Both the position numbers and the translations under genes were made by a program. 64,000 nt of DNA from the NCBI GenBank assembly GCA_963726745.1, contig CAVSDR010000003.1, forward strand, positions 256,001-320,000, written 5' to 3'. The stretch comes from an uncultured Verrucomicrobiae bacterium. Its GTDB lineage: Bacteria > Verrucomicrobiota > Verrucomicrobiia > Chthoniobacterales > UBA10450. Positions 1 through 64,000 of the stretch are shown one piece after another. Positions within the stretch are counted from its first letter, which is position 1. The number at the start of each line of letters is the position of its first letter. The notes beneath the pieces are model-generated. The model was given only the letters and a program-made list of their open reading frames with translations, had not been told where the DNA came from and made no database searches.

Positions 1-151
1 CGTAGCCCCACGGGCGAATGACCATGCAGCCGCGGACGTCCGAGCCTTCGGCCAATTCCGCCGCGCGGATGACCTGCTGATACCACTCGGGAAAATCGTC
101 TTCGCGCCGCGGGGTGATCGCGGTTTTTGCTGCCTTGGCCTGGTCGCTCAT
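1..151 (-). CDS. proS: Prolyl-tRNA synthetase, N-terminal part (runs off window start)
   Basis: Manual translation from ATG at 151: [50 protein letters not shown], the typical start of archaeal/eukaryote-type ProRS. Confidence 0.9.
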
Positions 152-237
152 GTGAGCGCGATACTTAACCGCTGCCGGGGGAAACGCCAGCGGGCTTTCC
201 CCTGCGAGCACCGCGCGAGGTGTGATAGCGTAGGCGT

Positions 238-576
238 ATGAAATTCACTTTTTGCCTGCTGGCCCTGGCCGCCGCGATTGCCCCGCTGCGCGCCGACGAA
301 GTCGACGGGAGCGATGTTCGCCGCGAGCTCCTCGAACGCGACGCGCGCGTCGCCAAGCTCTCGTTAGACGACCAGCTCAAGCTCCGCGCAGCCTCGCAAA
401 AAGCGGTCGACGATCCGGCGGTGAAAGCTGCTCTGGAGAAACGCAACGAAGCCATCCGCGTTTACCGCGAAGCGGTGCGCGCAGCGATGATCCAAGCCGA
501 TCCGAGCGTGGCCCCGCTTCTCGAGCGGATCGCAATCCCCGAGCGGCCGGCTGCGGCTGCGGCGGAAAAGCCGTAG
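238..576 (+). CDS. Small secreted helical hypothetical protein
   Basis: Signal peptide [19 protein letters not shown]; paralogous to the next gene. Confidence 0.75.
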
Positions 577-618
577 CGCGCAACTTTTCCCACCGGCAGG
601 GTTTTCATCCGCACACAC

Positions 619-960
619 ATGAAAACACTACTTATCGTTACCGCGCTCGGAGCCAGCATGCTCGCTCCCCTGGCGCAGGCAGGAAATCGCGAAGGCGGCG
701 GCCATTGGCGCCACGGCCGGCGCGCGGAGATGATGGAAAAATTCACCCCGGAAGAACGGACGAAGTTACGCGCCGCGAATCAAAAAGTGATGGCCGACCC
801 CGTGGTGCAAGCGGCCAAGGAGCGCGTGAAGCAGGCGCAGAAGGATTTCCGCGATCTCAAGCGCGCGAAGCTGCTGCAGGCCGATCCTTCGCTCCAGCCG
901 GTGCTCGACAAGATGCAGCAAGGGCGCGGCGGGGATAAAGCCGACCGACAGGATTCCTAA
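619..960 (+). CDS. Small secreted helical hypothetical protein (paralog of 238..576)
   Basis: Signal peptide; shares KLRAAxQKxxxDPxVxAA and QADPS motifs with the upstream gene. Confidence 0.8.
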   Translation: MKTLLIVTALGASMLAPLAQAGNREGGGHWRHGRRAEMMEKFTPEERTKLRAANQKVMADPVVQAAKERVKQAQKDFRDLKRAKLLQADPSLQPVLDKMQQGRGGDKADRQDS

Positions 961-978
961 CGAGTCCTCCGGCGCGCG

Positions 979-1638
979 CTAGTCGCCGCGCGCGACGAGC
1001 GTCCCGTTTGCGGGCGAGCCGCCTTCAGCGTAGCCGCCCGCAAACTCGATGCTGCAGATGCTCCCGTAGGTCGCATGTGGCCCAACGGCCGCGCCGGCAA
1101 AGTTGTACGCCGGGTTAAAGATATTGGCGCGATGCTTCCGCGAGCGCAGGCCGTCGTCGATGATCAAAGCGATCACGATTTCCCGCGCGGAGGTGCGACC
1201 GCAGGCGAGGTTTTCGCCCCAGGTGCCGGTCCAGGAGCCGTAGCGATTGATCCGCGTGCCGGTGTCGCTCCCGTCGCGGCCTCGGTGATTCATCCCGCCG
1301 CCTATCTGCTCCGCGCAATGGTCCCAGGCGGCGCGCGACATTCCGGGCGAAAACGCCAGTGGCTCGCGGGGGGCGGCGCGGCGGAGGAATTGGATCGCCT
1401 CGTCGAGGCCACGCGTTCCCTCTTTCGTCCGCAGCGGGGTGCGGCCGGGCGCGAGATACAACGTGCCTTGAAAGCGGCCGCGCATTTCCTCGAGGAAATC
1501 GGCGTAGAGCATGGGGTTCTGGCGCGCGAGATTCATTTCGTGCACGATCGCCGCAGCCGGGACCTCCAGCGACGCCGCGGAAACCGGGAAAACGCTCGCA
1601 AAAACAGCCAGCAAGATGAGCAGCGAAGCGCGCGACAT
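979..1638 (-). CDS. CAP/SCP-domain secreted protein
   Basis: Signal peptide; HxGRDGS, GENLA, HRANIFNP motifs. Confidence 0.85.
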   Translation of the reverse strand: MSRASLLILLAVFASVFPVSAASLEVPAAAIVHEMNLARQNPMLYADFLEEMRGRFQGTLYLAPGRTPLRTKEGTRGLDEAIQFLRRAAPREPLAFSPGMSRAAWDHCAEQIGGGMNHRGRDGSDTGTRINRYGSWTGTWGENLACGRTSAREIVIALIIDDGLRSRKHRANIFNPAYNFAGAAVGPHATYGSICSIEFAGGYAEGGSPANGTLVARGD

Positions 1639-1702
1639 ATGCGCGGTTTACAAGCAGGCCCGGTGCCAGCATTTCGCCCGGCACACGAGGGCGAATCGCT
1701 AT

Positions 1703-1731
1703 TTGACACTCCGCGGCATCACTCCTACTTT
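1703..1731 (+). promoter_or_regulatory. Sigma70-type promoter of rplM-rpsI
   Basis: TTGACA (1703-1708), 17 bp spacer, TACTTT (1726-1731), ~20 bp before the rplM ATG. Confidence 0.7.
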
Positions 1732-1750
1732 GCGGGCCCTTTCCCAGCCG

Positions 1751-2182
1751 ATGAAGACGTTTTCTGCCAAAGCCAACGAGGTCCCACGCAAGTGGTGGAT
1801 CATCGACGCCAATAATCAAATCCTCGGCCGCGTAGCCGTGAAAGCCGCCAATCTCCTCCGGGGAAAAGAAAAGGCGATCTACACCACGCACGTCGACACG
1901 GGCGACTTCGTCGTCGTGATCAACGCCGAGAAGGTTCGCCTGACCGGCAAGAAAGAGGACCAGAAAACCTACATGAGCTACTCCGGCTTTGTCGGCGGCC
2001 ATAAGTCGGAAAACGCCAAGGCCCGTCGCGAGCGCCATCCGGAGTTGATGGTTGAGCGCGCGATCCGCGGGATGATTCCGCACAATAAACTGGGCCGTCA
2101 GGTTTATCGCAAGCTCAAGGTCTACAAGGGCGACCTCCATCCGCATGTCGCCCAGGCGCCCGCCCCGGTCGCTCTCGCCTAA
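1751..2182 (+). CDS. rplM: 50S ribosomal protein L13
   Basis: MKTFSAK..WWIIDA..LGRVA..LRGKEK..DTGDFVVVINAEKV; ATG at 1751. Confidence 0.97.
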   Translation: MKTFSAKANEVPRKWWIIDANNQILGRVAVKAANLLRGKEKAIYTTHVDTGDFVVVINAEKVRLTGKKEDQKTYMSYSGFVGGHKSENAKARRERHPELMVERAIRGMIPHNKLGRQVYRKLKVYKGDLHPHVAQAPAPVALA

Positions 2183-2197
2183 TCTCTCTTTCCTCTC

Positions 2198-2593
2198 ATG
2201 GCTACCACTGAAGAATTCATCGCCACCGGCCGCCGCAAAACCTCCGTCGCGCGCATTCGCATGTCCGCCGGAAGCGGCAAACTCGACGTCAACGGCAAGG
2301 CGTTTGAAGAATATTTCCCGACCATTCCGCTGCAGAACACCGTCCTCCAGCCGCTCCAGGCCGTGAAGCTCGCGACCTCTTACGATGTCTCGATCAACGC
2401 TGCCGGCGGCGGTCCCACCGGCCAGGCCGGGGCGGCGCGTTTGGCGATCGCCCGCGCTTTGCTCCAAGTGGACGCAAATCTTCGCGGCACGCTTAAGGCC
2501 GAGGGTCTCCTTCGCCGTGACCCACGGATGAAGGAGCGGAAGAAATCCGGCCAGCCGGGTGCGCGGAAGCGCTTCCAGTTCTCGAAGCGCTAA
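2198..2593 (+). CDS. rpsI: 30S ribosomal protein S9
   Basis: TGRRKTSVAR, GGGPTGQAGA, ERKK.G..GARKRFQFSKR. Confidence 0.98.
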   Translation: MATTEEFIATGRRKTSVARIRMSAGSGKLDVNGKAFEEYFPTIPLQNTVLQPLQAVKLATSYDVSINAAGGGPTGQAGAARLAIARALLQVDANLRGTLKAEGLLRRDPRMKERKKSGQPGARKRFQFSKR

Positions 2594-2616
2594 GAGCGAT
2601 TTTCAGAGTTCCCGGG

Positions 2617-2647
2617 AAGGCGCGCTGCGGCGCGCCTTTTCATTTTT
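2617..2647 (+). terminator. Rho-independent terminator after rpsI
   Basis: AAGGCGCGC-TGCG-GCGCGCCTT hairpin followed by a T-rich tract. Confidence 0.8.
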
Positions 2648-2668
2648 AGCCGGCAACTTCAGCACGCC

Positions 2669-3361
2669 TTACGGCTGCGTGGGCGCCGGAGAAGCAACCG
2701 CTCCCGGGGAAGCCGCCGGGGCGGCGCTCGCGGCCGGTGCCGGCGCTTTCAGCGTGCGTAAAGATTGGGATGCCTCGTTGGCCACGGCGCTGTCGCGGTA
2801 TTGCGTCAGGATCGTTTCCGCGACCTGGCGCGCCTGCTCGATCTGGCCTTTTTGTTTCAAGAGCGCGACCTGCGCGAGAAGGGCCAGCGGAGCGTTGAAA
2901 TCGCGCGGGTGCTCCGAGGCAACGCGGCGATAGGCGTCGAAGGCTTCGTCGGTTTTGCCGAGCGAATCGAGATTGGCCGCTTGCGCCATTTTCGCGGTAG
3001 TCACGAACTCGTGTTTCGGATGCTGCGCGACAAATTTCTCCAGGGTCGCGTTGGCTTCGGCGAATTTTTTCTCCTTCCGCTGCTCCGCGGCGAGCAAGAG
3101 ATACGCGGTCGAGCCGGCGCCGGCGCTGCTGTATTGCGCAATCACTTTCTGGAAGTCGTCGGCTGTTTTCGCCTGGGCCAACATCGCCGCGGCGGCATCT
3201 TCCCGGCGCTGGTTATAAAGATGGAACGCGCCCCAGGCGATCGCACCGAGGATGATCGCGAGCAGGCCCGCGAGGATGGGCGTCTTATAGCGCATCCAGA
3301 CAATTTGCGAGTCGAGGACGGGATCGGGCGTGGACGTGGCGGTGGAAGGGAGAGCAGTCAT
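2669..3361 (-). CDS. Membrane-anchored TPR protein (YfgM-like)
   Basis: N-terminal TM helix then TPR-like helices; probable start MTALPST at 3361. Confidence 0.75.
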   Translation of the reverse strand: MTALPSTATSTPDPVLDSQIVWMRYKTPILAGLLAIILGAIAWGAFHLYNQRREDAAAAMLAQAKTADDFQKVIAQYSSAGAGSTAYLLLAAEQRKEKKFAEANATLEKFVAQHPKHEFVTTAKMAQAANLDSLGKTDEAFDAYRRVASEHPRDFNAPLALLAQVALLKQKGQIEQARQVAETILTQYRDSAVANEASQSLRTLKAPAPAASAAPAASPGAVASPAPTQP

Positions 3362-3465
3362 TGGCAAAGCACGCGCCGGTGCGGCGCGGAGTCGTGATAT
3401 GCCACGCGCGGCTTTCCCGCGCAAGAGCACAGGGCCGGGCGGCGCATCCCCCGCGAATTCCTCAG

Positions 3466-3981
3466 ATGGGCCGCAACATCTGGCTGACTGCAATGGGTCT
3501 GGGCGTCGCCGCGAGTCTGCTGGCTGCGGCATGCTCCGAAAAGGCGGCCCCGGCGCGCCCAGGAGCGCTCCGCGAGGAGAGCGACGCCGACCGGCCCGAG
3601 GAAGACCAGATTGCGGAAGATTGCGTGGCCTTCGTCCGCGCTACGAAAGTGGTTCCCGCGCGCGCCCCCCGGGCGGACTGTCCGGAGTGTCCCGCTGCCG
3701 GGGCAGAGGCGTTAAAGTTTCAACATATGGAAATGGAGGCGATCTCCTGCTCGGAAGAAACGTGCACGGTGAAGGTGACGCTTCACGCGGTCTTCCAACC
3801 AGCCACGGGCGACGCCATCGCCGGCGGATTAACCGCGTGGATTCCTCCGGAGCAACGCGCAGGCTATTTGCATGGACAGCCGCCCGCGGGCGAAAAGGTT
3901 TTTCCCGTCGTCATCACTTACCAGCGGCGCGCGGAAGGATGGCGGGCGATCGAATTCGATCGACCTTCGCCATCGAAGTAG
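3466..3981 (+). CDS. Hypothetical lipoprotein
   Basis: MGRNIWLTAMGLGVAASLLAAAC lipobox-like signal. Confidence 0.6.
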   Translation: MGRNIWLTAMGLGVAASLLAAACSEKAAPARPGALREESDADRPEEDQIAEDCVAFVRATKVVPARAPRADCPECPAAGAEALKFQHMEMEAISCSEETCTVKVTLHAVFQPATGDAIAGGLTAWIPPEQRAGYLHGQPPAGEKVFPVVITYQRRAEGWRAIEFDRPSPSK

Positions 3982-4108
3982 CGCCCTTCGCTTCCATCGC
4001 TTCGCGGCATACACCCAATCGGCTGCGCGAAGACGAAATATCTGCATTCGGTGTCCCACAGCGCCCAACGACCGCTGTGCGTGCCCCGTCCGGAGGTTTC
4101 CCCATCCT

Positions 4109-7100
4109 ATGAAAATTCGTTTCCCTCGCCACGCAGCGTTGCTGCGCCCTGTCCTTGCCTTCTCCCTCTGCTTCGCGGCCGCGATGCTTCTCCTGCTCGC
4201 CTTGGCCAAGGCGCAACTGACCGAGACCTCGCCGCCTTGGCTGAAGCGATTCGCCTCCGCCTTCGGCGTCGACTCAACCTTCCATCGTCCTGCCGGCGGT
4301 GGAGGGGCCTCCGTTAAACTGGACAAGAATCCACCGGAAGCGCCGGCAGTGCTCCCGCAAGGAACACGCGCGGCCCGCTCCAGTCAGGCGACCCGCGATC
4401 AAGGCCCGGTGACGCCGGTTCGCAGTGGGAAATTGCGCGCCCTGCCGCCAATCGATCCCGAGACGGTGACCAAGCATTATCACGTCGAGCCCGTTTATCC
4501 CGAACCGCCGACGCGCAGCGGTGCGCCCGATGGCCCCATCCAAACGGAAGCCGGGGCCGTGACCTCAGCCCCGAGTCCCGCAGGCATCAGCTTCGACGGT
4601 GTTGGCGTGGGCCTGGGGACCTACAGTCCTTCGAGCAATCCGCCGGACGTGAATGGCCGAGTCGGCGCCACGCAGTATGTGCAGTGGAACAACACCAGCT
4701 TCGCGGTTTTCAACAAAACGACCGGCGCGCTCGAATACGGTCCTGCTGCCGGGAACACGCTCTTCCAAGCGCTCGGCGGTGTCTGCGCCTCGCACAATGA
4801 TGGCGACCCGGTGGTCTCCTACGACATTCTCGCAGGACGCTGGGTGCTTTCGCAATTTGTCGTCGGCGGCCCGGCGGGCGGCTACTCGCACCAATGCTTT
4901 GCGGTCTCCACCACCTCCGATGCCACCGGCGAGTATTACCTCTACGACTTCATTACCGACCCGGTGAATTTCGTCGATTATCCGCACCAGGGCGTCTGGC
5001 CGGATGGTTACTACATGGCTGCACACGTCTTCAGCGCCGGGCCGATTGAAGTGCCGGTGGCGGTGCCCGGGGCTTTCATCGAGGGACGCACGTATGTCTT
5101 CGAACGGGAGAAAATGATCAAAGGGCTTCCGGCGCGACAAGTAAGCGTCGAGATGGGACGCCAGATCGGCCATCTGCCGGGCGATCTGGATAGCTTAACG
5201 CCGCCGCCCGTGGGCGAGGCGGCATTTGTCCTGGGACCGAACGAAGCCCTGACGAATATCACGAACTCGTATCGCTTGCAGGTGACGTGGGATCCGACCC
5301 CGGCGGTGGCCGTCACCCGCGGACAGATTCTCTTCGGCACCGGCACGCCGCCCTGCGTGAACGGGCAGGCCTCCCCCGCGCGCGATTGCGTCCCGCAGCC
5401 TGCGCCGGCCACAGGTCTCGATTATCTCGACCGCCTTTCGGGCCGCTACATGTATCGCCTGGCTTACCGCAACCAGGGCACGCCAGCGGTGGCTGATGAG
5501 TCGCTCGTGGTTAGCGCGCCCACCTCGGGCAGCACGAGCACCCCGGCGCACGGGGCAGTGCGCTGGCTGGAGTTCCGCAACGCCGGCGATTCCCTCGCGA
5601 CGCCGACTCTTTTCCAGTCCGGCACTTTCGATCCGGACATTAGTTATCGTTGGATGCCTTCAGTCGCGATGGATAAGGATCGCAACATTGCGCTCGGCTA
5701 CAGCAAGTCGAGCCTCACGATCAAGCCGGGCATTTATCTCACCGGCCGGCTGGCGGGCGATCCCGTCGGCCTCATGGGCGCGGAGGCGGAAATACAGCCA
5801 GGCTTGGGCGTGCAACTGGGTGCCGGAAATCGCTGGGGCGATTACACCGCGATGACCTTGGACCCGATCGACCAGTGCACCTTCTACTACACCAACGAAT
5901 ATCTGAAAACGACCGGCAGCTTCAATTGGTCCACCCGCATCGCCGGCTACCGGTTCCCCACCTGCACCTCGGCAGCGAATCTCTGGGGCACCGTCACCGG
6001 CACCATTACCTCCGCTGAAACCGGAGCGCCGATCTCCGGCGTGCGCGTTTCCTTGAGCAACGATTACGCCGGCGCCAGTAATGCCAGCGGCGTTTACACC
6101 ATCCTCGTGCCCGCAGGGACCTACACCGCGATGGCGGCCGACGCTGCCCGCAATTGCGCCTCGGCCTCGCCGGCGTCGGTCACGGTCTCCCCGCCCGGCG
6201 GCGGGTCGGTCGTCCAGAATTTTGTCATGAGCGGCGTCTCCAAGCTGGAAGCGAGCGGAGCCACAATCGATGACTCGTTAGGCAACGGCAATGGCATCGT
6301 CAATCGCGGCGAATGCGTCCGGGTGAACCTGGGAGTGAAGAACAATGGCTGCGCCAAAGCGTCGGCTATTTCCGCGCAGCTCACCACCACCACGCCCGGC
6401 GTGACCGTGGTCGACGGTGCTTCCAGCTACTCCGACAAAGCGATCGATGAAAGCGGCAACAACCAGACGCCCTTCAAGATCTCGGTGTCCGATTCCTTCG
6501 GCTGCGGCACCGAGATCGCGCTCGCGCTCAACCTCACCTACGCGAATGGCACCAAGACGATCAACTATTCCATTCCCACCTGCGCCGGCGGCCCCGATCA
6601 GGCGATCCCCTCGAGCCAGTTGACCACCAGTGATGCCACCCAGCAGGATCGCCTGGGCCGCAACGGCCGGCCGAGCACCTGTGCGGGCAAGGCCAGCCCT
6701 GGCGGCGGCTTCGCGGGCACGAAGTACTACAAGACCTTTACCTTCACCAACACCGCGGGCGCGCCGCGCTGCTACACGGTCACGATCAATGCCGGCCTCA
6801 ACGGCCCCGGCGATATCGAAAGCGCGGCCTACGACCAGGTCTACGATCCGGCCAACCTGAGCACGAATTACCTCGGCGACACCGGCATTAGCGGCCTCGG
6901 CACCACCGTCGATACCGCCAGCTACGCCTTCACCGTTCCGGCAGGGCATAACTTCGTCATCGTGGTCAACACCACCGGCTCGAACACTTCCGGCAACATC
7001 GCCTCCTCGCCCTTCAGCGGCACGGTTTCCGGATTCATCAACAACGCCGCCGGGCCCGGCGACTGCGCATCCCTTCCGCCGATTCCCGCGCTGCTCAGCG

Positions 7101-7591
7101 GCGCCTCGCGCCTGACCCATGGTTCCGCCGGGACCTTCGACGCGCCCTTGCCGCTGGATGGCAGCGGGATCGAGCCGCGCCGCGGGAACGGCAATTACCT
7201 GGTCGTCCTGCATTTCGACCGCGCCGTGCAAAGCGGCAGCGCCACCGTTTCCTCGGGCACCGGGATGGCGGCGCCGCCGACCTTTAGCGGCAATGACATG
7301 CTCGTGCCCTTGAGCGGCGTCGCCGATCAGCAGCGCCTCACGCTCACGGCTACGAACGTCTCCGGCGCGGGTGGACCGGTCCTGGCCTCGGTGAATCTGC
7401 AGATGACCTTCTTGATTGGCGACACGAATACGGACCGCACCGTCAATGCAGGCGATGCCTTGCAGACCCGCGATCGCTCCGGCCAACTCAGCGACATGAC
7501 GAACTTCCTCACGGACGTGAACCATGACGGCACGATCAATGGCGGCGACGCCATCATCGTGCGCGGGCAGTCCGGGAAAACGGTCCCGTGA
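4109..7591 (+). CDS. Large secreted multidomain protein with carboxypeptidase-regulatory-like domain and C-terminal dockerin-like repeat
   Basis: Signal peptide; PPDxNGxVG and RWGDY motifs; GTVTGTIT..GAPISG domain; C-terminal GDTNTDRTVNAGD/DVNHDGTINGGD EF-hand-like pair. Confidence 0.8.
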   Translation: MKIRFPRHAALLRPVLAFSLCFAAAMLLLLALAKAQLTETSPPWLKRFASAFGVDSTFHRPAGGGGASVKLDKNPPEAPAVLPQGTRAARSSQATRDQGPVTPVRSGKLRALPPIDPETVTKHYHVEPVYPEPPTRSGAPDGPIQTEAGAVTSAPSPAGISFDGVGVGLGTYSPSSNPPDVNGRVGATQYVQWNNTSFAVFNKTTGALEYGPAAGNTLFQALGGVCASHNDGDPVVSYDILAGRWVLSQFVVGGPAGGYSHQCFAVSTTSDATGEYYLYDFITDPVNFVDYPHQGVWPDGYYMAAHVFSAGPIEVPVAVPGAFIEGRTYVFEREKMIKGLPARQVSVEMGRQIGHLPGDLDSLTPPPVGEAAFVLGPNEALTNITNSYRLQVTWDPTPAVAVTRGQILFGTGTPPCVNGQASPARDCVPQPAPATGLDYLDRLSGRYMYRLAYRNQGTPAVADESLVVSAPTSGSTSTPAHGAVRWLEFRNAGDSLATPTLFQSGTFDPDISYRWMPSVAMDKDRNIALGYSKSSLTIKPGIYLTGRLAGDPVGLMGAEAEIQPGLGVQLGAGNRWGDYTAMTLDPIDQCTFYYTNEYLKTTGSFNWSTRIAGYRFPTCTSAANLWGTVTGTITSAETGAPISGVRVSLSNDYAGASNASGVYTILVPAGTYTAMAADAARNCASASPASVTVSPPGGGSVVQNFVMSGVSKLEASGATIDDSLGNGNGIVNRGECVRVNLGVKNNGCAKASAISAQLTTTTPGVTVVDGASSYSDKAIDESGNNQTPFKISVSDSFGCGTEIALALNLTYANGTKTINYSIPTCAGGPDQAIPSSQLTTSDATQQDRLGRNGRPSTCAGKASPGGGFAGTKYYKTFTFTNTAGAPRCYTVTINAGLNGPGDIESAAYDQVYDPANLSTNYLGDTGISGLGTTVDTASYAFTVPAGHNFVIVVNTTGSNTSGNIASSPFSGTVSGFINNAAGPGDCASLPPIPALLSGASRLTHGSAGTFDAPLPLDGSGIEPRRGNGNYLVVLHFDRAVQSGSATVSSGTGMAAPPTFSGNDMLVPLSGVADQQRLTLTATNVSGAGGPVLASVNLQMTFLIGDTNTDRTVNAGDALQTRDRSGQLSDMTNFLTDVNHDGTINGGDAIIVRGQSGKTVP

Positions 7592-7595
7592 GCGC

Positions 7596-8207
7596 TTAAC
7601 TCGCGGACTTCCGGCCGGCTTTTCGCAGCGCGATTTGGTCCGAGGGACGCGTGTCGGCTTTGAGAAACTTTCGCATCAAGGCCAGCGCCTCGTCATTTTC
7701 ACGCGGCGTGTTTGAGGCGCAGCAATCCTCCGGGATGAGCAGGTCGTAGTCGCGCATGTAAGCGTCGTTCGCGGTGAAGAGGACGCAGAAGTTGCCGGCT
7801 AATCCCGTGAGGATGAGCCGGCGCGATCCGAGGTAACGCAGGAGCGTTTCCAAAGTGGTCGCGAAAAACCCGGAGTGCTTCGGCTTGAGCACAAAGTAAT
7901 CGTCCTTCGCCGGGCGCAGCATTTCGGCGATCTTGCGGCCGCGCACTCGCTGCGCGAGGCAGTGCCGGATGGTGCGCTGGAAGTCGGATTGCCAGCGCCC
8001 GAAGTTGTCGTTCACGTAGATCACCGGCACGCCGGCCTGGCGCGCCCGGCGTTTCAGGCGGCGGAGGTTTTTCGCCATCGCGAGCGCCTGCGGCAGCATC
8101 CCCTCGGCCTCGGGGAAATCGAGGTCGTTGATCACGTCGATCAAGAGCAGCGCCGTCTCGCACTTGTCCGGCGCGTTCCCGTGCAGGTCGGAGTTCTTCG
8201 GCGGCAT
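7596..8207 (-). CDS. Isochorismatase-family cysteine hydrolase
   Basis: ALLLIDVIND, KPKHSGFF.T.L, G.AGNFCVLFTANDAYMR; start MPPKN at 8207. Confidence 0.9.
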   Translation of the reverse strand: MPPKNSDLHGNAPDKCETALLLIDVINDLDFPEAEGMLPQALAMAKNLRRLKRRARQAGVPVIYVNDNFGRWQSDFQRTIRHCLAQRVRGRKIAEMLRPAKDDYFVLKPKHSGFFATTLETLLRYLGSRRLILTGLAGNFCVLFTANDAYMRDYDLLIPEDCCASNTPRENDEALALMRKFLKADTRPSDQIALRKAGRKSAS

Positions 8208-8251
8208 GAGGTTTTCACCCAGGCCGGCGAAGGCCGTGAGCGTGGGACGCG

Positions 8252-8530
8252 TCAGCTCTTTTTCCGCGAGCTCTTCTTGGCGCTGCTTTTCTTGGCGCTC
8301 TTCTTTGCGCCACCGCTCTTCTTCCCGCCTTTGCGCGAGCTGACTTTCGAGCTCTTCTTGCCGCGACCGGAGCCGGATTTCTTCCCGCCCTTGTCCTCTT
8401 TGTTGACCGTGGCCCAGGCGCGGCTCTCGGCTTCTTTTTTGGAAACGCCGCGCTTCTCGTAGCCCTCTTCGATATGCTCGGCTTTGCGCTTCTGTTTGTC
8501 GGTGTAAGCCGACTTGTCCCCTTGTGGCAT
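8252..8530 (-). CDS. Small basic protein ('plasmid stabilization protein'-like) with K/S-rich tail
   Basis: MPQGDKSAYTDKQKRKAEHIEEGYEKRG..RAWATVNK is a conserved family signature. Confidence 0.8.
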   Translation of the reverse strand: MPQGDKSAYTDKQKRKAEHIEEGYEKRGVSKKEAESRAWATVNKEDKGGKKSGSGRGKKSSKVSSRKGGKKSGGAKKSAKKSSAKKSSRKKS

Positions 8531-8656
8531 ACGTCCTCCTGGTTTTTGCGCGCGACCCTTTCGCACGCTTCAATTTCCGAATCGCAACCGACCTAGCGAC
8601 TGGATTGGTCGCGAAAGATTGGACGCCGCCGCCTCCGCCGTGGAAACTCCGCTCCT

Positions 8657-9727
8657 GTGCCGCACGACAAACTTTTCATTCCCGGCCCGGTCGAGGTCTC
8701 ACCGAAGACTTGGGAAGCTTTCACCCGGCCGATGATTGGTCACCGCTCGGAGGCCTTTCGTGAGCTTTACCGGGCAATCCACCCGCCGCTGCAGGAACTC
8801 TTCGGCACAAAACAGCCGGTCTTCCTCTCCACCTCCTCGGCCTGGGGCGTGATGGAAGCCGCGATCCGCAACGTGGTCCAGGAGCGCGTCCTTTGCTGCA
8901 TGTGCGGCGCCTTCTCCGACAAGTGGCTCGACGTCGCGCGCCGCTGCGGGGTGCAAGCCGAGGGCTTGCAGGTGGAATGGGGCCGGCACATCGACCCCGC
9001 TGCGCTCGACGAGAAATTAGCCAGCGGGATGTTCGACGCGGTTACCCTGATCCACAACGAAACCTCCACCGGTGTAATGAATCCCCTCCCCGAGATTTGC
9101 TGCACCCTCGCCAAGTATCCCGAAGTCGCGCTGATTGTGGACACAGTTTCCTCCTTCTCCACCATGCCGATCCCGATGGACTCGTTAGGCATCGACGTTC
9201 TCCTCACCGGCAGCCAGAAAGCACTCGCGCTCCCGCCGGGCTTCTCGCTCTTCGCGGTCTCGCCGAAGGCGATGGCGCGCGCCGCGGAGGCAGAAAATCG
9301 CGGCTACTACTTCGACTTCCTCGAGTTCGCGAAGAACCAGGAAAACGACATGACGCCCACGACCCCGAGCGTGGCCCACATCCATGCGCTGCAGTCGCAG
9401 CTCGAGATCATGCAAGCCGAAGGCCTGGCGAATCGTTTCGCGCGCCACGCGCGCACGAACGCGCTGGTGCACGACTGGGTGCGAGCGCGCGGCTTCGAGT
9501 TTTTCGCCGAGGAAGGCTACCGCTCCGTCGGCCTCACCTGCGTACGAAACAGCCGACAAATTGATGTGGCCAAATTAGTCAGCGATCTGCGCGCGAAGCA
9601 TCATCTGGTGATCGACGGCGGCTACGGCAAGCTCAAAGGGAAGACCTTTCGCCTCTCCAACATGGGCGACGAAACCGAGGAAACCGTGGCGCATCTCCTG
9701 CGCTGTCTCGACGATTGTCTCTCCTGA
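8657..9727 (+). CDS. Class V PLP aminotransferase (alanine-glyoxylate/serine-pyruvate family)
   Basis: LFIPGP, HNETSTG, GSQKALALPPG (PLP lysine). Confidence 0.92.
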   Translation: MPHDKLFIPGPVEVSPKTWEAFTRPMIGHRSEAFRELYRAIHPPLQELFGTKQPVFLSTSSAWGVMEAAIRNVVQERVLCCMCGAFSDKWLDVARRCGVQAEGLQVEWGRHIDPAALDEKLASGMFDAVTLIHNETSTGVMNPLPEICCTLAKYPEVALIVDTVSSFSTMPIPMDSLGIDVLLTGSQKALALPPGFSLFAVSPKAMARAAEAENRGYYFDFLEFAKNQENDMTPTTPSVAHIHALQSQLEIMQAEGLANRFARHARTNALVHDWVRARGFEFFAEEGYRSVGLTCVRNSRQIDVAKLVSDLRAKHHLVIDGGYGKLKGKTFRLSNMGDETEETVAHLLRCLDDCLS

Positions 9728-10899
9728 CGCGCCTCCTTCCGCGGGCGAAAAATCGCCGCCCGCCAGTGCCACCGCCGGCGGATGATGCGCGGCGGCTGCG
9801 GGACTTTGCGCGCGCTCTCAGCGAACGCTTTTGCCTCGAAGACGCCAAGGCCATCGAGCGCGCCGTAGCCCGCGAGCGCGGAGTGCAAGTGCGGGTGGCC
9901 TTTGATCCCGCGGCGGTGCAGCACGCGATGAGCTGCGCCTGGTCGCGCGAGGCCGGGCAGCCGGCGCACTTCACCTTTCCCCGCTTCCAACCGGGGCATC
10001 TCCTCGAGACCGTGATCTATCGCTGGCTCGCGTTGCTGGAGCTTTTTCTCTCTCGCGAGCTGTCGACGGAGGTTCGCGGCCGGGTCGTGATCAACTTCAA
10101 CGACGCCGGGATCGAACCCGGCCTGGCCTTCTCCGGGAACCGCCCGGAATACCGGCTGATTCCTGATCCCGATTTCTTCACCACGCGCGGCTACGCGCAG
10201 GCGCGGGATCACTTTGCGCGTGCGCCAGTAGCCTGGCGCGACCGCAGCCCGGCAGTTTTTTGGCGCGGGAGTTCGCTCGGCCGGAAGGAGCACACGGCGC
10301 TCGAGATGCCGCGCGCGCGCCTTTGCCAAGTGGCCCGCGACGCGAGCGCGGCGGAATTCGATGTCGGCCTCAGCGAGGTCGTGGATGTCAGTGCCACAGA
10401 GGCAGCGCAGCTTCGCTCCGCGGGCTTGGTCAAGGATCGGGTCTCGTGGAAACGGCTCGCGCAATTTCGTTATCACATCGACATCGACGGCAACGCCAAC
10501 AGCTTCGCCGGCTTGTTCCGCAAGCTCTTGTCCGGCGGCGTGGTTTTCAAAGTCGCCTCGCCGGACTGCTACGCGCAGTGGTATTACCATCGGCTCAAAC
10601 CCTGGGAAAATTTCGTCCCGGTCCGGTCCGACTTAGGCGATTTGCTGGAAGCGATCGCGCGCTGCCGCGAGCAGGACAAACTCGCGCAACAGATCGCGCA
10701 GAATGGCCGCGCGCTGGCGCTGGCCCTTCGCTTCGAAACCGAATTCGCCGGCGCCGTGGCGACGGTGCGGGAAGCTTTCGCCGCCAGCCGGCCGACGGTT
10801 AAACGCTGGCTTCGGACAGCTCGCGCTTCGGCCCGGGATTGGGCGCATTTGTCAGCGGGCTGCGCCACGTTTCCAGCGGCAACAAGCCAATGCCCATGA
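9715..10899 (+). CDS. Glycosyltransferase family 90 (CAP10-like)
   Basis: FWRGSS, RYHIDIDGNANSF, WYYHRLKPWENFVPV..DL.DL, IAQNGR. Confidence 0.8.
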   Translation: MSLLTRLLPRAKNRRPPVPPPADDARRLRDFARALSERFCLEDAKAIERAVARERGVQVRVAFDPAAVQHAMSCAWSREAGQPAHFTFPRFQPGHLLETVIYRWLALLELFLSRELSTEVRGRVVINFNDAGIEPGLAFSGNRPEYRLIPDPDFFTTRGYAQARDHFARAPVAWRDRSPAVFWRGSSLGRKEHTALEMPRARLCQVARDASAAEFDVGLSEVVDVSATEAAQLRSAGLVKDRVSWKRLAQFRYHIDIDGNANSFAGLFRKLLSGGVVFKVASPDCYAQWYYHRLKPWENFVPVRSDLGDLLEAIARCREQDKLAQQIAQNGRALALALRFETEFAGAVATVREAFAASRPTVKRWLRTARASARDWAHLSAGCATFPAATSQCP

Positions 10900-12650
10900 G
10901 CAGCACCTGGCTGAGGCAGAAACCGATCAGCCACGGGAAGGCGCTGTCCATGAAGCCGTAGGAATGCAGGCCGATGCCGAGCATGTTGACGCCAAACCAG
11001 GACCACGCGGTCACGACGTTGCCAAAAACAGCCAGCACCATCAGGCCGCGCTGTTTCACCAATCCGCCCCAGCGCGCGTGCAGGATGATTGCGTTCCAGA
11101 GCACGATCAGGAGCGCGCCGTTTTCCTTCGGGTCCCAGCCCCAAAAACGGCCCCACGATTGATCCGCCCAAATGCCGCCGAGGATCGTCCCGACAAAGCT
11201 GAAGAGCGTCGCGAAACAAACGATCCCGTAGACCATGCGCGCGAGGGATTGCGCGGTGGCGCGATCAAGCGAGGAGGTGAGCGCGCCGCGCACGATGTAG
11301 GTCAACGCCAGAAAGCCGGCCAGGAAAGTGGAAGCGTAGCCGAGAGTCACGCAGACCACGTGAGTCGCGAGCCAGCCATTGGTGTCGAGGACCGCGCGCA
11401 TCATCTCCATGGTGTCGCCGTCCATCGAGAGATGGTGCGCGATCAGGAGGGTGACGAAGCCGAGCATGGCCGCGGTGGCGCTGCCGATGCCGTTGCGGAA
11501 AAAGCGCTCGAGAAAGATGCCGAGGAAGACGCAGCCCCAACCGATGAAAACGGCGCTGGAATAAAGATTCGTCACCGGCGGCCGGCCTTCCAGATACATC
11601 CGGGTCAGCAGGCCTAACGAGTGCGCCACGAAGGTAACAACCAGCAAGATGTAGGCGTAGCGCCCGAGCGCTTCCGGCCGCGTGAGCCAGGAAGCGGCCG
11701 CAAGGATGAAGATGAGAACGTAGAGCACCATCGCGCCGTAGAACGGCTGCAGCTGGTTGAAGACGCTTTCGACGTTCGCCTTCCGGACGCGCCCCGGAAA
11801 ATGCTTCTGCAGCCAGGCGCTGTAATCGCTGACCGTGCGGTTAAACGTCGCCGCGTCTTTCGCCTGGAAAGCGCTCGCCATGGTCGCGTAGGCCGTGACT
11901 GCGGGATGGAGATTTCCCTCGGAGAGGAAGGCCACGATGCTGTCGCCTATTTTCCGCCATTGCAGCGGATCGTCGGCCGGTGGCACTGGCGGAATCGGGA
12001 AAAAATAACCGGTTTCCGCGAGGAAGGCGAAGCTCTGCAGCGCCTCGGTCGAGATGCCGCTCTGCATCGGGACTGGCGACGGCTTGACCGTGCGCGTGAG
12101 CTCCTCGATCTGCGCCGCGAAGTCGTCCGTGCCGGAAACTTGCAGGCTGTTTTTCAGCCGATGGTAAAGCGTCAGGCGATCGAACAAGCTTGATGATGTC
12201 GCGCTGGAACGGCGAGCGCACCTGCGTCTCCACTTTTTGCGCGAGCGCGGCCTGCTGCGCGATCTCCTGCGCATGCGGGAAGAGCTCGCGGAAGCTGTAA
12301 TCCTTCCCGCGATCCGGGGACCAGCCGAGCGCCGAGAGCGTGTCGCCATTCCGGATCACGAAGACCTTCCGCAGGTCGGCCTCGCCCGGCTGGAACATCA
12401 GCTCCGTGAGCCAGGCGATCGGGGTGAGCGTTTCCCCTTCGCCGCGCACGGTCTGCTTTCCGTGGATAATAAGCAGCGAGTTCCGCGCGACGGTGTCGAT
12501 CGGCTTGATCCGCCCGTTCAAGAGCACCGGCAGGCGGCCAAATTTCTCCAGGTCGAAGCCGTTGCGCGTCTTCGTCTCGAAGAGCGGCGAAAGCAGGTAA
12601 ACGATCGCGCCAAGCACGAGCCCCCACGAAATGAGACGTCGAGTTCTCAT
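10799..12650 (-). CDS. ccsA: Cytochrome c biogenesis protein CcsA (System II), split by a frameshift near 12187
   Basis: GRIKPIDT in ORF 11841..12650; RPPVTNLYSS, WLATHV, WADQSWGRFWGWDPKEN (WWD motif), GLHSYG in ORF 10799..12349. Confidence 0.9.
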
Positions 12651-13814
12651 CGAGCGCGTTTCCTCACGAAGCCGAAAAGATGCATGGAAAATTGCACCGT
12701 GAGCCCGAGCGCCACCAGTCCGCAGGCAAGGTAAGGGATGAGCATCGCGGGATTGCGCACCACCTGGAGGATGGTGGTCTTGTCGTTATTATCGAAGCCG
12801 GCCTGGTAAAAGGTGAAGCCGCGATAGCGCAGCGGATCATTCATCGAGATCAAGACCTCGCGGTTCTCGTTCCGCTCGGGATCGAGCAGGCGGACGCGGC
12901 TGGAGAAATTTTTCGGGATATCGGTTCCGGCGTAACGGTCGTGCTTAAAGTCGAGCAAGGTGAGCCCGAAGTTTTTCGGGAAACGGCGCTGCCGCATGAT
13001 CAGCTCGAAGGTGCGCTCGCCGACGGTGAAGGCCTGCGCGTCCGGGATGGCGTTCGAGACCAGCCACGTGCCTAACGAGCCCTGCACCCCGCTCACTTCC
13101 ACGTAGGCCGCGGTCAGGTCGCGCTCGTCGTCTTTGACTGTGCGCGGGATTTCTGTGATCGCGACGTTGACCCCGAAACCGGTGGTCGCAAGGGAAGGCG
13201 GCGCGGCCGGTTCCTGCGCGCGCATGGCCACGCGCGCGTTCGGAATGAAGCGCCGGATGTTGAGCGTGAAGGGCAACGCCGGATGCTGGATCGTGCCGCC
13301 ACGCGCGAGCAGCTCGCTCCGGAATCGCTACCACCTGGTCAAAGTCCGGGTTGGTCACATCGATGACTGCGAGCTCGGTTTCGCGCGGCGCTTCCGAGTA
13401 AGCCAGCGTCTGGCCTTCATCCATCCGCATCTGAGTTTCGCGCGCGAAGAGGCCGGTGAGCAGCTGGCCCACGAGCAGAAGGATCACGCCGAGGTGCAGC
13501 AGGATGATGCCGATCTTTTTCTTCGTGAGCTGGAACCGCGTCAGGTGCGCCGCGAGCAAATTAGCCAGCAAGACGGTGCCGAGCAGATAGCCGCCGGGAA
13601 GCACCGGAATCTTCCAGGTGGCGCCGTCCGGTCCCCACCAGACCAAAAGGCTCTGGAAGTAATGCGCCTGGACCGCGTGAATCCCCAGCCGCACTTGCGC
13701 GAGCGTGCCCAGAAAAACCAGGAGCATGCCGATCCCCAGGCAGACGACCGTGAGGCGCAGCGAGGCCAGCGCGCGCCAGGGCGAGCGTTCGAAGCGGACG
13801 GTTTCGCTGCTCAT
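12647..13814 (-). CDS. Cytochrome c biogenesis ResB/CcsB-like protein, split by a frameshift near 13313
   Basis: LASLRLTV, LLHLGVILLLVG, then HDRYAGTDIPKNFSS, ISMNDPLRYRGFTFYQ; abuts ccsA. Confidence 0.85.
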
Positions 13815-13818
13815 TTTC

Positions 13819-14880
13819 TCAGGGAATCTTCAGGCTGCGCAGGAAGTCGGCAAAGGCGCTTTTCTGCGAGAGCACGGTGGCGTCGTCGCCGGTCATCTTG
13901 ATGAACCAGGCATGATCCTTTTCGTCGAGAATGGCGGCGAGGATGCGTTGCTTCTCCGGGCTCTCGCCGACCGGCCCGGTGCTCACGAGGTCGACCAGGT
14001 GAAAGTCGTGCCCGTTCACTTCGAGATGCTCGATCGTCGGCGCGAGCGCCGCTTCATCGACCGGCGGGAGATTGAGCTGGCCGCGCCAGCGATTGACGTT
14101 CGCCAGTTCGCCGCCAGCCGCGCCGCCTAACGAGACCACGGAAACGTCGGCTGTTTTTCCATCCGGCCCGGTGGCGTTGAAGCTGGCCAGGCGCATCGGC
14201 GTGAGCGGTTTCACCGCCCAATTAGACGGCAGGATGTATTGCACCGCGCCTTCCTCGGTCGGCGCAGTGGACGGCGACGCGGGCGCGTTCGTACTCGCGC
14301 CGGCACCGGCGGGGGCGTGCGCGGAATGGTCGTGCTCGGCCACGTGGATCGACCCGAGGAATTGCTCAAAAGCCGCGCGCTGCGCCTGCACGAGCGCGTC
14401 CGGCCCGGTCATCTTAAAGAACCAGGTCTCGCCCTCGACCGGAAGGATGCCGCCGAGGATGCGCTGGCCTTCATTCGCGAGATCGACCAGGAAAAGCTCA
14501 CGACCATTGACCGGCAGCGGCTTCCCGGCCTCGGCCTCGCTCGCGATCGGCGCAAGCTTCAATTGATTGCGCCAGCGGTTCACGTTCGCGAGCAGGCCGC
14601 CCGCTTCCGCCGGAAAGGAAATCACCGAGACGTCGGCTGCCTGGCCGTCGGCGCCGCGCACCGAAAAGCTGCCTTTGCGGAAGCCGCTGGCGGGTTGTTC
14701 CTCCCAGCCTTCCGGCGCGGTCCAATGCACCACCGCCGCATGTCCCTGCTCCGGTGCGGCGGCCGGCGCGCGCGTTTCCTTGGGCGCGCGGTAGACGGTG
14801 ATCTTGTCGTCTCCAGCATCGCAGGCGGCGAGCGCGAGCGCGGCGAAAGAGAAGACAGCGGTGGGCAAAAACGGCTTCAC
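13819..14880 (-). CDS. Lipoprotein with internally duplicated domain
   Basis: GTG start, LALAAC lipobox; two copies of W..P..W...ADVSV.S...ANVNRWR.QL.L...WF.KMTG. Confidence 0.75.
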   Translation of the reverse strand: MKPFLPTAVFSFAALALAACDAGDDKITVYRAPKETRAPAAAPEQGHAAVVHWTAPEGWEEQPASGFRKGSFSVRGADGQAADVSVISFPAEAGGLLANVNRWRNQLKLAPIASEAEAGKPLPVNGRELFLVDLANEGQRILGGILPVEGETWFFKMTGPDALVQAQRAAFEQFLGSIHVAEHDHSAHAPAGAGASTNAPASPSTAPTEEGAVQYILPSNWAVKPLTPMRLASFNATGPDGKTADVSVVSLGGAAGGELANVNRWRGQLNLPPVDEAALAPTIEHLEVNGHDFHLVDLVSTGPVGESPEKQRILAAILDEKDHAWFIKMTGDDATVLSQKSAFADFLRSLKIP

Positions 14881-14917
14881 AGGAGAGGTGAAACTACCCG
14901 TGCGACCGAAGTCGCTG

Positions 14918-16168
14918 TCAAGCGTCCAGGACCAGATCGCTCTTGGGCGCGCCGATGCAGGTGAGGCGCGTGCCCGGCTCGGTCTCGAAGTCGGATCGCT
15001 CGATGTAATCGACCGTGCCGGAGAACACGGCCACCTGGCAGGTGCCGCAGCTGCCGGCACGGCAACCGCTGGGGATGTTGATTCCGTGCGCCTCGGCCAG
15101 GTCGAGGATGCTGGTGTGTTCGCCGCACCACTTGAGGGTTTGCCCGCTTTTCTTGAATTGCACGGCAAAGCCGGTCGCCTCTCGCGCCTCGGGCGAGATA
15201 ACCGCGGCGACTTTCTTCACGCTCGAGGGACCAAAGGTCTCGTAGTGGATGTGCTTCTCCGGCACACCCCAGGCCTCGAGCCCGGCGGTGACGTCCTGCA
15301 TCATCGGTCCCGGCCCACAGAGGTAGAACTCGAAATTATTCGACGGCAGGAGCTGGCGGAAGAGATCGACGGAAATGCGGCCGTGCACGTGGTAATCGCG
15401 CCCCAGTTCGTAGTCTGTTTCCGGGCGGCTCGCGCAGACGTGCAGGTGCACGTTCGGATGCTCGCGCGCGATCCTCTCGAGGTCCTCTTTCATGATGTGT
15501 TCCGCGCGCCCGCGGACCCCGTAAAAGAACCAAATCTCGCGCCGCGAACTCTTCGCGACGAGCTCGTGAAGCATGCTGAGCATGGGCGTGACGCCGATGC
15601 CGCTGCCGATAAGCACGACCCCGCTGCTCGCGGCCGGGTCGAGGTAAAACTGCCCCGAGGGCGCCTTCACATCGAGGATGTCGCCCTCGTGCAATTGCTC
15701 GTGGAAAAAGCTCGAGACCAAGCCCGGCGGCCCGGCGGGATCGCGCGGCGGGATGCGCTTGATCGTGACGCGATAGTGCTCGCGCCGCGGACAATCGGAG
15801 AGGCTGTAGCAGCGGACGACCTGTTTTCCCTGGCCGGGAATGGTCAGGCCGAAGGTGAGATATTGGCCGGGGAGAAAATCTGGCAGCGGCTTCTGATCGT
15901 GCGGCGCGAGATAGAAGGAGCAGATGTCCGCGCATTCCTGCACTTTTTTGGCGACAAGAAATTTGCGCCAACCGTTCCAGGAAGCACCGGCCGCCGCGCG
16001 TTGCCCTCGGAGGTCGCGCAACATCTGCAGCTCCGTCTCGAGCAGTTGCAAACGGAGATCGGCCTGCCGTTTTTGCCCGGCGAGCCGGCGGAGATTGGCC
16101 GAGGTGACCAGCCCGATCTGGAGCAACCCGCCGCCTACGAGCACGCCGCCGAGCAATTCCGTGATCAT
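14918..16168 (-). CDS. FAD/NAD(P)-binding ferredoxin reductase with C-terminal 2Fe-2S domain and N-terminal TM anchor
   Basis: PGQYL, RCYSLS, GSGIGVTPM, YLCGP..M, CRAGSCGTC..LTC. Confidence 0.9.
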   Translation of the reverse strand: MITELLGGVLVGGGLLQIGLVTSANLRRLAGQKRQADLRLQLLETELQMLRDLRGQRAAAGASWNGWRKFLVAKKVQECADICSFYLAPHDQKPLPDFLPGQYLTFGLTIPGQGKQVVRCYSLSDCPRREHYRVTIKRIPPRDPAGPPGLVSSFFHEQLHEGDILDVKAPSGQFYLDPAASSGVVLIGSGIGVTPMLSMLHELVAKSSRREIWFFYGVRGRAEHIMKEDLERIAREHPNVHLHVCASRPETDYELGRDYHVHGRISVDLFRQLLPSNNFEFYLCGPGPMMQDVTAGLEAWGVPEKHIHYETFGPSSVKKVAAVISPEAREATGFAVQFKKSGQTLKWCGEHTSILDLAEAHGINIPSGCRAGSCGTCQVAVFSGTVDYIERSDFETEPGTRLTCIGAPKSDLVLDA

Positions 16169-16171
16169 CCC

Positions 16172-17872
16172 CTAGAATTTCAGGAGCAACTCGGAACGGA
16201 AGCCGTAAGCCGTCGAGCGGTCCTCGGGGAAGCCAACGAAGCTGTCGAAGATAAGCACAGAGTGCTGGTTAAGTTTCATCTGGTAGCGGGCGGCCGCGGC
16301 GAAGTTATCCGGCTGGCTCGCGGCGAAGAAATCGGGGGTCTCCGTGGCGATGCGGCCGCCGATTTCAAGGGTCAACTGGCGGTCGGACGAGCCGAGGAAT
16401 TTCTGATAGCCGATGGCCGCGCCGATGGCGTCGTTTGCGCGGTTGCCCAGCGGCGCGCCATACGACCCGAGGCCCTGCGCGGCGAAGAGAATGCCGGTCT
16501 GCCCGAGCGGTCCGCCGCGATCGTTGCCGCGCGCCGCGGAGGAATAATTGCCGATGCCCCAGAAGGCGTTCAGATAGGCTACATCCTTGCTCGACGGCAG
16601 CGTGGTCGAGAACTGCTGGAAAAGAAGCACGCCCGTACTCACCGCAGGCGTCTCGCGGTCGAGCGCCCAGGAGGCATTGACCCGCGTGGTCGAGTTGATC
16701 AAGCCAAGGCGCTGGGTGTTGCCCACGCCGAGGTAGACGCCGTCGCCGCCCGTCTTGGCCTCGGCATTCACGTAGGCGAAGTCGAGCTCGATAGTGTTGT
16801 TCGCGTAATCCGCGGTGTTGAACAAGCCGTAAAGCTTGGCGCTGCTTTCGCGGATGTTGTTGTTCCGATTGAGTTCGTTCCAGGCAAAGATCCCCGTCGT
16901 CCGCCAGGCAGACGCGCCGAGGAAGAAATTCGACGTCCGCGTGATGCCGACGGCGTCGATCACGTCCTCGTTAATCATGATGCCGTCCTGGAAACTGAGC
17001 GGCTGGCGGCCAATGGCGAAGTAGATGTCGAGTCCGCGCTTGTCGTTCGGGTCGAGCCGCGGGAAGAGTTCGCCGAAGTCGCCCTGGAAGAAGAGCGTGG
17101 TCACGTAACCGTTCAGTTCGTTGATCACTTTCTGCTCTGGCGGATCGAAGCGGTAGCCGGTGTAGCGCAACCCATCGCGATCGAGCGGGCGAAAGCCGAT
17201 AAGCAGCCGCTCCGTGGGCGTGAGATAAAGATTCCCGTAGAGGTCGAGCCGATTGGCCCACTCGGTGATTTGCCCTCGGCCATTGTCGAATGTCTGCAAA
17301 GCGGTGCGAGCAGTGCCGAAGACGAGAAAAACTGGCTGCCAGACCGCGCCCGTGGGCGTGACAAATCCCGGGGCAATCGGACCGCGGCCGAGGAAAGGAT
17401 TTTGCCCGATCTCGATGATCGGTTTCGGCCGATCGGGAAAGCCCTCGAGCTGCAACGGGATGGGCTTTTCGCTCAAGGCGCTGCCATGCCCCGCCGAACT
17501 GCCGAAGAGCTCCGCGAGCAGGCCGCGCTTCCGGTGAATCGTCGTCTGCGTGGCCGTCGCTGTGGTGGTCGTGCTGCCGGGACGCTGCACCACCGTTGTC
17601 GTCGACGCCGCCGCCGTGACCGTTGCCTCCGATGCGTGTCCACTCATGGCGGTGCCTTCGGCATTCACCCGTGGGACGTTCTCGAGGTTCACGCCGCAGT
17701 TGCTGCAGAAATTCGCCTCGCCCGGCATGGAACGGCCGCAGTTCGGGCAAACGATGGCACCGGCCGCGGCCAGGAGAGCCGCGGTGGTAACGAAGAAGAA
17801 AACGCTGGCGAGGAGGAGAGACCGGGCGCGGGGGGCCTTCATTGCAGTGTGCTGGCTAATTGCTTCCGACAC
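16172..17872 (-). CDS. Putative outer-membrane beta-barrel with N-terminal zinc ribbon
   Basis: Signal peptide, CPNC..CSNC, Thr-rich linker, amphipathic beta strands, C-terminal Phe (SELLLKF). Confidence 0.65.
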   Translation of the reverse strand: MSEAISQHTAMKAPRARSLLLASVFFFVTTAALLAAAGAIVCPNCGRSMPGEANFCSNCGVNLENVPRVNAEGTAMSGHASEATVTAAASTTTVVQRPGSTTTTATATQTTIHRKRGLLAELFGSSAGHGSALSEKPIPLQLEGFPDRPKPIIEIGQNPFLGRGPIAPGFVTPTGAVWQPVFLVFGTARTALQTFDNGRGQITEWANRLDLYGNLYLTPTERLLIGFRPLDRDGLRYTGYRFDPPEQKVINELNGYVTTLFFQGDFGELFPRLDPNDKRGLDIYFAIGRQPLSFQDGIMINEDVIDAVGITRTSNFFLGASAWRTTGIFAWNELNRNNNIRESSAKLYGLFNTADYANNTIELDFAYVNAEAKTGGDGVYLGVGNTQRLGLINSTTRVNASWALDRETPAVSTGVLLFQQFSTTLPSSKDVAYLNAFWGIGNYSSAARGNDRGGPLGQTGILFAAQGLGSYGAPLGNRANDAIGAAIGYQKFLGSSDRQLTLEIGGRIATETPDFFAASQPDNFAAAARYQMKLNQHSVLIFDSFVGFPEDRSTAYGFRSELLLKF

Positions 17873-20000
17873 GCTGCGCGTCCGCGACCGCGGGCGGCTT
17901 GGGCGGCGAGCGGAATTGTTCGATCGATTCCGGGAGGAAAGGCTTGAGCGGGCGGGCCAGGATTTCGCGCTCGGTCGGCTTGAAGCTGGCCGTCAACGGG
18001 CCTGGAGGAAGGACAATGGTGCGGTTCCAGAGCGTTTGGGAGCGCTCGACAACCGCGTTGGCAATCGCTTTCGGCGACATGTTGTAATCGAAACCGAGCT
18101 CTGCGATGTCGCCGATTAAATTGACCGGCACCATCTGCGTGATGAATTTCAGATTCACCTTGTAGGGGGTTTCGCCGGTGAGGCTGGCGCCGGCGACCTT
18201 ATAGGACGCCCAGCGAAAACCTCCGGGCGGCAGGACGATGCTTTGCTTGCGCGCGCCATTTGGTCGGGCCAGAAGCGCGTCGGCATTCGTCGCCGGGCGC
18301 ACATAAGGCAACGGGTCGACGCTTTTGTTCGTCGGCAGAATCTGCACGCGCTCGCCGCCGCGAATCAGCGTGACCAGAAACTTCGACTGCAAGCTGAAGA
18401 GATATTTGTCCAGCGGCAGCTTGCGATCGTGCACGTAGCTCGACTCCTCGTCGCGGTAATCGCCATTGGGATCGCGATCGCCAGAAACAAACAGCACCCT
18501 GCCGCGACGGTCCGAGACCGTGACCTGGAGGAAATTCGCGCGCTCCGCATCGAAGCCGGTGGGCGCGCCGTGGCCGTCGGTGCCGTTCGCGACCTTGACC
18601 CGGAAACGCAGGCCGCGCGCATCGTTTTGCTCGACCACGAAGTCGTGCAACTGGAAGCCGCGCCGCAGGATTTGGTAGCGCTGCAAATTCGCTTCTTCGA
18701 GCTTGGCAAACTGATCATCGAGAATGGCCCGGGCGTCGTAGCGATCGTCGATCGATTGCCAGCGCGGGGGGAACTTTGTATCGGTAGGCGCTTTCTTTTC
18801 GAAGGCGTCCGTGCCCCATCCGGCGCGGTAATCGAACTGCAGCCACTCCCGCATGGTCGCGAGCTGCTGCGCCTTTACGTTGAAGGGGAAAAGGCCTGGA
18901 TGAATGATCGAGTAATCCGGGCCCGCGAAACGGTGATCGGTTAACTTGCGAGCAGGCGTTGGCTTTTCGCCCACGACCGCAGCGGGTCCGAAGGCGTAAC
19001 CGGACTTGATCCCGGGCACATTCCCCATGTGGCAGTCCTGGCAGGTTTCGCCGCGCTTGTTCGCTGGCGAATTCTTGAATTGCGAGAAGGCTTCCTCGAG
19101 GCGGAAACCGTTGAGCAGATTCACATCGTGGCAGGACCCGCAGAAGCCGGATTTCTCGAGCGGATCGAATTTGATCACGTTTGTGTGGATGGCGCGGCCG
19201 ACTTCGCCGCGCTTGGTCACCACCTGGAATTGATCGGGCTGCGCGAGCACACCCTTGAGAATGCGATTGCCCTTCGGTCCGTAGACCGGCTCGAGCAGGT
19301 CGCCTTCCTGGATCGCGGTGCGGCCGCTGACCTTGCCATAGTCATTCTTTACCCGGTGGCAGACGATGCAACTGATGCCTTCCCGCGAGGTCGGGTTGCG
19401 GTCCATGTTGCTGGCAAAAATCGGTTCCTCGATCTGCATTCCCACCTGCGTGTGGCAGCGAATGCAGAAGTCGCCGTTCGTGCCCGAGGTGCGTTTCGCA
19501 ATCGTCGCCTGCATGGTGTTGAAGATCGGGCTGAGCTGCGCGTAGGCGTGCTGCGAGACGGACCATTGGCGGAATTGCGTGGGATGGCAGGTGGCGCAGG
19601 TCGAGGCCGAGGGGAACTTGTTTTCCACGAGTAATTGCGCGTGCGCCGCGGCGGCATTCGTGGTGCCTGCGCCGGTGCGGGCAATCGCGCCCGCGGGCGG
19701 CGGGGTCGCATTCGGCACAAGCAGGAGATCGTCCGGCATCCCGACCGGGGCGTCGTTCCCGCCGGGCAACAAGAGATCGTCATCGGAGGAAGCGGCGGCC
19801 CCGCTCTTGGCCGCCGGCGCCGGAGCCAGGAGATCATCGGCATCTGCGGTCGCCGCCGGAGTCGGCGTGGGCGCGGGTGGAGGCGTCGCCAAATTTGGCA
19901 CCGCGATTTCCGGTTCCTGACCCCGGAGCATGGGCTGTCCAGCCCCAACCAGAAGCACCAGCAGGAACACCGCAGCGAAAGAACTGCGCCGCGCTTTCAT
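17856..20000 (-). CDS. Exported multiheme (5 CxxCH) cytochrome c, c554-like
   Basis: CATCH, CIRCH, CIVCH, CGSCH, CQDCH; W..S.HA; GHGAPTG; signal peptide. Confidence 0.9.
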   Translation of the reverse strand: MKARRSSFAAVFLLVLLVGAGQPMLRGQEPEIAVPNLATPPPAPTPTPAATADADDLLAPAPAAKSGAAASSDDDLLLPGGNDAPVGMPDDLLLVPNATPPPAGAIARTGAGTTNAAAAHAQLLVENKFPSASTCATCHPTQFRQWSVSQHAYAQLSPIFNTMQATIAKRTSGTNGDFCIRCHTQVGMQIEEPIFASNMDRNPTSREGISCIVCHRVKNDYGKVSGRTAIQEGDLLEPVYGPKGNRILKGVLAQPDQFQVVTKRGEVGRAIHTNVIKFDPLEKSGFCGSCHDVNLLNGFRLEEAFSQFKNSPANKRGETCQDCHMGNVPGIKSGYAFGPAAVVGEKPTPARKLTDHRFAGPDYSIIHPGLFPFNVKAQQLATMREWLQFDYRAGWGTDAFEKKAPTDTKFPPRWQSIDDRYDARAILDDQFAKLEEANLQRYQILRRGFQLHDFVVEQNDARGLRFRVKVANGTDGHGAPTGFDAERANFLQVTVSDRRGRVLFVSGDRDPNGDYRDEESSYVHDRKLPLDKYLFSLQSKFLVTLIRGGERVQILPTNKSVDPLPYVRPATNADALLARPNGARKQSIVLPPGGFRWASYKVAGASLTGETPYKVNLKFITQMVPVNLIGDIAELGFDYNMSPKAIANAVVERSQTLWNRTIVLPPGPLTASFKPTEREILARPLKPFLPESIEQFRSPPKPPAVADAQRVGSN

Positions 20001-20145
20001 TTCTCCGAGGCTGCTCCTTTTCGCGGCTGACCGTCAATGCGAAAGGATGCGTGATAATGCTTGCCTCCGCGGAGCGGGCTTGTTCATCCTCAAAAGGTCA
20101 TCGGCGACAAAACAGGCCGGTCGCTGAATCCCAGGGAGATCTTCT

Positions 20146-21141
20146 ATGAATAAGCATCGTCATTGCTTGTGGTTGTCCTTGATTCTCGGAGCGCTGCTTC
20201 CCTTGCCCGCGCACGCCGGCCAGGTGCACGCACTCGACCCGGCCAAGGTCGTAGGCGCACAGAAATGTGGCGAATGCCACAAGTATGAGGCCGAAGCCTG
20301 GAAGACGACGCCGCATTTTAAGACCTTCGACGAGATGCACCGCAGCCCGGCGGGGCAAAAAATCGCCACCGCCCTCGGCATCCGCCGGATCAAATCCGAA
20401 AGCCTTTGCCTCACGTGTCATTACACCATGCAGCAAAAAGGCGGCGAAGCGGAGCCGATCTCCGGCGTCTCCTGCGAGTCCTGCCACGGCGCGGCGCAGG
20501 ATTGGTTGAACGTGCACAACGACAAGAAGCTCTCGCGCGAAGAGCGGCGCACGAAATCCGCCGCCGCCGGCATGATCCGGCCAGACGACATCTATGCTGT
20601 CGCGGCCAACTGCTACCAGTGCCACCTCGTGCCTAACGAGAAGTTGGTCAACGTGGGCGGGCATCCCGCCGGGAGCAAGGATTTCGAGCTCGTCGCCTGG
20701 TCGCAGGGAATGGTGCGGCACAACTTCCTCACGCCCGAGGGCGAAGAGGGCAAAGTGAACAAGGAAGACGACCTGAAGCGCCGCCGCCTGCTCTTCGCTG
20801 CCGGCACCATCCTTGACCTGGAATACAGCCTGCGCGGCGTGGCCAGCGCGACGGAAAAAGCGACCTACGGCATCACCATGGCACAACGCGCCGCAGCTTT
20901 GCGCAAGAAGCTCGAGGAAATCCAAAAGGTCGCGCCCACCGACGAAATGGCCGCGATCATCGCCGCAGCAAATGCCGCCGCCTTGAAGTTAAACAACCAG
21001 GCGCCGCTCGAGGAAACCGCCAACAAAGTGGCGGAACTGGGGAAGAAATTCACGACGTCGGTCGATGGCGACAAGCTGGCCGGGCTCGATCCGATGCTGC
21101 CGAAAGCCGAGCAATATCGCGGCAAGCCCTATCAGCCCTAG
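20146..21141 (+). CDS. Periplasmic tetraheme cytochrome c554-family protein
   Basis: CGECH, CLTCH, CESCH, CYQCH; signal peptide. Confidence 0.9.
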   Translation: MNKHRHCLWLSLILGALLPLPAHAGQVHALDPAKVVGAQKCGECHKYEAEAWKTTPHFKTFDEMHRSPAGQKIATALGIRRIKSESLCLTCHYTMQQKGGEAEPISGVSCESCHGAAQDWLNVHNDKKLSREERRTKSAAAGMIRPDDIYAVAANCYQCHLVPNEKLVNVGGHPAGSKDFELVAWSQGMVRHNFLTPEGEEGKVNKEDDLKRRRLLFAAGTILDLEYSLRGVASATEKATYGITMAQRAAALRKKLEEIQKVAPTDEMAAIIAAANAAALKLNNQAPLEETANKVAELGKKFTTSVDGDKLAGLDPMLPKAEQYRGKPYQP

Positions 21142-21195
21142 ACCGCGTCGCGCATGATTGCCGGAATGCGCCGCCCGCCGATCTAGCCCTCGGCC

Positions 21196-22920
21196 ATGGC
21201 TGAACTGACCTCTCGCATGTCCCGGCCGCAGCGCTGGGATGTGCCCTTCGGCGCGCAGATGTCGGAGGCCGAGGTGGATCGGCTCTTGAGCGTCGCGCCC
21301 TTCGCCCAAGTCGATCCCACGCGCTTCCCCGAGAGCATTCCGTTACGCGGCATTCTCCTGAACGACGCGCGCGTCTGCCGCTTCCAGCGCGGCGAAATCG
21401 TGGTGCGCGAAGGCGATTACGGCAGTTCCGCCTTCTTCATCCTCGAGGGCGCGGTGCGCGTGCTCCTCGACTCGCTCCCGGCGCAGATGCTCGGCCGGCG
21501 GAGCCCGGAGAAGAAAGGCTTTCTCCGCTCGTTGGCGCAGCTTTGGTCCCGGCCGGCTTATCCGGAGATGCGCGATTACCACGCCGGCCACCTCGCGGAA
21601 GGCGCTTTGCAGAAACAAGCCCGCGAAGGCGAGCCGGTGCCCATTTTCCTGCAGGATGTGCCGGGCGTGCTCGATTCCAGCCACACCGCGCGCCTCGGCG
21701 CGGGCGAACTCTTTGGTGAAATCGCGGCTATCTCGCGCACCCCGCGCACGGCCACGGTGATCGCCGAGGAGCCGGCCGAGTTGCTCGAGATTCGCTGGCA
21801 AGGCCTGCGCGAGATCCGCCGCTATGCCCCGGAGTGGAAACAGCAGATTGACCAGCGCTATCGCGAACGCAGTCTGCAGACGCACCTGGGCGAGACGCCT
21901 CTGCTGCGCGATTTGTCGGAGACGGATCTCGCGACCGTCGCCGCGCAGACACACTTCGAGAGCTACGGCGATTTCGAGTGGAACTCGTCCTATCGCACCG
22001 TGCGCGAGGGCACCCCGCAGGAACGGCTGGCGCGTGAGCCGGTGATCGCGCGCGAGGGCGATTACCCGAATGGGCTCATCCTGATCCGCAGCGGATTCGC
22101 TCGTCTCAGCCGGAGATACAATCACGGCGAGCGCACCATCAGTTACCTTGGGAAGGGCGATGTCTACGGGCTGGGCGCGCTCCTGCACAATGCCCGTTTC
22201 CAAGACACCATCGGGCTGCAGTTTTCCCTGCGCGCGGTCGGCTACGTGGACATCCTCGTTATTCCCGCGCCCATCGTGGAGCGCTTCATCGCGCCACGCT
22301 TCACCGATGCGGAAATCGCCGCGCTGCTCGCCGGAATTAGTCAGCAGACTGAGATCAGCGTCGCCCAGGATGCCGAAGCCCGGTTCGGCCCGGAGATGAT
22401 CGAGTTCCTGGTCGAGGAACGCTACATCAACGGCACCGCCACCATGCTCATCGACCTCGATCGCTGCACGCGCTGCGACGACTGCGTGCGCGCCTGCGCC
22501 GCGAGCCATGACAACAATCCGCGCTTCATCCGGCACGGGCGCACCCAGAACGGCATCATGGTGGCTCACGCCTGCATGCACTGCGTCGATCCCGTCTGCA
22601 TGATCGGCTGCCCCACCGGCGCGATCCACCGCGAGTCGCTTCAAGGCGAGGTGGTGATCAACGACCTGACCTGCATCGGCTGCGCCACCTGCGCGAACAG
22701 TTGCCCCTACGACAACATCCAGATGGTCCACGTGCGCGATGCCGCCGGCGTTTTCCTGGTGGATGAAGGGACGCGCACGCCCATCCTCAAGGCCACGAAG
22801 TGCGACCTGTGCGTCGATCAACTCGGCGGCCCCGCCTGCGTGCGCGCCTGCCCGCACGATGCCCTGGTGCGCGCGGACATGCAGCAGGTGGACCATCTCG
22901 CGAAGTGGTTGAACCGGTGA
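21196..22920 (+). CDS. Two cyclic-nucleotide-binding domains fused to a 4Fe-4S polyferredoxin (DmsB/NrfC-like)
   Basis: GELFGEIA..PRTATV; second cNMP domain IAREGD..YLGKGDVYG; CTRCDDCVRAC, CMHC..PVC..CP, CIGCATCANSCP, KCDLC..PACVRACP. Confidence 0.88.
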   Translation: MAELTSRMSRPQRWDVPFGAQMSEAEVDRLLSVAPFAQVDPTRFPESIPLRGILLNDARVCRFQRGEIVVREGDYGSSAFFILEGAVRVLLDSLPAQMLGRRSPEKKGFLRSLAQLWSRPAYPEMRDYHAGHLAEGALQKQAREGEPVPIFLQDVPGVLDSSHTARLGAGELFGEIAAISRTPRTATVIAEEPAELLEIRWQGLREIRRYAPEWKQQIDQRYRERSLQTHLGETPLLRDLSETDLATVAAQTHFESYGDFEWNSSYRTVREGTPQERLAREPVIAREGDYPNGLILIRSGFARLSRRYNHGERTISYLGKGDVYGLGALLHNARFQDTIGLQFSLRAVGYVDILVIPAPIVERFIAPRFTDAEIAALLAGISQQTEISVAQDAEARFGPEMIEFLVEERYINGTATMLIDLDRCTRCDDCVRACAASHDNNPRFIRHGRTQNGIMVAHACMHCVDPVCMIGCPTGAIHRESLQGEVVINDLTCIGCATCANSCPYDNIQMVHVRDAAGVFLVDEGTRTPILKATKCDLCVDQLGGPACVRACPHDALVRADMQQVDHLAKWLNR

Positions 22921-23738
22921 GCCCGCTCCTCCTTCGGCGCCTCGTAGCCAGCAGCTTGCTGGTTATTTTTTGCGTCGCCACCTGGCTGCTCTGGGAAATA
23001 GCCCGGGCCGCGCTCCGTCCCACGGCCATCTACACGGGCGTGCTTCTGCTTGCGCTCGTGCTTGCGCTCACGCTTTTCAACGCCCGCAAAAAGCTTCCCT
23101 TTCTGCCCCTGGCCCGGGCCGCCACCTGGCTCCAGGTGCACATCTATCTCGGCTGGTTCTGCCTCTTCCTTTTCTTTCTCCACCTCCACTTCCGCATTCC
23201 ACAGGGAGCGCTCGAGATCGTGCTCGCGCTCGTCTTCCTCGCGGTCATCTTCAGCGGCGTCTTTGGCCTCGTCCTTAGCCGCAAGCTTCCCGGGCGCATG
23301 GCGCGCTCGGGCGAACCGCTGCTCTACGAGCGCATCCCCGCGTTCCGCCGGCGAATCCAGGACGAGGTCGAGCAATTGGTCCGCTGCGCCGAGCGCGAGA
23401 CCGAGTCCTCCACCCTGGCCGACTTTTACGTGCAATACCTGCGCCGCTTCTTCGTGCGCGTGCCGCACGCCTGGCGCGCGCTCGCCCCGGCAACCCACGG
23501 TCTCCATCCGCTCCTGGCCGAGCTCGACGCGCTCGACCGCTACCTCAACGAGCGCGAAAAAGCCATCGCCCGGGAGCTGCGCGATTGGATCGAAACCAAG
23601 CAAAACCTCGACTTCCAATACGCCAGCCAGCGCCTGCTCAAGCTCTGGCTCTTCGTGCACATTCCGCTGACTTACAGCCTGATTCTCCTTGGGCTGGCAC
23701 ATGGCCTGATCGCGGCGCTCTACGCCTGGAGGTGGTAA
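22917..23738 (+). CDS. Polytopic membrane protein with conserved His (possible heme b / ferric-reductase-like)
   Basis: GTG overlapping upstream stop; WLQVHIYLG, FLHLH, WLFVHIPL..AH in TM helices. Confidence 0.7.
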   Translation: MSPLLLRRLVASSLLVIFCVATWLLWEIARAALRPTAIYTGVLLLALVLALTLFNARKKLPFLPLARAATWLQVHIYLGWFCLFLFFLHLHFRIPQGALEIVLALVFLAVIFSGVFGLVLSRKLPGRMARSGEPLLYERIPAFRRRIQDEVEQLVRCAERETESSTLADFYVQYLRRFFVRVPHAWRALAPATHGLHPLLAELDALDRYLNEREKAIARELRDWIETKQNLDFQYASQRLLKLWLFVHIPLTYSLILLGLAHGLIAALYAWRW

Positions 23739-23741
23739 AAG

Positions 23742-25991
23742 ATGCAGCGCCCCCTCGATCCTCTCGGCTTCCGGGAAAACCGTTACGAGCGTCCGAATCA
23801 GGATTGGGTTTGCGGCCGGACAGACGAGCAACACCCCTGTCCGCTCGGGCCCGATGCGCGAGGAAATTGCCGGGCCACCGGCGAATGTCTTCCCGCGAAA
23901 CGCGGCGATCGCTGGAGTTGCACCCGCAGCGAGGCCGCCGGTGGGAAGTGCACCGAGGGGCCGCTGCCGGATGGCGCCTGCGCGCACCCCATTCTCCCCT
24001 GCCAGCCCACGCGCTCGCTCCGCCGCTCGCGCGCCCTTGCCGTCTGGCTGGTGGTCGTGCTCACTGGCGGCTTGCTGCTGATTTTCCTGGGGGTCGCGAT
24101 GCGGCGGCCCGTGATCGATGCCGGCACGCTGACTAATGCGCACGCCACCTCTGCGAGCACCTGCCGCGATTGCCACAGCCTCGACCAGACGAATCTCGGC
24201 GCGGCGCTCCTCTCGGGCTCGTTAGGCCAGCGCGCCCTGCGGGACAGCGCCCTTTGCCTCAAGTGTCACGAAGAAGGCGCGCAGCCGCTCAACCCCCACG
24301 GACTCCCGCCCGCCGCCCTGGCCCACATCCGCGCGGAGCAAAGCCCGTCGGCTAAAACTTCCGCGCCGCTTGCCTTGCGCGTGAGCCGGCAGTTCGCGGC
24401 CCACGGCGGCGACGCGGGAGCACTCGCCTGCGCGCTCTGCCATCAGGAGCACCATGGGCGAAATTTCAATCTCGCGCAGATGAGCAATGCCCAATGCCAG
24501 ACCTGCCACGCGGTGCAGTTTGCCAGCTTCGGCCAGGGACATCCGGAATTTGCCGGCTATCCCGCCCAGCGGCGGACCCGCATCTTTTTCGATCACCAAA
24601 GTCACCTGCGAGAGCACTTCCCTGCGACCCGGAGCGGCGCGCCGCAAGGCTGCCAGGATTGTCACACGCCCGGACCTGCGGGCCGCTTCATGCAGGTGAA
24701 AAGCTTCGAGAAAACCTGTGCCAGTTGTCACGCCGCCCAGATCCGCGGCGAGGGCATGACCACGAAAGGCGTGGCCTTTTTTGCCGTGCCAGGAATTGAC
24801 GCCGAAACGCTCGCCGCTCGCGGCCACAGCGTAGGCGAATGGCCGAGGCTGGCCGATGCGCGGCTGACGCCCTTCATGGAATTGCTCCTGTCGCGGCAGC
24901 CGGCGGCACGCGCGGCCCTGGAGCAACTGCGCGGCGTGGACCTGCTCGATCTGCGCACGGCGACGCCGGAACAACTCGCGGCCGCGGAGAGTTATGCCTG
25001 GGAAGTAAAGCGCCTGCTCTTCCACCTGGTGACCGAGGGCCAAAGCTACCTGCTCGCACAGATGGCGCAGGAAGTCTCGCCGATCGGCCTGGAGCTGCCG
25101 CGCGCGACGATTCTCGCCGCGCAAAAGGAGTGGATGCCAAACCTGCTGACCGAGATGGCTGCGTATGAAAAAGGCGTCAAACCCACGCTTGCGCCCACGC
25201 CTGCGCCGTCGCTCACGTCCACTCCGAGCCTGTCGGCTAAAACGGCGCCGCCGGCAGGAGACGGTGATCTGCTTGCGAGCGATGATCTAAGCGCAGCTGC
25301 GGCCACGCCGACGCCCGCACCGGCCGACGATGACCTCACAGGTGGCGACCTCTTGAGCGCATCGCCTGTGGCGGAAGCGACCCCGGCCCCATCGGCCACG
25401 CCTGCACCCGCGATCCCGGCGGAGGAATGGGTCGCCGCCGGCGGTTGGTATCGGCCGCAGGAAAGTTTTACCCTGTATTACCGGCCGGCCGGCCATGCCG
25501 ACCCGTTTCTCGTCGCCTGGCTCGAGGCCGCGCAGCGCTCCACGGTCGACCCGCACATTTTCGATCGCATGGCCGACCGCCAGGCGCCCGGACTCTGCCT
25601 CAAATGTCATACGATCGACCAAACCGCTCCCGGCCAGGTGCAAGTCAACTGGACCTCGGCCCAGCCGGACGGAAAGAGCCATCCCTTCACCACCTTCAGT
25701 CACACAAAACACTTCAGTCTCGTGGGCGACGCCGGCTGCCAGACCTGTCACAAGCTCGACCCGCAATCGACGTATCCGAAGTTCTTCGCAGAAGACGAGG
25801 CCGGCGCGCCGCGGCGCGATCCGCAGAAATTCCAAAGCAACTTCGCGCCCATGCCCAAGCTATTGTGCGCGGAGTGCCATCAGCCGCGCGTCGCAGGCGA
25901 CAACTGCACGCTCTGCCATCGCTACCATGCCGCTCCGGACCGGGCGGGCGAACTCGCCGAAATCGGCCGGTTTCGGCCCGCGCAAAAATAG
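23742..25991 (+). CDS. Membrane-anchored decaheme cytochrome c with Cys-rich N-terminus
   Basis: 10 CxxCH (CRDCH, CLKCH, CALCH, CQTCH, CQDCH, CASCH, CLKCH, CQTCH, CAECH, CTLCH); FDH..H and FSH..H c3-like motifs; one TM helix. Confidence 0.9.
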   Translation: MQRPLDPLGFRENRYERPNQDWVCGRTDEQHPCPLGPDARGNCRATGECLPAKRGDRWSCTRSEAAGGKCTEGPLPDGACAHPILPCQPTRSLRRSRALAVWLVVVLTGGLLLIFLGVAMRRPVIDAGTLTNAHATSASTCRDCHSLDQTNLGAALLSGSLGQRALRDSALCLKCHEEGAQPLNPHGLPPAALAHIRAEQSPSAKTSAPLALRVSRQFAAHGGDAGALACALCHQEHHGRNFNLAQMSNAQCQTCHAVQFASFGQGHPEFAGYPAQRRTRIFFDHQSHLREHFPATRSGAPQGCQDCHTPGPAGRFMQVKSFEKTCASCHAAQIRGEGMTTKGVAFFAVPGIDAETLAARGHSVGEWPRLADARLTPFMELLLSRQPAARAALEQLRGVDLLDLRTATPEQLAAAESYAWEVKRLLFHLVTEGQSYLLAQMAQEVSPIGLELPRATILAAQKEWMPNLLTEMAAYEKGVKPTLAPTPAPSLTSTPSLSAKTAPPAGDGDLLASDDLSAAAATPTPAPADDDLTGGDLLSASPVAEATPAPSATPAPAIPAEEWVAAGGWYRPQESFTLYYRPAGHADPFLVAWLEAAQRSTVDPHIFDRMADRQAPGLCLKCHTIDQTAPGQVQVNWTSAQPDGKSHPFTTFSHTKHFSLVGDAGCQTCHKLDPQSTYPKFFAEDEAGAPRRDPQKFQSNFAPMPKLLCAECHQPRVAGDNCTLCHRYHAAPDRAGELAEIGRFRPAQK

Positions 25992-25997
25992 CCGGCC

Positions 25998-27056
25998 TTA
26001 TTTCGCCGAGGCCGGTGCGATCCGAAAAACCTGATAAGGCGTGGTGCGCATGCTTTGGCCATTATTGAACCGCGGCATGTGCTCGATCTGCGACGCGGTC
26101 ACGTAGAGAGAGCCGTCCGGTCCCCATGCGAGCGAGTCCGGCCAGTTCAGGCGTTCGTCCTGCACCACCCGCTCGATCTCGCCGCTCGCTGGACGAAAGC
26201 GCGAGATCCCATTTCCTTCGAGATCGGTCAGGTAGATCGCGCCGTCGGGACCTTCAAGCATGCCGTCGGGCGGCGCGGTTTGCCCGAGCTTCTCCACCTT
26301 GGCCGCGAGTGCTTCGGGCGAAAGTTTGTCATCGATCAAGGCCGCCGTCGGAATGCGATAAAGCGTGCGTCCGGTGAGCGCGTGGTAATAGAGGAAGCCA
26401 CCAGCCGCATCGAGCGCGATGCCATCAGAGTGGATCAGCGGCGTCTTGCCTTCAGGCGTAAGCACCTTCCGGCCTTGCACGGTGAGAGTGACGTCTGTTT
26501 CCGCCTGGGTGGACGGATGGCCCGCGAGCACACGGCGCGCGTTCCCGGTTTTCAAATCCACCACCACGAGCGCGCCCAGACCGGAATCGGTCAGAAACGC
26601 GACGTTCGCTTTCGTGTCCACACGCACATCGTTCAAATAGCTCTTCGCCGGCGCGACCTCACCCAGCGGAATGATGCGGATCGACTTGTTCGTCTGCAGA
26701 TCGATCTCGACCAGCTTCGGGCCATCGGCGACTACGCCGGCCATTTTCGGCGAGGCCGGATCGAGCACCCAGAGCCGATCGAGCGCATCCACGTAGACGC
26801 TTTGCACGCAGACGAAGTGGGTCGAGGCCGGGCCCTCGGCATTCCAGGTCTCGTTAGGGAAGGGCCGCGGCTGGCCGTCCACGATCTCCGCGACCGAGAT
26901 CGTGTGCGTGTCGGACCATTGCGGGAAGTTCACAAAAATGCGGCCGCTCTGCGAAACGGCCACGCCGGTCACCTGCAGCTCCGGGAAGCTCGCGACTTCG
27001 CGCAGATCCCCGGCGGAAAAGGTGGCCGCGACCGCCAGGAGAATTGGGAAGCTCAT
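25998..27056 (-). CDS. Major royal jelly / L-dopachrome tautomerase-related beta-propeller
   Basis: TGVAVS..GRIFVNFPQW, VQSVYVD..LWVLD, YLNDVRVD, SDGIAL, WPDSL. Confidence 0.85.
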   Translation of the reverse strand: MSFPILLAVAATFSAGDLREVASFPELQVTGVAVSQSGRIFVNFPQWSDTHTISVAEIVDGQPRPFPNETWNAEGPASTHFVCVQSVYVDALDRLWVLDPASPKMAGVVADGPKLVEIDLQTNKSIRIIPLGEVAPAKSYLNDVRVDTKANVAFLTDSGLGALVVVDLKTGNARRVLAGHPSTQAETDVTLTVQGRKVLTPEGKTPLIHSDGIALDAAGGFLYYHALTGRTLYRIPTAALIDDKLSPEALAAKVEKLGQTAPPDGMLEGPDGAIYLTDLEGNGISRFRPASGEIERVVQDERLNWPDSLAWGPDGSLYVTASQIEHMPRFNNGQSMRTTPYQVFRIAPASAK

Positions 27057-27113
27057 GCTCATACAAGAGAGCATACGAACGCCGCCCAGTCTCCGGCTTC
27101 GCGAACTCGCCGG

Positions 27114-28565
27114 CTAATCACGCCGCGGCTTAAGCAACGGGAAGAGGATCACGTCGCGGATCGATTCCGCCCCGGTGAGCAACATCGTCAACCGATCGAC
27201 TCCGAGCCCAAAGCCGCCCGCCGGCGGCATCCCGTGCTCCAGCGCGAGCAGGAAATCCTCGTCCAGCTTCTGCGTTTCCTCGCCGGCCTGCTCGAGCAGC
27301 CGCTGCCGTTGCACCACCGGATCATTCAGCTCGGTGTAGCCAGGCGATATTTCCTGGCCGTTGATGATCAGCTCGTAGACATCGACTAACGAGTCGTCCT
27401 CCAGGTTTTGCTTGGCCAGCGGCACGAGTTCCTTCGGGCAATGGGTGACGAAAAGCGGGTCGAAAGTTTTCTCCTCGACCAGCTTCTCGAAGATCTGCTG
27501 CGTGACTTCGTAATCGGCCATGCGCGAATTGATCTCGACGCCTAATTCGCCGCAGCGCTGCCGGCGTTCTTCGCTGGTGTAGTCGAACCACTTCGGATCG
27601 ACTTCGCGAATGAGATCGCGATAGCGCGCGCGCCGCCACGGACGCTGGAGATTCAAGGTCCGCGTGACTTCACCCTCGGCGTTGCGGTGCTCGATCTGGG
27701 TCGAGCCGATGACCGTCTCCGCGAGATGACAAACGAGGCTCTCGACCAGGTCGGCGATCTGCTCGAAATCGGCGTAGGCCCAGTAAGCCTCGAGCATGGT
27801 GAACTCGGGATTGTGCCGGCGAGAGATGCCTTCATTGCGGAAGTTGCGGTTGAGTTCGAAGACTCGGGTGAAGCCGCCCACGAGCAGGCGCTTGAGGTAA
27901 AGCTCCGGCGCGATGCGCATGAAAAGATCCATCCCGAGCGCGTTGTGATGCGTGCGGAAAGGTTCCGCCGCGGCGCCGCCGGCCACTGCCTGCAGCATCG
28001 GCGTTTCCACTTCCAGGAAGCCGCGCTCCTCGAGAAAGCGGCGCATCCCGCGCACGATCGCGATCCGCTGCTCAAAGACTTTTTTCGATTGCTCGTTCGT
28101 GATCAGATCAAGGTAGCGCTGGCGGTAGCGCGCCTCCACGTCCTGCAAGCCATGCCATTTTTCCGGGAGCGGCCGGAGCGATTTAGCCAGCACTTTCAGC
28201 TGCGTGACCTTGAGCGTCGGTTCGCCGGTCTTGGTCGTGAAACACGTGCCTACCACGCCGAGGAAATCGCCCAGGTCGAGCAGGCCGAAGGTTTCCATCG
28301 TCTCTGCGCCCAGCTCTTTCGTCTGCAGGTAAATTTGCATCCGCCCGGTGCTGTCGCGCAGGTCGAGGAAGTGGCTCTTGCCCATGTCGCGATGGGCCGT
28401 GATCCGGCCGGCGATACGAAAGGTGGAGCCCTCGGCGAAACGCTCCCGCACTTCGCCGATCGTGCCGTCAGTCGCGAAAGCGCTGCCAAAAGGCGCGACG
28501 CCGCGCGCCTGCAAATCCGCCATTTTCTTCCGCCGGAGCGCGATCAGTTCGTTCTCTTCGTCCAT
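27114..28565 (-). CDS. lysS: Lysyl-tRNA synthetase (class II)
   Basis: [55 protein letters not shown]. Confidence 0.97.
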
Positions 28566-28676
28566 CGCTCGCGACTGTAGATTGAAACCCGTGAGGGGCG
28601 AGTGGTTTTGCCGCGCCCGCGGATTCGTTAGGCAACTTCGCACAGCCGTCGCTTCGCGGAGGGACGATTTGTTTTG

Positions 28677-28985
28677 ATGAAACCAAGCACCCTACTCAAG
28701 CAAATCGCCCTCGGCCTGGCGGTCTCGACCGCCGCGGTGGCTTTGACCTCCTGCGATTCGAAACAGGAGAACGCCCGCGAGGACAAAGCCGAAGCCGTGC
28801 GTGAAACCGGCGAGAAAAAAGCCGACGCGATCGAGTCGAAGAAGTCGCTCTCGAACGATCACTCCACAAACGCCACCCTCGAAAAGAAGGCCGATGCCAC
28901 GCGCAATGCCGCTGACGCCCAGGCCGACAAGATCGAGCACAACGCCGACGCCCTGCACCAGGCCAGCCCGGCGCCGACGCCTTAG
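28677..28985 (+). CDS. Small lipoprotein
   Basis: LTSC lipobox; KAD-type helical repeats. Confidence 0.7.
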   Translation: MKPSTLLKQIALGLAVSTAAVALTSCDSKQENAREDKAEAVRETGEKKADAIESKKSLSNDHSTNATLEKKADATRNAADAQADKIEHNADALHQASPAPTP

Positions 28986-29173
28986 GCTCCCCGCCGCACC
29001 GGCCGGCGTCCGCGATCTCCCGAGGTCGCGGACGTCGTCTCCGGAGCGCGTTTCCTCACGCGGCCGCCCCCTGTCCGCGGGCGAGATTCCGTTTGCATTG
29101 CCGAAGCCGCGAATGACATAGTGCGCCCCCATCCCGCGACGCCGAGGCCGGCTTCCGCGGACGGGATTTTCTC

Positions 29174-29644
29174 ATGGCTCTCGATCTCCCGGAAACGACT
29201 TCGAAAATGGGTAGCCCGCTGGTGCGGCAGTTCTCGGTTTTCCTGCCAAACAAGGTGGGCGCGATGCTTGAGGTGGTGCGACTACTTAACCAGCACCATG
29301 TCGACGTGGTCGCGCTGAGCATCGCCGAGTCGACTGATTCTTCGATCGCGCGGATCATCGTGAGCGACCCCGACCTGGTGGAGCGGCTCTTCGGCGAACA
29401 CAACGTGCCGCACGGCCATTGCGACATGATGGTGGTGGAGTTGAACGAGGTCGCCGGCCAGCTGGCCAAGCTCTTGAGCGTGCTTCTGATGGCGGAAGTA
29501 AACATCCACTTCACCTACCCGCTGCTCATTCGGCCCCGCGGCTTCTCCGCCCTCGCGCTGCACGTGGACGACAATGAATGCGCCGCCTCCGTCCTGAAGG
29601 GCGAGGGTTTCAAAATGCTGAGCCAGGCAGACATCTCGCGCTAG
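29174..29644 (+). CDS. Tandem ACT-domain protein
   Basis: QFSVFLPNKVG.., second ACT domain EVNIHFTYP. Confidence 0.85.
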   Translation: MALDLPETTSKMGSPLVRQFSVFLPNKVGAMLEVVRLLNQHHVDVVALSIAESTDSSIARIIVSDPDLVERLFGEHNVPHGHCDMMVVELNEVAGQLAKLLSVLLMAEVNIHFTYPLLIRPRGFSALALHVDDNECAASVLKGEGFKMLSQADISR

Positions 29645-29710
29645 GCGGGAGGCCGCCGCGCGGGCGAGGTTTGACAGCTTTGCGCGCCCTCGTTTACAGG
29701 AAAGGACCCC

Positions 29711-30853
29711 ATGCCCGCGCTCACTTTTTCTTCGCCGCTCCGGCCGGATAAAACCACTGCGATTGCCTTCGCGGCGGTCGGGCTCCTCGGGCTGGCGGAA
29801 CTGGCCGCGGTGGGCATTCACTACCTCGCGCAACGCCGGGCCGCGGCGCCGACTGCGGCCGTGGTCACGGAGGAAAACTCGCCCGCGGCCCCGCCGATCG
29901 CGGCCGATCCCGGCACGGCGGCGCCCAGCACGCCAGTCGCGGCGCCGGCGGCAATCGCCTCCACGCCGAGCAACGCCGCGCTGTCCGTCGCCGACAAGCT
30001 GCTCAAGGAAGCAGCGCAATTGCGCGAACGCGGCGATACTACCAACGCCCTCGCGCGCCTGCAGGACGCGGCCCAGCGCGATGGCAAAAACGCCAACGTG
30101 CTCGCGGAAATGGCGATGATCTACGAGTCCATCGGGCTTTTCGATCGGTCGAGCGAGACCTGGAAAAAGATCTCCGAGATCGGTCCTTCCGCCGGCGCGC
30201 TCTACGAGCTCGCACAGTTGAAACTCAAGGTCGGCGTGGCCCCGGCCAACGTCGCCGCGACCACTGCCGCCGGGCCGGGATTTGCCGGCGTTTCCCCGCT
30301 CGATGCCGGCGCCGCCCGGGTCGATCGCGAGGGCATTCCGGACGGCTCGACCTTTGGGATTACCGAGGCTGCGATCACGGAAAATCCCGACCCGGATGCG
30401 GAGACGAACCTGACCCTGCGGGTGGGCGTGAAAGTGCGCCCGAATACGCTGATCGATCACACGAAGGTGAAGATTCAGGTCTACTTCTACGACGCGCTCG
30501 ATGATAACAAGATGGCGCTGACCGATGCCGAGGTGAGCTACGAATGGATCACGCCGAACCATGACTGGAAGAACACCAACCCCGAGATCCTGGCCGTGAG
30601 TTACCTGCGGATGAAGAACGGCGCGATCTCCTCCGAGGCCGCGCTGGCCGAGGCCGCGGCCGCGGTGCGCCCACCCGTCGGCGGACGCAAGGCCACGAGC
30701 ACAAGGAAGCCATCGGCGGATTCCGCGAACCGCAAATACGCGGGCTACCAGGTGCGGGTTTATTACAACGACCAGCTCCAGGACGTGCGCGCCGAGCCGA
30801 CGAAATTGCTCAATCTTTTCCCGCCACCTCTCACCCTCACCGCCTCGCAGTAA
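29711..30853 (+). CDS. Membrane-anchored TPR-containing hypothetical protein
   Basis: TM helix, Pro/Ala linker, TPR helices, beta-rich C-domain. Confidence 0.7.
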   Translation: MPALTFSSPLRPDKTTAIAFAAVGLLGLAELAAVGIHYLAQRRAAAPTAAVVTEENSPAAPPIAADPGTAAPSTPVAAPAAIASTPSNAALSVADKLLKEAAQLRERGDTTNALARLQDAAQRDGKNANVLAEMAMIYESIGLFDRSSETWKKISEIGPSAGALYELAQLKLKVGVAPANVAATTAAGPGFAGVSPLDAGAARVDREGIPDGSTFGITEAAITENPDPDAETNLTLRVGVKVRPNTLIDHTKVKIQVYFYDALDDNKMALTDAEVSYEWITPNHDWKNTNPEILAVSYLRMKNGAISSEAALAEAAAAVRPPVGGRKATSTRKPSADSANRKYAGYQVRVYYNDQLQDVRAEPTKLLNLFPPPLTLTASQ

Positions 30854-31611
30854 TGCAATTGCTCATCGTGCACGACGATCCCGAGGTCGGCGGGCAACTG
30901 CTCCAGATGGTGAAGGATTACACCGAGCACCATTGCGGTTTTGCCGCTTCCGACGCGGCCGCGCTCGACTGGGCCCGCGGGGTCTCGCGCTGCTCGCTCC
31001 TGATCACCCAGCTGCGCGGCGAGAAAGTGGACGGCTTCTCGTTAGGCGGCGCGCTCAGCGAGATGTTTGCCGGTTTGCAGACGATGTTTCTGCCGGCCTA
31101 CGCGAGTGCGGACCGGCGGATCGATCTCTCGCAGAGCAAGGTTTTCCCGGAGCCGATCGACGGCGAGCGGCTCTTGCACGCGATCGCGCGCGCGGAGGAG
31201 CAACGCCAGACCGGACTCGATCTCTACCACGCGGTCGACGTGCTCCAAATGTGCTGCCTAAGCGGACGCGACGGCGCGCTCCAGTTTGTGAAAGGCTCGC
31301 AGACCGCGATGGTTTTCCTCAAGGCCGGCCAGATCGTCCATGCGGAACGCGGAGCCGCGCGCGATGCGGAAGCGTTGTTTGAACTCGCCGGCTGGGAAGC
31401 GGTCGAATTCGCCTATGACCAATACGTGCGCCCGCCTGCAGAGACGATCGCCGGCCGCTGGGACGAATCGCTCCTGCCCGCGGTCGCGCGCCGTAAACCT
31501 ACGGTCGTCGGCGCGGCCCCGGCCAAGCCCGCCCCTGCGCCTGCGCCTGCCGCGCCCCCGGCTCCGGCACCCGCGCCGAAGAGTCGCTGGGGTATTTTCG
31601 GCTCGCGTTAA
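30853..31611 (+). CDS. Receiver-like domain + DUF4388 (PatA-like) protein
   Basis: LLIVHDD receiver start; DVLQMCCLS...G.IVHAE DUF4388-like segment. Confidence 0.75.
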   Translation: MQLLIVHDDPEVGGQLLQMVKDYTEHHCGFAASDAAALDWARGVSRCSLLITQLRGEKVDGFSLGGALSEMFAGLQTMFLPAYASADRRIDLSQSKVFPEPIDGERLLHAIARAEEQRQTGLDLYHAVDVLQMCCLSGRDGALQFVKGSQTAMVFLKAGQIVHAERGAARDAEALFELAGWEAVEFAYDQYVRPPAETIAGRWDESLLPAVARRKPTVVGAAPAKPAPAPAPAAPPAPAPAPKSRWGIFGSR

Positions 31612-31683
31612 GCGCGCCGAAAGCGCCGGCTAAAATCGAGCCGGCCAATTCGCCGCGCGGCCCACGCTTTTTTCTCCGGCCAG

Positions 31684-32577
31684 ATGCATTACACTAACGC
31701 CCCGATGAAGTTCCTCCTCGCTTGCACCGCCGCCCTTGTGCTCTGGGCTGCGACTGCGCAGGCGCAAATCCAGGTGGACTTGAAATTCAAGCGCGTGCAA
31801 CACATCGCCTACGAGCCGGTCGTGGCCACGGTCACGATCACCAACTTCGCCGGGCGCGACATCGAGCTGCACGACGACGGCAGCCAGCGTTGGTTCGGCT
31901 TCGAAATTACCGCCGACGAGGGCCGCTTCCTCCCGCAGGACGCGCGCGCTGCGCAGCCGCCCTTGAAGATCGCCGCCGGGCAAACCGTGACCCAGAAGGT
32001 CAATCTCACGCCGCTCTTCCCGGTGCACGATCTCGGGCCCTACCACGCGAAGGCGCACGTCTATTTCGCCGATCTCGGGAAGTTCTTTTACTCCGAGACG
32101 AAGGTCTTCCAAGTGATCGATGTGCGGCCGTTTTGGCAGCGCACCGTCGGCGTGCCCGAGGGCCAGCCAGGCGCGGGCGAGATGCGCACCTATTCGCTGC
32201 TCTCGAATCGCTTCCCGAACTACACCAGCATCTACGTGCGCGTGGAGGACAAGACGAGCAACGCGGTCTACAACACCTTCTCGTTAGGCCGGGTGATCGC
32301 GGCCGATGAACCGCAGGTCGAGCTCGATGGGCAAAACCGCCTGCATGTGCTCCATTGCGCCGCGCCCCGCACCTGGAGCTACAACCAAATCGGGCCCAGT
32401 GGGGAATTGCTCGCGCATCGCACCATCCAGGAAACCAAGACCCGGCCAAAGCTGCGGCGCACCGAGACCGGCAGCGTTGCCATTCGCGGCGGCATGCTGG
32501 ACGCTCCCATGCCGTCCCAAGCCAATGCTGCCGCCAAACTCTCCGCCCGCCCGCCCGAACCTGCCGATGACGAATAA
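31684..32577 (+). CDS. Secreted hypothetical protein
   Basis: Signal peptide ending AQAQ; host-like codon usage; overlaps amidase start. Confidence 0.7.
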   Translation: MHYTNAPMKFLLACTAALVLWAATAQAQIQVDLKFKRVQHIAYEPVVATVTITNFAGRDIELHDDGSQRWFGFEITADEGRFLPQDARAAQPPLKIAAGQTVTQKVNLTPLFPVHDLGPYHAKAHVYFADLGKFFYSETKVFQVIDVRPFWQRTVGVPEGQPGAGEMRTYSLLSNRFPNYTSIYVRVEDKTSNAVYNTFSLGRVIAADEPQVELDGQNRLHVLHCAAPRTWSYNQIGPSGELLAHRTIQETKTRPKLRRTETGSVAIRGGMLDAPMPSQANAAAKLSARPPEPADDE

Positions 32578-33433
32578 ATCCGCCCCGCGCTTCCGCTTCC
32601 GTGCGCTGGGCTGGTTCGTCCTGCTCCTCGCCCTTTTCACCGCGCAGACCGCCCCGGCCCAGTCGCGCACGATCGTGATCGATGCCGGCCACGGCGGCTT
32701 CGATCGCGGCGGCGTGCCCTACCAGCGGATCGGCGAAAAAAATCTTACCCTCGACGTGGCTCAGCGGCTCGCGCGAATCATGCGCTCCGCCGGTTACCGC
32801 GTGATCATGACGCGCGACAGCGACGTCTTCATTCCGCTCGGCCAGCGCGTCGCCATCGCCAATCGCTACCGCGGCGCCATCTTCGTCTCGGTGCACTTCA
32901 ACTCCGCCTCGCGCTCCGGGGCTAACGGCATCGAGACTTATTACTACCGGAGCGACGCTGCCAGCCTGGCGGCTAATATTCACCGCAACGTCGTCGCGGG
33001 CGCGCCCTCGGAGAATCGCGGGATTCGCCGGCGCGGTTACTACGTGCTCCGGCGGACGAATATTCCCGGCGTGCTGGTCGAGTGCGGCTTCCTGACCAAT
33101 CCCACCGAGGGCCGCTACGCGCTCGACTCGAACTACCGCGAAAAGCTCGCGCAAAACATCGCCCGCGGCATCCAGCGCCAGCCGCCGCCATTCCTCCGCC
33201 CGATGTCGCGTTCCAGCGCGGCTTCGCCGGAAGTGCTCCCGCAGCCCTTCAATGGCCCCGATTTCGTCCGCGCCGCGCCGCGCAGCAGCAAGGCCTCCTC
33301 CAGTCGCAAGGGGAAGGCTTCGCGCAAGAGCAGCAGCAAGAGCAAGGCGTCGAAGAAAAAATCCTCCAAGTCTTCAAAGAAGAAAAAGAGCAGCAGCGGC
33401 AGCTCGAAGAAGAAAAAGAAGAAGTCGGGTTGA
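32567..33433 (+). CDS. N-acetylmuramoyl-L-alanine amidase (Amidase_3) with K/S-rich tail
   Basis: IDAGHGG, EK..TL, FVSVHFN, LVECGFLTN. Confidence 0.92.
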   Translation: MTNKSAPRFRFRALGWFVLLLALFTAQTAPAQSRTIVIDAGHGGFDRGGVPYQRIGEKNLTLDVAQRLARIMRSAGYRVIMTRDSDVFIPLGQRVAIANRYRGAIFVSVHFNSASRSGANGIETYYYRSDAASLAANIHRNVVAGAPSENRGIRRRGYYVLRRTNIPGVLVECGFLTNPTEGRYALDSNYREKLAQNIARGIQRQPPPFLRPMSRSSAASPEVLPQPFNGPDFVRAAPRSSKASSSRKGKASRKSSSKSKASKKKSSKSSKKKKSSSGSSKKKKKKSG

Positions 33434-33434
33434 G

Positions 33435-34884
33435 GTGGAAACGCGCGTGGTGAGTGTCGCCGGGATGCGGGCCGCGGAAGAAGCCGCCTTCGCCCGCGGG
33501 CACACCCCGGAAGCGCTCATGGACCAGGCCGCGGCGGGCATCGCGCGCGCCGTCCGTTCCTTCTTCCCCGCGCCCGGTCATTGCGTGGTTTTCGCCGGGA
33601 AAGGCAACAATGCGGGCGACGCCTTGGTCGCCGGGCAGCTTCTGCACGCCGCCGGCTGGAGCCTCGAGCTCCGGCTCTGCTTTCCCGAGAACTCGTTAGG
33701 CGATCTCGCGCGCCGGAAGTTGCTGTCTAATTCCCCGGGCCCGCGCGTCGGCGGACCGGTGGTGATCCTCGATGGCCTGCTCGGGCTCGGGGCGCGGCTG
33801 CCGTTGCGCGAGCCGATTCTCTCCGCCTGCCGCGCGCTCAACGCCCTGCGCACCGCAGCCCGCGCCTTCGTGGTCGCGATCGATTTGCCCACCGGGCTTG
33901 ATGGCGAGACCGGGGAGGCGGCCGAGGACTGCGTGGTGGCCGACCTCACCGTCACGCTCGGCGCGGCCAAGCGCGGCCTGCTCGCAGACGAGGCGCTCCA
34001 TTACGTCGGACGGCTGGAGGTGGTCGCGCTGCCGGCACGTGGAATTCGAGGGCGCCGCCGAGGAAACTGTCGCCACTGCGGAGTCGTTAGGCGGCATTCT
34101 CACGCGGCGCGCTTTTGGCGCCTACAAGAACCAGTTTGGGCGCGTCGGCGTGGTCGCCGGGTCGCGCGGGCTCACCGGCGCGGCCGTCCTTTGCGCCAGC
34201 GGCGCGCTTCGGGGGGGCGCCGGCTTGGTGGAACTTTTCGCGCTCGAGGAAATCTATCCGACGCTGGCCGCCGCGGCGCCGCCGGAGGTGATGGTGAAAC
34301 CGGTAAAGGATTATCGCTCGTTAGGCGACGAGGCGGTCGACGTCTGGGCGATCGGCCCCGGCCTCGGGAAAAGAGACGACCTCCTCGACCTGATCGAGCG
34401 CGCGCCCCAGCCAATGGTGCTCGATGCCGATGGCTTGAACCTCTTCGCCGGCCAGCTCGACTTGCTGGCTACTTCTCGCGGGCCGCGCCTGCTCACGCCG
34501 CACCCCGGCGAGATGCAGCGCCTCCAGCCGACGGAAAATCTCGGGCGCGCCGCGCAGGCTCGCCGTTTCCTCGAGAAAGTAGACAGCACTTTGTTGCTCA
34601 AAGGCAGCCGCACGATCGTGGCCGCGCGCGGCCGGCCGCTGAGCTACAACAGCACCGGCCACCCAGGCATGGCCACCGGCGGGATGGGCGATGTCCTCAC
34701 CGGCGTGTGCGCGGCCTTGCTCGCGCAAAAGCTCTCGCCCTACGACGCCGCGCGACTCGGCGCGTGGGTTTGCGGCCGGGCCGCGGAGCTGGCGATTTTC
34801 CAGGGCCACGCGAGCGCGCAATCGTTTCTCCCGACGGATCTGCTGGCCCATCTCGGCCGCGCTTTTCGCGAAGTCGCCGGCTAA
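33435..34884 (+). CDS. nnr: Bifunctional NAD(P)H-hydrate epimerase/dehydratase, frameshift near 34035
   Basis: GKGNNAGD, DGLLG.G, AIDLPTG in first frame; GAGLV, DADGLN, TPHPGE, ATGGMGDVLTG in second. Confidence 0.9.
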
Positions 34885-36914
34885 TTTTCCGGACGCGCGA
34901 GCAATTTCGCAAAGCGCGGATGGCTCCGCAGCTCGTCCCATTCCCAGCGGAATTTCAGGTCGCTCACGGTCACGCTGTAGTCCACGCTGTCGACGGCGCC
35001 GGGCATGTCGATCAGTTGCTCGAGCAAATCGAGCGCGTGCTCGTTTTCGCCCACGCGCGCATAGATGAGCGCGAGCGAGCAAAGCATGAGCGCGCCGTCA
35101 AAGGCATCCTTCGAGAGCGGCTTCAGCTCGACTGCGCGCCGCCCGCTGCGGATGGCCTCGTCGTGCCGCCCGAGGAACGCCTGCACCATCCCGAGGTTCG
35201 CATGCCGCGCGGCCACCTCCGGCGCTTCCTCGACCGCTTTCTGGAAAAAGATCCGCGCTTCCTCGAGCGGCCCCGCGGCCGCCGCGGTGTCGCCGCGCGC
35301 GAGCGCGATGCAGCCGCGAAAGAAGCTCACCGGCGTGAGGCTGCCATTCGCGTAGGAAATTTCCCCGAGCGCGGTCGCGTCGATTACCTTGGTGGCGCCG
35401 GCAAAATTACGCTGCAACATCTGCGCCTCCCAGCGCGCGGAGGTGACGACGCCATCAGGATCAATGCCCGCAGGAATGGCATTGGCCTCTCGCTGCAGCG
35501 ACCCGATTTCGCCCTTCCACCAGAACTGGATGTAAGCGCTCTGGATCACGGCCACGATCGATTCCGGGGCCAGCCGGCGCAGCCGTTCGGCCGCCTTGGC
35601 CGCGCCCGCCCAGCGCCGCAGGGCGGTGTTGGTGAACATGAGATTGCGCACGTTGTTCGGGTTGCGCGGGTCGAGCTTCTCGATGCTCTCGTAGGCCGCG
35701 AGCGCGCGCTCGAACTGCCCCTGCCGCCGAAGAATCGCGGCCACGAGCACGCCGATGCTGGTGTCGTTAGGCAGGAGTTGCTGCGCCAGCGCGAGCTCGC
35801 CCAGGGCCTTGTCGTAATCCTGGTGCATCCAGTAAAGGCATTGCGCGCGGGCGAAGTGCGCCTCGCCCAGGTTTGGCTGCAACTCGAGCGCGAGCGCGGC
35901 CTCTTTTTCCGCGAGCTCGCGCCATTGGTCGAGCGGCTCGTGGAAATGGAAAATCGCCGCCGCGGTCGAGGCCAGGCGCGCGTGGGCCAGGGCAAACTCC
36001 GGGTCGAGCGCGATCGCGCGGCGGTAGAGCTCCTCCGCCCGGCGATAGTCCTGCAGAAGCGTATCCGGCCCTTGCTCGTAGGGCAGGGCGCGCAGGTAAA
36101 GATCGTAGGCCTCGGCGTTGTCCGTCGGCTGGCGGACGACGCGCTCCTTTTCGTCCGCGGTCAAGGTCACGCGCAGGGCCTCGGCGATCTTGCTGGCTAA
36201 TTCGCCCTCGATCCCTAACGAGTCCGCGAGGGTGCGGTTGTAACGATTTGCCCAGAGATGGCGCCCGCGCCGGGTATCGATCAACTGCGCGTTCACGACC
36301 ACGCGATCGCCCGAGCGGCGGACGCTGCCTTCGAGAATATTGACCACGCCCAGGGCTCCCGCGATTTCCCGGAGGTCGCGCTGGCCCTCGGTGCCTTTGT
36401 AGGCCTTCACGCTCGTGCGGCTGATCACGCGCAGGTCTTTGATCCGCGCGAGATTGGTCAGCAAATCCTCCTGCAGCCCGTCGGCAAAAAAGGCGTTCGC
36501 CTTGTCTTCGCTCAGGTTTTCGAAGGGCAGGACGGCGATGCTTTTCTCGTGCGGCGCGCGCGGGCGAAAGCGATCGAAGAGCAGGAGCGCGACCGCGAGC
36601 GTGAGCACCGCGATGATCGCAAAGTCGAGCTTTCGTCCGAAGGCGCGCCGCCGTTGGATCGGCTGCAGCGGCACATCCTCGGTGCGCACGAGGCCTTCCG
36701 GCGTGAGCTCAAAAGCCCAGGCCAGGATGAGAGCCACGGGAAACCCGGCCACCAGCAGGACGATGATCGTGCGCACCGCCCAGCTGGAGACGTCGAAAAA
36801 CGGGAAGACCTGCGTGACCACCTGGATGAGCACCCAGGCGGCGGCCACGTAGCCCACGGCGGCACGGTAGACATTGCGGCGGCGGAGTTCGGCGAGGAAT
36901 TTGGGGAGATTCAC
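34881..36914 (-). CDS. TolB-like/FlgO-type + TPR membrane protein
   Basis: ELRRRNVYR, three TM helices, KSIAVLPFENLS, EGSVRR, TPR repeats. Confidence 0.85.
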   Translation of the reverse strand: MNLPKFLAELRRRNVYRAAVGYVAAAWVLIQVVTQVFPFFDVSSWAVRTIIVLLVAGFPVALILAWAFELTPEGLVRTEDVPLQPIQRRRAFGRKLDFAIIAVLTLAVALLLFDRFRPRAPHEKSIAVLPFENLSEDKANAFFADGLQEDLLTNLARIKDLRVISRTSVKAYKGTEGQRDLREIAGALGVVNILEGSVRRSGDRVVVNAQLIDTRRGRHLWANRYNRTLADSLGIEGELASKIAEALRVTLTADEKERVVRQPTDNAEAYDLYLRALPYEQGPDTLLQDYRRAEELYRRAIALDPEFALAHARLASTAAAIFHFHEPLDQWRELAEKEAALALELQPNLGEAHFARAQCLYWMHQDYDKALGELALAQQLLPNDTSIGVLVAAILRRQGQFERALAAYESIEKLDPRNPNNVRNLMFTNTALRRWAGAAKAAERLRRLAPESIVAVIQSAYIQFWWKGEIGSLQREANAIPAGIDPDGVVTSARWEAQMLQRNFAGATKVIDATALGEISYANGSLTPVSFFRGCIALARGDTAAAAGPLEEARIFFQKAVEEAPEVAARHANLGMVQAFLGRHDEAIRSGRRAVELKPLSKDAFDGALMLCSLALIYARVGENEHALDLLEQLIDMPGAVDSVDYSVTVSDLKFRWEWDELRSHPRFAKLLARPEN

Positions 36915-37016
36915 AGCGGCGCGTCTGGGGAAGAGTAGCCGAAGGGTCAAGCCGTGCAGGTGCTTTCGCGGAAATGACTTCTCGCTGGCGGCGCGGCGAA
37001 TTAGCATGCGCGGCCA

Positions 37017-40000
37017 TGGCCGGTAAGCTCATCGTTCTTGCCGGCTGCATCCTGGCTGGCTTCGCGGCCACGCCGCCGGCTCGCGCGGAAATAGACAGCG
37101 CCCTGACCGCTTCCGTCTGGCAGATGAAATTCGGCCTGACCGCGGCGCAGGTGAACGATCCGGCGTGGCTGGCACAGGACAGCGACGGTGACGGCCTAAC
37201 GAATGGTGCGGAACTGATCGCGGGCACGGATCCGTTGGCGGCCAATTCCGGTTTGGCGAACAAGAACACGAGTGCCGCGGGCGGAGCGTTCTCCGTGAGC
37301 GTGCCGACGGTTGCGGGCAAGCTTTACCACCTCGAGTGGAGCCGGGAAGCCAACGGCGCCGGCGGCTGGATGGCCTTGGCGCCGCCGGTGCAGACGCTCG
37401 GCAACGGCAGCGTGCAAACTCTGGCCGCACCGCAAGCCGCCGACGCCTTTTATCGCGTGGTCGTGGAGGAGATCGACAGCGACGCCGATGGCGTGAGCGA
37501 TTGGGCGGAAATCGTGACCGGCTTCGATCCGCACAATACGCACACCGACGGCGCGACCACGGACGACCACACCGCGCTCACAGGCCAGCTGGCGAACGAA
37601 AACGTGGTCACGCTCGTGGCCACCGATCCGAGCGTGCAGCAACCGCCCGACGCCGCGACCCCGCCCGCGAGCAACGGCTCGATCACGCTCCGGCGCGGCG
37701 GCACCTTGCACTTCAGCACCGTGACCGTGGCTCTGACGCACAGCGGCACGGCTGACGGAGGGGACGGATTACCTGCCGCTGCCGGGCTCGGTGACTTTCG
37801 CGCCCAAGGTCAGCTCGATCAAAGTCCCGGTGATCCCGCTGGCTAATCCCGTGCGCCGGAGCAACGCCACCGTGACTTTGCAAGCAATGCCCGGCGGCGG
37901 CTACGTAGTCGGCGCACCGGCGGCCGCGAGTGTGGTCCTCCAGCCCGCGGGCACCCCCAGCGGCAGCGGCTTGACCGGCTCCTATTATAACTCCAGCTCG
38001 AGCGCGATCGGCGCCGGTTACAGCCCGAATCTCTTCCTCGCGGCCAACCTGAAAGCGACCCGGCTCGACCCGACGGTGGATTTCAATTTCAGCACCGCCG
38101 GCGTTTTGCCCACGGGCGTGAACACGACCTACTTCGTGGTTCGCTGGCTCGGCCAGGTGCAGCCGCAATACTCCGAGACCTACTACTTCAATACCCGCAC
38201 CGACGACGGAGTGAAGCTTTGGGTGAATGGCCAGTTGATCATCGATCGCTGGGTCAACCAGGGCGCGACCGACTGGGTGGGCGCGATCGATCTCCAGGCC
38301 GGCGTGCTCTACGACATCCGGATGGAATATTACCAGTCCACCAGCAGCCGCGAGGCGCACCTGAATTGGTATAGCGAGAGCCAGGTGAAGCAGATCATCC
38401 CGGCGGCCCGGCTTTATCCCGCGACCGCCACCGCCGCGCCGCCTTCCCTCACCGGCAGCCTGAAAGCGGTCGGCTTCCGCGGGCAGCCGTTTAGCTACAC
38501 GGTGAGCGCGAGCAACTCCGCGAATTTGCCGACTACTTTCACCCTCGGCGCGGGGAGCGGCGCGTTGCCGCCAGGGTTGAGCTTGAATCCCGGGAGCGGC
38601 GTGATCAGTGGCACGCCCACGCAAGCGGGCGCCTTTCAGGTGGCGCTGGTGGCCACGAACGCGCTCGGCCTCGGCAGTTCCGTGCTCGAGCTGCAAATCC
38701 TCGACCCGGGCAACGCGGTCACGCGCGAGCTTTGGACCACCGGCGTGACCGGGCCGGAGCTGCGCGACATCCCGCTGGCTAATCCGCCGGGCAGCATCGA
38801 CCAGTCGTTAGTCACGCTCGAAGATAACGCCGTCTATCCCGACAACACCGCCGAGCGGCTGCGCGGTTACTTCACTGCGCCCACCACCGGGAACTACTAT
38901 TTCTGGCTGGCGGCGAGCAACACCGCCGAGCTCTGGATTTCGAACAACCGCGAGCCGGTGAACAAAGTGCGCCGCGCTTCCGTGGCCGCGCCGGGCACAA
39001 GCCCAGGCGTTTGGGACGCGCAGCCCGCGCAGAAATCTCCCTGGCTCGCGCTCGTCGCCGGGGAGCGCTACTACTTCGAGGTGCTGCAAAACAAAGGCAG
39101 CGGCACGCCGAACGATCACCTCGCGGTCGCCTGGTTCCTCGATCCCACCGGCACGCTCGACCAACCGATTGCGAACGGCACCAGCGTGGTCCCCGGCTAC
39201 CTGCTTTCGCCCTACGATTACCCGGCGACCGCAACCGCCAGCGGCACGCTCTACGCCACCAACATGGCCCCGCAAGGCCTTGCCCTAACGACCGCGGTCG
39301 GCTCGGCCAATCTCCGGCTCAATGCCGATCACACCCAGGCGATCCTGCATTTCCAATACAGCGGTCTCGGCTCGCCGCGCACCGGTTACCACGTCCACGT
39401 CGGAAGCCTTCGGCACGCACCCCAGCCAGATCATTCTCGACCTCGACGACATCGATAAATTTCACCCCGAACTTCGAACCGCGGATGGTGGTTACCTTTG
39501 GAACATCGAGGCCACCGGCACCCTCAGCGCGGCCGAGATCGTGAGCGCGATCCAGCAGGGCAAGGCCTACATCAATATTCATTCGGTGAACTATCCGGCC
39601 GGCGAGATCCGGGGAAATTTCAGCCTCGTCCAAGGCTCGCAGACTCCGCCAATGCCGCAGCCGGATCCGGGTTACGATCCGGCCAGCGCCAGCACCGATG
39701 CGGGCGCGGCGCGCTTCCTGAACCAGGCGACTTTCGGCGCCAGCCCGGCGGACATCGCCGCGGTCAAGGCCCTCGGATTTGACGGTTGGCTCACGAGCCA
39801 GTTCGCGCAACCGGCGACCCATCTCCTGCCCGAGGTGCTGGCTAAAATCACCGCCGACCCGACAAATCTTTACCCGAGCACGCTCACCTTTAATGCCTGG
39901 TGGCGCCGTGCCGTGACTGCGCCCGATCAGCTCCGCCAGCGCGTCGCTTTCGCCCTGAGCGAAATCCTCGTGGTCTCCGATACCGGCACGCTGAACAACA

Positions 40001-42087
40001 ACGGTCGCGTCCTCGCGAGCTATTACGACACCCTCCTCGACCAGGCCTTCGGCAACTTCCGCACCTTGCTCGAGCAGGCGACGCTCACGCCGGCAATGGG
40101 CCTTTACCTCGACATGCGCGCAAACCAGAAAGGCAGCCTCCTGACCGGGCTGCACCCGAACGAAAACTACGCGCGCGAGATCATGCAGCTCTTCTCGTTA
40201 GGCTTAAACCGCCTCTGGCCCGATGGCTCGCTCGTGCTCGATTCGCAGGGCAACCTCATCCCGACCTACGACCAGGAGGTAATCAACGGCGTCGCCCGCG
40301 TCTTCACTGGCTGGAATTATAACCAGCCACTTCAGGGCAACGGCCGCCTCCCGACCGGCTTCAGCCCGGCGGCCAATTACATCGACCCGATGGTGCTGGT
40401 GCCCACCCGCCACGAACTTGGGACTAAGCGGGTGCTCGACCGCGTGGTCCTCCCGGCCGCGCGCGGCTACAGCCTAACGAGCAATCCACCAGCCGGCTCC
40501 GAGGCCAACCCCGACAACCCGGCCTTCGATACCTATTGCTTGAACGATCTTCAAAAGGCGCTCGCGAGCATGTTCAGCAACGCCAGCGTAGGCCCGTTTG
40601 TCTGCCGGCAGCTCATCCAAAGGCTCGTCAGCAGCAACCCCTCGCCCGCTTATCTCCAGCGCGTGGTCCAAAAATTCGAGGACGACGGCAGCGCGCAACA
40701 CCTCCGCGGAAACATGCAGGCGGTCATCCGCGCGATCCTGCTCGACGGCGAAGCCCGCGGGAACATCGTCAGCACCACCCAGGGAAAACAGCGCGAGCCG
40801 CTCCTGCGGATCACCGGTCCGGCGCGCGCCTTCCCCACCAGCGGGAACACCGGCAGCTTCACGCAAAGCGGCGGCCTGGCCATGACCATCACCACCGCGG
40901 CGCCGCATCTCCTGACCGGTGGCCAGGCAGTTGCGCTTGATTTTGCCAGCAACACGCCGGCGCCTTTCGACAATCCCACGAGCGGGAACTACGCCGTCCT
41001 GAGCAGCCCCGGGCCCACCGCCACCACCTTCACGGTCAACGCCACCGGCCTAACGAGCGCTGCCTACACCCAGGCGGCCAACTCGAACACGATCACCGTG
41101 ACCGTCACCAGCAGCACCAATCCGCCGGTGAACACCAAGCTTTACCTCCACCCGGTCAGCGGCGGCGCGCCTGGTGGCGTCTTCGTGGTTGCCGCGCAAA
41201 CCGACTCGACGCACTTCACCGTCGCGACTACGGAAAATCCGCCGCCCACGTCCGCCCGCAGCGGCACCTTCCTGATCCATCGCATGACTGCCGGGGAAGC
41301 GGTGCGCAACGCCGGCACGCCCGTCACTTCCACGATCACGCTGTCGACCTCCGCGAATCACAACCTGCAGGTGAACGACCCGGTCTGGATCGATTTCGCC
41401 AGCGCCTCCGGCTCCGTTAATGCCGATGGCCAATTCACCGTCAATAGCGTGGTCGACGAGGACCATTTCACCGTCGTGGTCCCAAACTCAACCATGACCC
41501 AGGAGACGATCAGCACCTCGACCGTTTTCCCGCTGCTCGCGCCGCCGCTGGTGCGCTCCGGCAGCGTGCGCTTCGAGCAGAGCAAGTTCGACGTCGGCTA
41601 CAGCAACAGCGATCTCACCCAGACCCCGCTCGGCTCGCCCACGGTCTTCAATTTCTTCTCGCCCGACTATCAATTTCCCGGCTCGCTCGCGGCCAATCAC
41701 GCCACCACGCCGGAGTTCCAGCTCACGACCGACACCAATGTGGTCACGCTCACAAACACCATCTCCTCCGCGATCCTCTCCTCCGGCAACACGAACGGCC
41801 TCACGAGTTACAAGGCGGGCGGGAACACGGTCACGATGGACCTGAGCGCCTACATGACCTCCGGCCAGACGTCGAACGCCGCCATCCCCGCGCTGGTCGA
41901 TAAATTAGCCGACCTCCTCACCGGCGGTCAGCTCGCCCCGGAAACCAAAACCGTGATCGTGAACTTCGTGGCCAACACGACCACCTTCCCGATGAGCGCC
42001 ACGCCCACGGCGACGCAGATGCGCGATCGCGTGCGCGCGGTGGTCCATCTCATCGTCACTTCGCCCGAGTACGCCATCCAGCGCTAG
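37017..42087 (+). CDS. Giant DUF1800-family protein with PA14, putative Ig and CHRD-like domains; frameshifts near 37755 and 39400
   Basis: DSDGDG repeats, TDDGVKLWVNG (PA14), LPPGLSLN..G.ISGTP (Ig), YINIHS.NYPAGEIRG (CHRD), ARFLNQATFG, DQLRQRVAFALSEI, PNENYAREIMQLF, SPEY. Confidence 0.85.
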
Positions 42088-42101
42088 CCGCCGCCCACTT
42101 C

Positions 42102-43685
42102 ATGGAACCGGAACACTTCTCCAGCTTCACCACCCGCCGGAAATTCCTCCGCCAGGCCGCTTGCGCCGCGCTCGGCACCGCCGCGCTCACTAACACCATT
42201 CGCGATCTGCGTTTCATCAATGCCGCGGTCGCCCAGACGCCGGCGGTCGATTACAAGGCGCTCGTCTGCATTTTCCTCTCCGGCGGGAACGACTCGAACA
42301 ATCTCTTCATTCCCACCGACCCGTCGGAATACGCCAGCTACGCCAGCATCCGCACGCCTGTGCTCGCGATCCCGAACAGCGACGGCAGCCCGGCGACTGC
42401 GCTCGCGCTCAACTCCCTAACGAGTGATGGCCACAGCTACGGCTTGCATCCGGCTTGCCGGGAATTGCAGGGGATGTTCAATGGCGCCCCGCTGGCGGTG
42501 AACGGCAACCCCAACGCCGGCCAGCTGGCGGCGCTCTTCAACACCGGCACCCTGGTCTACCCATTGACCAAGGCGCAGTATCAAAGCGGCAGCGTGGCCA
42601 AGCCGTCGCAGCTTTTCTCCCACAGCGACCAGGTCACGCAATGGCAGACCTCCATCCCCGACCGGCCGCCGACCACTGGCTGGGGCGGGCGTTGCGCCGA
42701 CCTGCTCGACACCATGAACCCGCGCAATGGCGGCGCCGCGGCCCTTTCGCTCGCGATCTCTCTCGCCGGGGCCAACACCTTCGAGGTCGGCGGCTTGGTT
42801 CAGCAATACTCCGTCTCGACCAACGGCGTCGTCGCCCTTTCCCTCCCCGGGCCGTCGCCGAGCGCGCGCCAGACGGCGATCAACAGCATCCTCGGGATCG
42901 ACGAGCTCCAGTCCAATCTCCTGGTGCAAAACTACGCCCTCGCGCTCGACCACTCGTTAGCCACCGGCTCCGCCCTCTCCACGGCGCTGGCTAATTCCCC
43001 GCTGCTCGCGAGCTACTTCAATCTGCCGGCTAATTTTCCCAGCATCACCGTCCCGAACGGCGGCCCCACGATCAATAACTCCAGCCTCATGGCCCAGCTT
43101 AAGATGGTCGCGCGGATCATCGACGCCGGCTATCGCGACGTCGCCGCCGGCGGCCTCGGGATGAAGCGGCAGATTTTCTTTTGCCAGGTCGGCGGCTACG
43201 ACACCCACACCGCGCAGACGAACAATGCTGGTGTGCAGACGCCCACGCCCGCCCAGGTGATCCTCGGTTCGCAGGCCAATCTCCTGGCCGAGCTCAGCCA
43301 ATCGATGAATGCCTTCCAGGCCGCGATGCACAAGATCGGCACGCAATACAACGACACCGATTTCGAGAAGCGCGTGACCGCTTTCACCAACAGCGATTTC
43401 GGCCGCACCTTCCCGAGCAACGCGCTCGGGAGCGACCACGGCTGGGGCAGCCATCACCTCGTCATGGGCGGCGCGGTCAAGGGCCAGCGCACCTACGGCA
43501 CCTGGCCCACGCTCGCGGTCGGCGGCCCGGACGACACCAGCACCGGCCGCTGGATTCCGACGACTTCGGTCGATCAATTCGCCGCCACCCTCGCGAAATG
43601 GTTCGGCGTCACGAGCACGCAAATGGGCACCGTCTTTCCGAATTTGAATCGCTTCGCCGTGCCCGATCTCGGCTTCATGAGTTAA
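42102..43685 (+). CDS. DUF1501-family Tat-exported protein
   Basis: TRRKFL Tat motif; YKALVCIFLSGGNDS, LFSHSDQ, GGYDTH, SDFGRT, GSDHGWG. Confidence 0.9.
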   Translation: MEPEHFSSFTTRRKFLRQAACAALGTAALTNTIRDLRFINAAVAQTPAVDYKALVCIFLSGGNDSNNLFIPTDPSEYASYASIRTPVLAIPNSDGSPATALALNSLTSDGHSYGLHPACRELQGMFNGAPLAVNGNPNAGQLAALFNTGTLVYPLTKAQYQSGSVAKPSQLFSHSDQVTQWQTSIPDRPPTTGWGGRCADLLDTMNPRNGGAAALSLAISLAGANTFEVGGLVQQYSVSTNGVVALSLPGPSPSARQTAINSILGIDELQSNLLVQNYALALDHSLATGSALSTALANSPLLASYFNLPANFPSITVPNGGPTINNSSLMAQLKMVARIIDAGYRDVAAGGLGMKRQIFFCQVGGYDTHTAQTNNAGVQTPTPAQVILGSQANLLAELSQSMNAFQAAMHKIGTQYNDTDFEKRVTAFTNSDFGRTFPSNALGSDHGWGSHHLVMGGAVKGQRTYGTWPTLAVGGPDDTSTGRWIPTTSVDQFAATLAKWFGVTSTQMGTVFPNLNRFAVPDLGFMS

Positions 43686-44231
43686 ATGCGCCGCCGACAT
43701 TTCGTTCTCCTGGCGCTTCTCCTCCTCTCGTTAGGGGCGATCGACTTCTGGTTCACCCACCGGAAAGCGACGCCCTCGGCGGTGCCGCTCGGCGCCTCGC
43801 CTAACGAATCCTCGCCCACGCCTGCATCAGCGCAGCCATCCTCCACCGGCGGCGCCTCTCGCTTCATCACCCCCACGGCCACGCCCGTCCCGACAGTGCC
43901 CCTGGCCCCAGCGATGACACCGGCTCCTCCGGACGCCGCGGCCCTGCTCGAAGCCGACAAGGTCTCCCTGATGATCCGCGATTACCGCACGATCGCGGGC
44001 GAGAACCCGGTTGGGACCAACGCCGAGATCATGGCCGCGATCATGGGCGGTAATCCGAAACAGGCCAAACTGGGTCCGCCCGAAGGCATGTCGCTCAACC
44101 AACAAGGCGAGCTGATCGATCGTTGGGGCATGCCCTATTTCTTCCACCAGCTTTCCAAGACGCACATGGAAATCCGTTCCGCCGGTCCCGACAAAATCAT
44201 GGGCACCGACGACGATGTCCTCATTCGTTAG
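43686..44231 (+). CDS. Membrane-anchored hypothetical protein with GspG-like C-terminal motif
   Basis: TM helix, Pro/Thr linker, DRWG.PY and SAGPD motifs. Confidence 0.65.
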   Translation: MRRRHFVLLALLLLSLGAIDFWFTHRKATPSAVPLGASPNESSPTPASAQPSSTGGASRFITPTATPVPTVPLAPAMTPAPPDAAALLEADKVSLMIRDYRTIAGENPVGTNAEIMAAIMGGNPKQAKLGPPEGMSLNQQGELIDRWGMPYFFHQLSKTHMEIRSAGPDKIMGTDDDVLIR

Positions 44232-46210
44232 GGCGATTGCTGCCAGAGCGCCTGGAAGCGCGGGTCGTCGCGCACTCGATCCCAGAACGGATCGAGTTTT
44301 AGAAAAGCCGGGGTGAGCGCTTCCGCCGCCGTGGCAGTCAGCGCATGCTTGAGCAAAGGCAGCGCGCGGTCGAAATCGCCCAGCGCCGTGTAAGCGCGCG
44401 CGGCCGCTTCGTCCTCATTCGGAAGGGCCCACAGATCGGCGCGGATTAATTCCCGGTTGGCCTGCAGGACTCGCTCCACTTCCTCGCGGTGACCGAGAAG
44501 GGCTTCCGTCATCGCGTAGGCGTCCGCGAGGAGCAGGCCATCGTCGCCCTGCGCGCGCAACGTCTTGAACTCTGCCGCGGCCTGCTCGAGGAGCGCGCGC
44601 GCTTTCTCTGTCTCGCCTTGCGCGAGGCGAAAATGGGCGGTCGTGAGCCGCGCGATGCCGCGGAAAACAGGCGGCGTCTCCGGCGCGCTCTGCAAGCCCT
44701 GCTCGAGAAAGGCCTCTGCTTCCTCGAAGCGCCGCTGAAAAATCAGAAGGAGGAGCTGGAAGCCAAAACCGCGGTCGCTCGGAAGAAACTTGAGGTCCTT
44801 CACCAGGGCCGCCGCGGTCGTGACGTCGCCCTGCGCCAGATAAGTTTCCGCCTTCTGCCCAATAATCTCGGGGTCGTTAGGCGCAGTTGCCAAGGCGCGA
44901 TCGAACATCGCCCGCGCCTCATCAAACTTGCGCTGCCCGCGGTAGCTCCGCGCCAGGTTCACCCAGAGATCCTGGTTCAACGGATCGAGCTTCGTCGCCG
45001 CCAGCTGCGACGCGATCGACTCGTCGAAATTCCCCTGCCGCCGCTGCACCAGTCCGGTCCAGAGCAGGACGTTGGCGTCGTTCGGCGAGAGTTCGCGGGC
45101 GCGCTTCAACTCGGCCAGCGCGCGGTCCCAGTCGCGCAGGCAGTAGTATTGATAGGCGCCCATCGCGAGGTGCGCCTCGGTCGTATCGGGACCGAGCCGG
45201 ACCGCCGTCTCCGCCGCCTGCCGGACCCGCGCGAGCTGCGCCTCCGTGTGATTGGGAAAGAAATATTGCTGCGCCTCCGCGATCGCGAGCAGCGACCAGG
45301 CTTCGAGGTAATTCGGATCCAGCGCAACCGCGCGCCGGCTGAGCGCGACCAGCTTTTCCTCGTTCGCCTGCCCCTGCGCATGCGAGATCGCGAGCGCCTG
45401 CAAATAAACATCGTAGGCCTGCGGATTCTTCGTCCCCCCGGCCTTCATCGCCTGCATCTCGCGCCCGGTCAGCTTGGCTTCCAAAGTGCCGGCAATTCTC
45501 TGCGCGATCTCGCTTTCGACTTTGAAAATATCCATCAAATCGCGGTCGTAGGTTTCCGCCCAGAGATGCGAGTCGTTCAGCGCGTTGATCAACTGCACGG
45601 TCACGCGCACCTGCCCGGCGGATTTCTGCACGCTCCCCTCGAGCACATGGGTCACCCCGAGCTGCTGCGCGATCTCGCGCAGGTTTTCCGGGGCGCTTTT
45701 GTATTTCTGGGTCGAGGTGCGCGAGATCACTTTCAGGTCGGCCACCTTGGAAAGGCGCGTCAGGATTTCATCCTGGATGCCGTCGGCAAAATAAGCGTTC
45801 GCCTTGTCCTCGCTGAGCGATTCGAAGGGCAGGACCGCGATCGATTTAGCCGGCGTCGCTCCCTGCTTCTCCGGCGCGCTGTAGCGCCCGGCAAAGAACA
45901 GGCCTAACGAGAGCAAAGCTCCCACGACCGCCACGTAGATCCAGGCGTGACTCCGCTTCCGCTCCGGGAGCGCTTCGGCCGCTTCCGTGCGCTTGATTCC
46001 TTCCGGCGTGAGCTCAAAGGCCCACGCGATCACGAGCGCAACCGGGAAGCCCAGCGCGAGCAGGACGATCACCAGCCGGATAATCCAATCCGGAATCTGC
46101 AGGAACGGGAAGACCTGCGTCGCCACCTGGATGAGGAGCCATGCGACCACCGCGTAGGCCACCGCGACCTTGTAGACATTCCGCCGCTTTAGTTCCTCGA
46201 AAAACCTCAT
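44228..46210 (-). CDS. TolB-like/FlgO-type + TPR membrane protein
   Basis: ELKRRNVYK, KSIAVLPFESLS, TPR repeats; paralog of 34881..36914. Confidence 0.85.
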   Translation of the reverse strand: MRFFEELKRRNVYKVAVAYAVVAWLLIQVATQVFPFLQIPDWIIRLVIVLLALGFPVALVIAWAFELTPEGIKRTEAAEALPERKRSHAWIYVAVVGALLSLGLFFAGRYSAPEKQGATPAKSIAVLPFESLSEDKANAYFADGIQDEILTRLSKVADLKVISRTSTQKYKSAPENLREIAQQLGVTHVLEGSVQKSAGQVRVTVQLINALNDSHLWAETYDRDLMDIFKVESEIAQRIAGTLEAKLTGREMQAMKAGGTKNPQAYDVYLQALAISHAQGQANEEKLVALSRRAVALDPNYLEAWSLLAIAEAQQYFFPNHTEAQLARVRQAAETAVRLGPDTTEAHLAMGAYQYYCLRDWDRALAELKRARELSPNDANVLLWTGLVQRRQGNFDESIASQLAATKLDPLNQDLWVNLARSYRGQRKFDEARAMFDRALATAPNDPEIIGQKAETYLAQGDVTTAAALVKDLKFLPSDRGFGFQLLLLIFQRRFEEAEAFLEQGLQSAPETPPVFRGIARLTTAHFRLAQGETEKARALLEQAAAEFKTLRAQGDDGLLLADAYAMTEALLGHREEVERVLQANRELIRADLWALPNEDEAAARAYTALGDFDRALPLLKHALTATAAEALTPAFLKLDPFWDRVRDDPRFQALWQQSP

Positions 46211-48183
46211 GGCTGCGACTCGAGCAGTTTTTGAAACTGCGGTTCGTTTCGCAACGGATCCCACAGCGGATCAGAGCGCAACGCCGCCACCGTGAGCGGG
46301 ATTTCCGCGGGCGTGTGCAGCAGCTCCGCCACGCTCGCCAGCGCGGCCGCTTTCTCACCGAGGTGCGCGCGCGCGAGCGCGATCTCCGTGCGAAGAGCGG
46401 CGCCTTGCAGCGCGTCGTGCCGGATGTTCTCGGCCACCTCCGCGACCAGCGCTTCCAGCTTGTCTTTCTCCTGGAGAAAGCCGGCCAAGTCGATCAGGAG
46501 GGCGGTCGTCCACGGATTCGGACCATGCTGCGCGCGCAAGGTGGTCAGCTCCTCCTGCGCCGCGGAGAGTGCCGTCTGGACGGGCTCGCCCGCCAGGCTC
46601 TGCGCGATCGCCAATTCCGCACGGTAATTAGCGGCTACCGCCGGGGCCAGCTGCCCGGCCGCGGCCAGGGTGCGCTGCAAAATCCCGATGCCTTCCGCAA
46701 ATTGCCGCTGCCAAAACCGATGGCGCACCAGCGTCATCACCACCATCGTTTCGCGCGCGTCGAACCGAACCTGGCCTAACAAGTCGCCCGCGGCCGCAAA
46801 GTCTCCCTGCGCCAGGTGCAACGAAGCCTTCTGCGCCAGCAGTTCGGAGTTGCCCGGCTCGATCAGGAGAGCGCGATCCAGCAGCGGAAACGCTTCCGCG
46901 AACCGCCGCAACGCGCCATAAGTCAGCGCCGCTTCCGAGAGAAGGATCGGGTTGCGCGGGTCCAGCTCGAGCGACTGCGCGTGCAGCTGAAGCGTGTCCT
47001 CCCAGCGGCCCTGGCGGCGCTTCACATAAGCGGAGAACTCGATCGCCATCACTCGATTGGCCAGGCGATCGCGCGCTTTCTCGAAACTCTCCAGCGCGCG
47101 GTCGAAATCGCGCAGGACCTTGTAGCGATACATTCCTTGCGCCAGCCAGACTTCGCCCAGGTCCGGCTGCAATTCCTGCGCGCGGTCGAGCGCCCGTTTC
47201 GCCTCCGCGGCTCGTGCCGGCGTGGAATCGAAGGCGGTGTACTTGAAAGACTGCACCACCGCGAGGTAAGCCCAGCCGAGCGCGAAGTTCGGATCGAGCT
47301 CCACCGCGCGCGCGAAATAGTCCGCCGTCTGATCCACTTCATCGAGCGACTGCGTGAAGCGATTCCAGAGCACGAGTCCGCGCAGGTAGGCATCGTAGGC
47401 CGCGGGATTATCCGTCGGGTGCGCCGTGACCGCTTCCTCCTCGCGGCCGGAAAGTTTCAAGCGCAGCGCCTTGGCCACGTTGGCGGCGATGTCGCTCTGC
47501 ACGCTGAAGATGTCGGTTAATTTCCGATCGTAAACTTCCGCCCACACGTGGTCGTCCGTCTCCGCGTGGATCAGCTGCACGTTGACCCGCACCTGCGTGC
47601 CCGCCTTCTGCACGCTCCCTTCCAGGACGTGGGCCACTTTTAATTGCCGCGCGATTTCCGGGATGTTTTCCGGCGAACTCTTGTAACGCAGCACCGAGGT
47701 GCGCGAGATGACTTTCAAGCCGTCGATCTTAGCCAGCCGGCTGAGGATTTCGTCCTGGATGCCGTCGGCAAAATAGGCGTTCGCCCGGTCTTCGCTCCGG
47801 TTCTCAAACGGCAGGACGGCGATCGACTTTTGCGGAATCGAGCCAGCTTCCGGCGCCGGGATGGCGGAGGCCGCCGGCCCGTGCGTCTCCCGGGCGTAGC
47901 GCCAGAGGAAACCGCCGCCTAACGAGAGCAAAAGCGCGAGGATCACGAGCTCGATTCCGCTCACGCGCTGCGCCCCGCGTTCGCCGTGATACCAGGCGAG
48001 CACGAGCGTGATCACGAAACCGACGCAGGTCGCGATGATCAGGGCGCGCTCGATCAGGTCCGGCCAGCCGAAACGTTGCGCGACGATGTCCACGCCCTGC
48101 AGCAACGCGAACGCCGCGGCGGCGTAGGCGACGGCCCATTGCACCAGCTTGCGCTGCTTCAGCCGTTCGAAAAAGGCGTTCAT
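46207..48183 (-). CDS. TolB-like/FlgO-type + TPR membrane protein
   Basis: LKQRKLVQW, KSIAVLPFENRS, TPR repeats. Confidence 0.85.
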   Translation of the reverse strand: MNAFFERLKQRKLVQWAVAYAAAAFALLQGVDIVAQRFGWPDLIERALIIATCVGFVITLVLAWYHGERGAQRVSGIELVILALLLSLGGGFLWRYARETHGPAASAIPAPEAGSIPQKSIAVLPFENRSEDRANAYFADGIQDEILSRLAKIDGLKVISRTSVLRYKSSPENIPEIARQLKVAHVLEGSVQKAGTQVRVNVQLIHAETDDHVWAEVYDRKLTDIFSVQSDIAANVAKALRLKLSGREEEAVTAHPTDNPAAYDAYLRGLVLWNRFTQSLDEVDQTADYFARAVELDPNFALGWAYLAVVQSFKYTAFDSTPARAAEAKRALDRAQELQPDLGEVWLAQGMYRYKVLRDFDRALESFEKARDRLANRVMAIEFSAYVKRRQGRWEDTLQLHAQSLELDPRNPILLSEAALTYGALRRFAEAFPLLDRALLIEPGNSELLAQKASLHLAQGDFAAAGDLLGQVRFDARETMVVMTLVRHRFWQRQFAEGIGILQRTLAAAGQLAPAVAANYRAELAIAQSLAGEPVQTALSAAQEELTTLRAQHGPNPWTTALLIDLAGFLQEKDKLEALVAEVAENIRHDALQGAALRTEIALARAHLGEKAAALASVAELLHTPAEIPLTVAALRSDPLWDPLRNEPQFQKLLESQP

Positions 48184-48219
48184 TGCCCGCCGTCGCAGAC
48201 TACCATGAGCCGCACGGTA

Positions 48220-48911
48220 TCAGAACGTCCCCTTCGAACGCAGGGGAAACTGCAGGCTCGCCAGCGCCGCGGGTAGCTCGGTCAGGTGCTGAATGACTGC
48301 ATCTGCGCCCAAGGCCTCTGCCGGACGGTCGCGGAAACCGAAGCTCACTGCCACGCAGGGCAACCCCGCCGCTCGCGCCGTTTCCACATCATAATCGAGT
48401 CGCCTACGAGCACCGCCGACCCGCCGCCGGCGCGGCGGACCGCTTCAAGCAGAGGCGCCGGGTTCGGCTTGCGCACCGCGAGCGTGTCGCCGCCGATCAC
48501 ACTGGCGAAAACGCTCCCCCAGCCCATGGCCGCGAGGAGCAAATGCGTGTGCGCTTCCGGCTTGTTCGTGCAGATCGCCAGCCGCATCCCGGCCTCGCGC
48601 AATTGCTCGAGCGTTTCGCGCGCGCCTTCGTAAATGCGGCTCCCATCCGCGATATGCGCGGCGTAGTTTTCCAGGAAAATAGGCAGCGCTTTCTCCACCA
48701 GCGCGGGGCTGGAATCGCCGGTGGCGCAAAGGCCGCGGTCGAGCAGCACGCGCACGCCGGACCCGACCATTTGCCGCACGACCGCGGAAGGAAGTTCCAC
48801 GCGCCCGAATGCGCGCAGGACAAAATTCAGCGCGCTCGTCAGGTCGGGCGAGCTGTCGACCAAAGTGCCGTCTAAATCGAAGACGACCACGTCGTAAGGA
48901 ACGGTTTTCAT
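48220..48911 (-). CDS. gph: HAD phosphatase (phosphoglycolate phosphatase-like), frameshift near 48393
   Basis: [24 protein letters not shown]; shifted frame gives [13 protein letters not shown]..stop at 48220. Confidence 0.8.
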
Positions 48912-48971
48912 GCGCCGGAAAAGCAGGTGCGGACAGATAGTCGAAGACCCCCGCAGATGCTACCGTCTCCG

Positions 48972-51180
48972 ATGCCGTTCGAGCTCGAGTCAAACTACAC
49001 CCCGCGCGGGGACCAGGGGCAGGCGATTGCGAAGCTGCTCAAGTCGCTCGAAGCCGGCAATCGCCACCAGACGCTCCTCGGCGTGACCGGCTCGGGCAAG
49101 ACCTTCACGATGGCGAATGTGATCAAGGAACTCGAGCGCCCGACCTTGATCATCTCGCATAACAAAACGCTCGCGGCCCAGCTTTACTCGGAGTTCAAGC
49201 AATTCTTCCCGCGGAATGCGGTGGAGTATTTCGTGAGCTACTTCGATTACTACCAGCCGGAGGCTTACATCCCGCGCTCCGATACCTACATCGAGAAGGA
49301 CTCCTCGATTAACGAAGAGATCGAGCGCCTTCGCCTCGCGGCCACGAGCGCGCTGCTTTCGCGGCGCGACGTCATCGTCGTCGCGAGCGTCTCCTGCATC
49401 TACGGCGTGACCTCGCCGGAGGATTACCTGCGCATGCTCCTGACGGTGAAGAAGGGCCAGCAAATCTCGCGGGAAGCGGTCCTCGGCCGGCTAGTCGACA
49501 TGCTCTATGGGCGAAACGACATCGAGTTTGCCCGCGGAAAATTCCGGGTGCGCGGCGACGTGGTCGAGGTTTATCCCGCGACCGCCGACGAGGAGGCGAT
49601 CCGGCTGGAGTTTTTTGGCGACGAGATCGACGCGATCACGCGTTTCGATCCCCTCACCGGCCAGGCGCGCGAGCAGCTGGGCGTGATCACTTTCTTTCCG
49701 GCGAAGCAGTTCGTCACCCCAGCCGACAAATTGAACCGGGCGCTTTCCTCCATTCGGAACGAGCTCGAGCACCGGATCATCGAGCTGGAATCGCAAAGCC
49801 GCCTGCTCGAGGCGCAGCGCTTGAAAATGCGCACGGAATACGACCTCGAGATGCTCCAGGAGATGGGCTTCTGCAACGGGATCGAGAACTACTCGCGCCA
49901 TCTCTCCGGCCGCATGCCGGGGTCGAAGCCGTTCACGCTCCTCGACTTTTTCCCAAAGGATTACTTGTTAGTCATCGATGAATCGCACGCCACCATTCCG
50001 CAGATCGGCGGGATGTATGAAGGCGACAAGTCGCGCAAAACCGTCCTCGTGGAATACGGCTTCCGGCTCCCGAGCGCGCTCGATAACCGTCCGCTGAACT
50101 TCAAGGAGTTCATGGGCTCGACCAACCAGCTCGCCTATGTCAGCGCCACGCCGGCGGAGTTTGAGATCAAGAACAGCATCGTCGGCAACACCGGCTATTT
50201 CCCGCACAAGCGCGAGCGCATCGGCCAGGACGAGGAAGTGCCGTTCCTCCTCCCGGGCAAGACCACGGCGACGGTTGTGAGCCGGACGGACGACCCGCCG
50301 GAGAAGTTCGACACGCAGCACGCCGGGCGCGCCATTGGTGGTCGAGCAGATCATTCGGCCGACGGGATTGCTCGACCCGAAGATCACGCTCAAGGAATTG
50401 AAGAACCAGATCGACGAGACGATCGAGCTTTGCCGGCAGCGGGTGGAAGTGCAGGAGCGCGTCCTCGTGACCACCTTGACGAAACGCACCGCGGAAGACC
50501 TCTCCGATTACCTGCGCGATGTCGGCCTGAAAGTGCGCTATCTCCACAGCGACATCGACACGATCGAGCGCGTGGAAATTCTCCGTTCCCTGCGCGCGGG
50601 CGACTTCGATATTCTCGTCGGGATCAATCTCCTGCGCGAAGGCCTCGACCTGCCCGAGGTCTCGTTAGTCTGCATTCTCGATGCGGACAAGGAAGGCTTC
50701 CTGCGCTCGCAGACTTCGCTCATCCAGACCGCCGGTCGCGCCGCGCGCCACGTGAACGGCGAGGTCGTGCTCTTCGCCGACACGGTCACGCAAAGCATGC
50801 AGGCCTTGATCTCGATCAGCGATTACCGCCGGACGAAGCAGATGGAGTACAACGAGAAGCACGGGATCACGCCCACGACGGTGAAGCGCGCGATCCAGGA
50901 GAGCTTGCACACGATTTTGAAAGGTCGCGAAATTGCCGCCTCGGTGGTGCAGGAAGCAGGCGGCGATTTCAACCTCACCGAGCTCCTGCGCGAGCTCGAG
51001 GACGACATGCAGAGAGCGTCGGCTAATTTGGAATTCGAACGCGCGGCGCTCCTGCGCGACCAGATCCTGGAAGTGAAAAACGGCACCGGCCTTTCGAAGA
51101 TCGAGCCGAAGCGCAAACCGGTGAAATACTCCGCGCGCGGCGGCGGCGGCACTCCGCGCCGGCGCGGCTCGCGCGTCTAG
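48972..51180 (+). CDS. uvrB: Excinuclease ABC subunit B, frameshift near 50320
   Basis: [30 protein letters not shown]; second frame [39 protein letters not shown]. Confidence 0.95.
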
Positions 51181-51184
51181 CACC

Positions 51185-51799
51185 ATGAAACACCTTGCGC
51201 TCCTGCTCGCGTTGCTCGCCAGCACAGCCGCGGCCCGCGAGCCGGTCGTCGGCGGCCCGTGTGAAGGATGCGAAGCAGTCTATGTGGGTTTGCCGGCGAA
51301 GCTCGAGTCCCGTGCGCGGATCGCGCCGGCTGGCGAACCGGGGACGCCGTTGCGCATCGAAGGCACGGTGCGCACCGCGGACGATCGTCCGGCTGCGGGC
51401 GTGATCGTTTACGCGTATCACACGAACGCCCAGGGCATTTACCCGCCGGATCCTGCGACGCGCGGCACCGCGGCCGCACGTCACGGCCGGCTGCGCGCCT
51501 GGGTGCAAACCGACGCGCAAGGCCGCTACGTTTTCGAAACCATCCGGCCGGGCGGCTATCCCGGGCGGCTTGACCCCGAACATGTCCACCTGCACGTGAT
51601 CGAGCCGGGACGCTGCACCTACTACATCGACGACATTGTCTTCCGCGATGATCCGCGCCTGACCGCGGCGCAGATCGCCCGCGTTGCGCACGGTCGCGGC
51701 GGCTCCGGCATCACGCAGCCGCGCCGCGCGGCGGACGGCGGTCTCCGGGTCGAGCGCAACATTCTCCTCGGCGCGGCCATTCCCGGCTATCCGCGGTAA
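51185..51799 (+). CDS. Secreted intradiol dioxygenase-like protein
   Basis: GGPCEGCE, EPG.PL..GTV, YHT.A.G.Y, TIRPG.YP..EH.H. Confidence 0.8.
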   Translation: MKHLALLLALLASTAAAREPVVGGPCEGCEAVYVGLPAKLESRARIAPAGEPGTPLRIEGTVRTADDRPAAGVIVYAYHTNAQGIYPPDPATRGTAAARHGRLRAWVQTDAQGRYVFETIRPGGYPGRLDPEHVHLHVIEPGRCTYYIDDIVFRDDPRLTAAQIARVAHGRGGSGITQPRRAADGGLRVERNILLGAAIPGYPR

Positions 51800-51838
51800 G
51801 GCCGTGCGCGCGCACGCAACTCGCTACAGACCGGAGGC

Positions 51839-52705
51839 GTGATCCGCCTTCTCCTCCTGCTCCTCCTGACTGCGACTTCGCTCCGGGCGCAGCTCGAGGA
51901 GGTCGAGCTCTCGAGAATTAGCCAGCAGGATGGCCACCCGCTGGCGGCGCGCGCGCTCGCGCTCCATCCGGCGGAATGGAAGCACGCCGAGGGCGAGCAT
52001 TTCATCTATCATTACACGCGCAGCCACGTGGCCAACGCCGTTGCCCTCGAGGCCGAGCATGGCTGGCGCGTGATCGCGCAAACGCTCGAGCGCGACGCGC
52101 CGGCGAGTCCGCGAAAGTCGCACATCTACCTTTTCGAGAATCCGGAGGACTGGGTGAATTTTCGCGTCGCCGGCGAACTCGAGGCGTGGACTGGCGGGAT
52201 CCATTCCGAGGGCAGCCTCTTTCTCCTGCGCGACGCGGCGACTCGTTTTGCCGACAACACCCTCGCGCACGAGGTCGCGCACCTGGTGCTCTTCCGCTAC
52301 TACGGCCACGCGATTCCGCTCTGGCTGAACGAAGGCTTCGCGCAATTCGTTTCCAAAGGCGCGCAGGCCAGCTTCCATCGCGCGCGCGGCCGGCGGGCGG
52401 TCCCGAAGTCGGAGGCGGTCGACCCGACGGGCTACATTCCCATCGCCGAACTCCTCGCTTTGACCAAAGCGCCGGGCGACCGCGTCGACCTCTTTTACGA
52501 CGAAGCCGAGCGGCTGGTCCGCTTTCTCGCCGCCGAAAAGCCGCGCTTCCTCGCGCTGCTCGATGCGCTTGGGCGACAGGAGACGTTCGACGCGGCTTTC
52601 CCTCGCGTATATGCCGGGGTCTTTAACAACCGGGCCGATTTCGAGGAGAAGTTTCGGGCTTACGCCTCGAAGGATTTTGCCGGCAACCCGCAGGACACCT
52701 TGTAG
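51839..52705 (+). CDS. Secreted peptidase MA-like metalloprotease
   Basis: LAHEVAH (HExxH) followed by PLWLNEGFA. Confidence 0.75.
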   Translation: MIRLLLLLLLTATSLRAQLEEVELSRISQQDGHPLAARALALHPAEWKHAEGEHFIYHYTRSHVANAVALEAEHGWRVIAQTLERDAPASPRKSHIYLFENPEDWVNFRVAGELEAWTGGIHSEGSLFLLRDAATRFADNTLAHEVAHLVLFRYYGHAIPLWLNEGFAQFVSKGAQASFHRARGRRAVPKSEAVDPTGYIPIAELLALTKAPGDRVDLFYDEAERLVRFLAAEKPRFLALLDALGRQETFDAAFPRVYAGVFNNRADFEEKFRAYASKDFAGNPQDTL

Positions 52706-52738
52706 CGCCACGGTCGAACGCGGACTAAAGTCCGCGGG

Positions 52739-53864
52739 ATGGCGAAAGCAAAAGCCAAAACGGGCGACGCCCAGATCCACGCGGTCGTCGGCTCCGACGA
52801 GAGCGAGGTCAAGCGCACCGCCGCGGAATTAGCCGCCCAGTTGACCCCGCCGGATGCGGGCGATTTCGGCCTCGAGATCATCGACGGCGCAGGCGACAAC
52901 AGCGAGCAATCTGCCAGCCGCATTCGCGCCGCGATCGATGCCTTGCAGACGCTCCCGTTCTTTGGCGGCAAGCTCGTCTGGCTCAAGAACGCGAACAGCC
53001 TGGGCGATTCCGTCATCGGCCGCTCGGTCGCGGTGCAGGAAGCGCTGGAGAAATTAGCCGACACTTTGGACGAAGGACTCGCGCCTGGAATTACCTTCCT
53101 GCTGAGCGCGACCGAGGTGGACAAGCGGCGCTCGTTCTACAAGTCGTTAGGCAAACGCGCCGAGCTGCAGGTGATCGACAAGCTCGACGCCAGTCGCAGC
53201 GGCTGGGAAGAGGAAGCGACCGAGATCGTCCGCCGCCGGGCGCGCGCGCGCGAACTCGCCTTCGAGGAGGAAGCGCTCGATCTCTTCGTTCTCCTGACCG
53301 GCGGCGACACCCGGCAAATCGAGAACGAGCTCGAGAAGCTCGACCTTTATGTGAGCGCGCAACGCCGCGTGACCACCGAGGAAGTGCGCACGCTGGTGCC
53401 GCTCTCGCGCGCCGGGGTGATCTTCGAATTAGGCAACGCTTTGGCCGCCTGCGATCTCGACCGCGCGCTCGCGCTCGTGCGCGGGCTGCTCGACCAGGGC
53501 GAAAGCGCGATCGGCATTCTCCTGGTCGCGATCCTGCCGACGGTGCGGAATCTCCTGCTCGCGAAGGACCTGATCGAGCGCCATCGGATGAGCCGGCCCT
53601 CGGCGCCGTTCTCTTTCATCTCCGCGGTCAATCGCCTGCCCGCGAGCGCGACCGAGCATCTCCCGCGCAAGAAAGACGGCACGGTCAACGCCTACGCGCT
53701 CGGGCCTGGCCGCGATGGCGGCGCACCGCTTCGAGACGGAGCAATTAATCGCCGGTCTCGAGGCTTGCCTGGAAGCGAACCTGCAGATCGTGAGCAGCGC
53801 GCTCGATCACGAGCTCATCCTGACCGAGATCGTGGTCAAGCTGCTTGCGCGGCCAGGTCGTTAG
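52739..53864 (+). CDS. holA: DNA polymerase III delta subunit, frameshift near 53702
   Basis: TLPFFGGKLV, ENELEKL, IFEL..AL; shifted frame continues LAAMAAHRF..ELILTEIVVKLL to TAG 53864. Confidence 0.85.
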
Positions 53865-54296
53865 ACCGCGGACGTGGTCCCATCGACCTGCTGGCGCGCG
53901 ATCGGCCCGAGGTAGGGAATTTCCCAACGCACACCGATAAAAGCCTTCACCAGCGTGATGATGAAGAAGACGAGGAAGGCCAGGCTAACCAGTGCCCAGA
54001 TGATCCAAAGGATGAGCGCGAAGACGACGCCAAGCGCCGGGAATGGGCGTGAGGATGGCGTGCGCGATGTTGAAGACGATCACGAAGACCAGCCAGGCAC
54101 CGCCGAAAATGATCGACTGCATGGCGTAAAAACGGACGAATGCATCGCGTTTCTCGAGCACGTAAAAGATGATCCCACCGATGAGCGGAATGCAGGCGAG
54201 CGCGGCGGCCACATTCGACGGCAGGCCGGTCGTGCTATTGGTCGGGCCGACCGGCGGCGGAGTCGTTGGAGGAATGGAATCAACAGGGTCAGCCAT
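53861..54296 (-). CDS. DUF4870-like small membrane protein, frameshift near 54037
   Basis: TGLPSNVAAALA, FVRFYAMQSI; shifted frame ..VKAF.G.RWEIPYLG. Confidence 0.75.
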
Positions 54297-54352
54297 GTCC
54301 TTGAGTACATGAGACCGCGCGCCGGGTTGTCAAGCGCGCGCCGGGAAACCGC

Positions 54353-55405
54353 ATGAGAGAAATCATCGTTCGCGCCGGCGCCGCACGCTATCGCGTGCTC
54401 GTGGGGCGCGGGCTGCTCCGCACCGTGGGCGAGGAAGTGCGCGCGCTCGGGCGCGGGCCGCGCTGCGCGCTGATCGCCGATGCAAACAGCGGCAAGCTCT
54501 TCGGTGAAGATGTGCGCGCAGCCTGGAGGTGGCCGGCTATTTCCCGACGGTGATCACGCTGCCGGCGGGCGAAGGTTCCAAATCGCTCGAGCACGCCGGA
54601 CGCTGTGGCGGAGAAGATGGCGGCTGCAGGATTGGATCGGACGTCGTTCGTGGTTGCGCTCGGCGGCGGGGTGGTCGGCGACCTCGCGGGCTTCGTCGCG
54701 GCGATTTATCATCGCGGCATTCCGGTGGTGCAGCTGCCGACGACTTTGCTCGCGCAGGTCGATAGCGCGATTGGCGGCAAGACCGCGGTCAACACGCGCG
54801 CAGCAAAGAACTTGTTAGGCGTGGTGCACCAGCCGGCCTTGGTCCTGGCCGATGTGGCCGCGCTGGAAACGCTTCCGCCGCGCGAGTTTCGGCAGGGCTT
54901 CGCGGAAATCATCAAGCATGGCGTGATCGCGGACCCGGCGATTTTCGAAATGTTAGCCGGCGACCTGGAGGCGCTGGTCGCGCGCAATCTCCAGATCAAG
55001 GCAGACGTGGTCGCGTTGGATGAGTTCGACACTTCGGGGGCGCGCGCGGTCCTCAATTTTGGCCACACCGTCGGCCACGCGCTCGAGCGCGCGGCCGGTT
55101 ATGGCGCGCTCCTGCACGGCGAAGCCGTGAGCCTTGGGATGGTGGCGGCGTGTGAGATTTCCGTGCGCTGCGCGGGCTTGCCGGAGGCGGAGCGCGCGCG
55201 GGTAATCGCGGCCTTGGAGCAGGTCGGCTTGCCGACGAAGTTGCCGGCTAATTTTCCGCGGGGGGAGATTTTGCCGGCACTGCGCGCGGATAAAAAATTC
55301 GAGCGCGGTGAAGTTCGCTTCGTCGTGAGTCCGAAGCTCGGAAGCGCCTACCTCTCCTCGGAGATCACGCTCGCGGAGATCGAAGGGGCGATCGCAAAGC
55401 TTTAA
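54353..55405 (+). CDS. aroB: 3-dehydroquinate synthase, frameshifts near 54525 and 54600
   Basis: GEGSKS, GGGVVGDLAGF, PTTLLAQVDSAIGGKT, LNFGHT.GH, HGEAV. Confidence 0.92.
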
Positions 55406-55408
55406 TCT

Positions 55409-55541
55409 GGGGAGCGCAGGCTGCCAGCCTGCAGTTTCCGGCAGCCTGCCGGAAACACCTCCCTCTTCCCGAAACCTTCGGCCATCGCCCTCTGGACGCG
55501 GCAAGCTGCCGCGACCGGCAGGCTGGCAGCCTGCGCTCCCC
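55409..55541. repeat. REP/REPIN-like palindromic element between convergent genes
   Basis: Perfect 24-bp inverted repeat GGGGAGCGCAGGCTGCCAGCCTGC (55409-55432 / 55518-55541) enclosing two inner hairpins. Confidence 0.8.
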
Positions 55542-55547
55542 GGAAAC

Positions 55548-56826
55548 CTACGGGCGGGCGCCGCGGTAATAATTCACCAGACCATCGGCCACGCCGTCGG
55601 CATACTCGCGGAAAATGCTCGGGCGCTCGGTGCCGTTCACGTTGCGCAAGCCCTCGTAATCGCCCTCCTGCACGCGCCAGAAAACCTCGTCGCTGTTCAT
55701 CACATACGGCTCGTAATAGATCACCGGGCAATCGTAGAGCCGCGTGGCCATAAGATTGCGCAGGAAGACATACTCGGTGCCCTCGACCGGGGTGACGTTG
55801 TCGGTCGTGTAGCGATATGGCGGCAGCTTCGTGCGCTGCGCGAGCGCATCGGCGGCTTTCCGCGCGAGCGGCAACTCCTCCTCGTGCGTCCGGCTGAGCA
55901 AACGTTCCAGCATCTCGAAGCGCACGTCGTCGAACTCCAGCTCTGCCGGCAGGTAAGCGCCGTTGACCAGCAGGTGCAGATGATTCCGCTCGATCAAACG
56001 CGGCGCGGTCGGCACATCCCAGGCCTCGGCGTTGAAGTGCAAACAGAGGACGACGTCCGGCTTCAGGCGTCCGTTCACGATCGCAGCGCGCTGTCTGATT
56101 TCGCTGTTGCGATAAAAGAGCAGCTCGCTCTCCCAGCGGACGGTGTGCTCCTTGTCCGGATCCTCCGGCGCCGGCGAACTCTTCGCGCGGCTGCGCAATC
56201 CCGTTGCGCGCCAGGACCTCCCGCGCGAGCACGCGCAAATCATCGGGGCGCTTCGGCGTGGTCGGCTCGTTCTCCGCGCGCACCAGCGAGACGGTGGCGC
56301 CGAGCTTGCGCAGCTTTGGCGCGAGCAATTTCGCCACCCGCAAGGTCATGTCGCCCTCGGTCACGGGCCGGCTGTCGCCCACCTGGAACCAGCGCTCCTC
56401 CATCTTCGCCCAGCGTCCGCCGATGTGTCCCGGGTCGAGCGCGATTTTCACCCCGGCGAGCGGGCGGTCCTTGGGCGGCGCCTTCCGCGTGGCGGTGCTT
56501 TTCCAGGGACGCGCAAACTTCCGGCGCGACTCCTCGTTAGGCGCGAAGCGTAGAGTAAACCAGCTCTGGGCGTCGTGATCGATCAGGAAGCGCGCGCGCT
56601 CCGCTTCCACCTGGATGTGTTCCGCGCTGTAGCCGCGGGTGCAGTAGACCTTTTCGAGCGCGGCCACGAAATCGTCGTGCGTCATCGTCTCCTGATATTT
56701 TTCGAAAGCGGCCCACTCAGGCGGGTGCCCCAGCGGACTGACCTTCGGCGCTGCGCCTGCAGAGAGCAGCAAAGCCAGGGAGACTGCGACCACCAGCAGG
56801 CAGCGGCGATAGATGATGCAACCCAT
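55548..56826 (-). CDS. N-acetylmuramoyl-L-alanine amidase-like protein, frameshift near 56170
   Basis: KIALDPGHIGG, EG.MTL; other frame EIRQRA..PD..LCLHFNA, YEPYVMNS. Confidence 0.75.
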
Positions 56827-56874
56827 GGCTGGGAATGAACATCATTTCGCCCGAGGCGCTGGCGATTCCTGACT

Positions 56875-59859
56875 TTACCTTTCCCGGGTCTGGCGGTGAC
56901 GCCAGGTAGCAGCGAGGACAAGCGCCGTCAGCGCCGCGGCGGCCCAAGTGGCCGGCTCAGGCACGGCCGTGAGATTGGGCACGAACTCGTAGAATCCGTT
57001 GTAACTAATGATCGTTGCCCCCTGCGCAAACGGCATGGCGGCGTCGTTAAAGAACTGGAAAGAGGCGAGCTGCTCCGGCGAAAAGCCGGGGTTAAAGGAA
57101 GCCAAAAGCCGGTCATTGCCGGCGGACCCGGTATCGCCCAGGGGCGAGCCCGTCCAGTTCAAGATCGAGATCAAGCCGCCGCTTCCGGCATACATGGTAA
57201 TCGACGAGAAGAGCAGGGTGCTGCCGTTTCCGCCGCTGCCGAAGTCGATCGTGGTCCCGTTATGCAAAGTGAGGAAGCCTACGCCGACCGGGGAGCCAGC
57301 TGCGGGGCTGCCTTCGCTCAGTCCATTGGTCACCAATCTGGCCCCGGCCTGCAGGTCGATTGCCGTGTTCGCCCCCAGGCGGTCGTTCGAGGCCGTGGTG
57401 CCCTGCAAAAGCAAGGTGCCGCCGTTGTTCACGATGATGGTGCCGGCGCTGACTTTCCCGGTGGTTCCGATCTGCAGGGTGTTGCCCGTGGTGCCGCTGG
57501 CCGTGCCGATCACGACCTGGTTCGCCGTGACGCTGCCCTCGACCACCAGTTTGTTCGCGTTGGCGCCTGCATTGCTGCCGATGCGAATGGAGGTGCCGGG
57601 CAAGGTCACATCGGCAGAGTTGCCGGCCATCAGGATGACTTGATTCGAGCTCGTGGTTTCGCCCACAACCCAATCCTGGCGGGAGATGAAACTGATGCCG
57701 TCAATGGTCCGCGTGGCGTCCCCGACGTTCAGAGTCGTGATCGAACTGATAGTGCCGCTGTAGGCTTTGCCGGAATCTACTGCGACCCCGTCGCCATAAG
57801 ATGCGCCAACGACGAAGCGATCGCCATCCAGGCTGACGGAGTAACCGAAGAAGTCGCCACTAGCGCCATCCGAAGCAAAGAGCTTCACACTCTCCGTTAC
57901 GGTTCCTGTGGCCGTGTCTAAATTTTGAAAGAGGTAGGCCGAGCCTGCACCAGACTTCGCTCCGGGATTGTCGCCATACGCTCCGACCAGCGCGTTATTT
58001 CCGGAAATACTGACAGAGATACCGAAGTAATCATGAGCCGCGCGATCCGAAGCAAGTAGTTTTGCCGTCTGTGTCACCGTGCCATTGGCGGCGTCCAAAT
58101 TGCGAAATAGATAGGCCGAGCCCTCATCGGAATTCGCTCCGATATCATCGTCACCGTAGGCGCCCACGAGCGCGCTGGTCCCAGAAAGACTGACAGAATA
58201 GCCGAAGAAATCATCGGCCGCGCCGTCGGCCGCGATCAGCTTCGCGCTTTGCGTTACTGTCCCAGTGACGATGTCGAGATTCCGGAAAAAATAGGCTGAT
58301 CCTTGCTGAAAGTTGACGCCGATATCGTCGCCATGTGCGCCGACCAGCGCGTTACTCCCTGAAAGGCTGACCGAAGAGCCGAAGCGGTCACCAGAAGCAC
58401 CATCGGCGGCCACCAGCTTCGCGTTCTGCGTCACTGTCCCACCGGCACTGTCCAAATTCCGAAAAAAATATGCAGAGCCCCGGTCGCTGCCCGGCGCTCC
58501 GACTAGCGCACTGTTCCCGGCGAGGCTGACCGAGACTCCGAAGTGATCGTAGGCTGCGCCATCCGAAGCAGTCAGCTTCGTGTTCTGCGTCACTGTACCC
58601 GCAGCAGTGCTCAGATTCCGATAAAAGTAGGCCGATCCTTGGTAAGAGTTAGCTCCGACGAAGTCGCCGGGTGCGCCCAGGAGTGCGCTCGAACCGGAAA
58701 GGCTAACCGAATAGCCGAGGTTATCATAATAAGCCCCGTCCGAGGCGATCAGCTTCACGCTTTGGGTGATGGTCCCGCTGGCCGTGTTGAGACTTTGAAA
58801 CAAGTAACCGGAGCCCTGATAAGCGTTGACGCCAACGGCGTCATAAAATGCTCCGACCAGCGCGCTGGCACCGGAAAGACTGACCGACCAGCCAAAGTTA
58901 TCGTCGGTCGCGCCGTCCGAGGCCTGCAATCGCTGACCCAAGGCAAAACCAGACGCGGAATGAATCGTGAATCCATTCAAACGCGGGCTGTCGTTGGCAT
59001 TGGCCGTAGCCCGGAATGAGACCGTGCCCAGGGCGTTCGCAACTCCGCCGAGCGTGAGGGAGAACTGGCCATCGGCGGTCACGCTAGTGTTGTAGTTGAT
59101 GCTGCCCGAGGCGCCGCTGCCAAGGTTGGTGAAAGTCGTCGTGCCGCCCTGGGCTGAATGGTCGTAGGCGTAGAAGGTGAAAAAGTAGTCTGTGCCCGCG
59201 AGCAGCCCGGAGATGGTCAGTGTGAGGGCGCGGTTGTTGTCGGTGGTGACAAAGTCGCGGTAAAGTTCGCCCAGGGTGAAAGCGCCCGCATCGGCCGGCC
59301 CGCCGCGATCGCGGCTCCCGAGATTTCCGGCGGAGGCGGCCAGAGCAACGCTGAGGCTTCCGCTGGTGAAGCTGTTGCTGGCCGCGAATGACTGCGTCTG
59401 CGTGGGACCGCCGCTGATGTTAAAGGATTGCCAGCCGGTTTCGGTGGGGCTGCTGGGGGTGTTGAAGTCGATCTTGAGGACGGGGTCGCCGACAACGGTG
59501 GTCGCGGCCAGCAGTCTCTCATCGGACGCCAGCACAAGCCCAGCGCGGGAAGGGAGCCCGCGCAGCGACTTGGTCAAGCCAGCGCGCGCGTCCTTGACCC
59601 TGGTCCGCCGGAGAGCCGGCGTTTGCGAGACTCGTAGTGGCACGACTGGTTTCCACCACAGGCGGGAAAATTCCAGGCGCAGGGGGCGCGCGTCATCGAC
59701 TGCCGCATCGGCCTGAGCGGATACCATCTGCGCGGAGCCCGACGAGCAAACGACCGCCAGGTAAAGAGTGCTGGCTAATATGCCACAACGAGTTGCGGCG
59801 CGCGACAAAACGCGGAGCTGGATAAATGCGTTGGGAGACGAGGCGGCGATTGCTTTCAT
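56875..59859 (-). CDS. FG-GAP repeat beta-propeller surface protein with PEP-CTERM sorting signal
   Basis: Seven A.DG...D.FG.SVSLSG..LVGA repeats; C-terminal VPEPATW + TM helix + basic tail; start codon uncertain. Confidence 0.85.
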   Translation of the reverse strand: MKAIAASSPNAFIQLRVLSRAATRCGILASTLYLAVVCSSGSAQMVSAQADAAVDDARPLRLEFSRLWWKPVVPLRVSQTPALRRTRVKDARAGLTKSLRGLPSRAGLVLASDERLLAATTVVGDPVLKIDFNTPSSPTETGWQSFNISGGPTQTQSFAASNSFTSGSLSVALAASAGNLGSRDRGGPADAGAFTLGELYRDFVTTDNNRALTLTISGLLAGTDYFFTFYAYDHSAQGGTTTFTNLGSGASGSINYNTSVTADGQFSLTLGGVANALGTVSFRATANANDSPRLNGFTIHSASGFALGQRLQASDGATDDNFGWSVSLSGASALVGAFYDAVGVNAYQGSGYLFQSLNTASGTITQSVKLIASDGAYYDNLGYSVSLSGSSALLGAPGDFVGANSYQGSAYFYRNLSTAAGTVTQNTKLTASDGAAYDHFGVSVSLAGNSALVGAPGSDRGSAYFFRNLDSAGGTVTQNAKLVAADGASGDRFGSSVSLSGSNALVGAHGDDIGVNFQQGSAYFFRNLDIVTGTVTQSAKLIAADGAADDFFGYSVSLSGTSALVGAYGDDDIGANSDEGSAYLFRNLDAANGTVTQTAKLLASDRAAHDYFGISVSISGNNALVGAYGDNPGAKSGAGSAYLFQNLDTATGTVTESVKLFASDGASGDFFGYSVSLDGDRFVVGASYGDGVAVDSGKAYSGTISSITTLNVGDATRTIDGISFISRQDWVVGETTSSNQVILMAGNSADVTLPGTSIRIGSNAGANANKLVVEGSVTANQVVIGTASGTTGNTLQIGTTGKVSAGTIIVNNGGTLLLQGTTASNDRLGANTAIDLQAGARLVTNGLSEGSPAAGSPVGVGFLTLHNGTTIDFGSGGNGSTLLFSSITMYAGSGGLISILNWTGSPLGDTGSAGNDRLLASFNPGFSPEQLASFQFFNDAAMPFAQGATIISYNGFYEFVPNLTAVPEPATWAAAALTALVLAATWRHRQTRER

Positions 59860-59936
59860 AGCTGAGGGGTTCGTGACCTCAGCTTCTAACAAGACGGGGG
59901 ACGCCCACCTATTCCCCAAAATTAGGGGGTGGACTC

Positions 59937-60707
59937 CTACGCCTGGTCACCGCCATCGCCGCGCAGGAAACGCCGCATCAATTCCGCCTGCGAACGGACG
60001 CGAAAATGCCGGTAAACCTCCTTGATGTAGCCGCCCAAGGTGTGCAGAGAGATGCCCATTCCGTCGGCGATTTGTTTTCGGCTCTGCCCTTCGATCAGGA
60101 GATTCAAGGTCTGCCTTTGCCGCAACGAGAGGCGGGGGATGGTCACCGCGCGATCTTCCGGCCAGCCCTGTTCGTGCAACCACGGCACTTCGCTCAGGAT
60201 GATGTGGGCGATGCGGAGATCCCGCGCAGAAAATGGCGGATCCTCCGGGCTCCGGAAAATGCCGATCGTGCTCAATGACCTGGGGCCAATGGGCCTGGCT
60301 GACATGATCCCAGGGACCACGCCGGCGGCTTGCCAGAGTGGATAGGCACCCGAGAAGGCGAATCGATATTCCGGGTCGCTTTGCTGCCGCATGCGTGAGG
60401 TGTGAGCCTGGCGGCGTTGCAGCTCGGCAAAAAAAGGAGCGCTGAAATGCGCGAGATCGGGATGATCGAGCGCGCGCAGAAAGAGCGCGAATTGACCGTC
60501 CGTGAAGCCGCCGTGCAGAGAGCTGAGATGGACGGGTAATTGCCCGGGGTCCATGTCCGTGACCAAACTCCAAAGCCATGCCCGCGCCTGAATCAACTCG
60601 CTGAGCCCGCTCAGGAGGTAGCGCTTTTTCGCCATGTGATCGCCCTCGAGCGCAGCCACTTCGCCGAGCAGGCGCACCATCCGTCGCACATCGAATTCGC
60701 TCAGCAT
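59937..60707 (-). CDS. LuxR-family HTH transcriptional regulator
   Basis: C-terminal LSLRQRQTL.LL.EG.SRKQIA..MGIS.HT. Confidence 0.85.
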   Translation of the reverse strand: MLSEFDVRRMVRLLGEVAALEGDHMAKKRYLLSGLSELIQARAWLWSLVTDMDPGQLPVHLSSLHGGFTDGQFALFLRALDHPDLAHFSAPFFAELQRRQAHTSRMRQQSDPEYRFAFSGAYPLWQAAGVVPGIMSARPIGPRSLSTIGIFRSPEDPPFSARDLRIAHIILSEVPWLHEQGWPEDRAVTIPRLSLRQRQTLNLLIEGQSRKQIADGMGISLHTLGGYIKEVYRHFRVRSQAELMRRFLRGDGGDQA

Positions 60708-60829
60708 CGCGCGTGGAACTGCGCCAAGCATGCGGCGAACGCCGCCGAAGCGTAAATGAAAATCACCTTTGCCGGCGGGCGCGTTCGCGGCCCTTTTGAT
60801 TTCCCCGTTTTTACCATCATCTTCGCGGA

Positions 60830-61640
60830 ATGCTGACGATCTTGTTTCTCGGGGACATCGTCGGCGAACCAGGACGGAGCGCGGTCATCGCGCGGCTGCC
60901 GCAGTTGAAGCAGCAATACGCGCTCGATTTCACGGTCGTCAATGGCGAGAACGCCGCCGCCGGGCGCGGGATTACGCCCAAGATCACGATCGACCTCCTG
61001 CGCGCAGGCGCCGCGGTGGTGACCACGGGCGATCACATCTGGGACCAAAAGGAAATCGTGCCCTACATCGCGACCGAGCCACGGCTCCTCCGGCCGATCA
61101 ATTACCCGAACGGCGCCCCCGGTGCGGGCACGATCGTGCTGGAGACGGCGAAAGGAAAAGTTGGCGTGATCAACGTCCAGGCGCGGACGTTTATGCAGCC
61201 GATCCTGGAGAATCCGTTCGAAGCCCTGGAGCGCGCGGTCGAGGAAATGCGGCGGGAAACGCCGGTGATCTTGGTCGACGCGCATGGCGAAACCACGAGC
61301 GAGAAGATCGCCATCGGGCGATTTCTCGATGGCAGAGTGTCGGCTGTTTTGGGAACGCACACGCATGTGCAGACGGCCGACGAACAGATTTTCCCCGGCG
61401 GGACGGCTTTCCTTTGCGACGCCGGGATGTGCGGGCCTAACGAGTCCATTCTCGGCCGCGCGATCGACCCGATCGTGGGCCGCTTCATCTCCAATTTGCC
61501 GGCTGCTTTCCCAGTGGCGCGCGGCGAGGTGCGAATCTGCGGCGCGGTCGTGCAAGTAGACGAAGCAACCGGGCGCGCCCTCTCGATCACCCGGGTGAAT
61601 GAGCTCATCCGCGCGCCGGCGGAAACTGGCGCTTTAGCAG
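60830..61640 (+). CDS. ymdB: TIGR00282/YmdB metallophosphoesterase (true 3' end uncertain)
   Basis: GDIVG.PGR, NGEN.A.G.G, H.ETTSEK, GTHTHVQTAD, D.GMCG; as assembled the frame reads on to 62272 antisense to infC. Confidence 0.85.
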
Positions 61641-61654
61641 CGCCGTTGAGGCGG

Positions 61655-62254
61655 CTACTCGTCGTCTTCGTCGCCCGCGTCCTTGGCATTCGCCTCGTCT
61701 GCGTCCTCATCGTCGGCCTCGACCGAGAAGCGACGTTTGCGGCGCGCGGCCGGCAGGGGCGAGAGCGTCATGGTGATGTTGCGGCCGGCGATCTTCGGAT
61801 CCATCTCGACCTGCGACATCCCGGAGAGGTCTTCCTTCACCTTGTGCATCAACTGCATGCCGAATTCCTGGTGCGCCATCTCGCGGCCGCGGAATTGCAA
61901 CTGCACGCGGACCTTGTTCCCCTTGTCGAGGAAGGCTTCGCCGTGGCGGAGCTTGGTCATGTAATCGTGCTCGTCGATGTTTACCCGGAACTTGATTTCC
62001 TTGAGCTTCGTCCCGCTGCTTTTCTTCTCCTTCTCCTGCTTGGAGAGGTCGTAGCGGAACTTTCCAAAGTCGACGATTTTGCAGACGGGCGGGTTCGCCG
62101 TCGGCGCCACTTCCACCAGGTCCATCCCGATGCTCTGCGCCTTGCGAAGGGCGTCGGAAAGTTTCATGACGCCGAGCTGTTCGCCGGAAGCGCCCATGAT
62201 GACCCGGACTTCGCGAGCGCGAATCCGGCCGTTTACACGAATTTGTGGTTGCAG
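61655..62254 (-). CDS. infC: Translation initiation factor IF-3 with non-AUG start
   Basis: IRVNGRIRAREVRVI, DLVEVAP.A.PPVCKIVDFGKFRY, KEIKFR, FRGRE; no ATG before the conserved N-terminus (CTG 62254 or ATT 62242). Confidence 0.95.
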   Translation of the reverse strand: MQPQIRVNGRIRAREVRVIMGASGEQLGVMKLSDALRKAQSIGMDLVEVAPTANPPVCKIVDFGKFRYDLSKQEKEKKSSGTKLKEIKFRVNIDEHDYMTKLRHGEAFLDKGNKVRVQLQFRGREMAHQEFGMQLMHKVKEDLSGMSQVEMDPKIAGRNITMTLSPLPAARRKRRFSVEADDEDADEANAKDAGDEDDE

Positions 62255-62463
62255 ATTAAATCAAGCTCCTGACCGGCGGGTGGGAGTGAGCCGCGCGCCG
62301 TATTGCACATTCTATCGCACGTTTCCACCGGGCTGGACGCCTGCCGGAACACTTCTGCCTGTCGTGGCTGCGATTCTTCGGGGGGACCGCAACAGGGGAC
62401 GCAGCCGGGGGCGCTGGTCGAACGGAAGTTGAGTGCAACTCCCCACGGAGGCAAGGTGAATCT

Positions 62464-63123
62464 CTACGCCGCCGGCGGCGTGCCGAAGTGAGCCGCGAAG
62501 CTTTCGTAGGAAACGAGATCGTCCAGCATCGCCTCGAGCGTCACCACGAGCGGCTCCAGCTTCGCAAACCCCGAAAAAACCGCGCGATCGCCGATCTCAC
62601 TCTCAACCACGAAGGTCGGCCGCTGCGTCACTTGCATGGAGTGAAACTCCGCAGTGCTGGCGCGGGCGCGCGCCTCCACTTCCGGCGAACGGGCGCGCTG
62701 CAATAGTTGCGCCTGGTCGAGGCCGGCGGCTTTCGCGCCGATCGCCGCGGCCGTTTCCCAGTCGCCGGTTTGCACGCCTTCGCGCACGGTCGCGTGCATG
62801 AGCGCGAGCCAGACGCGGTCGTCGACGACGCCCAGCTCGCGCGCGGCTTCCGCGACGAGGTTCGGCGCGAGACATTCCTTGATCCCTTTCTTAAACCAGC
62901 CTGGCTGGAGCATGAAGGGCGCGCGCATCATCATTCCGCTGCGCCGGTAGAACCACTCCGCCTGCGCGCGCGACTTCGGAAAGCCGGAGGCATCCATGAG
63001 CGCGATCTTCCACCGGAAGTCGACCCGCCCAGCGTAGCGCTCCTGCAATTGCGTCCACGCGGGCGCGGCCCAGTAGCACCAGGAGGAGATGACTTCGAGG
63101 TAGTTCGTGACCGTGATGCGCAT
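62464..63123 (-). CDS. DsbA/FrnE-family thioredoxin-fold protein
   Basis: EVISSWCYW (SxxC variant), QRPTF cis-Pro, VFSG. Confidence 0.75.
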   Translation of the reverse strand: MRITVTNYLEVISSWCYWAAPAWTQLQERYAGRVDFRWKIALMDASGFPKSRAQAEWFYRRSGMMMRAPFMLQPGWFKKGIKECLAPNLVAEAARELGVVDDRVWLALMHATVREGVQTGDWETAAAIGAKAAGLDQAQLLQRARSPEVEARARASTAEFHSMQVTQRPTFVVESEIGDRAVFSGFAKLEPLVVTLEAMLDDLVSYESFAAHFGTPPAA

Positions 63124-63207
63124 GGCCGCGACCCTCCCAAAAACTTCGCCACGCGGAAAGCGCATTGTCTTGCCGGCAAACGTGCCATCTTGCTGCCTCG
63201 AACCCGC

Positions 63208-64000
63208 GTGCCCGACTTTAATCAGCTCCTCCTTCTCATTGCCGTGCTTTCGCCGCTGGTGGTGCTCGTGCGCACCTGGCGGCGGGCGGCGCTGAATCGC
63301 AGCTGGCGGCTCGCGGCGCTGGCGATTTTAGCCGTCACCACGGTGGCCTGGCTGCTCGCGCCGAGCGCGGCTGGCTTGTTCGGCGGCACGGCCTGGTTGC
63401 TCCTGCTCTTCCTGCCCACGCAGGGCCTGCGGCGCATGGCGGAACTGGCGGCGGCGGAGCGTTTCCCCGCGGCTTTTCGCCTGGCGACAATTCTCTCGCT
63501 GCTCCATCCCGCGCGCGCGGTCCGGGCGCAACGGGCCCAGCTGCAGGCGCTCGCGCTGGCGCAACGTGGCGAGCGCGAGAAAGCGCTGGCTAAATTCGCC
63601 GAGCTCGCGAGCCCGCAGGCGCTGCGACTGCGGGGCGATTGGCCGGCCGCGCTCGCCTGGTGCGAAGCCCACCTCCCGCGCGCTGGGCTGGGCGACGACC
63701 CCGCGCTTCTTCTGCTGCTCTTCCGCTCGTTAGGCGAAACCGGGCAGCGCGAGGAGCTGGTGGCACAATTCGCCGCGCGCGCCCCCAGCCTGCTGGCGAC
63801 GCCGTTGCAGCAGCCGACCTTCATGGCCAGCCTGGCGCTGCTTTTCGCTTTTTGCGGACGCACCGCGAGTCTGCGGCGCTTGCTCGCGGAGGACTACGCC
63901 GCGCTCCCGGAAGCGCCGCGCGCTTTTTGGCTCGCGACCAGCCTGGCGGCGGAGGGCCGCCCGGCGGAAGCGCGCGCGCTCTTCGAAGGACTGGCCCGGC
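63208..64000 (+). CDS. Membrane protein, possibly N-terminus of a rhomboid-family protease (runs off window end)
   Basis: Open frame from GTG 63208: VPDFNQLLLLIAVLSPLVVLVRTWRR.., several TM helices then helical repeats; catalytic region not in window. Confidence 0.55.
   Translation, partial: MPDFNQLLLLIAVLSPLVVLVRTWRRAALNRSWRLAALAILAVTTVAWLLAPSAAGLFGGTAWLLLLFLPTQGLRRMAELAAAERFPAAFRLATILSLLHPARAVRAQRAQLQALALAQRGEREKALAKFAELASPQALRLRGDWPAALAWCEAHLPRAGLGDDPALLLLLFRSLGETGQREELVAQFAARAPSLLATPLQQPTFMASLALLFAFCGRTASLRRLLAEDYAALPEAPRAFWLATSLAAEGRPAEARALFEGLAR

Follow-up and report, generated by a model that had tools for sequence, protein, structure and literature searches.

Chi, KOPS and other polar chromosome octamers are non-palindromic words that occur genome-wide and are skewed with replication. 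For AIMS a strand bias has been described, and HIP1 is kept by selection in all frames (PMC5861425). In the cited literature on uptake sequences, Pasteurellaceae and Neisseriaceae alone are named as having them, and for the uptake words USS and DUS, rarity in acquired DNA and rRNA, fewer copies in conserved genes and an amino-acid cost have been reported (PMC2817400, PMC7811141). Neisserial genomes with two dialects carry words that are near-identical (PMC3630211; bioRxiv 10.1101/2025.10.24.684340).

The DNA analyzed here is a stretch of 64,000 nucleotides (the window) from the 3.41 Mb genome of an uncultured soil bacterium of the Verrucomicrobiae (G000). The initial annotation had described an iterated word GCYGGCTAAW, and all of its 20 exact copies, 7 variants and 2 “hybrids” were found again. 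The word is thus real, whereas its length of 10 bp is wrong, since it is only the middle of an 18-bp asymmetric word, SAWNKYGCYGGCTAATTY (motif 2), with about 3,700 confident sites in the genome (3,734 with a posterior >0.8 under the EM matrix). The matrix is graded, with a GC core flanked by A/T tracts, S at position -5 (97%), A at -4 (90%) and G1 and G4 (99%) being conserved; a longer motif of 26–31 bp was rejected, as there is no information outside -6 to +13 (3,099 sites). Genome-wide, the four 10-mers occur 691 times compared to 28 expected from an order-3 Markov model. Within called genes they also lie far above codon-shuffled counts, the comparison on which the initial annotation had staked the motif, with 495 copies compared to 19.9 ± 4.1 after per-gene synonymous shuffling (10 runs) and 46 ± 5 after tripeptide-context shuffling (5 runs), and the enrichment of motif 2 over synonymous-codon shuffles amounts to 25–70-fold. 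The reversed matrix finds 0 sites in this genome, and a strict pattern with 1,149 copies drops to 17 when G1 and to 13 when G4 is changed (controls, 10 and 12). The CTAA tetramer by itself is not enriched and is present in only 1,549 of the 3,734 confident sites (41%). Conversely, the majority of CTAA tetramers do fall within the two motifs of this genome, as had been noticed by eye, namely 71 of 109 in the window and 3,641 of 6,289 genome-wide when variants are counted.

Motif 2 is non-palindromic and occurs on both strands. For both motifs the share on the G-rich strand is 0.49, without replication skew (GC skew served as proxy in this draft genome), and motif 2 is therefore not Chi- or KOPS-like. 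A dyad site was discarded because the 49 overlapping inverted pairs equal the number expected from the self-complementary AATT end. Terminator-type inverted pairs were not enriched either, with 42 opposite-strand pairs at 18–60 bp compared to 88 expected. There is no helical phasing between sites, and a quick 1-kb autocorrelation on two contigs, which differs in method from PMC5861425, gave maxima of 0.07–0.10 compared to a noise level of 0.06 over 144 lags.

In the window the EM matrix yields 65 motif 2 sites (posterior >0.8; 1601..63596, both strands), which are mainly intragenic and include 19 of the 20 exact 10-mers; the twentieth (45845..45854, minus strand) lacks the upstream SA and has a posterior <0.8. 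With the previously annotated position in brackets, the minus-strand sites lie at 2643..2660 (2645), 9014..9031 (9016; K-L-A-S in the reading of its gene), 13558..13575 (13560), 28180..28197 (28182; within lysS), and 51915..51932 (51917). Those on the plus strand lie at 7788..7805 (7794; antisense to its gene), 17845..17862 (17851; overlapping the end of the minus-strand ORF 17856-20000), 27103..27120 (27109; overlapping the lysS stop codon), 31619..31636 (31625; intergenic between called genes), 34870..34887 (34876; spanning the stops of two convergent genes), 36186..36203 (36192; reading E-L-A-S-K-I), 37832..37849 (37838), 38768..38785 (38774), 39831..39848 (39837), 42980..42997 (42986), 43019..43036 (43025), 55237..55254 (55243; in aroB), 59764..59781 (59770), and 63579..63596 (63585). 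The variants are located at 9572..9589 (9574; position 5 is A), 22334..22351 (22336), 41902..41919 (41904), 52826..52843 (52828), and 53051..53068 (53053), the last two in holA and all on the minus strand, as well as at 32962..32979 (32968) and 51012..51029 (51018; end of the uvrB frame) on the plus strand. The two supposed hybrids are ordinary variants: CTCGTTAGCC (42953..42962, minus strand) belongs to motif 1 and differs at the loose position 2 (C>G; 166 copies genome-wide), and AATTAGGC (53426..53443, minus strand) is a complete motif 2 site whose position 5 is C. A site without CTAA at 26484..26501 (plus strand) had been overlooked. Contigs of the public soil run X1 match pieces of the window with 0–1 differences, and in one of them, which spans this site, it is identical; the run may represent the source sample. 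Motif 1 (GCCTAACGAGT) contributes 19 exact 10-mers and 38 confident sites (6274..63735) and represents a separate, older, family-wide system.

The initial annotation had asked whether motif 2 might be a dialect of motif 1 (GCCTAACGAG); it is not. In 6,288 CTAA contexts, GYYG upstream and CGA downstream avoid each other with an odds ratio of 0.38, and the two words, aligned in register, are not significantly alike (p 0.14–0.21). The proposed check of spacing and co-occurrence revealed that each motif excludes itself over a short distance, 207–217 bp for motif 1 and 239–257 bp for motif 2, without cross-exclusion between them, whereas control words show clustering rather than self-exclusion. The depths of exclusion amount to 1.0 and 0.65, and the cross-correlation of the motifs to 1.1–1.2. 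True in-register double sites number 229 compared to about 54 expected. That motif 1 might be a decaying relic was rejected, since 1,312 perfect 9-mers stand against 332 single mismatches (fixed positions); the latter are below the reversed-word control, and motif 1 is therefore still maintained. Overall, flank avoidance, separate self-exclusion and the differing ages and distributions bear out two sequence classes, one of the two options that had been offered.

The genic copies of motif 2 are dominated by two frames, and in 78% of the 2,947 sites within genes G1 and G4 occupy the third position of a codon. As judged from the shuffles and from the G1- and G4-changed controls, the motif is held at the DNA level, independent of coding. 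The sites arose by point substitution, with 97–98% of the aligned sites being ungapped. There is an amino-acid cost, since residues agreed among relatives are changed at 67 of 371 motif codons compared to 12.6% elsewhere (p = 0.003). Moreover, 61% of all TTA codons lie inside the two motifs and 49% of all ATA codons inside motif 2. The density of motif 2 drops from 1.23 to 0.97 per kb as gene conservation rises. Only 1 site was found in rRNA compared to 4.8 expected, and 44 in older polysaccharide clusters compared to 71. Defence and orphan islands hold 2 sites compared to 28 expected; these islands were judged by gene content and GC but were initially chosen as motif gaps, so that their counts are not an unbiased sample. 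With respect to rearrangement, 74–93% of neighbours are still adjacent, and gene ends at broken junctions are slightly richer in both motifs.

Motif 1 is old and family-wide, whereas the 18-bp motif 2 is young and nearly confined to this organism. Of 351 family genomes, only 2 show motif 2 in strength, namely G000 and, from another genus, G053, which carries a true dialect of it at equal density (about 1,700 per Mb) with a decay of at most about 1%. In three sister genomes the same matrix finds 0–10 sites per Mb. G053 has motif 2 without motif 1, while G013 and G042 have motif 1 without motif 2; mapping across relatives, as had been suggested, thus showed differing distributions. The two carriers sit in separate branches of the ComEC tree, and transfer of ComEC between them was discarded because G053 clusters with its own genus (quick tree; G043 was dropped as too short). 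Latent family-wide presence of motif 2 was likewise rejected, since a pool of 800 kb from ten non-carriers showed no linkage to SA. No further carrier was detected among 80 of >109 GTDB matches to one 18-mer, among 6 dyad matches, or in 80 metagenome lysS loci, 34 of which entered a pooled comparison. Among the papers listed by the literature search, which covered mainly openly accessible articles, none linked such a motif to this group.

The genome encodes ComEC, a ComF-like protein, DprA, ComM, PilB/PilC, two PilT-like ATPases, and pilins. Since competence genes are family-wide, they do not single out the carriers. ComEC, ComF-like and DprA genes are intact in both carriers, but ComEA is not: in G000 the ComEA-like gene is split, its HhH half being a deleted remnant only, and in G053 frameshifts affect comEA, comM, and two minor pilins. 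The broken genes together with the nearly undecayed motif of G053 agree either with uptake having been lost very recently or with a motif independent of uptake. In 12 of 40 genomes, including some with strong motif 1, the same comEA-like gene could not be detected. A reader protein was sought for either motif and none was found, so that the “related proteins” of the initial annotation could not be demonstrated. In uptake-sequence systems the sequence-specific receptor is a pilin (ComP; ComN is predicted). The ComP_DUS profile matches a pilin N-terminus only, below cut-off; by fold, two minor pilins resemble ComP (Z 3.4 and 4.8) no more than other pilins, and fold searches gave generic pilin matches only. 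Candidate readers are the pilins at C3:432359 and C6:246094 and the SNase-fold protein at C4:17230. Several candidates were discarded. No carrier-only pilin appeared in 26, 13, 15, 14, and 16 prepilin-motif frames of five genomes, among the matches listed (up to 30 loci per search), and DUF7305 minor-pilin cassettes had no match in G053, G013, and G024 among the 34 searched. An SNase-HhH ComEA as reader of motif 1 was not found in G066 and G103, both with strong motif 1. An orphan methylase occurred in all 5 genomes tested, whether these carry the motif or lack it, without any link, and a search for a terminase, restricted to the single family Terminase_6N, gave no match in G000, G053, G015, and G013.

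By analogy to USS and DUS, the data might reflect two independent uptake-sequence-like systems that act on short DNA fragments, a reading to which we give about an even chance. Motif 2 would be the trace left in the genome by a second step of DNA exchange that reads sequence, recently gained in this lineage on top of motif 1. Some protein would favour motif-bearing fragments at uptake or at the next step (ComEC passage, protection, or recombination), and site-creating alleles would spread via molecular drive. If one site per short fragment suffices, neighbours gain little, which would give rise to the exclusion length. Equal exclusion lengths without cross-exclusion would then point to two readers on the same few-hundred-base unit, working as separate, multiplying gates and not as alternatives. 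Against this reading stand the lack of terminator pairs, the fruitless search for a receptor, and the damage to the ComEA-like gene in both carriers. Only tentatively do we extend this to soil Chthoniobacterales in general, which may filter incoming DNA via two independent gates, one family-wide and one species-level with dialects, at least two origins, a reader that is neither ComP nor ComEA, and fragments of a few hundred bases.

The main rival, which we regard as possible yet rather doubtful, is a HIP1-like chromosome signal. Without any DNA uptake, a DNA-binding protein of the cytoplasm would recognise the 18-mer in nucleoid organisation, in repair, or as a defence self-mark, and in a soil population of very large size selection would favour one site per few hundred bases. 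It would account for self-exclusion and the absent strand bias, for the near-uniform density of motif 2, conserved genes included, and for persistence of the motif despite the broken comEA in both carriers and the broken comM and two pilin genes in G053. It has to face the facts that HIP1 is palindromic and motif 2 is not, that the quick autocorrelation gave no clear long-range periodicity and sites lack helical phasing, that thousands of sites would have to be individually selected against an amino-acid cost, that presence in no more than 2 of 351 family genomes would be strange for a signal essential to chromosome architecture, and that no candidate protein was found. Drive could also act via another kind of DNA exchange, through a packaging-site bias of phages or gene-transfer agents or through vesicle DNA entering via ComEC. 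Such a route would suit the sporadic occurrence of motif 2 in separate branches of the ComEC tree as well as the loss of ComEA beside intact ComEC, ComF-like, and DprA genes, but is unlikely given the absence of Terminase_6N matches in the four genomes searched for this one family and an exclusion length of 0.25 kb, which would be far under any capsid load.

Neutral explanations have to be considered as well. A methylation- or repair-linked mutation bias that adds an A/T tail beside an existing GC half-site would be in line with a conserved orphan N4/N6 methyltransferase and island methyltransferases in the genome, and with an excess of GTAC, the kind of site methylases use, in a relative. It is quite improbable, however, since the GC half is itself in excess (3,811 per Mb compared to about 2,860 in relatives) and not reduced where the tail is missing, methylase sites do not resemble the graded 18-bp matrix, self-exclusion is not produced by neutral bias, the orphan methylase occurs in carriers and non-carriers alike, and the C5 methylase sits in a motif-free island. 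A single reader of one degenerate site with the core TTAG(G/C)C, the other option in the initial annotation, could build on G.CTAA standing in register in both consensus words and on double sites at about four times the independence estimate; with mutually avoiding flanks, CTAA missing in 59% of motif 2 sites, no cross-exclusion, and separate distributions (G053 versus G013 and G042), it becomes very improbable. Dominance of two reading frames and about 0.4 frame errors per 1,000 aa in the assembly could hint at a coding or assembly artefact, the chance of which is negligible: both shuffles refute it, the same matrix finds next to nothing in the three sisters and nothing when reversed here, and independent contigs agree with the assembly.

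If two gates do operate, the second would amount to a code by which bacteria recognise their own species during sex, one that can be layered over an older code and that alters about 2.5% of the genome, with effects on the proteins as well; a HIP1-like role would instead make motif 2 a new, non-palindromic chromosome signal of likewise unexplained biology. The genome would be informative about how uptake specificity begins and changes, as it combines a young signal with an old one. Absence of motif 2 from sister species and its dialect in another genus provide carrier/non-carrier pairs for finding the reader, and the exclusion length can be measured and would predict how large a DNA unit is involved.

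Compared with known systems, both motifs, with their thousands of copies, resemble the tags by which Neisseria and Haemophilus recognise “self” DNA for taking up DNA of their own kind. The replication skew of Chi, KOPS, and AIMS distinguishes them from both motifs, which stand at 0.49. HIP1 of cyanobacteria resembles motif 2 in being hyper-abundant, genic in several frames, selected at the DNA level, and present as variant words in some lineages, but it is palindromic, has 8 bp, and reportedly recurs with long-range periodicity (PMC5861425). Motif 2, an 18-mer, is asymmetric and degenerate, excludes itself at short range, and gave no clear periodicity in the quick autocorrelation. The H. influenzae USS (Pasteurellaceae; PMC7811141, PMC2817400) shares with motif 2 a density of about 1 per kb, occurrence on both strands, preferred genic frames, a GC core with A/T flanks in a graded matrix, scarcity in recent acquisitions and rRNA, and some amino-acid cost. 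It differs in that there is no sequence likeness (p 0.55–0.67), that motif 2 has no terminator inverted pairs and coexists with a second, unrelated signal, and that the USS is a family-level signal while motif 2, with a putative uptake role, is confined to single species. Like the neisserial DUS (PMC3630211; bioRxiv 10.1101/2025.10.24.684340), motif 2 has lineage dialects (G000 versus G053), but no ComP above cut-off is encoded here. When scored with the motif 2 matrix, the canonical DUS does well (p 0.004–0.01, single test), which is a lead at best because ten words were tested and the DUS word occurs only twice in this genome. In contrast to the two-dialect Neisseriaceae, this genome independently maintains two unrelated motifs, and the new point is the occurrence of two independent uptake-like words in one genome.

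G000, the source genome, is a draft of 3.41 Mb with 64% GC in seven contigs and about 0.4 assembly frame errors per 1,000 aa; its genes were predicted with a purpose-built dicodon model (2,561 genes, 81% coding, some genes being missed). Gene content of the window is ordinary and includes lysS, uvrB, holA and aroB, and a window protein has its closest named relatives, 80-86% identical, in MAGs assigned to Chthoniobacterales or Verrucomicrobiae. The initial annotation had listed sites of an iterated word, GCYGGCTAAW, in the window, all with correct coordinates. The four 10-mers occur 691 times in G000 against 28 expected; 495 lie in genes, where two codon shuffles yielded 19.9 and 46, so that the counts do not match codon-shuffled expectation. 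An EM run against an order-4 background led to two matrices, motif 1 (GCCTAACGAGT, about 1,950 sites in G000) and motif 2 (SAWNKYGCYGGCTAATTY, about 5,200 estimated sites, 3,734 with a posterior >0.8), whereby the asymmetric motif 2 contains the 10-mer. The CTAA tetramer, taken as the core, occurs in 1,549 of the 3,734 sites but is not a fixed part of the motif; A-4, G1 and G4 are. No conservation was detected beyond -6 to +13, the reversed matrix gave no sites in G000, and the true matrix gave 0-10 sites per Mb in samples of the relatives G013, G017 and G042.

It had been proposed that the second word is a dialect of motif 1. This does not hold, since the flanks avoid each other among CTAA contexts (odds ratio 0.38) and the motifs exclude separately. 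At distances of 25-325 bp in G000, 118 motif 1 pairs were counted versus 253 expected and 662 motif 2 pairs versus 1,033, compared to 1,086 mixed pairs versus 970; three control words cluster 1.2-1.5-fold instead. The fitted exclusion length is 207-217 bp for motif 1 and 239-257 bp for motif 2. In-register double sites number 229 versus 54 by an independence estimate; older sites thus acted as seeds, or else double sites have an advantage. Motif 1 is the old word: orthologues in five relatives retain 23-44% of its sites, versus 0-5% (10/324) of the motif 2 sites. Across 146 family genomes motif 1 clearly exceeds control in the majority of genera and stays close to it in most of genus g22, and in G000 it shows no decay. 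Motif 2 is real and constitutes a second independent iterated signal.

Motif 2 has no replication skew (0.49), and no excess of terminator-type inverted pairs was found genome-wide in G000. Genes carry 1.07 sites per kb and short gaps between convergent genes 3.25 per kb, and 231 sites overlap a stop codon versus 50 expected. Four defence or orphan islands carry 2 motif 2 sites versus 28 expected and no motif 1 site, and three polysaccharide clusters carry 44 versus 71 and 2 versus 33, respectively; as these regions were first picked as motif gaps, the contrast between the motifs tells more than the depletion itself. Motif-free defence islands encode a Gabija-like OLD-TOPRIM and UvrD pair (L177:1759-5326), a C5 methylase with a Z1 fragment (L176:9447-14224) and HsdM with NERD (L169:10168-12615). 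The rRNA genes hold one motif 2 site versus 4.8 expected; 16S (C6:176850-178400) and 23S-5S (C6:824032-827240) are unlinked, about 650 kb apart. Sites arose without indels and alter proteins, and G1 and G4 are fixed although these positions are mostly silent. This shows that selection or drive acts on the DNA of motif 2.

The strict motif 2 pattern occurs 1,149 times in G000, versus 5 for the control. Of the other 350 genomes in the family only G053 (174), G015 (55) and G011 (45) stand out, all others having at most 26, and in an order-wide draw of 301 genomes only G000 and G053 clearly exceed control. In samples of G015 and G011 the short core alone was seen. From G001 the analysis uses counts only. 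G053, an unpublished genome of another genus on which all statements about it are based, uses a dialect (~WGAKCGcGYYGKCTRW; 1,264 copies versus 71 in G000 and at most 16 in 166 others) with a density of ~1,700 sites/Mb, equal to G000. In a quick ComEC tree the sister of G000 is a non-carrier, a different clade contains the weak carriers, and G053 stays within its genus; motif 2 thus seems to have arisen, or to have expanded, more than once.

Several other words were seen. CTAG and GTAC are strongly depleted across G000, CACGSTCA occurs there at about 5x Markov expectation but clustered and without an extended logo, and there are tandem hexamer runs of GCCAAC and GACTCC. In G159 (genus g22; L395-L397), GTAC reaches 4,183 per Mb versus 194-1,100 in twelve relatives (4-20x commoner), and the dispersed GTACTYA (783 per Mb) is a third, palindrome-centred iterated word in the family. 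Short repeats of ACACAGATG-type and TGACCCCTAAATTC-type in G002 (L401) and G017 (L122), respectively, are local and clustered, not dispersed. At L164:426-2854 a Ras/Roc-family small GTPase gene adjoins one for an OmpA-domain protein.

G000 encodes ComEC, a ComF-like protein, DprA, ComM, PilB/PilC, two PilT-like ATPases and pilins; the ComEC at L167:1812-4352 extends about 90 residues past its orthologues into the neighbouring region, which may be an assembly frame error. Our search found no reader of motif 2. The ComP_DUS profile gave one sub-threshold N-terminal match in G000, two conserved minor pilins have high-confidence predicted folds resembling pilins in general, and no pilin or DUF7305 cassette common to carriers alone was found. 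L161:3383-5933 and L168:3578-6130 are paralogous three-gene minor-pilin cassettes, each ending in a DUF7305 protein, and the cassette adjoining prs is replaced by an unrelated one in G053. The ComEA-like gene of the family, located between pfkB and uvrB-like genes, encodes an unusual fusion of signal peptide, SNase fold and HhH and is whole in G013, G015 and G042. In G000 a rearrangement split it into an intact, separate SNase gene (C4:17230-17907, L411) and a deleted HhH remnant (C2:230150-230290, L273). Searches in 40 genomes of the family failed to find the gene in 12, and thus its loss is not carrier-specific. ComE1 was excluded as USS receptor according to PMC12616744.

In G053 comEA, comM and two minor pilin genes are frameshifted (C59, C118, C2 and C68; L272, L465, L153 and L469), ComEC, DprA and the ComF-like gene are whole, and housekeeping genes show no frameshift in 14,898 aa; two more, doubtful splits occur among 105 genes. 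Decaying together with comEA and comM marks the two, whose G000 counterparts lie at C3:432359 and C6:246094, as likely competence pilins. Single mismatches in the G053 motif number 20 at G1 and 22 at G4 (sisters 9-21 and 10-13), so its decay is at most about 1%. Broken genes beside a motif with so little decay allow three readings: uptake may have been lost very recently, a putative other receptor may have taken the place of the outer one, or the motif may be unrelated to uptake. The last reading would suit the main rival explanation, a cytoplasmic function like that of the cyanobacterial palindrome HIP1 (PMC5861425).

If motif 2 serves uptake, a reader would favour DNA fragments carrying a site, a single site per fragment would suffice, and the fragment or tract would span a few hundred bases; a drive model for uptake sequences by Maughan et al. 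is cited in PMC7811141. Equal exclusion lengths without cross-exclusion fit two gates whose effects multiply, or two processes that are entirely separate, but do not fit one reader with two words. That motif 2 works like an uptake sequence has, in our judgement, about even chances, which makes it a candidate member of the class. In the literature accessible to the search, no report of such a motif in this group was found. Scored against the motif 2 matrix, the canonical DUS does well (p 0.004-0.01), but as ten words were tested, further dialect words and USS words among them, and the DUS word occurs just twice in G000, the likeness is a lead only. In its behaviour, motif 2 matches the traits of USS and DUS as described in PMC2817400, PMC7811141, PMC3630211, PMC1939737 and bioRxiv 10.1101/2025.10.24.684340.

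Follow-up and report, generated by a model that had tools for sequence, protein, structure and literature searches.

A lineage-specific genomic word, possibly a self-DNA tag, in one family of Chthoniobacterales

The genome of a soil Verrucomicrobium (G000) contains a short DNA word, CTCGTTAGGC, in such numbers that the question arises of what force keeps it there. In the window, the whole 64-kb stretch of DNA that was analysed, 19 exact copies were found (10 on the plus strand and 9 on the minus strand), and their coordinates and strands agree with those given in an earlier note on this DNA. The note had claimed a count far above an expectation of 0.1-0.2, and dinucleotide-preserving shuffles bore this out, with a mean of 0.07 copies and a largest count of 1. 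The reverse complement of the word, GCCTAACGAG, differs from the word itself, which is therefore non-palindromic. The exact copies in the window are listed below.

6274..6283, plus strand: sense D-S-L-G, ORF 3872-7591 (CarboxypepD_reg-domain protein); orthologous codon compared in 76 loci
9181..9190, plus strand: sense D-S-L-G, ORF 8657-9727 (class V aminotransferase)
11612..11621, minus strand: sense H-S-L-G, ORF 10799-12349, minus strand (cytochrome c assembly protein)
13070..13079, minus strand: sense G-S-L-G, ORF 12647-13276, minus strand (ResB-like)
14125..14134, minus strand: not in called genes; within mechanical ORF 13819-15168, minus strand, without Pfam match
20631..20640, minus strand: antisense V-P-N-E, ORF 20146-21141, plus strand (cytochrome c554-like)
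24218..24227, plus strand: sense G-S-L-G, ORF 23742-25991 (multihaem cytochrome)
31038..31047, plus strand: sense F-S-L-G, ORF 30853-31611 (DUF4388)
32280..32289, plus strand: sense F-S-L-G, ORF 31684-32577 (without Pfam match)
33692..33701, plus strand: not in called genes
34317..34326, plus strand: sense R-S-L-G, ORF 33772-34884 (NAD(P)H-hydrate dehydratase)
40194..40203, plus strand: sense F-S-L-G, ORF 39322-42087 (DUF1800)
40472..40481, minus strand: antisense S-L-T-S (CTA codon), ORF 39322-42087 (DUF1800)
41048..41057, minus strand: antisense G-L-T-S (CTA codon), ORF 39322-42087 (DUF1800)
45902..45911, minus strand: sense L-S-L-G, ORF 44228-46264, minus strand (TPR protein)
47917..47926, minus strand: sense L-S-L-G, ORF 46207-48183, minus strand (TPR protein)
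56533..56542, plus strand: not in called genes; within mechanical ORF 55402-56826, minus strand, without Pfam match
61435..61444, minus strand: antisense G-P-N-E, ORF 60830-62272, plus strand (YmdB-like phosphoesterase)
63726..63735, plus strand: sense R-S-L-G, ORF starting at 62707 and continuing past the window end

With one mismatch allowed, the window gave 38 matches compared to 3.87 expected. All 17 near matches previously listed were recovered, together with two more at 27384 and 41798. The 19 one-mismatch copies (span 360..54820) lie at 360, 955, 26850, 27384, 28624, 34083, 35763, 36213, 37194, 41798, 42415, 42953, 43727, 43799, 44873, 46774, 50661, 53143 and 54811. T-[C/T]-GTTAG is retained in 18 of them; the mismatch falls at position 1, 9 or 10 in 16 copies, two copies read CTTGTTAGGC, and the copy at 41798 is changed within the core.

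Genome-wide, CTCGTTAGGC is the most frequent 10-mer, with 820 exact copies (375 plus, 445 minus) in 3.41 Mb. Its choice as the unit in the earlier note was slightly off, as the unit conserved across the family is the 9-mer TCGTTAGGC; the leading C is merely preferred, hence (C)TCGTTAGGC. This core occurs 1312 times, where an order-3 Markov model predicts 19.7. Copies of the core with one letter changed were almost absent: G4 was replaced by A, C and T in 0, 0 and 1 copies, respectively, compared to 820 perfect copies. Only one core variant was common, a CpG change of C to T in 93 copies; the partner change, G to A, did not occur. An assembly or base-calling artefact, which the earlier note held would undo the observation, was excluded because the word also turns up in MAGs that many different studies and assemblers produced, in some cases at an identical orthologous codon. 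Literature searches found no description of the word.

Called genes hold 580 of the 820 copies (about 71%). The genome-wide comparison with a codon-preserving null, which the earlier note had advised, gave on average 8.7 and at most 13 copies in 20 synonymous-codon shuffles of the called coding sequences, far below these 580. The word used all four stop-free frames in the coding sequences of the genome and occupied 26-60% of peptide-compatible sites, regardless of coding strand. S-L-G tripeptides were spelled TCGTTAGGC in 405 of 701 cases, while codon usage predicts 0.6%. These results indicated that the force acts on DNA and not on protein, as had been proposed. The frames reported for the window were also correct, with S-L-G (through TTA) in sense and L-T-S (through CTA) and P-N-E in antisense. 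The word relies on the rarest codons (TTA 2.9%, CTA 1.4%), and the proteome bears its mark, with observed/expected ratios of 1.59 for S-L-G and 2.37 for P-N-E; permutations of these tripeptides gave 0.59 to 1.73. Tripeptides encoded by USS and DUS are about doubled, and uptake sequences are absent from genes without homologues, according to the sections of PMC2817400 cited here. Word density was 0.33 per kb in genes and 0.45-0.61 per kb between them, and was 0.20 per kb in the lowest GC3 quintile versus 0.29-0.41 in the others. Low-GC polysaccharide clusters (islands) account for the two largest word-free stretches, and six more word-free gaps hold ordinary genes.

The flanks show no conservation beyond a weak preference for W at -4 and -1 and for R at +10 and +11, and information is near zero past 4 bases. 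The word is therefore not a mobile element, and a REP- or MITE-type dispersed repeat was likewise excluded by the bare flanks and the share of copies inside called genes. Since the assembly comprises seven contigs without a mapped origin, polarity was assessed from GC-skew sign and gene direction. The strand bias by replichore that the earlier note had suggested looking for was not found, nor was polarity with transcription: both orientations occurred in each 60 kb bin of contigs whose GC-skew sign is constant, and intergenic words between co-directional genes numbered 75 with gene direction and 62 against. Forward and reverse counts were close in all 81 family genomes. The number of compatible peptides accounts for most of the sense excess within genes.

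Spacing in G000 was assessed with opportunity controlled, using pairs of peptide-compatible sites. Both sites were filled 3 times versus 17.9 expected at 12-100 bp, and 13 times versus 24.2 expected at 100-200 bp. This deficit held in every orientation and was about three-fold below 200-300 bp. It was weak in G013 (24 versus 35.2 below 200 bp), and G073, the densest relative, had an excess of pairs at 8-50 bp (52 versus 29.0), many of which are direct repeats spaced by 13 or 19 bp. The short-range pair deficit is new here, and is present in G000 but not in G073. The cited part of PMC7811141 states that uptake is not raised by a second USS within 100 bp. Neighbouring 10-mer pairs less than 200 bp apart (n = 12) included one inverted pair, 16 bp apart. 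Terminator-like close inverted pairs were missing in G000, where this was the single inverted pair within 20 bp; in Neisseria and Haemophilus, close inverted word pairs often form terminators. No word-dense viruses were found (0 of 34) among viral stretches holding closely paired words.

The word is confined to one family of Chthoniobacterales, the relatives of Candidatus Udaeobacter. Across 81 family genomes from 30 genera, the core 8-mer ranged from 19 to 4744 copies per genome, a 250-fold difference with repeated erasure, while in 12 sister families the 10-mer was at background (0-14 copies). The words of G000 were found at the same place for 28 of 56 in G013 (baseline 0.12) and 26 of 61 in G073 (baseline 0.11), compared to 1 of 34 in G002 (baseline 0.135), a genome of the same genus with no enrichment. 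Orthologous sites were all-or-none, either identical or 4-5 letters away. Sites are thus long persistent across genera (43-50% kept versus 11-12% baseline) and erased in the same-genus genome without enrichment. Absence from the rest of the genome and from relatives, which the earlier note said would refute a signal, was not what was found. A replacement dialect was not detected in the DNA examined from two genomes without enrichment, G049 (491 kb) and G002 (254 kb). The genome of G000 also carries a second, independent hyper-abundant word, TTAGCCRRC (1139 copies), which is restricted to one species and was added beside the first word rather than switched for it. This species-specific second word is new here.

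The genome encodes a transformation gene set (retractile type IV pilus, ComEC, DprA). DprA and three PilT/PilU ATPases scored above curated cut-offs, and ComEC, secretins and about 17 pilin-like proteins are also encoded. The competence genes that the earlier note suggested seeking were in this respect present, but ComP_DUS (PF16732) had no match above cut-off in the genome (best 21.9 bits versus 27.3, over the pilin N-terminus). ComEC was found in 78 of 81 family genomes, the word-free G049, G058, G035 and G063 included, secretins and T2SSE ATPases in five of five genomes tested, and DprA and PilT in five of five word-free genomes tested. Because it is equally present in word-free relatives, the general competence machinery is not discriminating. 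No candidate reader of the word was found, and one FimT/GspH-like pilin tracked neither the first nor the second word. Vsr occurred in 22 of the 81 genomes and was missing in G000. Of the 14 genomes whose core count exceeds 2000, 10 lack Vsr and eight lack C5 methylases; the latter occurred in 25 of the 81 genomes, among them word-free G058. Neither tracks the word across the 81 genomes, and they lend no support to the DNA-modification signal that the earlier note had entertained.

Among known systems, the USS of Pasteurellaceae resembles the word in its bare, asymmetric core of 9 bases, its graded edge positions and its copy number of about 10^3. Like the word, the USS is found on either strand, mainly within genes and in several frames, roughly doubles its tripeptides, is sparser in atypical genes, originates by point mutation and is confined to a single family (PMC2817400, PMC2346458). 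The host phylum, Verrucomicrobiota, is different, and the rarest codons are used here, whereas USS frames favour preferred codons in the cited text of PMC2817400. Also unlike USS are the missing terminator-like inverted pairs and the variable strength and repeated erasure of the word within its family. The DUS of Neisseriaceae is similarly an asymmetric word of 10-12 bases with hundred-fold excess and lineage-specific variation, and its hosts likewise encode a type IV pilus, ComEC and DprA. Differences from DUS are the missing ComP_DUS match, the lack of a replacement dialect in G049 and G002 DNA, the added second word, and the share of copies in called genes, about 71% here versus 34.5% for N. 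meningitidis (PMC2817400, cited portion). HIP1 and the alternate cyanobacterial iterated palindromes are, in the part of PMC13756078 used here, also hyper-abundant in genes, in many frames, maintained at the DNA level, prominent in some members but not present in others, and without a settled function. Unlike HIP1, the word is non-palindromic, and in the 81 family genomes it is tracked by neither C5 methylase nor Vsr. Chi and KOPS (architecture-imparting sequences) are also short and frequent in genes, but the word lacks their strand polarity and skew switching. Chi and KOPS follow replication in their strand polarity, and their enrichment is modest. The judgement that DUS and USS fit better than Chi, KOPS and HIP1 was upheld by the lack of polarity, the non-palindromic form, the bare flanks and the restriction to one lineage.

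(C)TCGTTAGGC is a lineage-specific genomic word kept by a force on double-stranded DNA sequence, not on proteins. The most likely force, put forward tentatively by analogy with DUS and USS, would be biased uptake plus recombination, which would make the word a self-DNA tag; we infer uptake as the reading step and a pilus protein as the reader. Independent point changes at many places in resident DNA would give rise to the word, and fragments bearing it would be preferred by a surface DNA receptor that belongs to a retractile type IV pilus or ComEC uptake system. Imported fragments would replace homologues by recombination; alleles that create the word would thereby spread and those that destroy it would be replaced (molecular drive), within limits set by the cost of rare codons and changed residues. 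Consistent with uptake are the excess, the bare word, its strands and frames, the proteome effect, the density by gene class, the lineage restriction, the persistent sites, the short-range redundancy in G000, the machinery and the lack of word-dense viral stretches. Against it, the pair deficit spans only about 200-300 bp, below the usual transforming fragment size, and is not general, no ComP_DUS match or close inverted pairs were seen, and the machinery does not track the word. The second word also counts against uptake because we know of no DUS or USS genome with a second hyper-abundant word. The organisms of the family are known only as MAGs. The observation in the earlier note is confirmed, and its interpretation as a whole is partly supported.

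The same pair depletion has a footprint-like scale, which would suit a site bound inside the cell by a factor of nucleoid-organising, segregation, topoisomerase-like or self-marking defence type, with selection keeping one site per DNA stretch and no uptake involved. Orientation-neutral words spread over genes and spacers, sites that persist across genera, and uptake machinery that does not track the word also agree with such a factor. We consider it rather unlikely, as no candidate protein was found, selection at each of about 1300 sites must outweigh rare codons and residue changes, abundance differs 250-fold among relatives of similar lifestyle, a same-genus genome lacks the word, and G073 shows no exclusion at 8-50 bp. 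To our knowledge, no nucleoid or segregation motif reaches such copy number inside genes. A Chi-like signal that modulates recombinational repair when a RecBCD or AddAB-type enzyme reads it on single-stranded DNA is very improbable: polarity is absent both in the 60 kb bins and between co-directional genes, the sense excess has largely another source, and enrichment is about 65-fold for a 9-mer where Chi reaches few-fold for 5-8 letters. In its favour, the density of about one word per 2.6-4 kb resembles that of E. coli Chi, and the word is specific to a species or lineage and common in genes.

Sequence-directed repair or gene-conversion bias, in which a site-specific methylase or word-reading nuclease steers mismatch correction to the word at each site autonomously, was reportedly proposed by Elhai for HIP1 in cyanobacteria. 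The scarcity of one-letter core variants and the all-or-none orthologous sites favour it, as do the word pile-ups without exclusion in G073; the 93 CpG C to T variants without G to A would fit one-strand cytosine methylation, and a second word in a single species suits fast-moving methylase genes. This bias nevertheless seems improbable, since neither Vsr nor C5 methylases follow the distribution of the word, Vsr is missing from G000, and sites acting each on their own would not be expected to give the short-range deficit seen there when opportunity is controlled. A contiguous asymmetric 9-letter site is also longer than any methylase site known to us.

Uptake bias with recombination stays our preferred reading. 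It is conceivable, if unlikely, that the words are instead written and erased by an intracellular sequence-directed conversion system, whose reader steers repair to its own site. If so, this system could be gained, lost or retargeted within a genus and would have installed TTAGCCRRC in one species, and the pile-up of the first word into 13-bp direct repeats in G073 would be its work. The family to which Candidatus Udaeobacter belongs would then harbour a genome-editing drive of a new kind.

The 19 exact copies of the 10-mer CTCGTTAGGC that an earlier note had listed in the window were recovered at the same positions and on the same strands, compared to 0.07 in dinucleotide-preserving shuffles. 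Allowing up to one mismatch gave 38 window matches where 3.87 were expected, and in 18 of the 19 imperfect copies the change was confined to positions 1, 9 or 10, or the copy read CTTGTTAGGC. The window corresponds to C3:256001-320000 of the source genome, G000, whose assembly (3.41 Mb, 64% GC, 7 contigs) contained 820 copies (375 on the plus and 445 on the minus strand), more than of any other 10-mer; the second-commonest, a GC-rich low-complexity word, had 519. The word unit was delimited from counts of substituted variants across G000. Positions 2-8 (TCGTTAG) were near-invariant, with 0-28 copies per variant and C to T at position 3 (93 copies) as the sole exception. Position 1 was preferentially C (820), followed by G (237), T (226) and A (29); the next most frequent letters after G at position 9 and C at position 10 (820 each) were C (166) and G (99), respectively. 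The enrichment withstood the proposed Markov comparison: under an order-3 model of G000, the 9-mer TCGTTAGGC occurred 1312 times versus 19.7 expected, and the 8-mer core TCGTTAGG 1514 times versus 54.1. The flanks of the 10-mer were nearly uninformative, with a weak W at -4 and -1 and R at +10 and +11, which indicated a bare word and ruled out copies of a mobile element. No Rfam family matched in the window. In one sequencing run, 10% of the sampled words were recovered, on very small contigs of low depth, and these were uninformative about the word sites.

Copies in the window were spread over unrelated genes (aminotransferase, cytochrome c assembly, multihaem cytochromes, NAD(P)H-hydrate dehydratase, DUF1800, TPR and YmdB), and were read in the frames S-L-G, L-T-S and P-N-E, as had been noted earlier. 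Window positions 10799-25991 contain successive genes for cytochrome c biogenesis (CcsA-like, ResB-like) and multihaem cytochromes, and the word occurs in several of these. Genes of G000 were called with a crude caller of our own (2457 genes, minimum length 80 codons, 80% of the genome), which misses small genes and thereby overcounts intergenic copies. With this gene set, the 10-mer was placed in sense as S-L-G (317) or L-V-R (50), in antisense as L-T (96) or P-N-E (117), and 240 copies were intergenic or partial; both stop-containing frames had zero copies. The excess did not vanish under a codon-preserving null, as 20 within-gene synonymous shuffles gave 4-13 copies (mean 8.7) versus 580 observed. 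The 9-mer TCGTTAGGC spelled 405 of 701 S-L-G tripeptides, where codon usage predicted 0.6%, CCTAACGAG spelled 134 of 222 P-N-E tripeptides, and 603 of 2745 TTA codons lay inside TCGTTAG. Of the peptide-compatible sites, the 10-mer filled a share of 0.52 and 0.26 for the two sense frames and of 0.44 and 0.60 for the two antisense frames, and the sense excess within genes (367:213) therefore largely reflects the abundance of compatible peptides, with no strand preference. The proteome of G000 is bent by the word; observed-to-expected ratios were 1.59 for S-L-G and 2.37 for P-N-E, and 0.59-1.73 for their permutations.

Word orientation was mixed in all 60 kb bins, even on contigs with a constant sign of GC skew, and intergenic words between co-directional genes ran with the gene direction in 75 cases and against it in 62. 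The density of the 9-mer was 0.33/kb in genes and 0.45-0.61/kb in spacers. A link to promoters or terminators was rejected, since tandem, divergent and convergent spacers were similar in density and the within-gene profile was flat. Density was 0.20/kb in the lowest GC3 quintile and 0.29-0.41/kb in the remaining quintiles; it was somewhat reduced (0.27) in genes with the best codon score, which fits a rare-codon cost. The only close inverted pair of 10-mers (G000 C3:1052256-1052281, outside the window) has a spacing of 16 bp, which would allow a hairpin. The largest word-free stretches coincided with two gene clusters.

Largest word-free stretches of G000
C7:60029-100750, low-GC surface-polysaccharide cluster, GC 0.595
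C6:413728-437791, low-GC surface-polysaccharide cluster, GC 0.600

In six further word-free gaps, the genes were ordinary or coded for secreted proteins, and phage marks were absent. Word-free gaps are thus not islands in general, and the island reading is limited to the two largest.

Records with orthologous loci came from Chthoniobacterales, Candidatus Udaeobacter sp. and Verrucomicrobia AV-series MAGs. The 18 genomes searched within the genus had 51 to 1404 copies of the 10-mer, in most cases more than of its reversed control; G002 was near control (51 vs 40). Counts were also about background in G003, G005 and G012, and reached 876-1404 in G001, G010 and G013. Twelve genomes, one from each of 12 further families in the order, had 0-14 copies. 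Across 81 genomes of the family (30 genera), total counts of the 8-mer core ranged from 19 in G049 (control 77) to 4744 in G073, a member of another genus (control 125), with forward and reverse counts close in all 81. The unpublished genomes among these are G001 and G008 (for the 10-mer counts) and G035 (for every statement). A 391 kb sample of G073 contained 457 copies of the 9-mer, and the letter preceding it was degenerate. No hyper-abundant word of any kind, only weak ones, came up in the sampled 491 kb of G049 and 254 kb of G002; dialect replacement was rejected, as no switched word was seen in either sample. The weaker enriched words were TTGCCGTCC (34 vs 3.3) and GAATGCGGA (26 vs 2.8) in the G002 sample (L165-L177), and AAACCAGGAA (26 copies) in the G049 sample (L098-L122). 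The 14 10-mers of G022, from another family of the order, fell mostly in tight same-strand clusters, which may reflect a gene for a repeat protein, or DNA that came from the word-bearing family.

Places of the 10-mer in G022
C7:94047-95481
C13:25-1454
C21:53993-55768
C2:640582-641169

Orthologs bore out the expectation of word gain at synonymous positions. At the codons under window position 6274, S-L-G was encoded in 37 of 76 aligned loci, with leucine as TTA in 11 (10 with the full TCG TTA GGC) and as CTC, CTG or CTT in 26; these mixed leucine codons indicated that the word was gained synonymously. Persistence of sites was assessed in blastn-aligned blocks of about 75% identity, with the share of identical 9-mers as the baseline.

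Words of G000 found at the same place in relatives
G013 (same genus, enriched): 28/56, baseline 0.119
G073 (another genus): 26/61, baseline 0.106
G002 (same genus, no enrichment): 1/34, baseline 0.135

In G002, mismatches averaged 3.4 at word sites versus 2.2 elsewhere. The distribution of mismatches at word sites was bimodal, either identical or 4-5 letters off, and 1-3 mismatches were rare. Together, the alignments indicate that many word sites predate the genera and are actively kept, and that the word is erased faster than neutral drift where the system has gone.

A second word, TTAGCC[AG][AG]C, was present in 1139 copies in G000, and TTAGCCAGC alone in 479 versus 15.7 expected. Its weak 18-base consensus is approximately RAAW-TTAGCC-RRC-RM-N-W-T-S, and its sites, some of them in the window, were both intergenic and genic and lay on both strands. 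Among the 81 family genomes it was above control only in G000 (479 vs 55) and weakly in G035 (136 vs 53); in the same-genus genomes G013, G062 and G081 it was at or below control. No cross-exclusion in spacing between the second and the main word was found in G000. These results indicated that the second word is separate, young and species-level.

Neighboring 10-mers less than 200 bp apart numbered 12 in G000, compared to 38.7 under an exponential distribution. An opportunity-controlled test on 1926 peptide-compatible sites, 890 of them filled, gave 3 both-filled pairs at 12-100 bp versus 17.9 expected (z -4.1) and 13 at 100-200 bp versus 24.2 (z -2.7); pairs at 200-800 bp were neutral, and those at 800-3200 bp were in excess. 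Depletion was about three-fold below 200-300 bp for direct, convergent and divergent pairs alike, so slippage between direct repeats was rejected as the cause. The short-range deficit of G000 is not general. The G013 sample had 24 pairs below 200 bp versus 35.2, and the G073 sample had an excess at 8-50 bp (52 vs 29.0), with many direct repeats at spacings of 13 or 19 bp, and a deficit at 50-100 bp only (19 vs 34.6). Loci L143-L162 of G073 contain short direct arrays, such as a triplet with 13 bp spacing in L159, the opposite of G000.

The competence genes that the earlier note had proposed to look for were present in part. G000 encodes DprA and three PilT/PilU ATPases above curated cut-offs, a ComEC whose N-terminal domain model scored above its cut-off, PilB/GspE-like ATPases, three secretins and approximately 17 pilin-like proteins, but no match to ComP_DUS reached the family cut-off. 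None of the widespread parts tracked the word: ComEC was present in 78 of 81 family genomes and secretins and T2SSE ATPases in 5/5 genomes tested, regardless of the word, and DprA and PilT were both found in 5/5 word-free genomes tested. Three minor-pilin-like genes (G000 C3:1032975-1034820, outside the window) lie within a 19 kb stretch that lacks the 10-mer. One of them, a FimT/GspH-like pilin (C3:1034137-1034820), matched only weakly in the 18 genomes searched within the genus (best E 9e-12; 29-33% identity where the alignment exceeded the N-terminus), and its homologues in six genomes outside the genus were 42-52% identical; this patchy spread agrees with the distribution of neither word, and on present evidence the pilin was rejected as a candidate reader. 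Vsr matched in 22 of 81 family genomes, G000 not among them, and C5 methylases matched in 25. An origin driven by either was rejected, as each was missing in a majority of the 14 genomes that exceed 2000 core copies. C5 methylase and Vsr share contigs in several relatives (e.g. G073:C5:83127-86129), resembling mobile Dcm-Vsr pairs; G000 carries a C5 methylase (C5:212477-213604) and no Vsr match. IMG/VR was scanned once for pairs of direct words spaced 4-34 bp, a design that would miss phages with G000-like spacing; none of the 34 stretches returned was word-dense (at most 6 core copies each, GC 0.27 to 0.62).

The anatomy and dynamics of the word appear to fit best the molecular-drive picture of uptake sequences, a reading that we favor tentatively. 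A 2025 preprint defines uptake-enhancing sequences as the DUS of Neisseriaceae and the USS of Pasteurellaceae (10.1101/2025.10.24.684340). Two USS within 100 bp did not raise uptake, according to a passage of another study (PMC7811141); a nearby second word that brings no uptake gain would lose its drive. The footprint of a protein at an intracellular binding site would equally remove the drive for a second word nearby, although we consider such a site unlikely to be the word's role. A conversion drive linked to repair or methylation, of the HIP1 kind, is quite improbable; for its methylation-linked form, neither Vsr nor C5 methylases track the word among the 81 family genomes. These rivals, together with a Chi-like function that we regard as highly improbable, retain weight because short-range behavior is uneven, a second word exists and the machinery is indifferent to the word. 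Whole-word searches for the word strings found no paper. Searches on DNA uptake sequences in Verrucomicrobia returned nothing related, as judged by title and abstract, and those on competence of Udaeobacter or naturally competent Verrucomicrobia nothing related among the matches listed.

This family has what the classical DUS/USS systems lack: word strength that spans a 250-fold range, genomes of one genus that differ in having the word, and a species that has recently gained a second word. Together these bring the reader within reach of comparative genomics. If the word is an uptake sequence, sequence-selective transformation arose independently in Verrucomicrobiota. The word-bearing family includes Candidatus Udaeobacter, which is among the most abundant soil bacteria, and a self-DNA filter in this family, if true, would matter for how genes flow, how species hold together and what becomes of extracellular DNA in soil. 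Should something other than an uptake protein read the word, the case would point to an undescribed mechanism that writes words in genomes.
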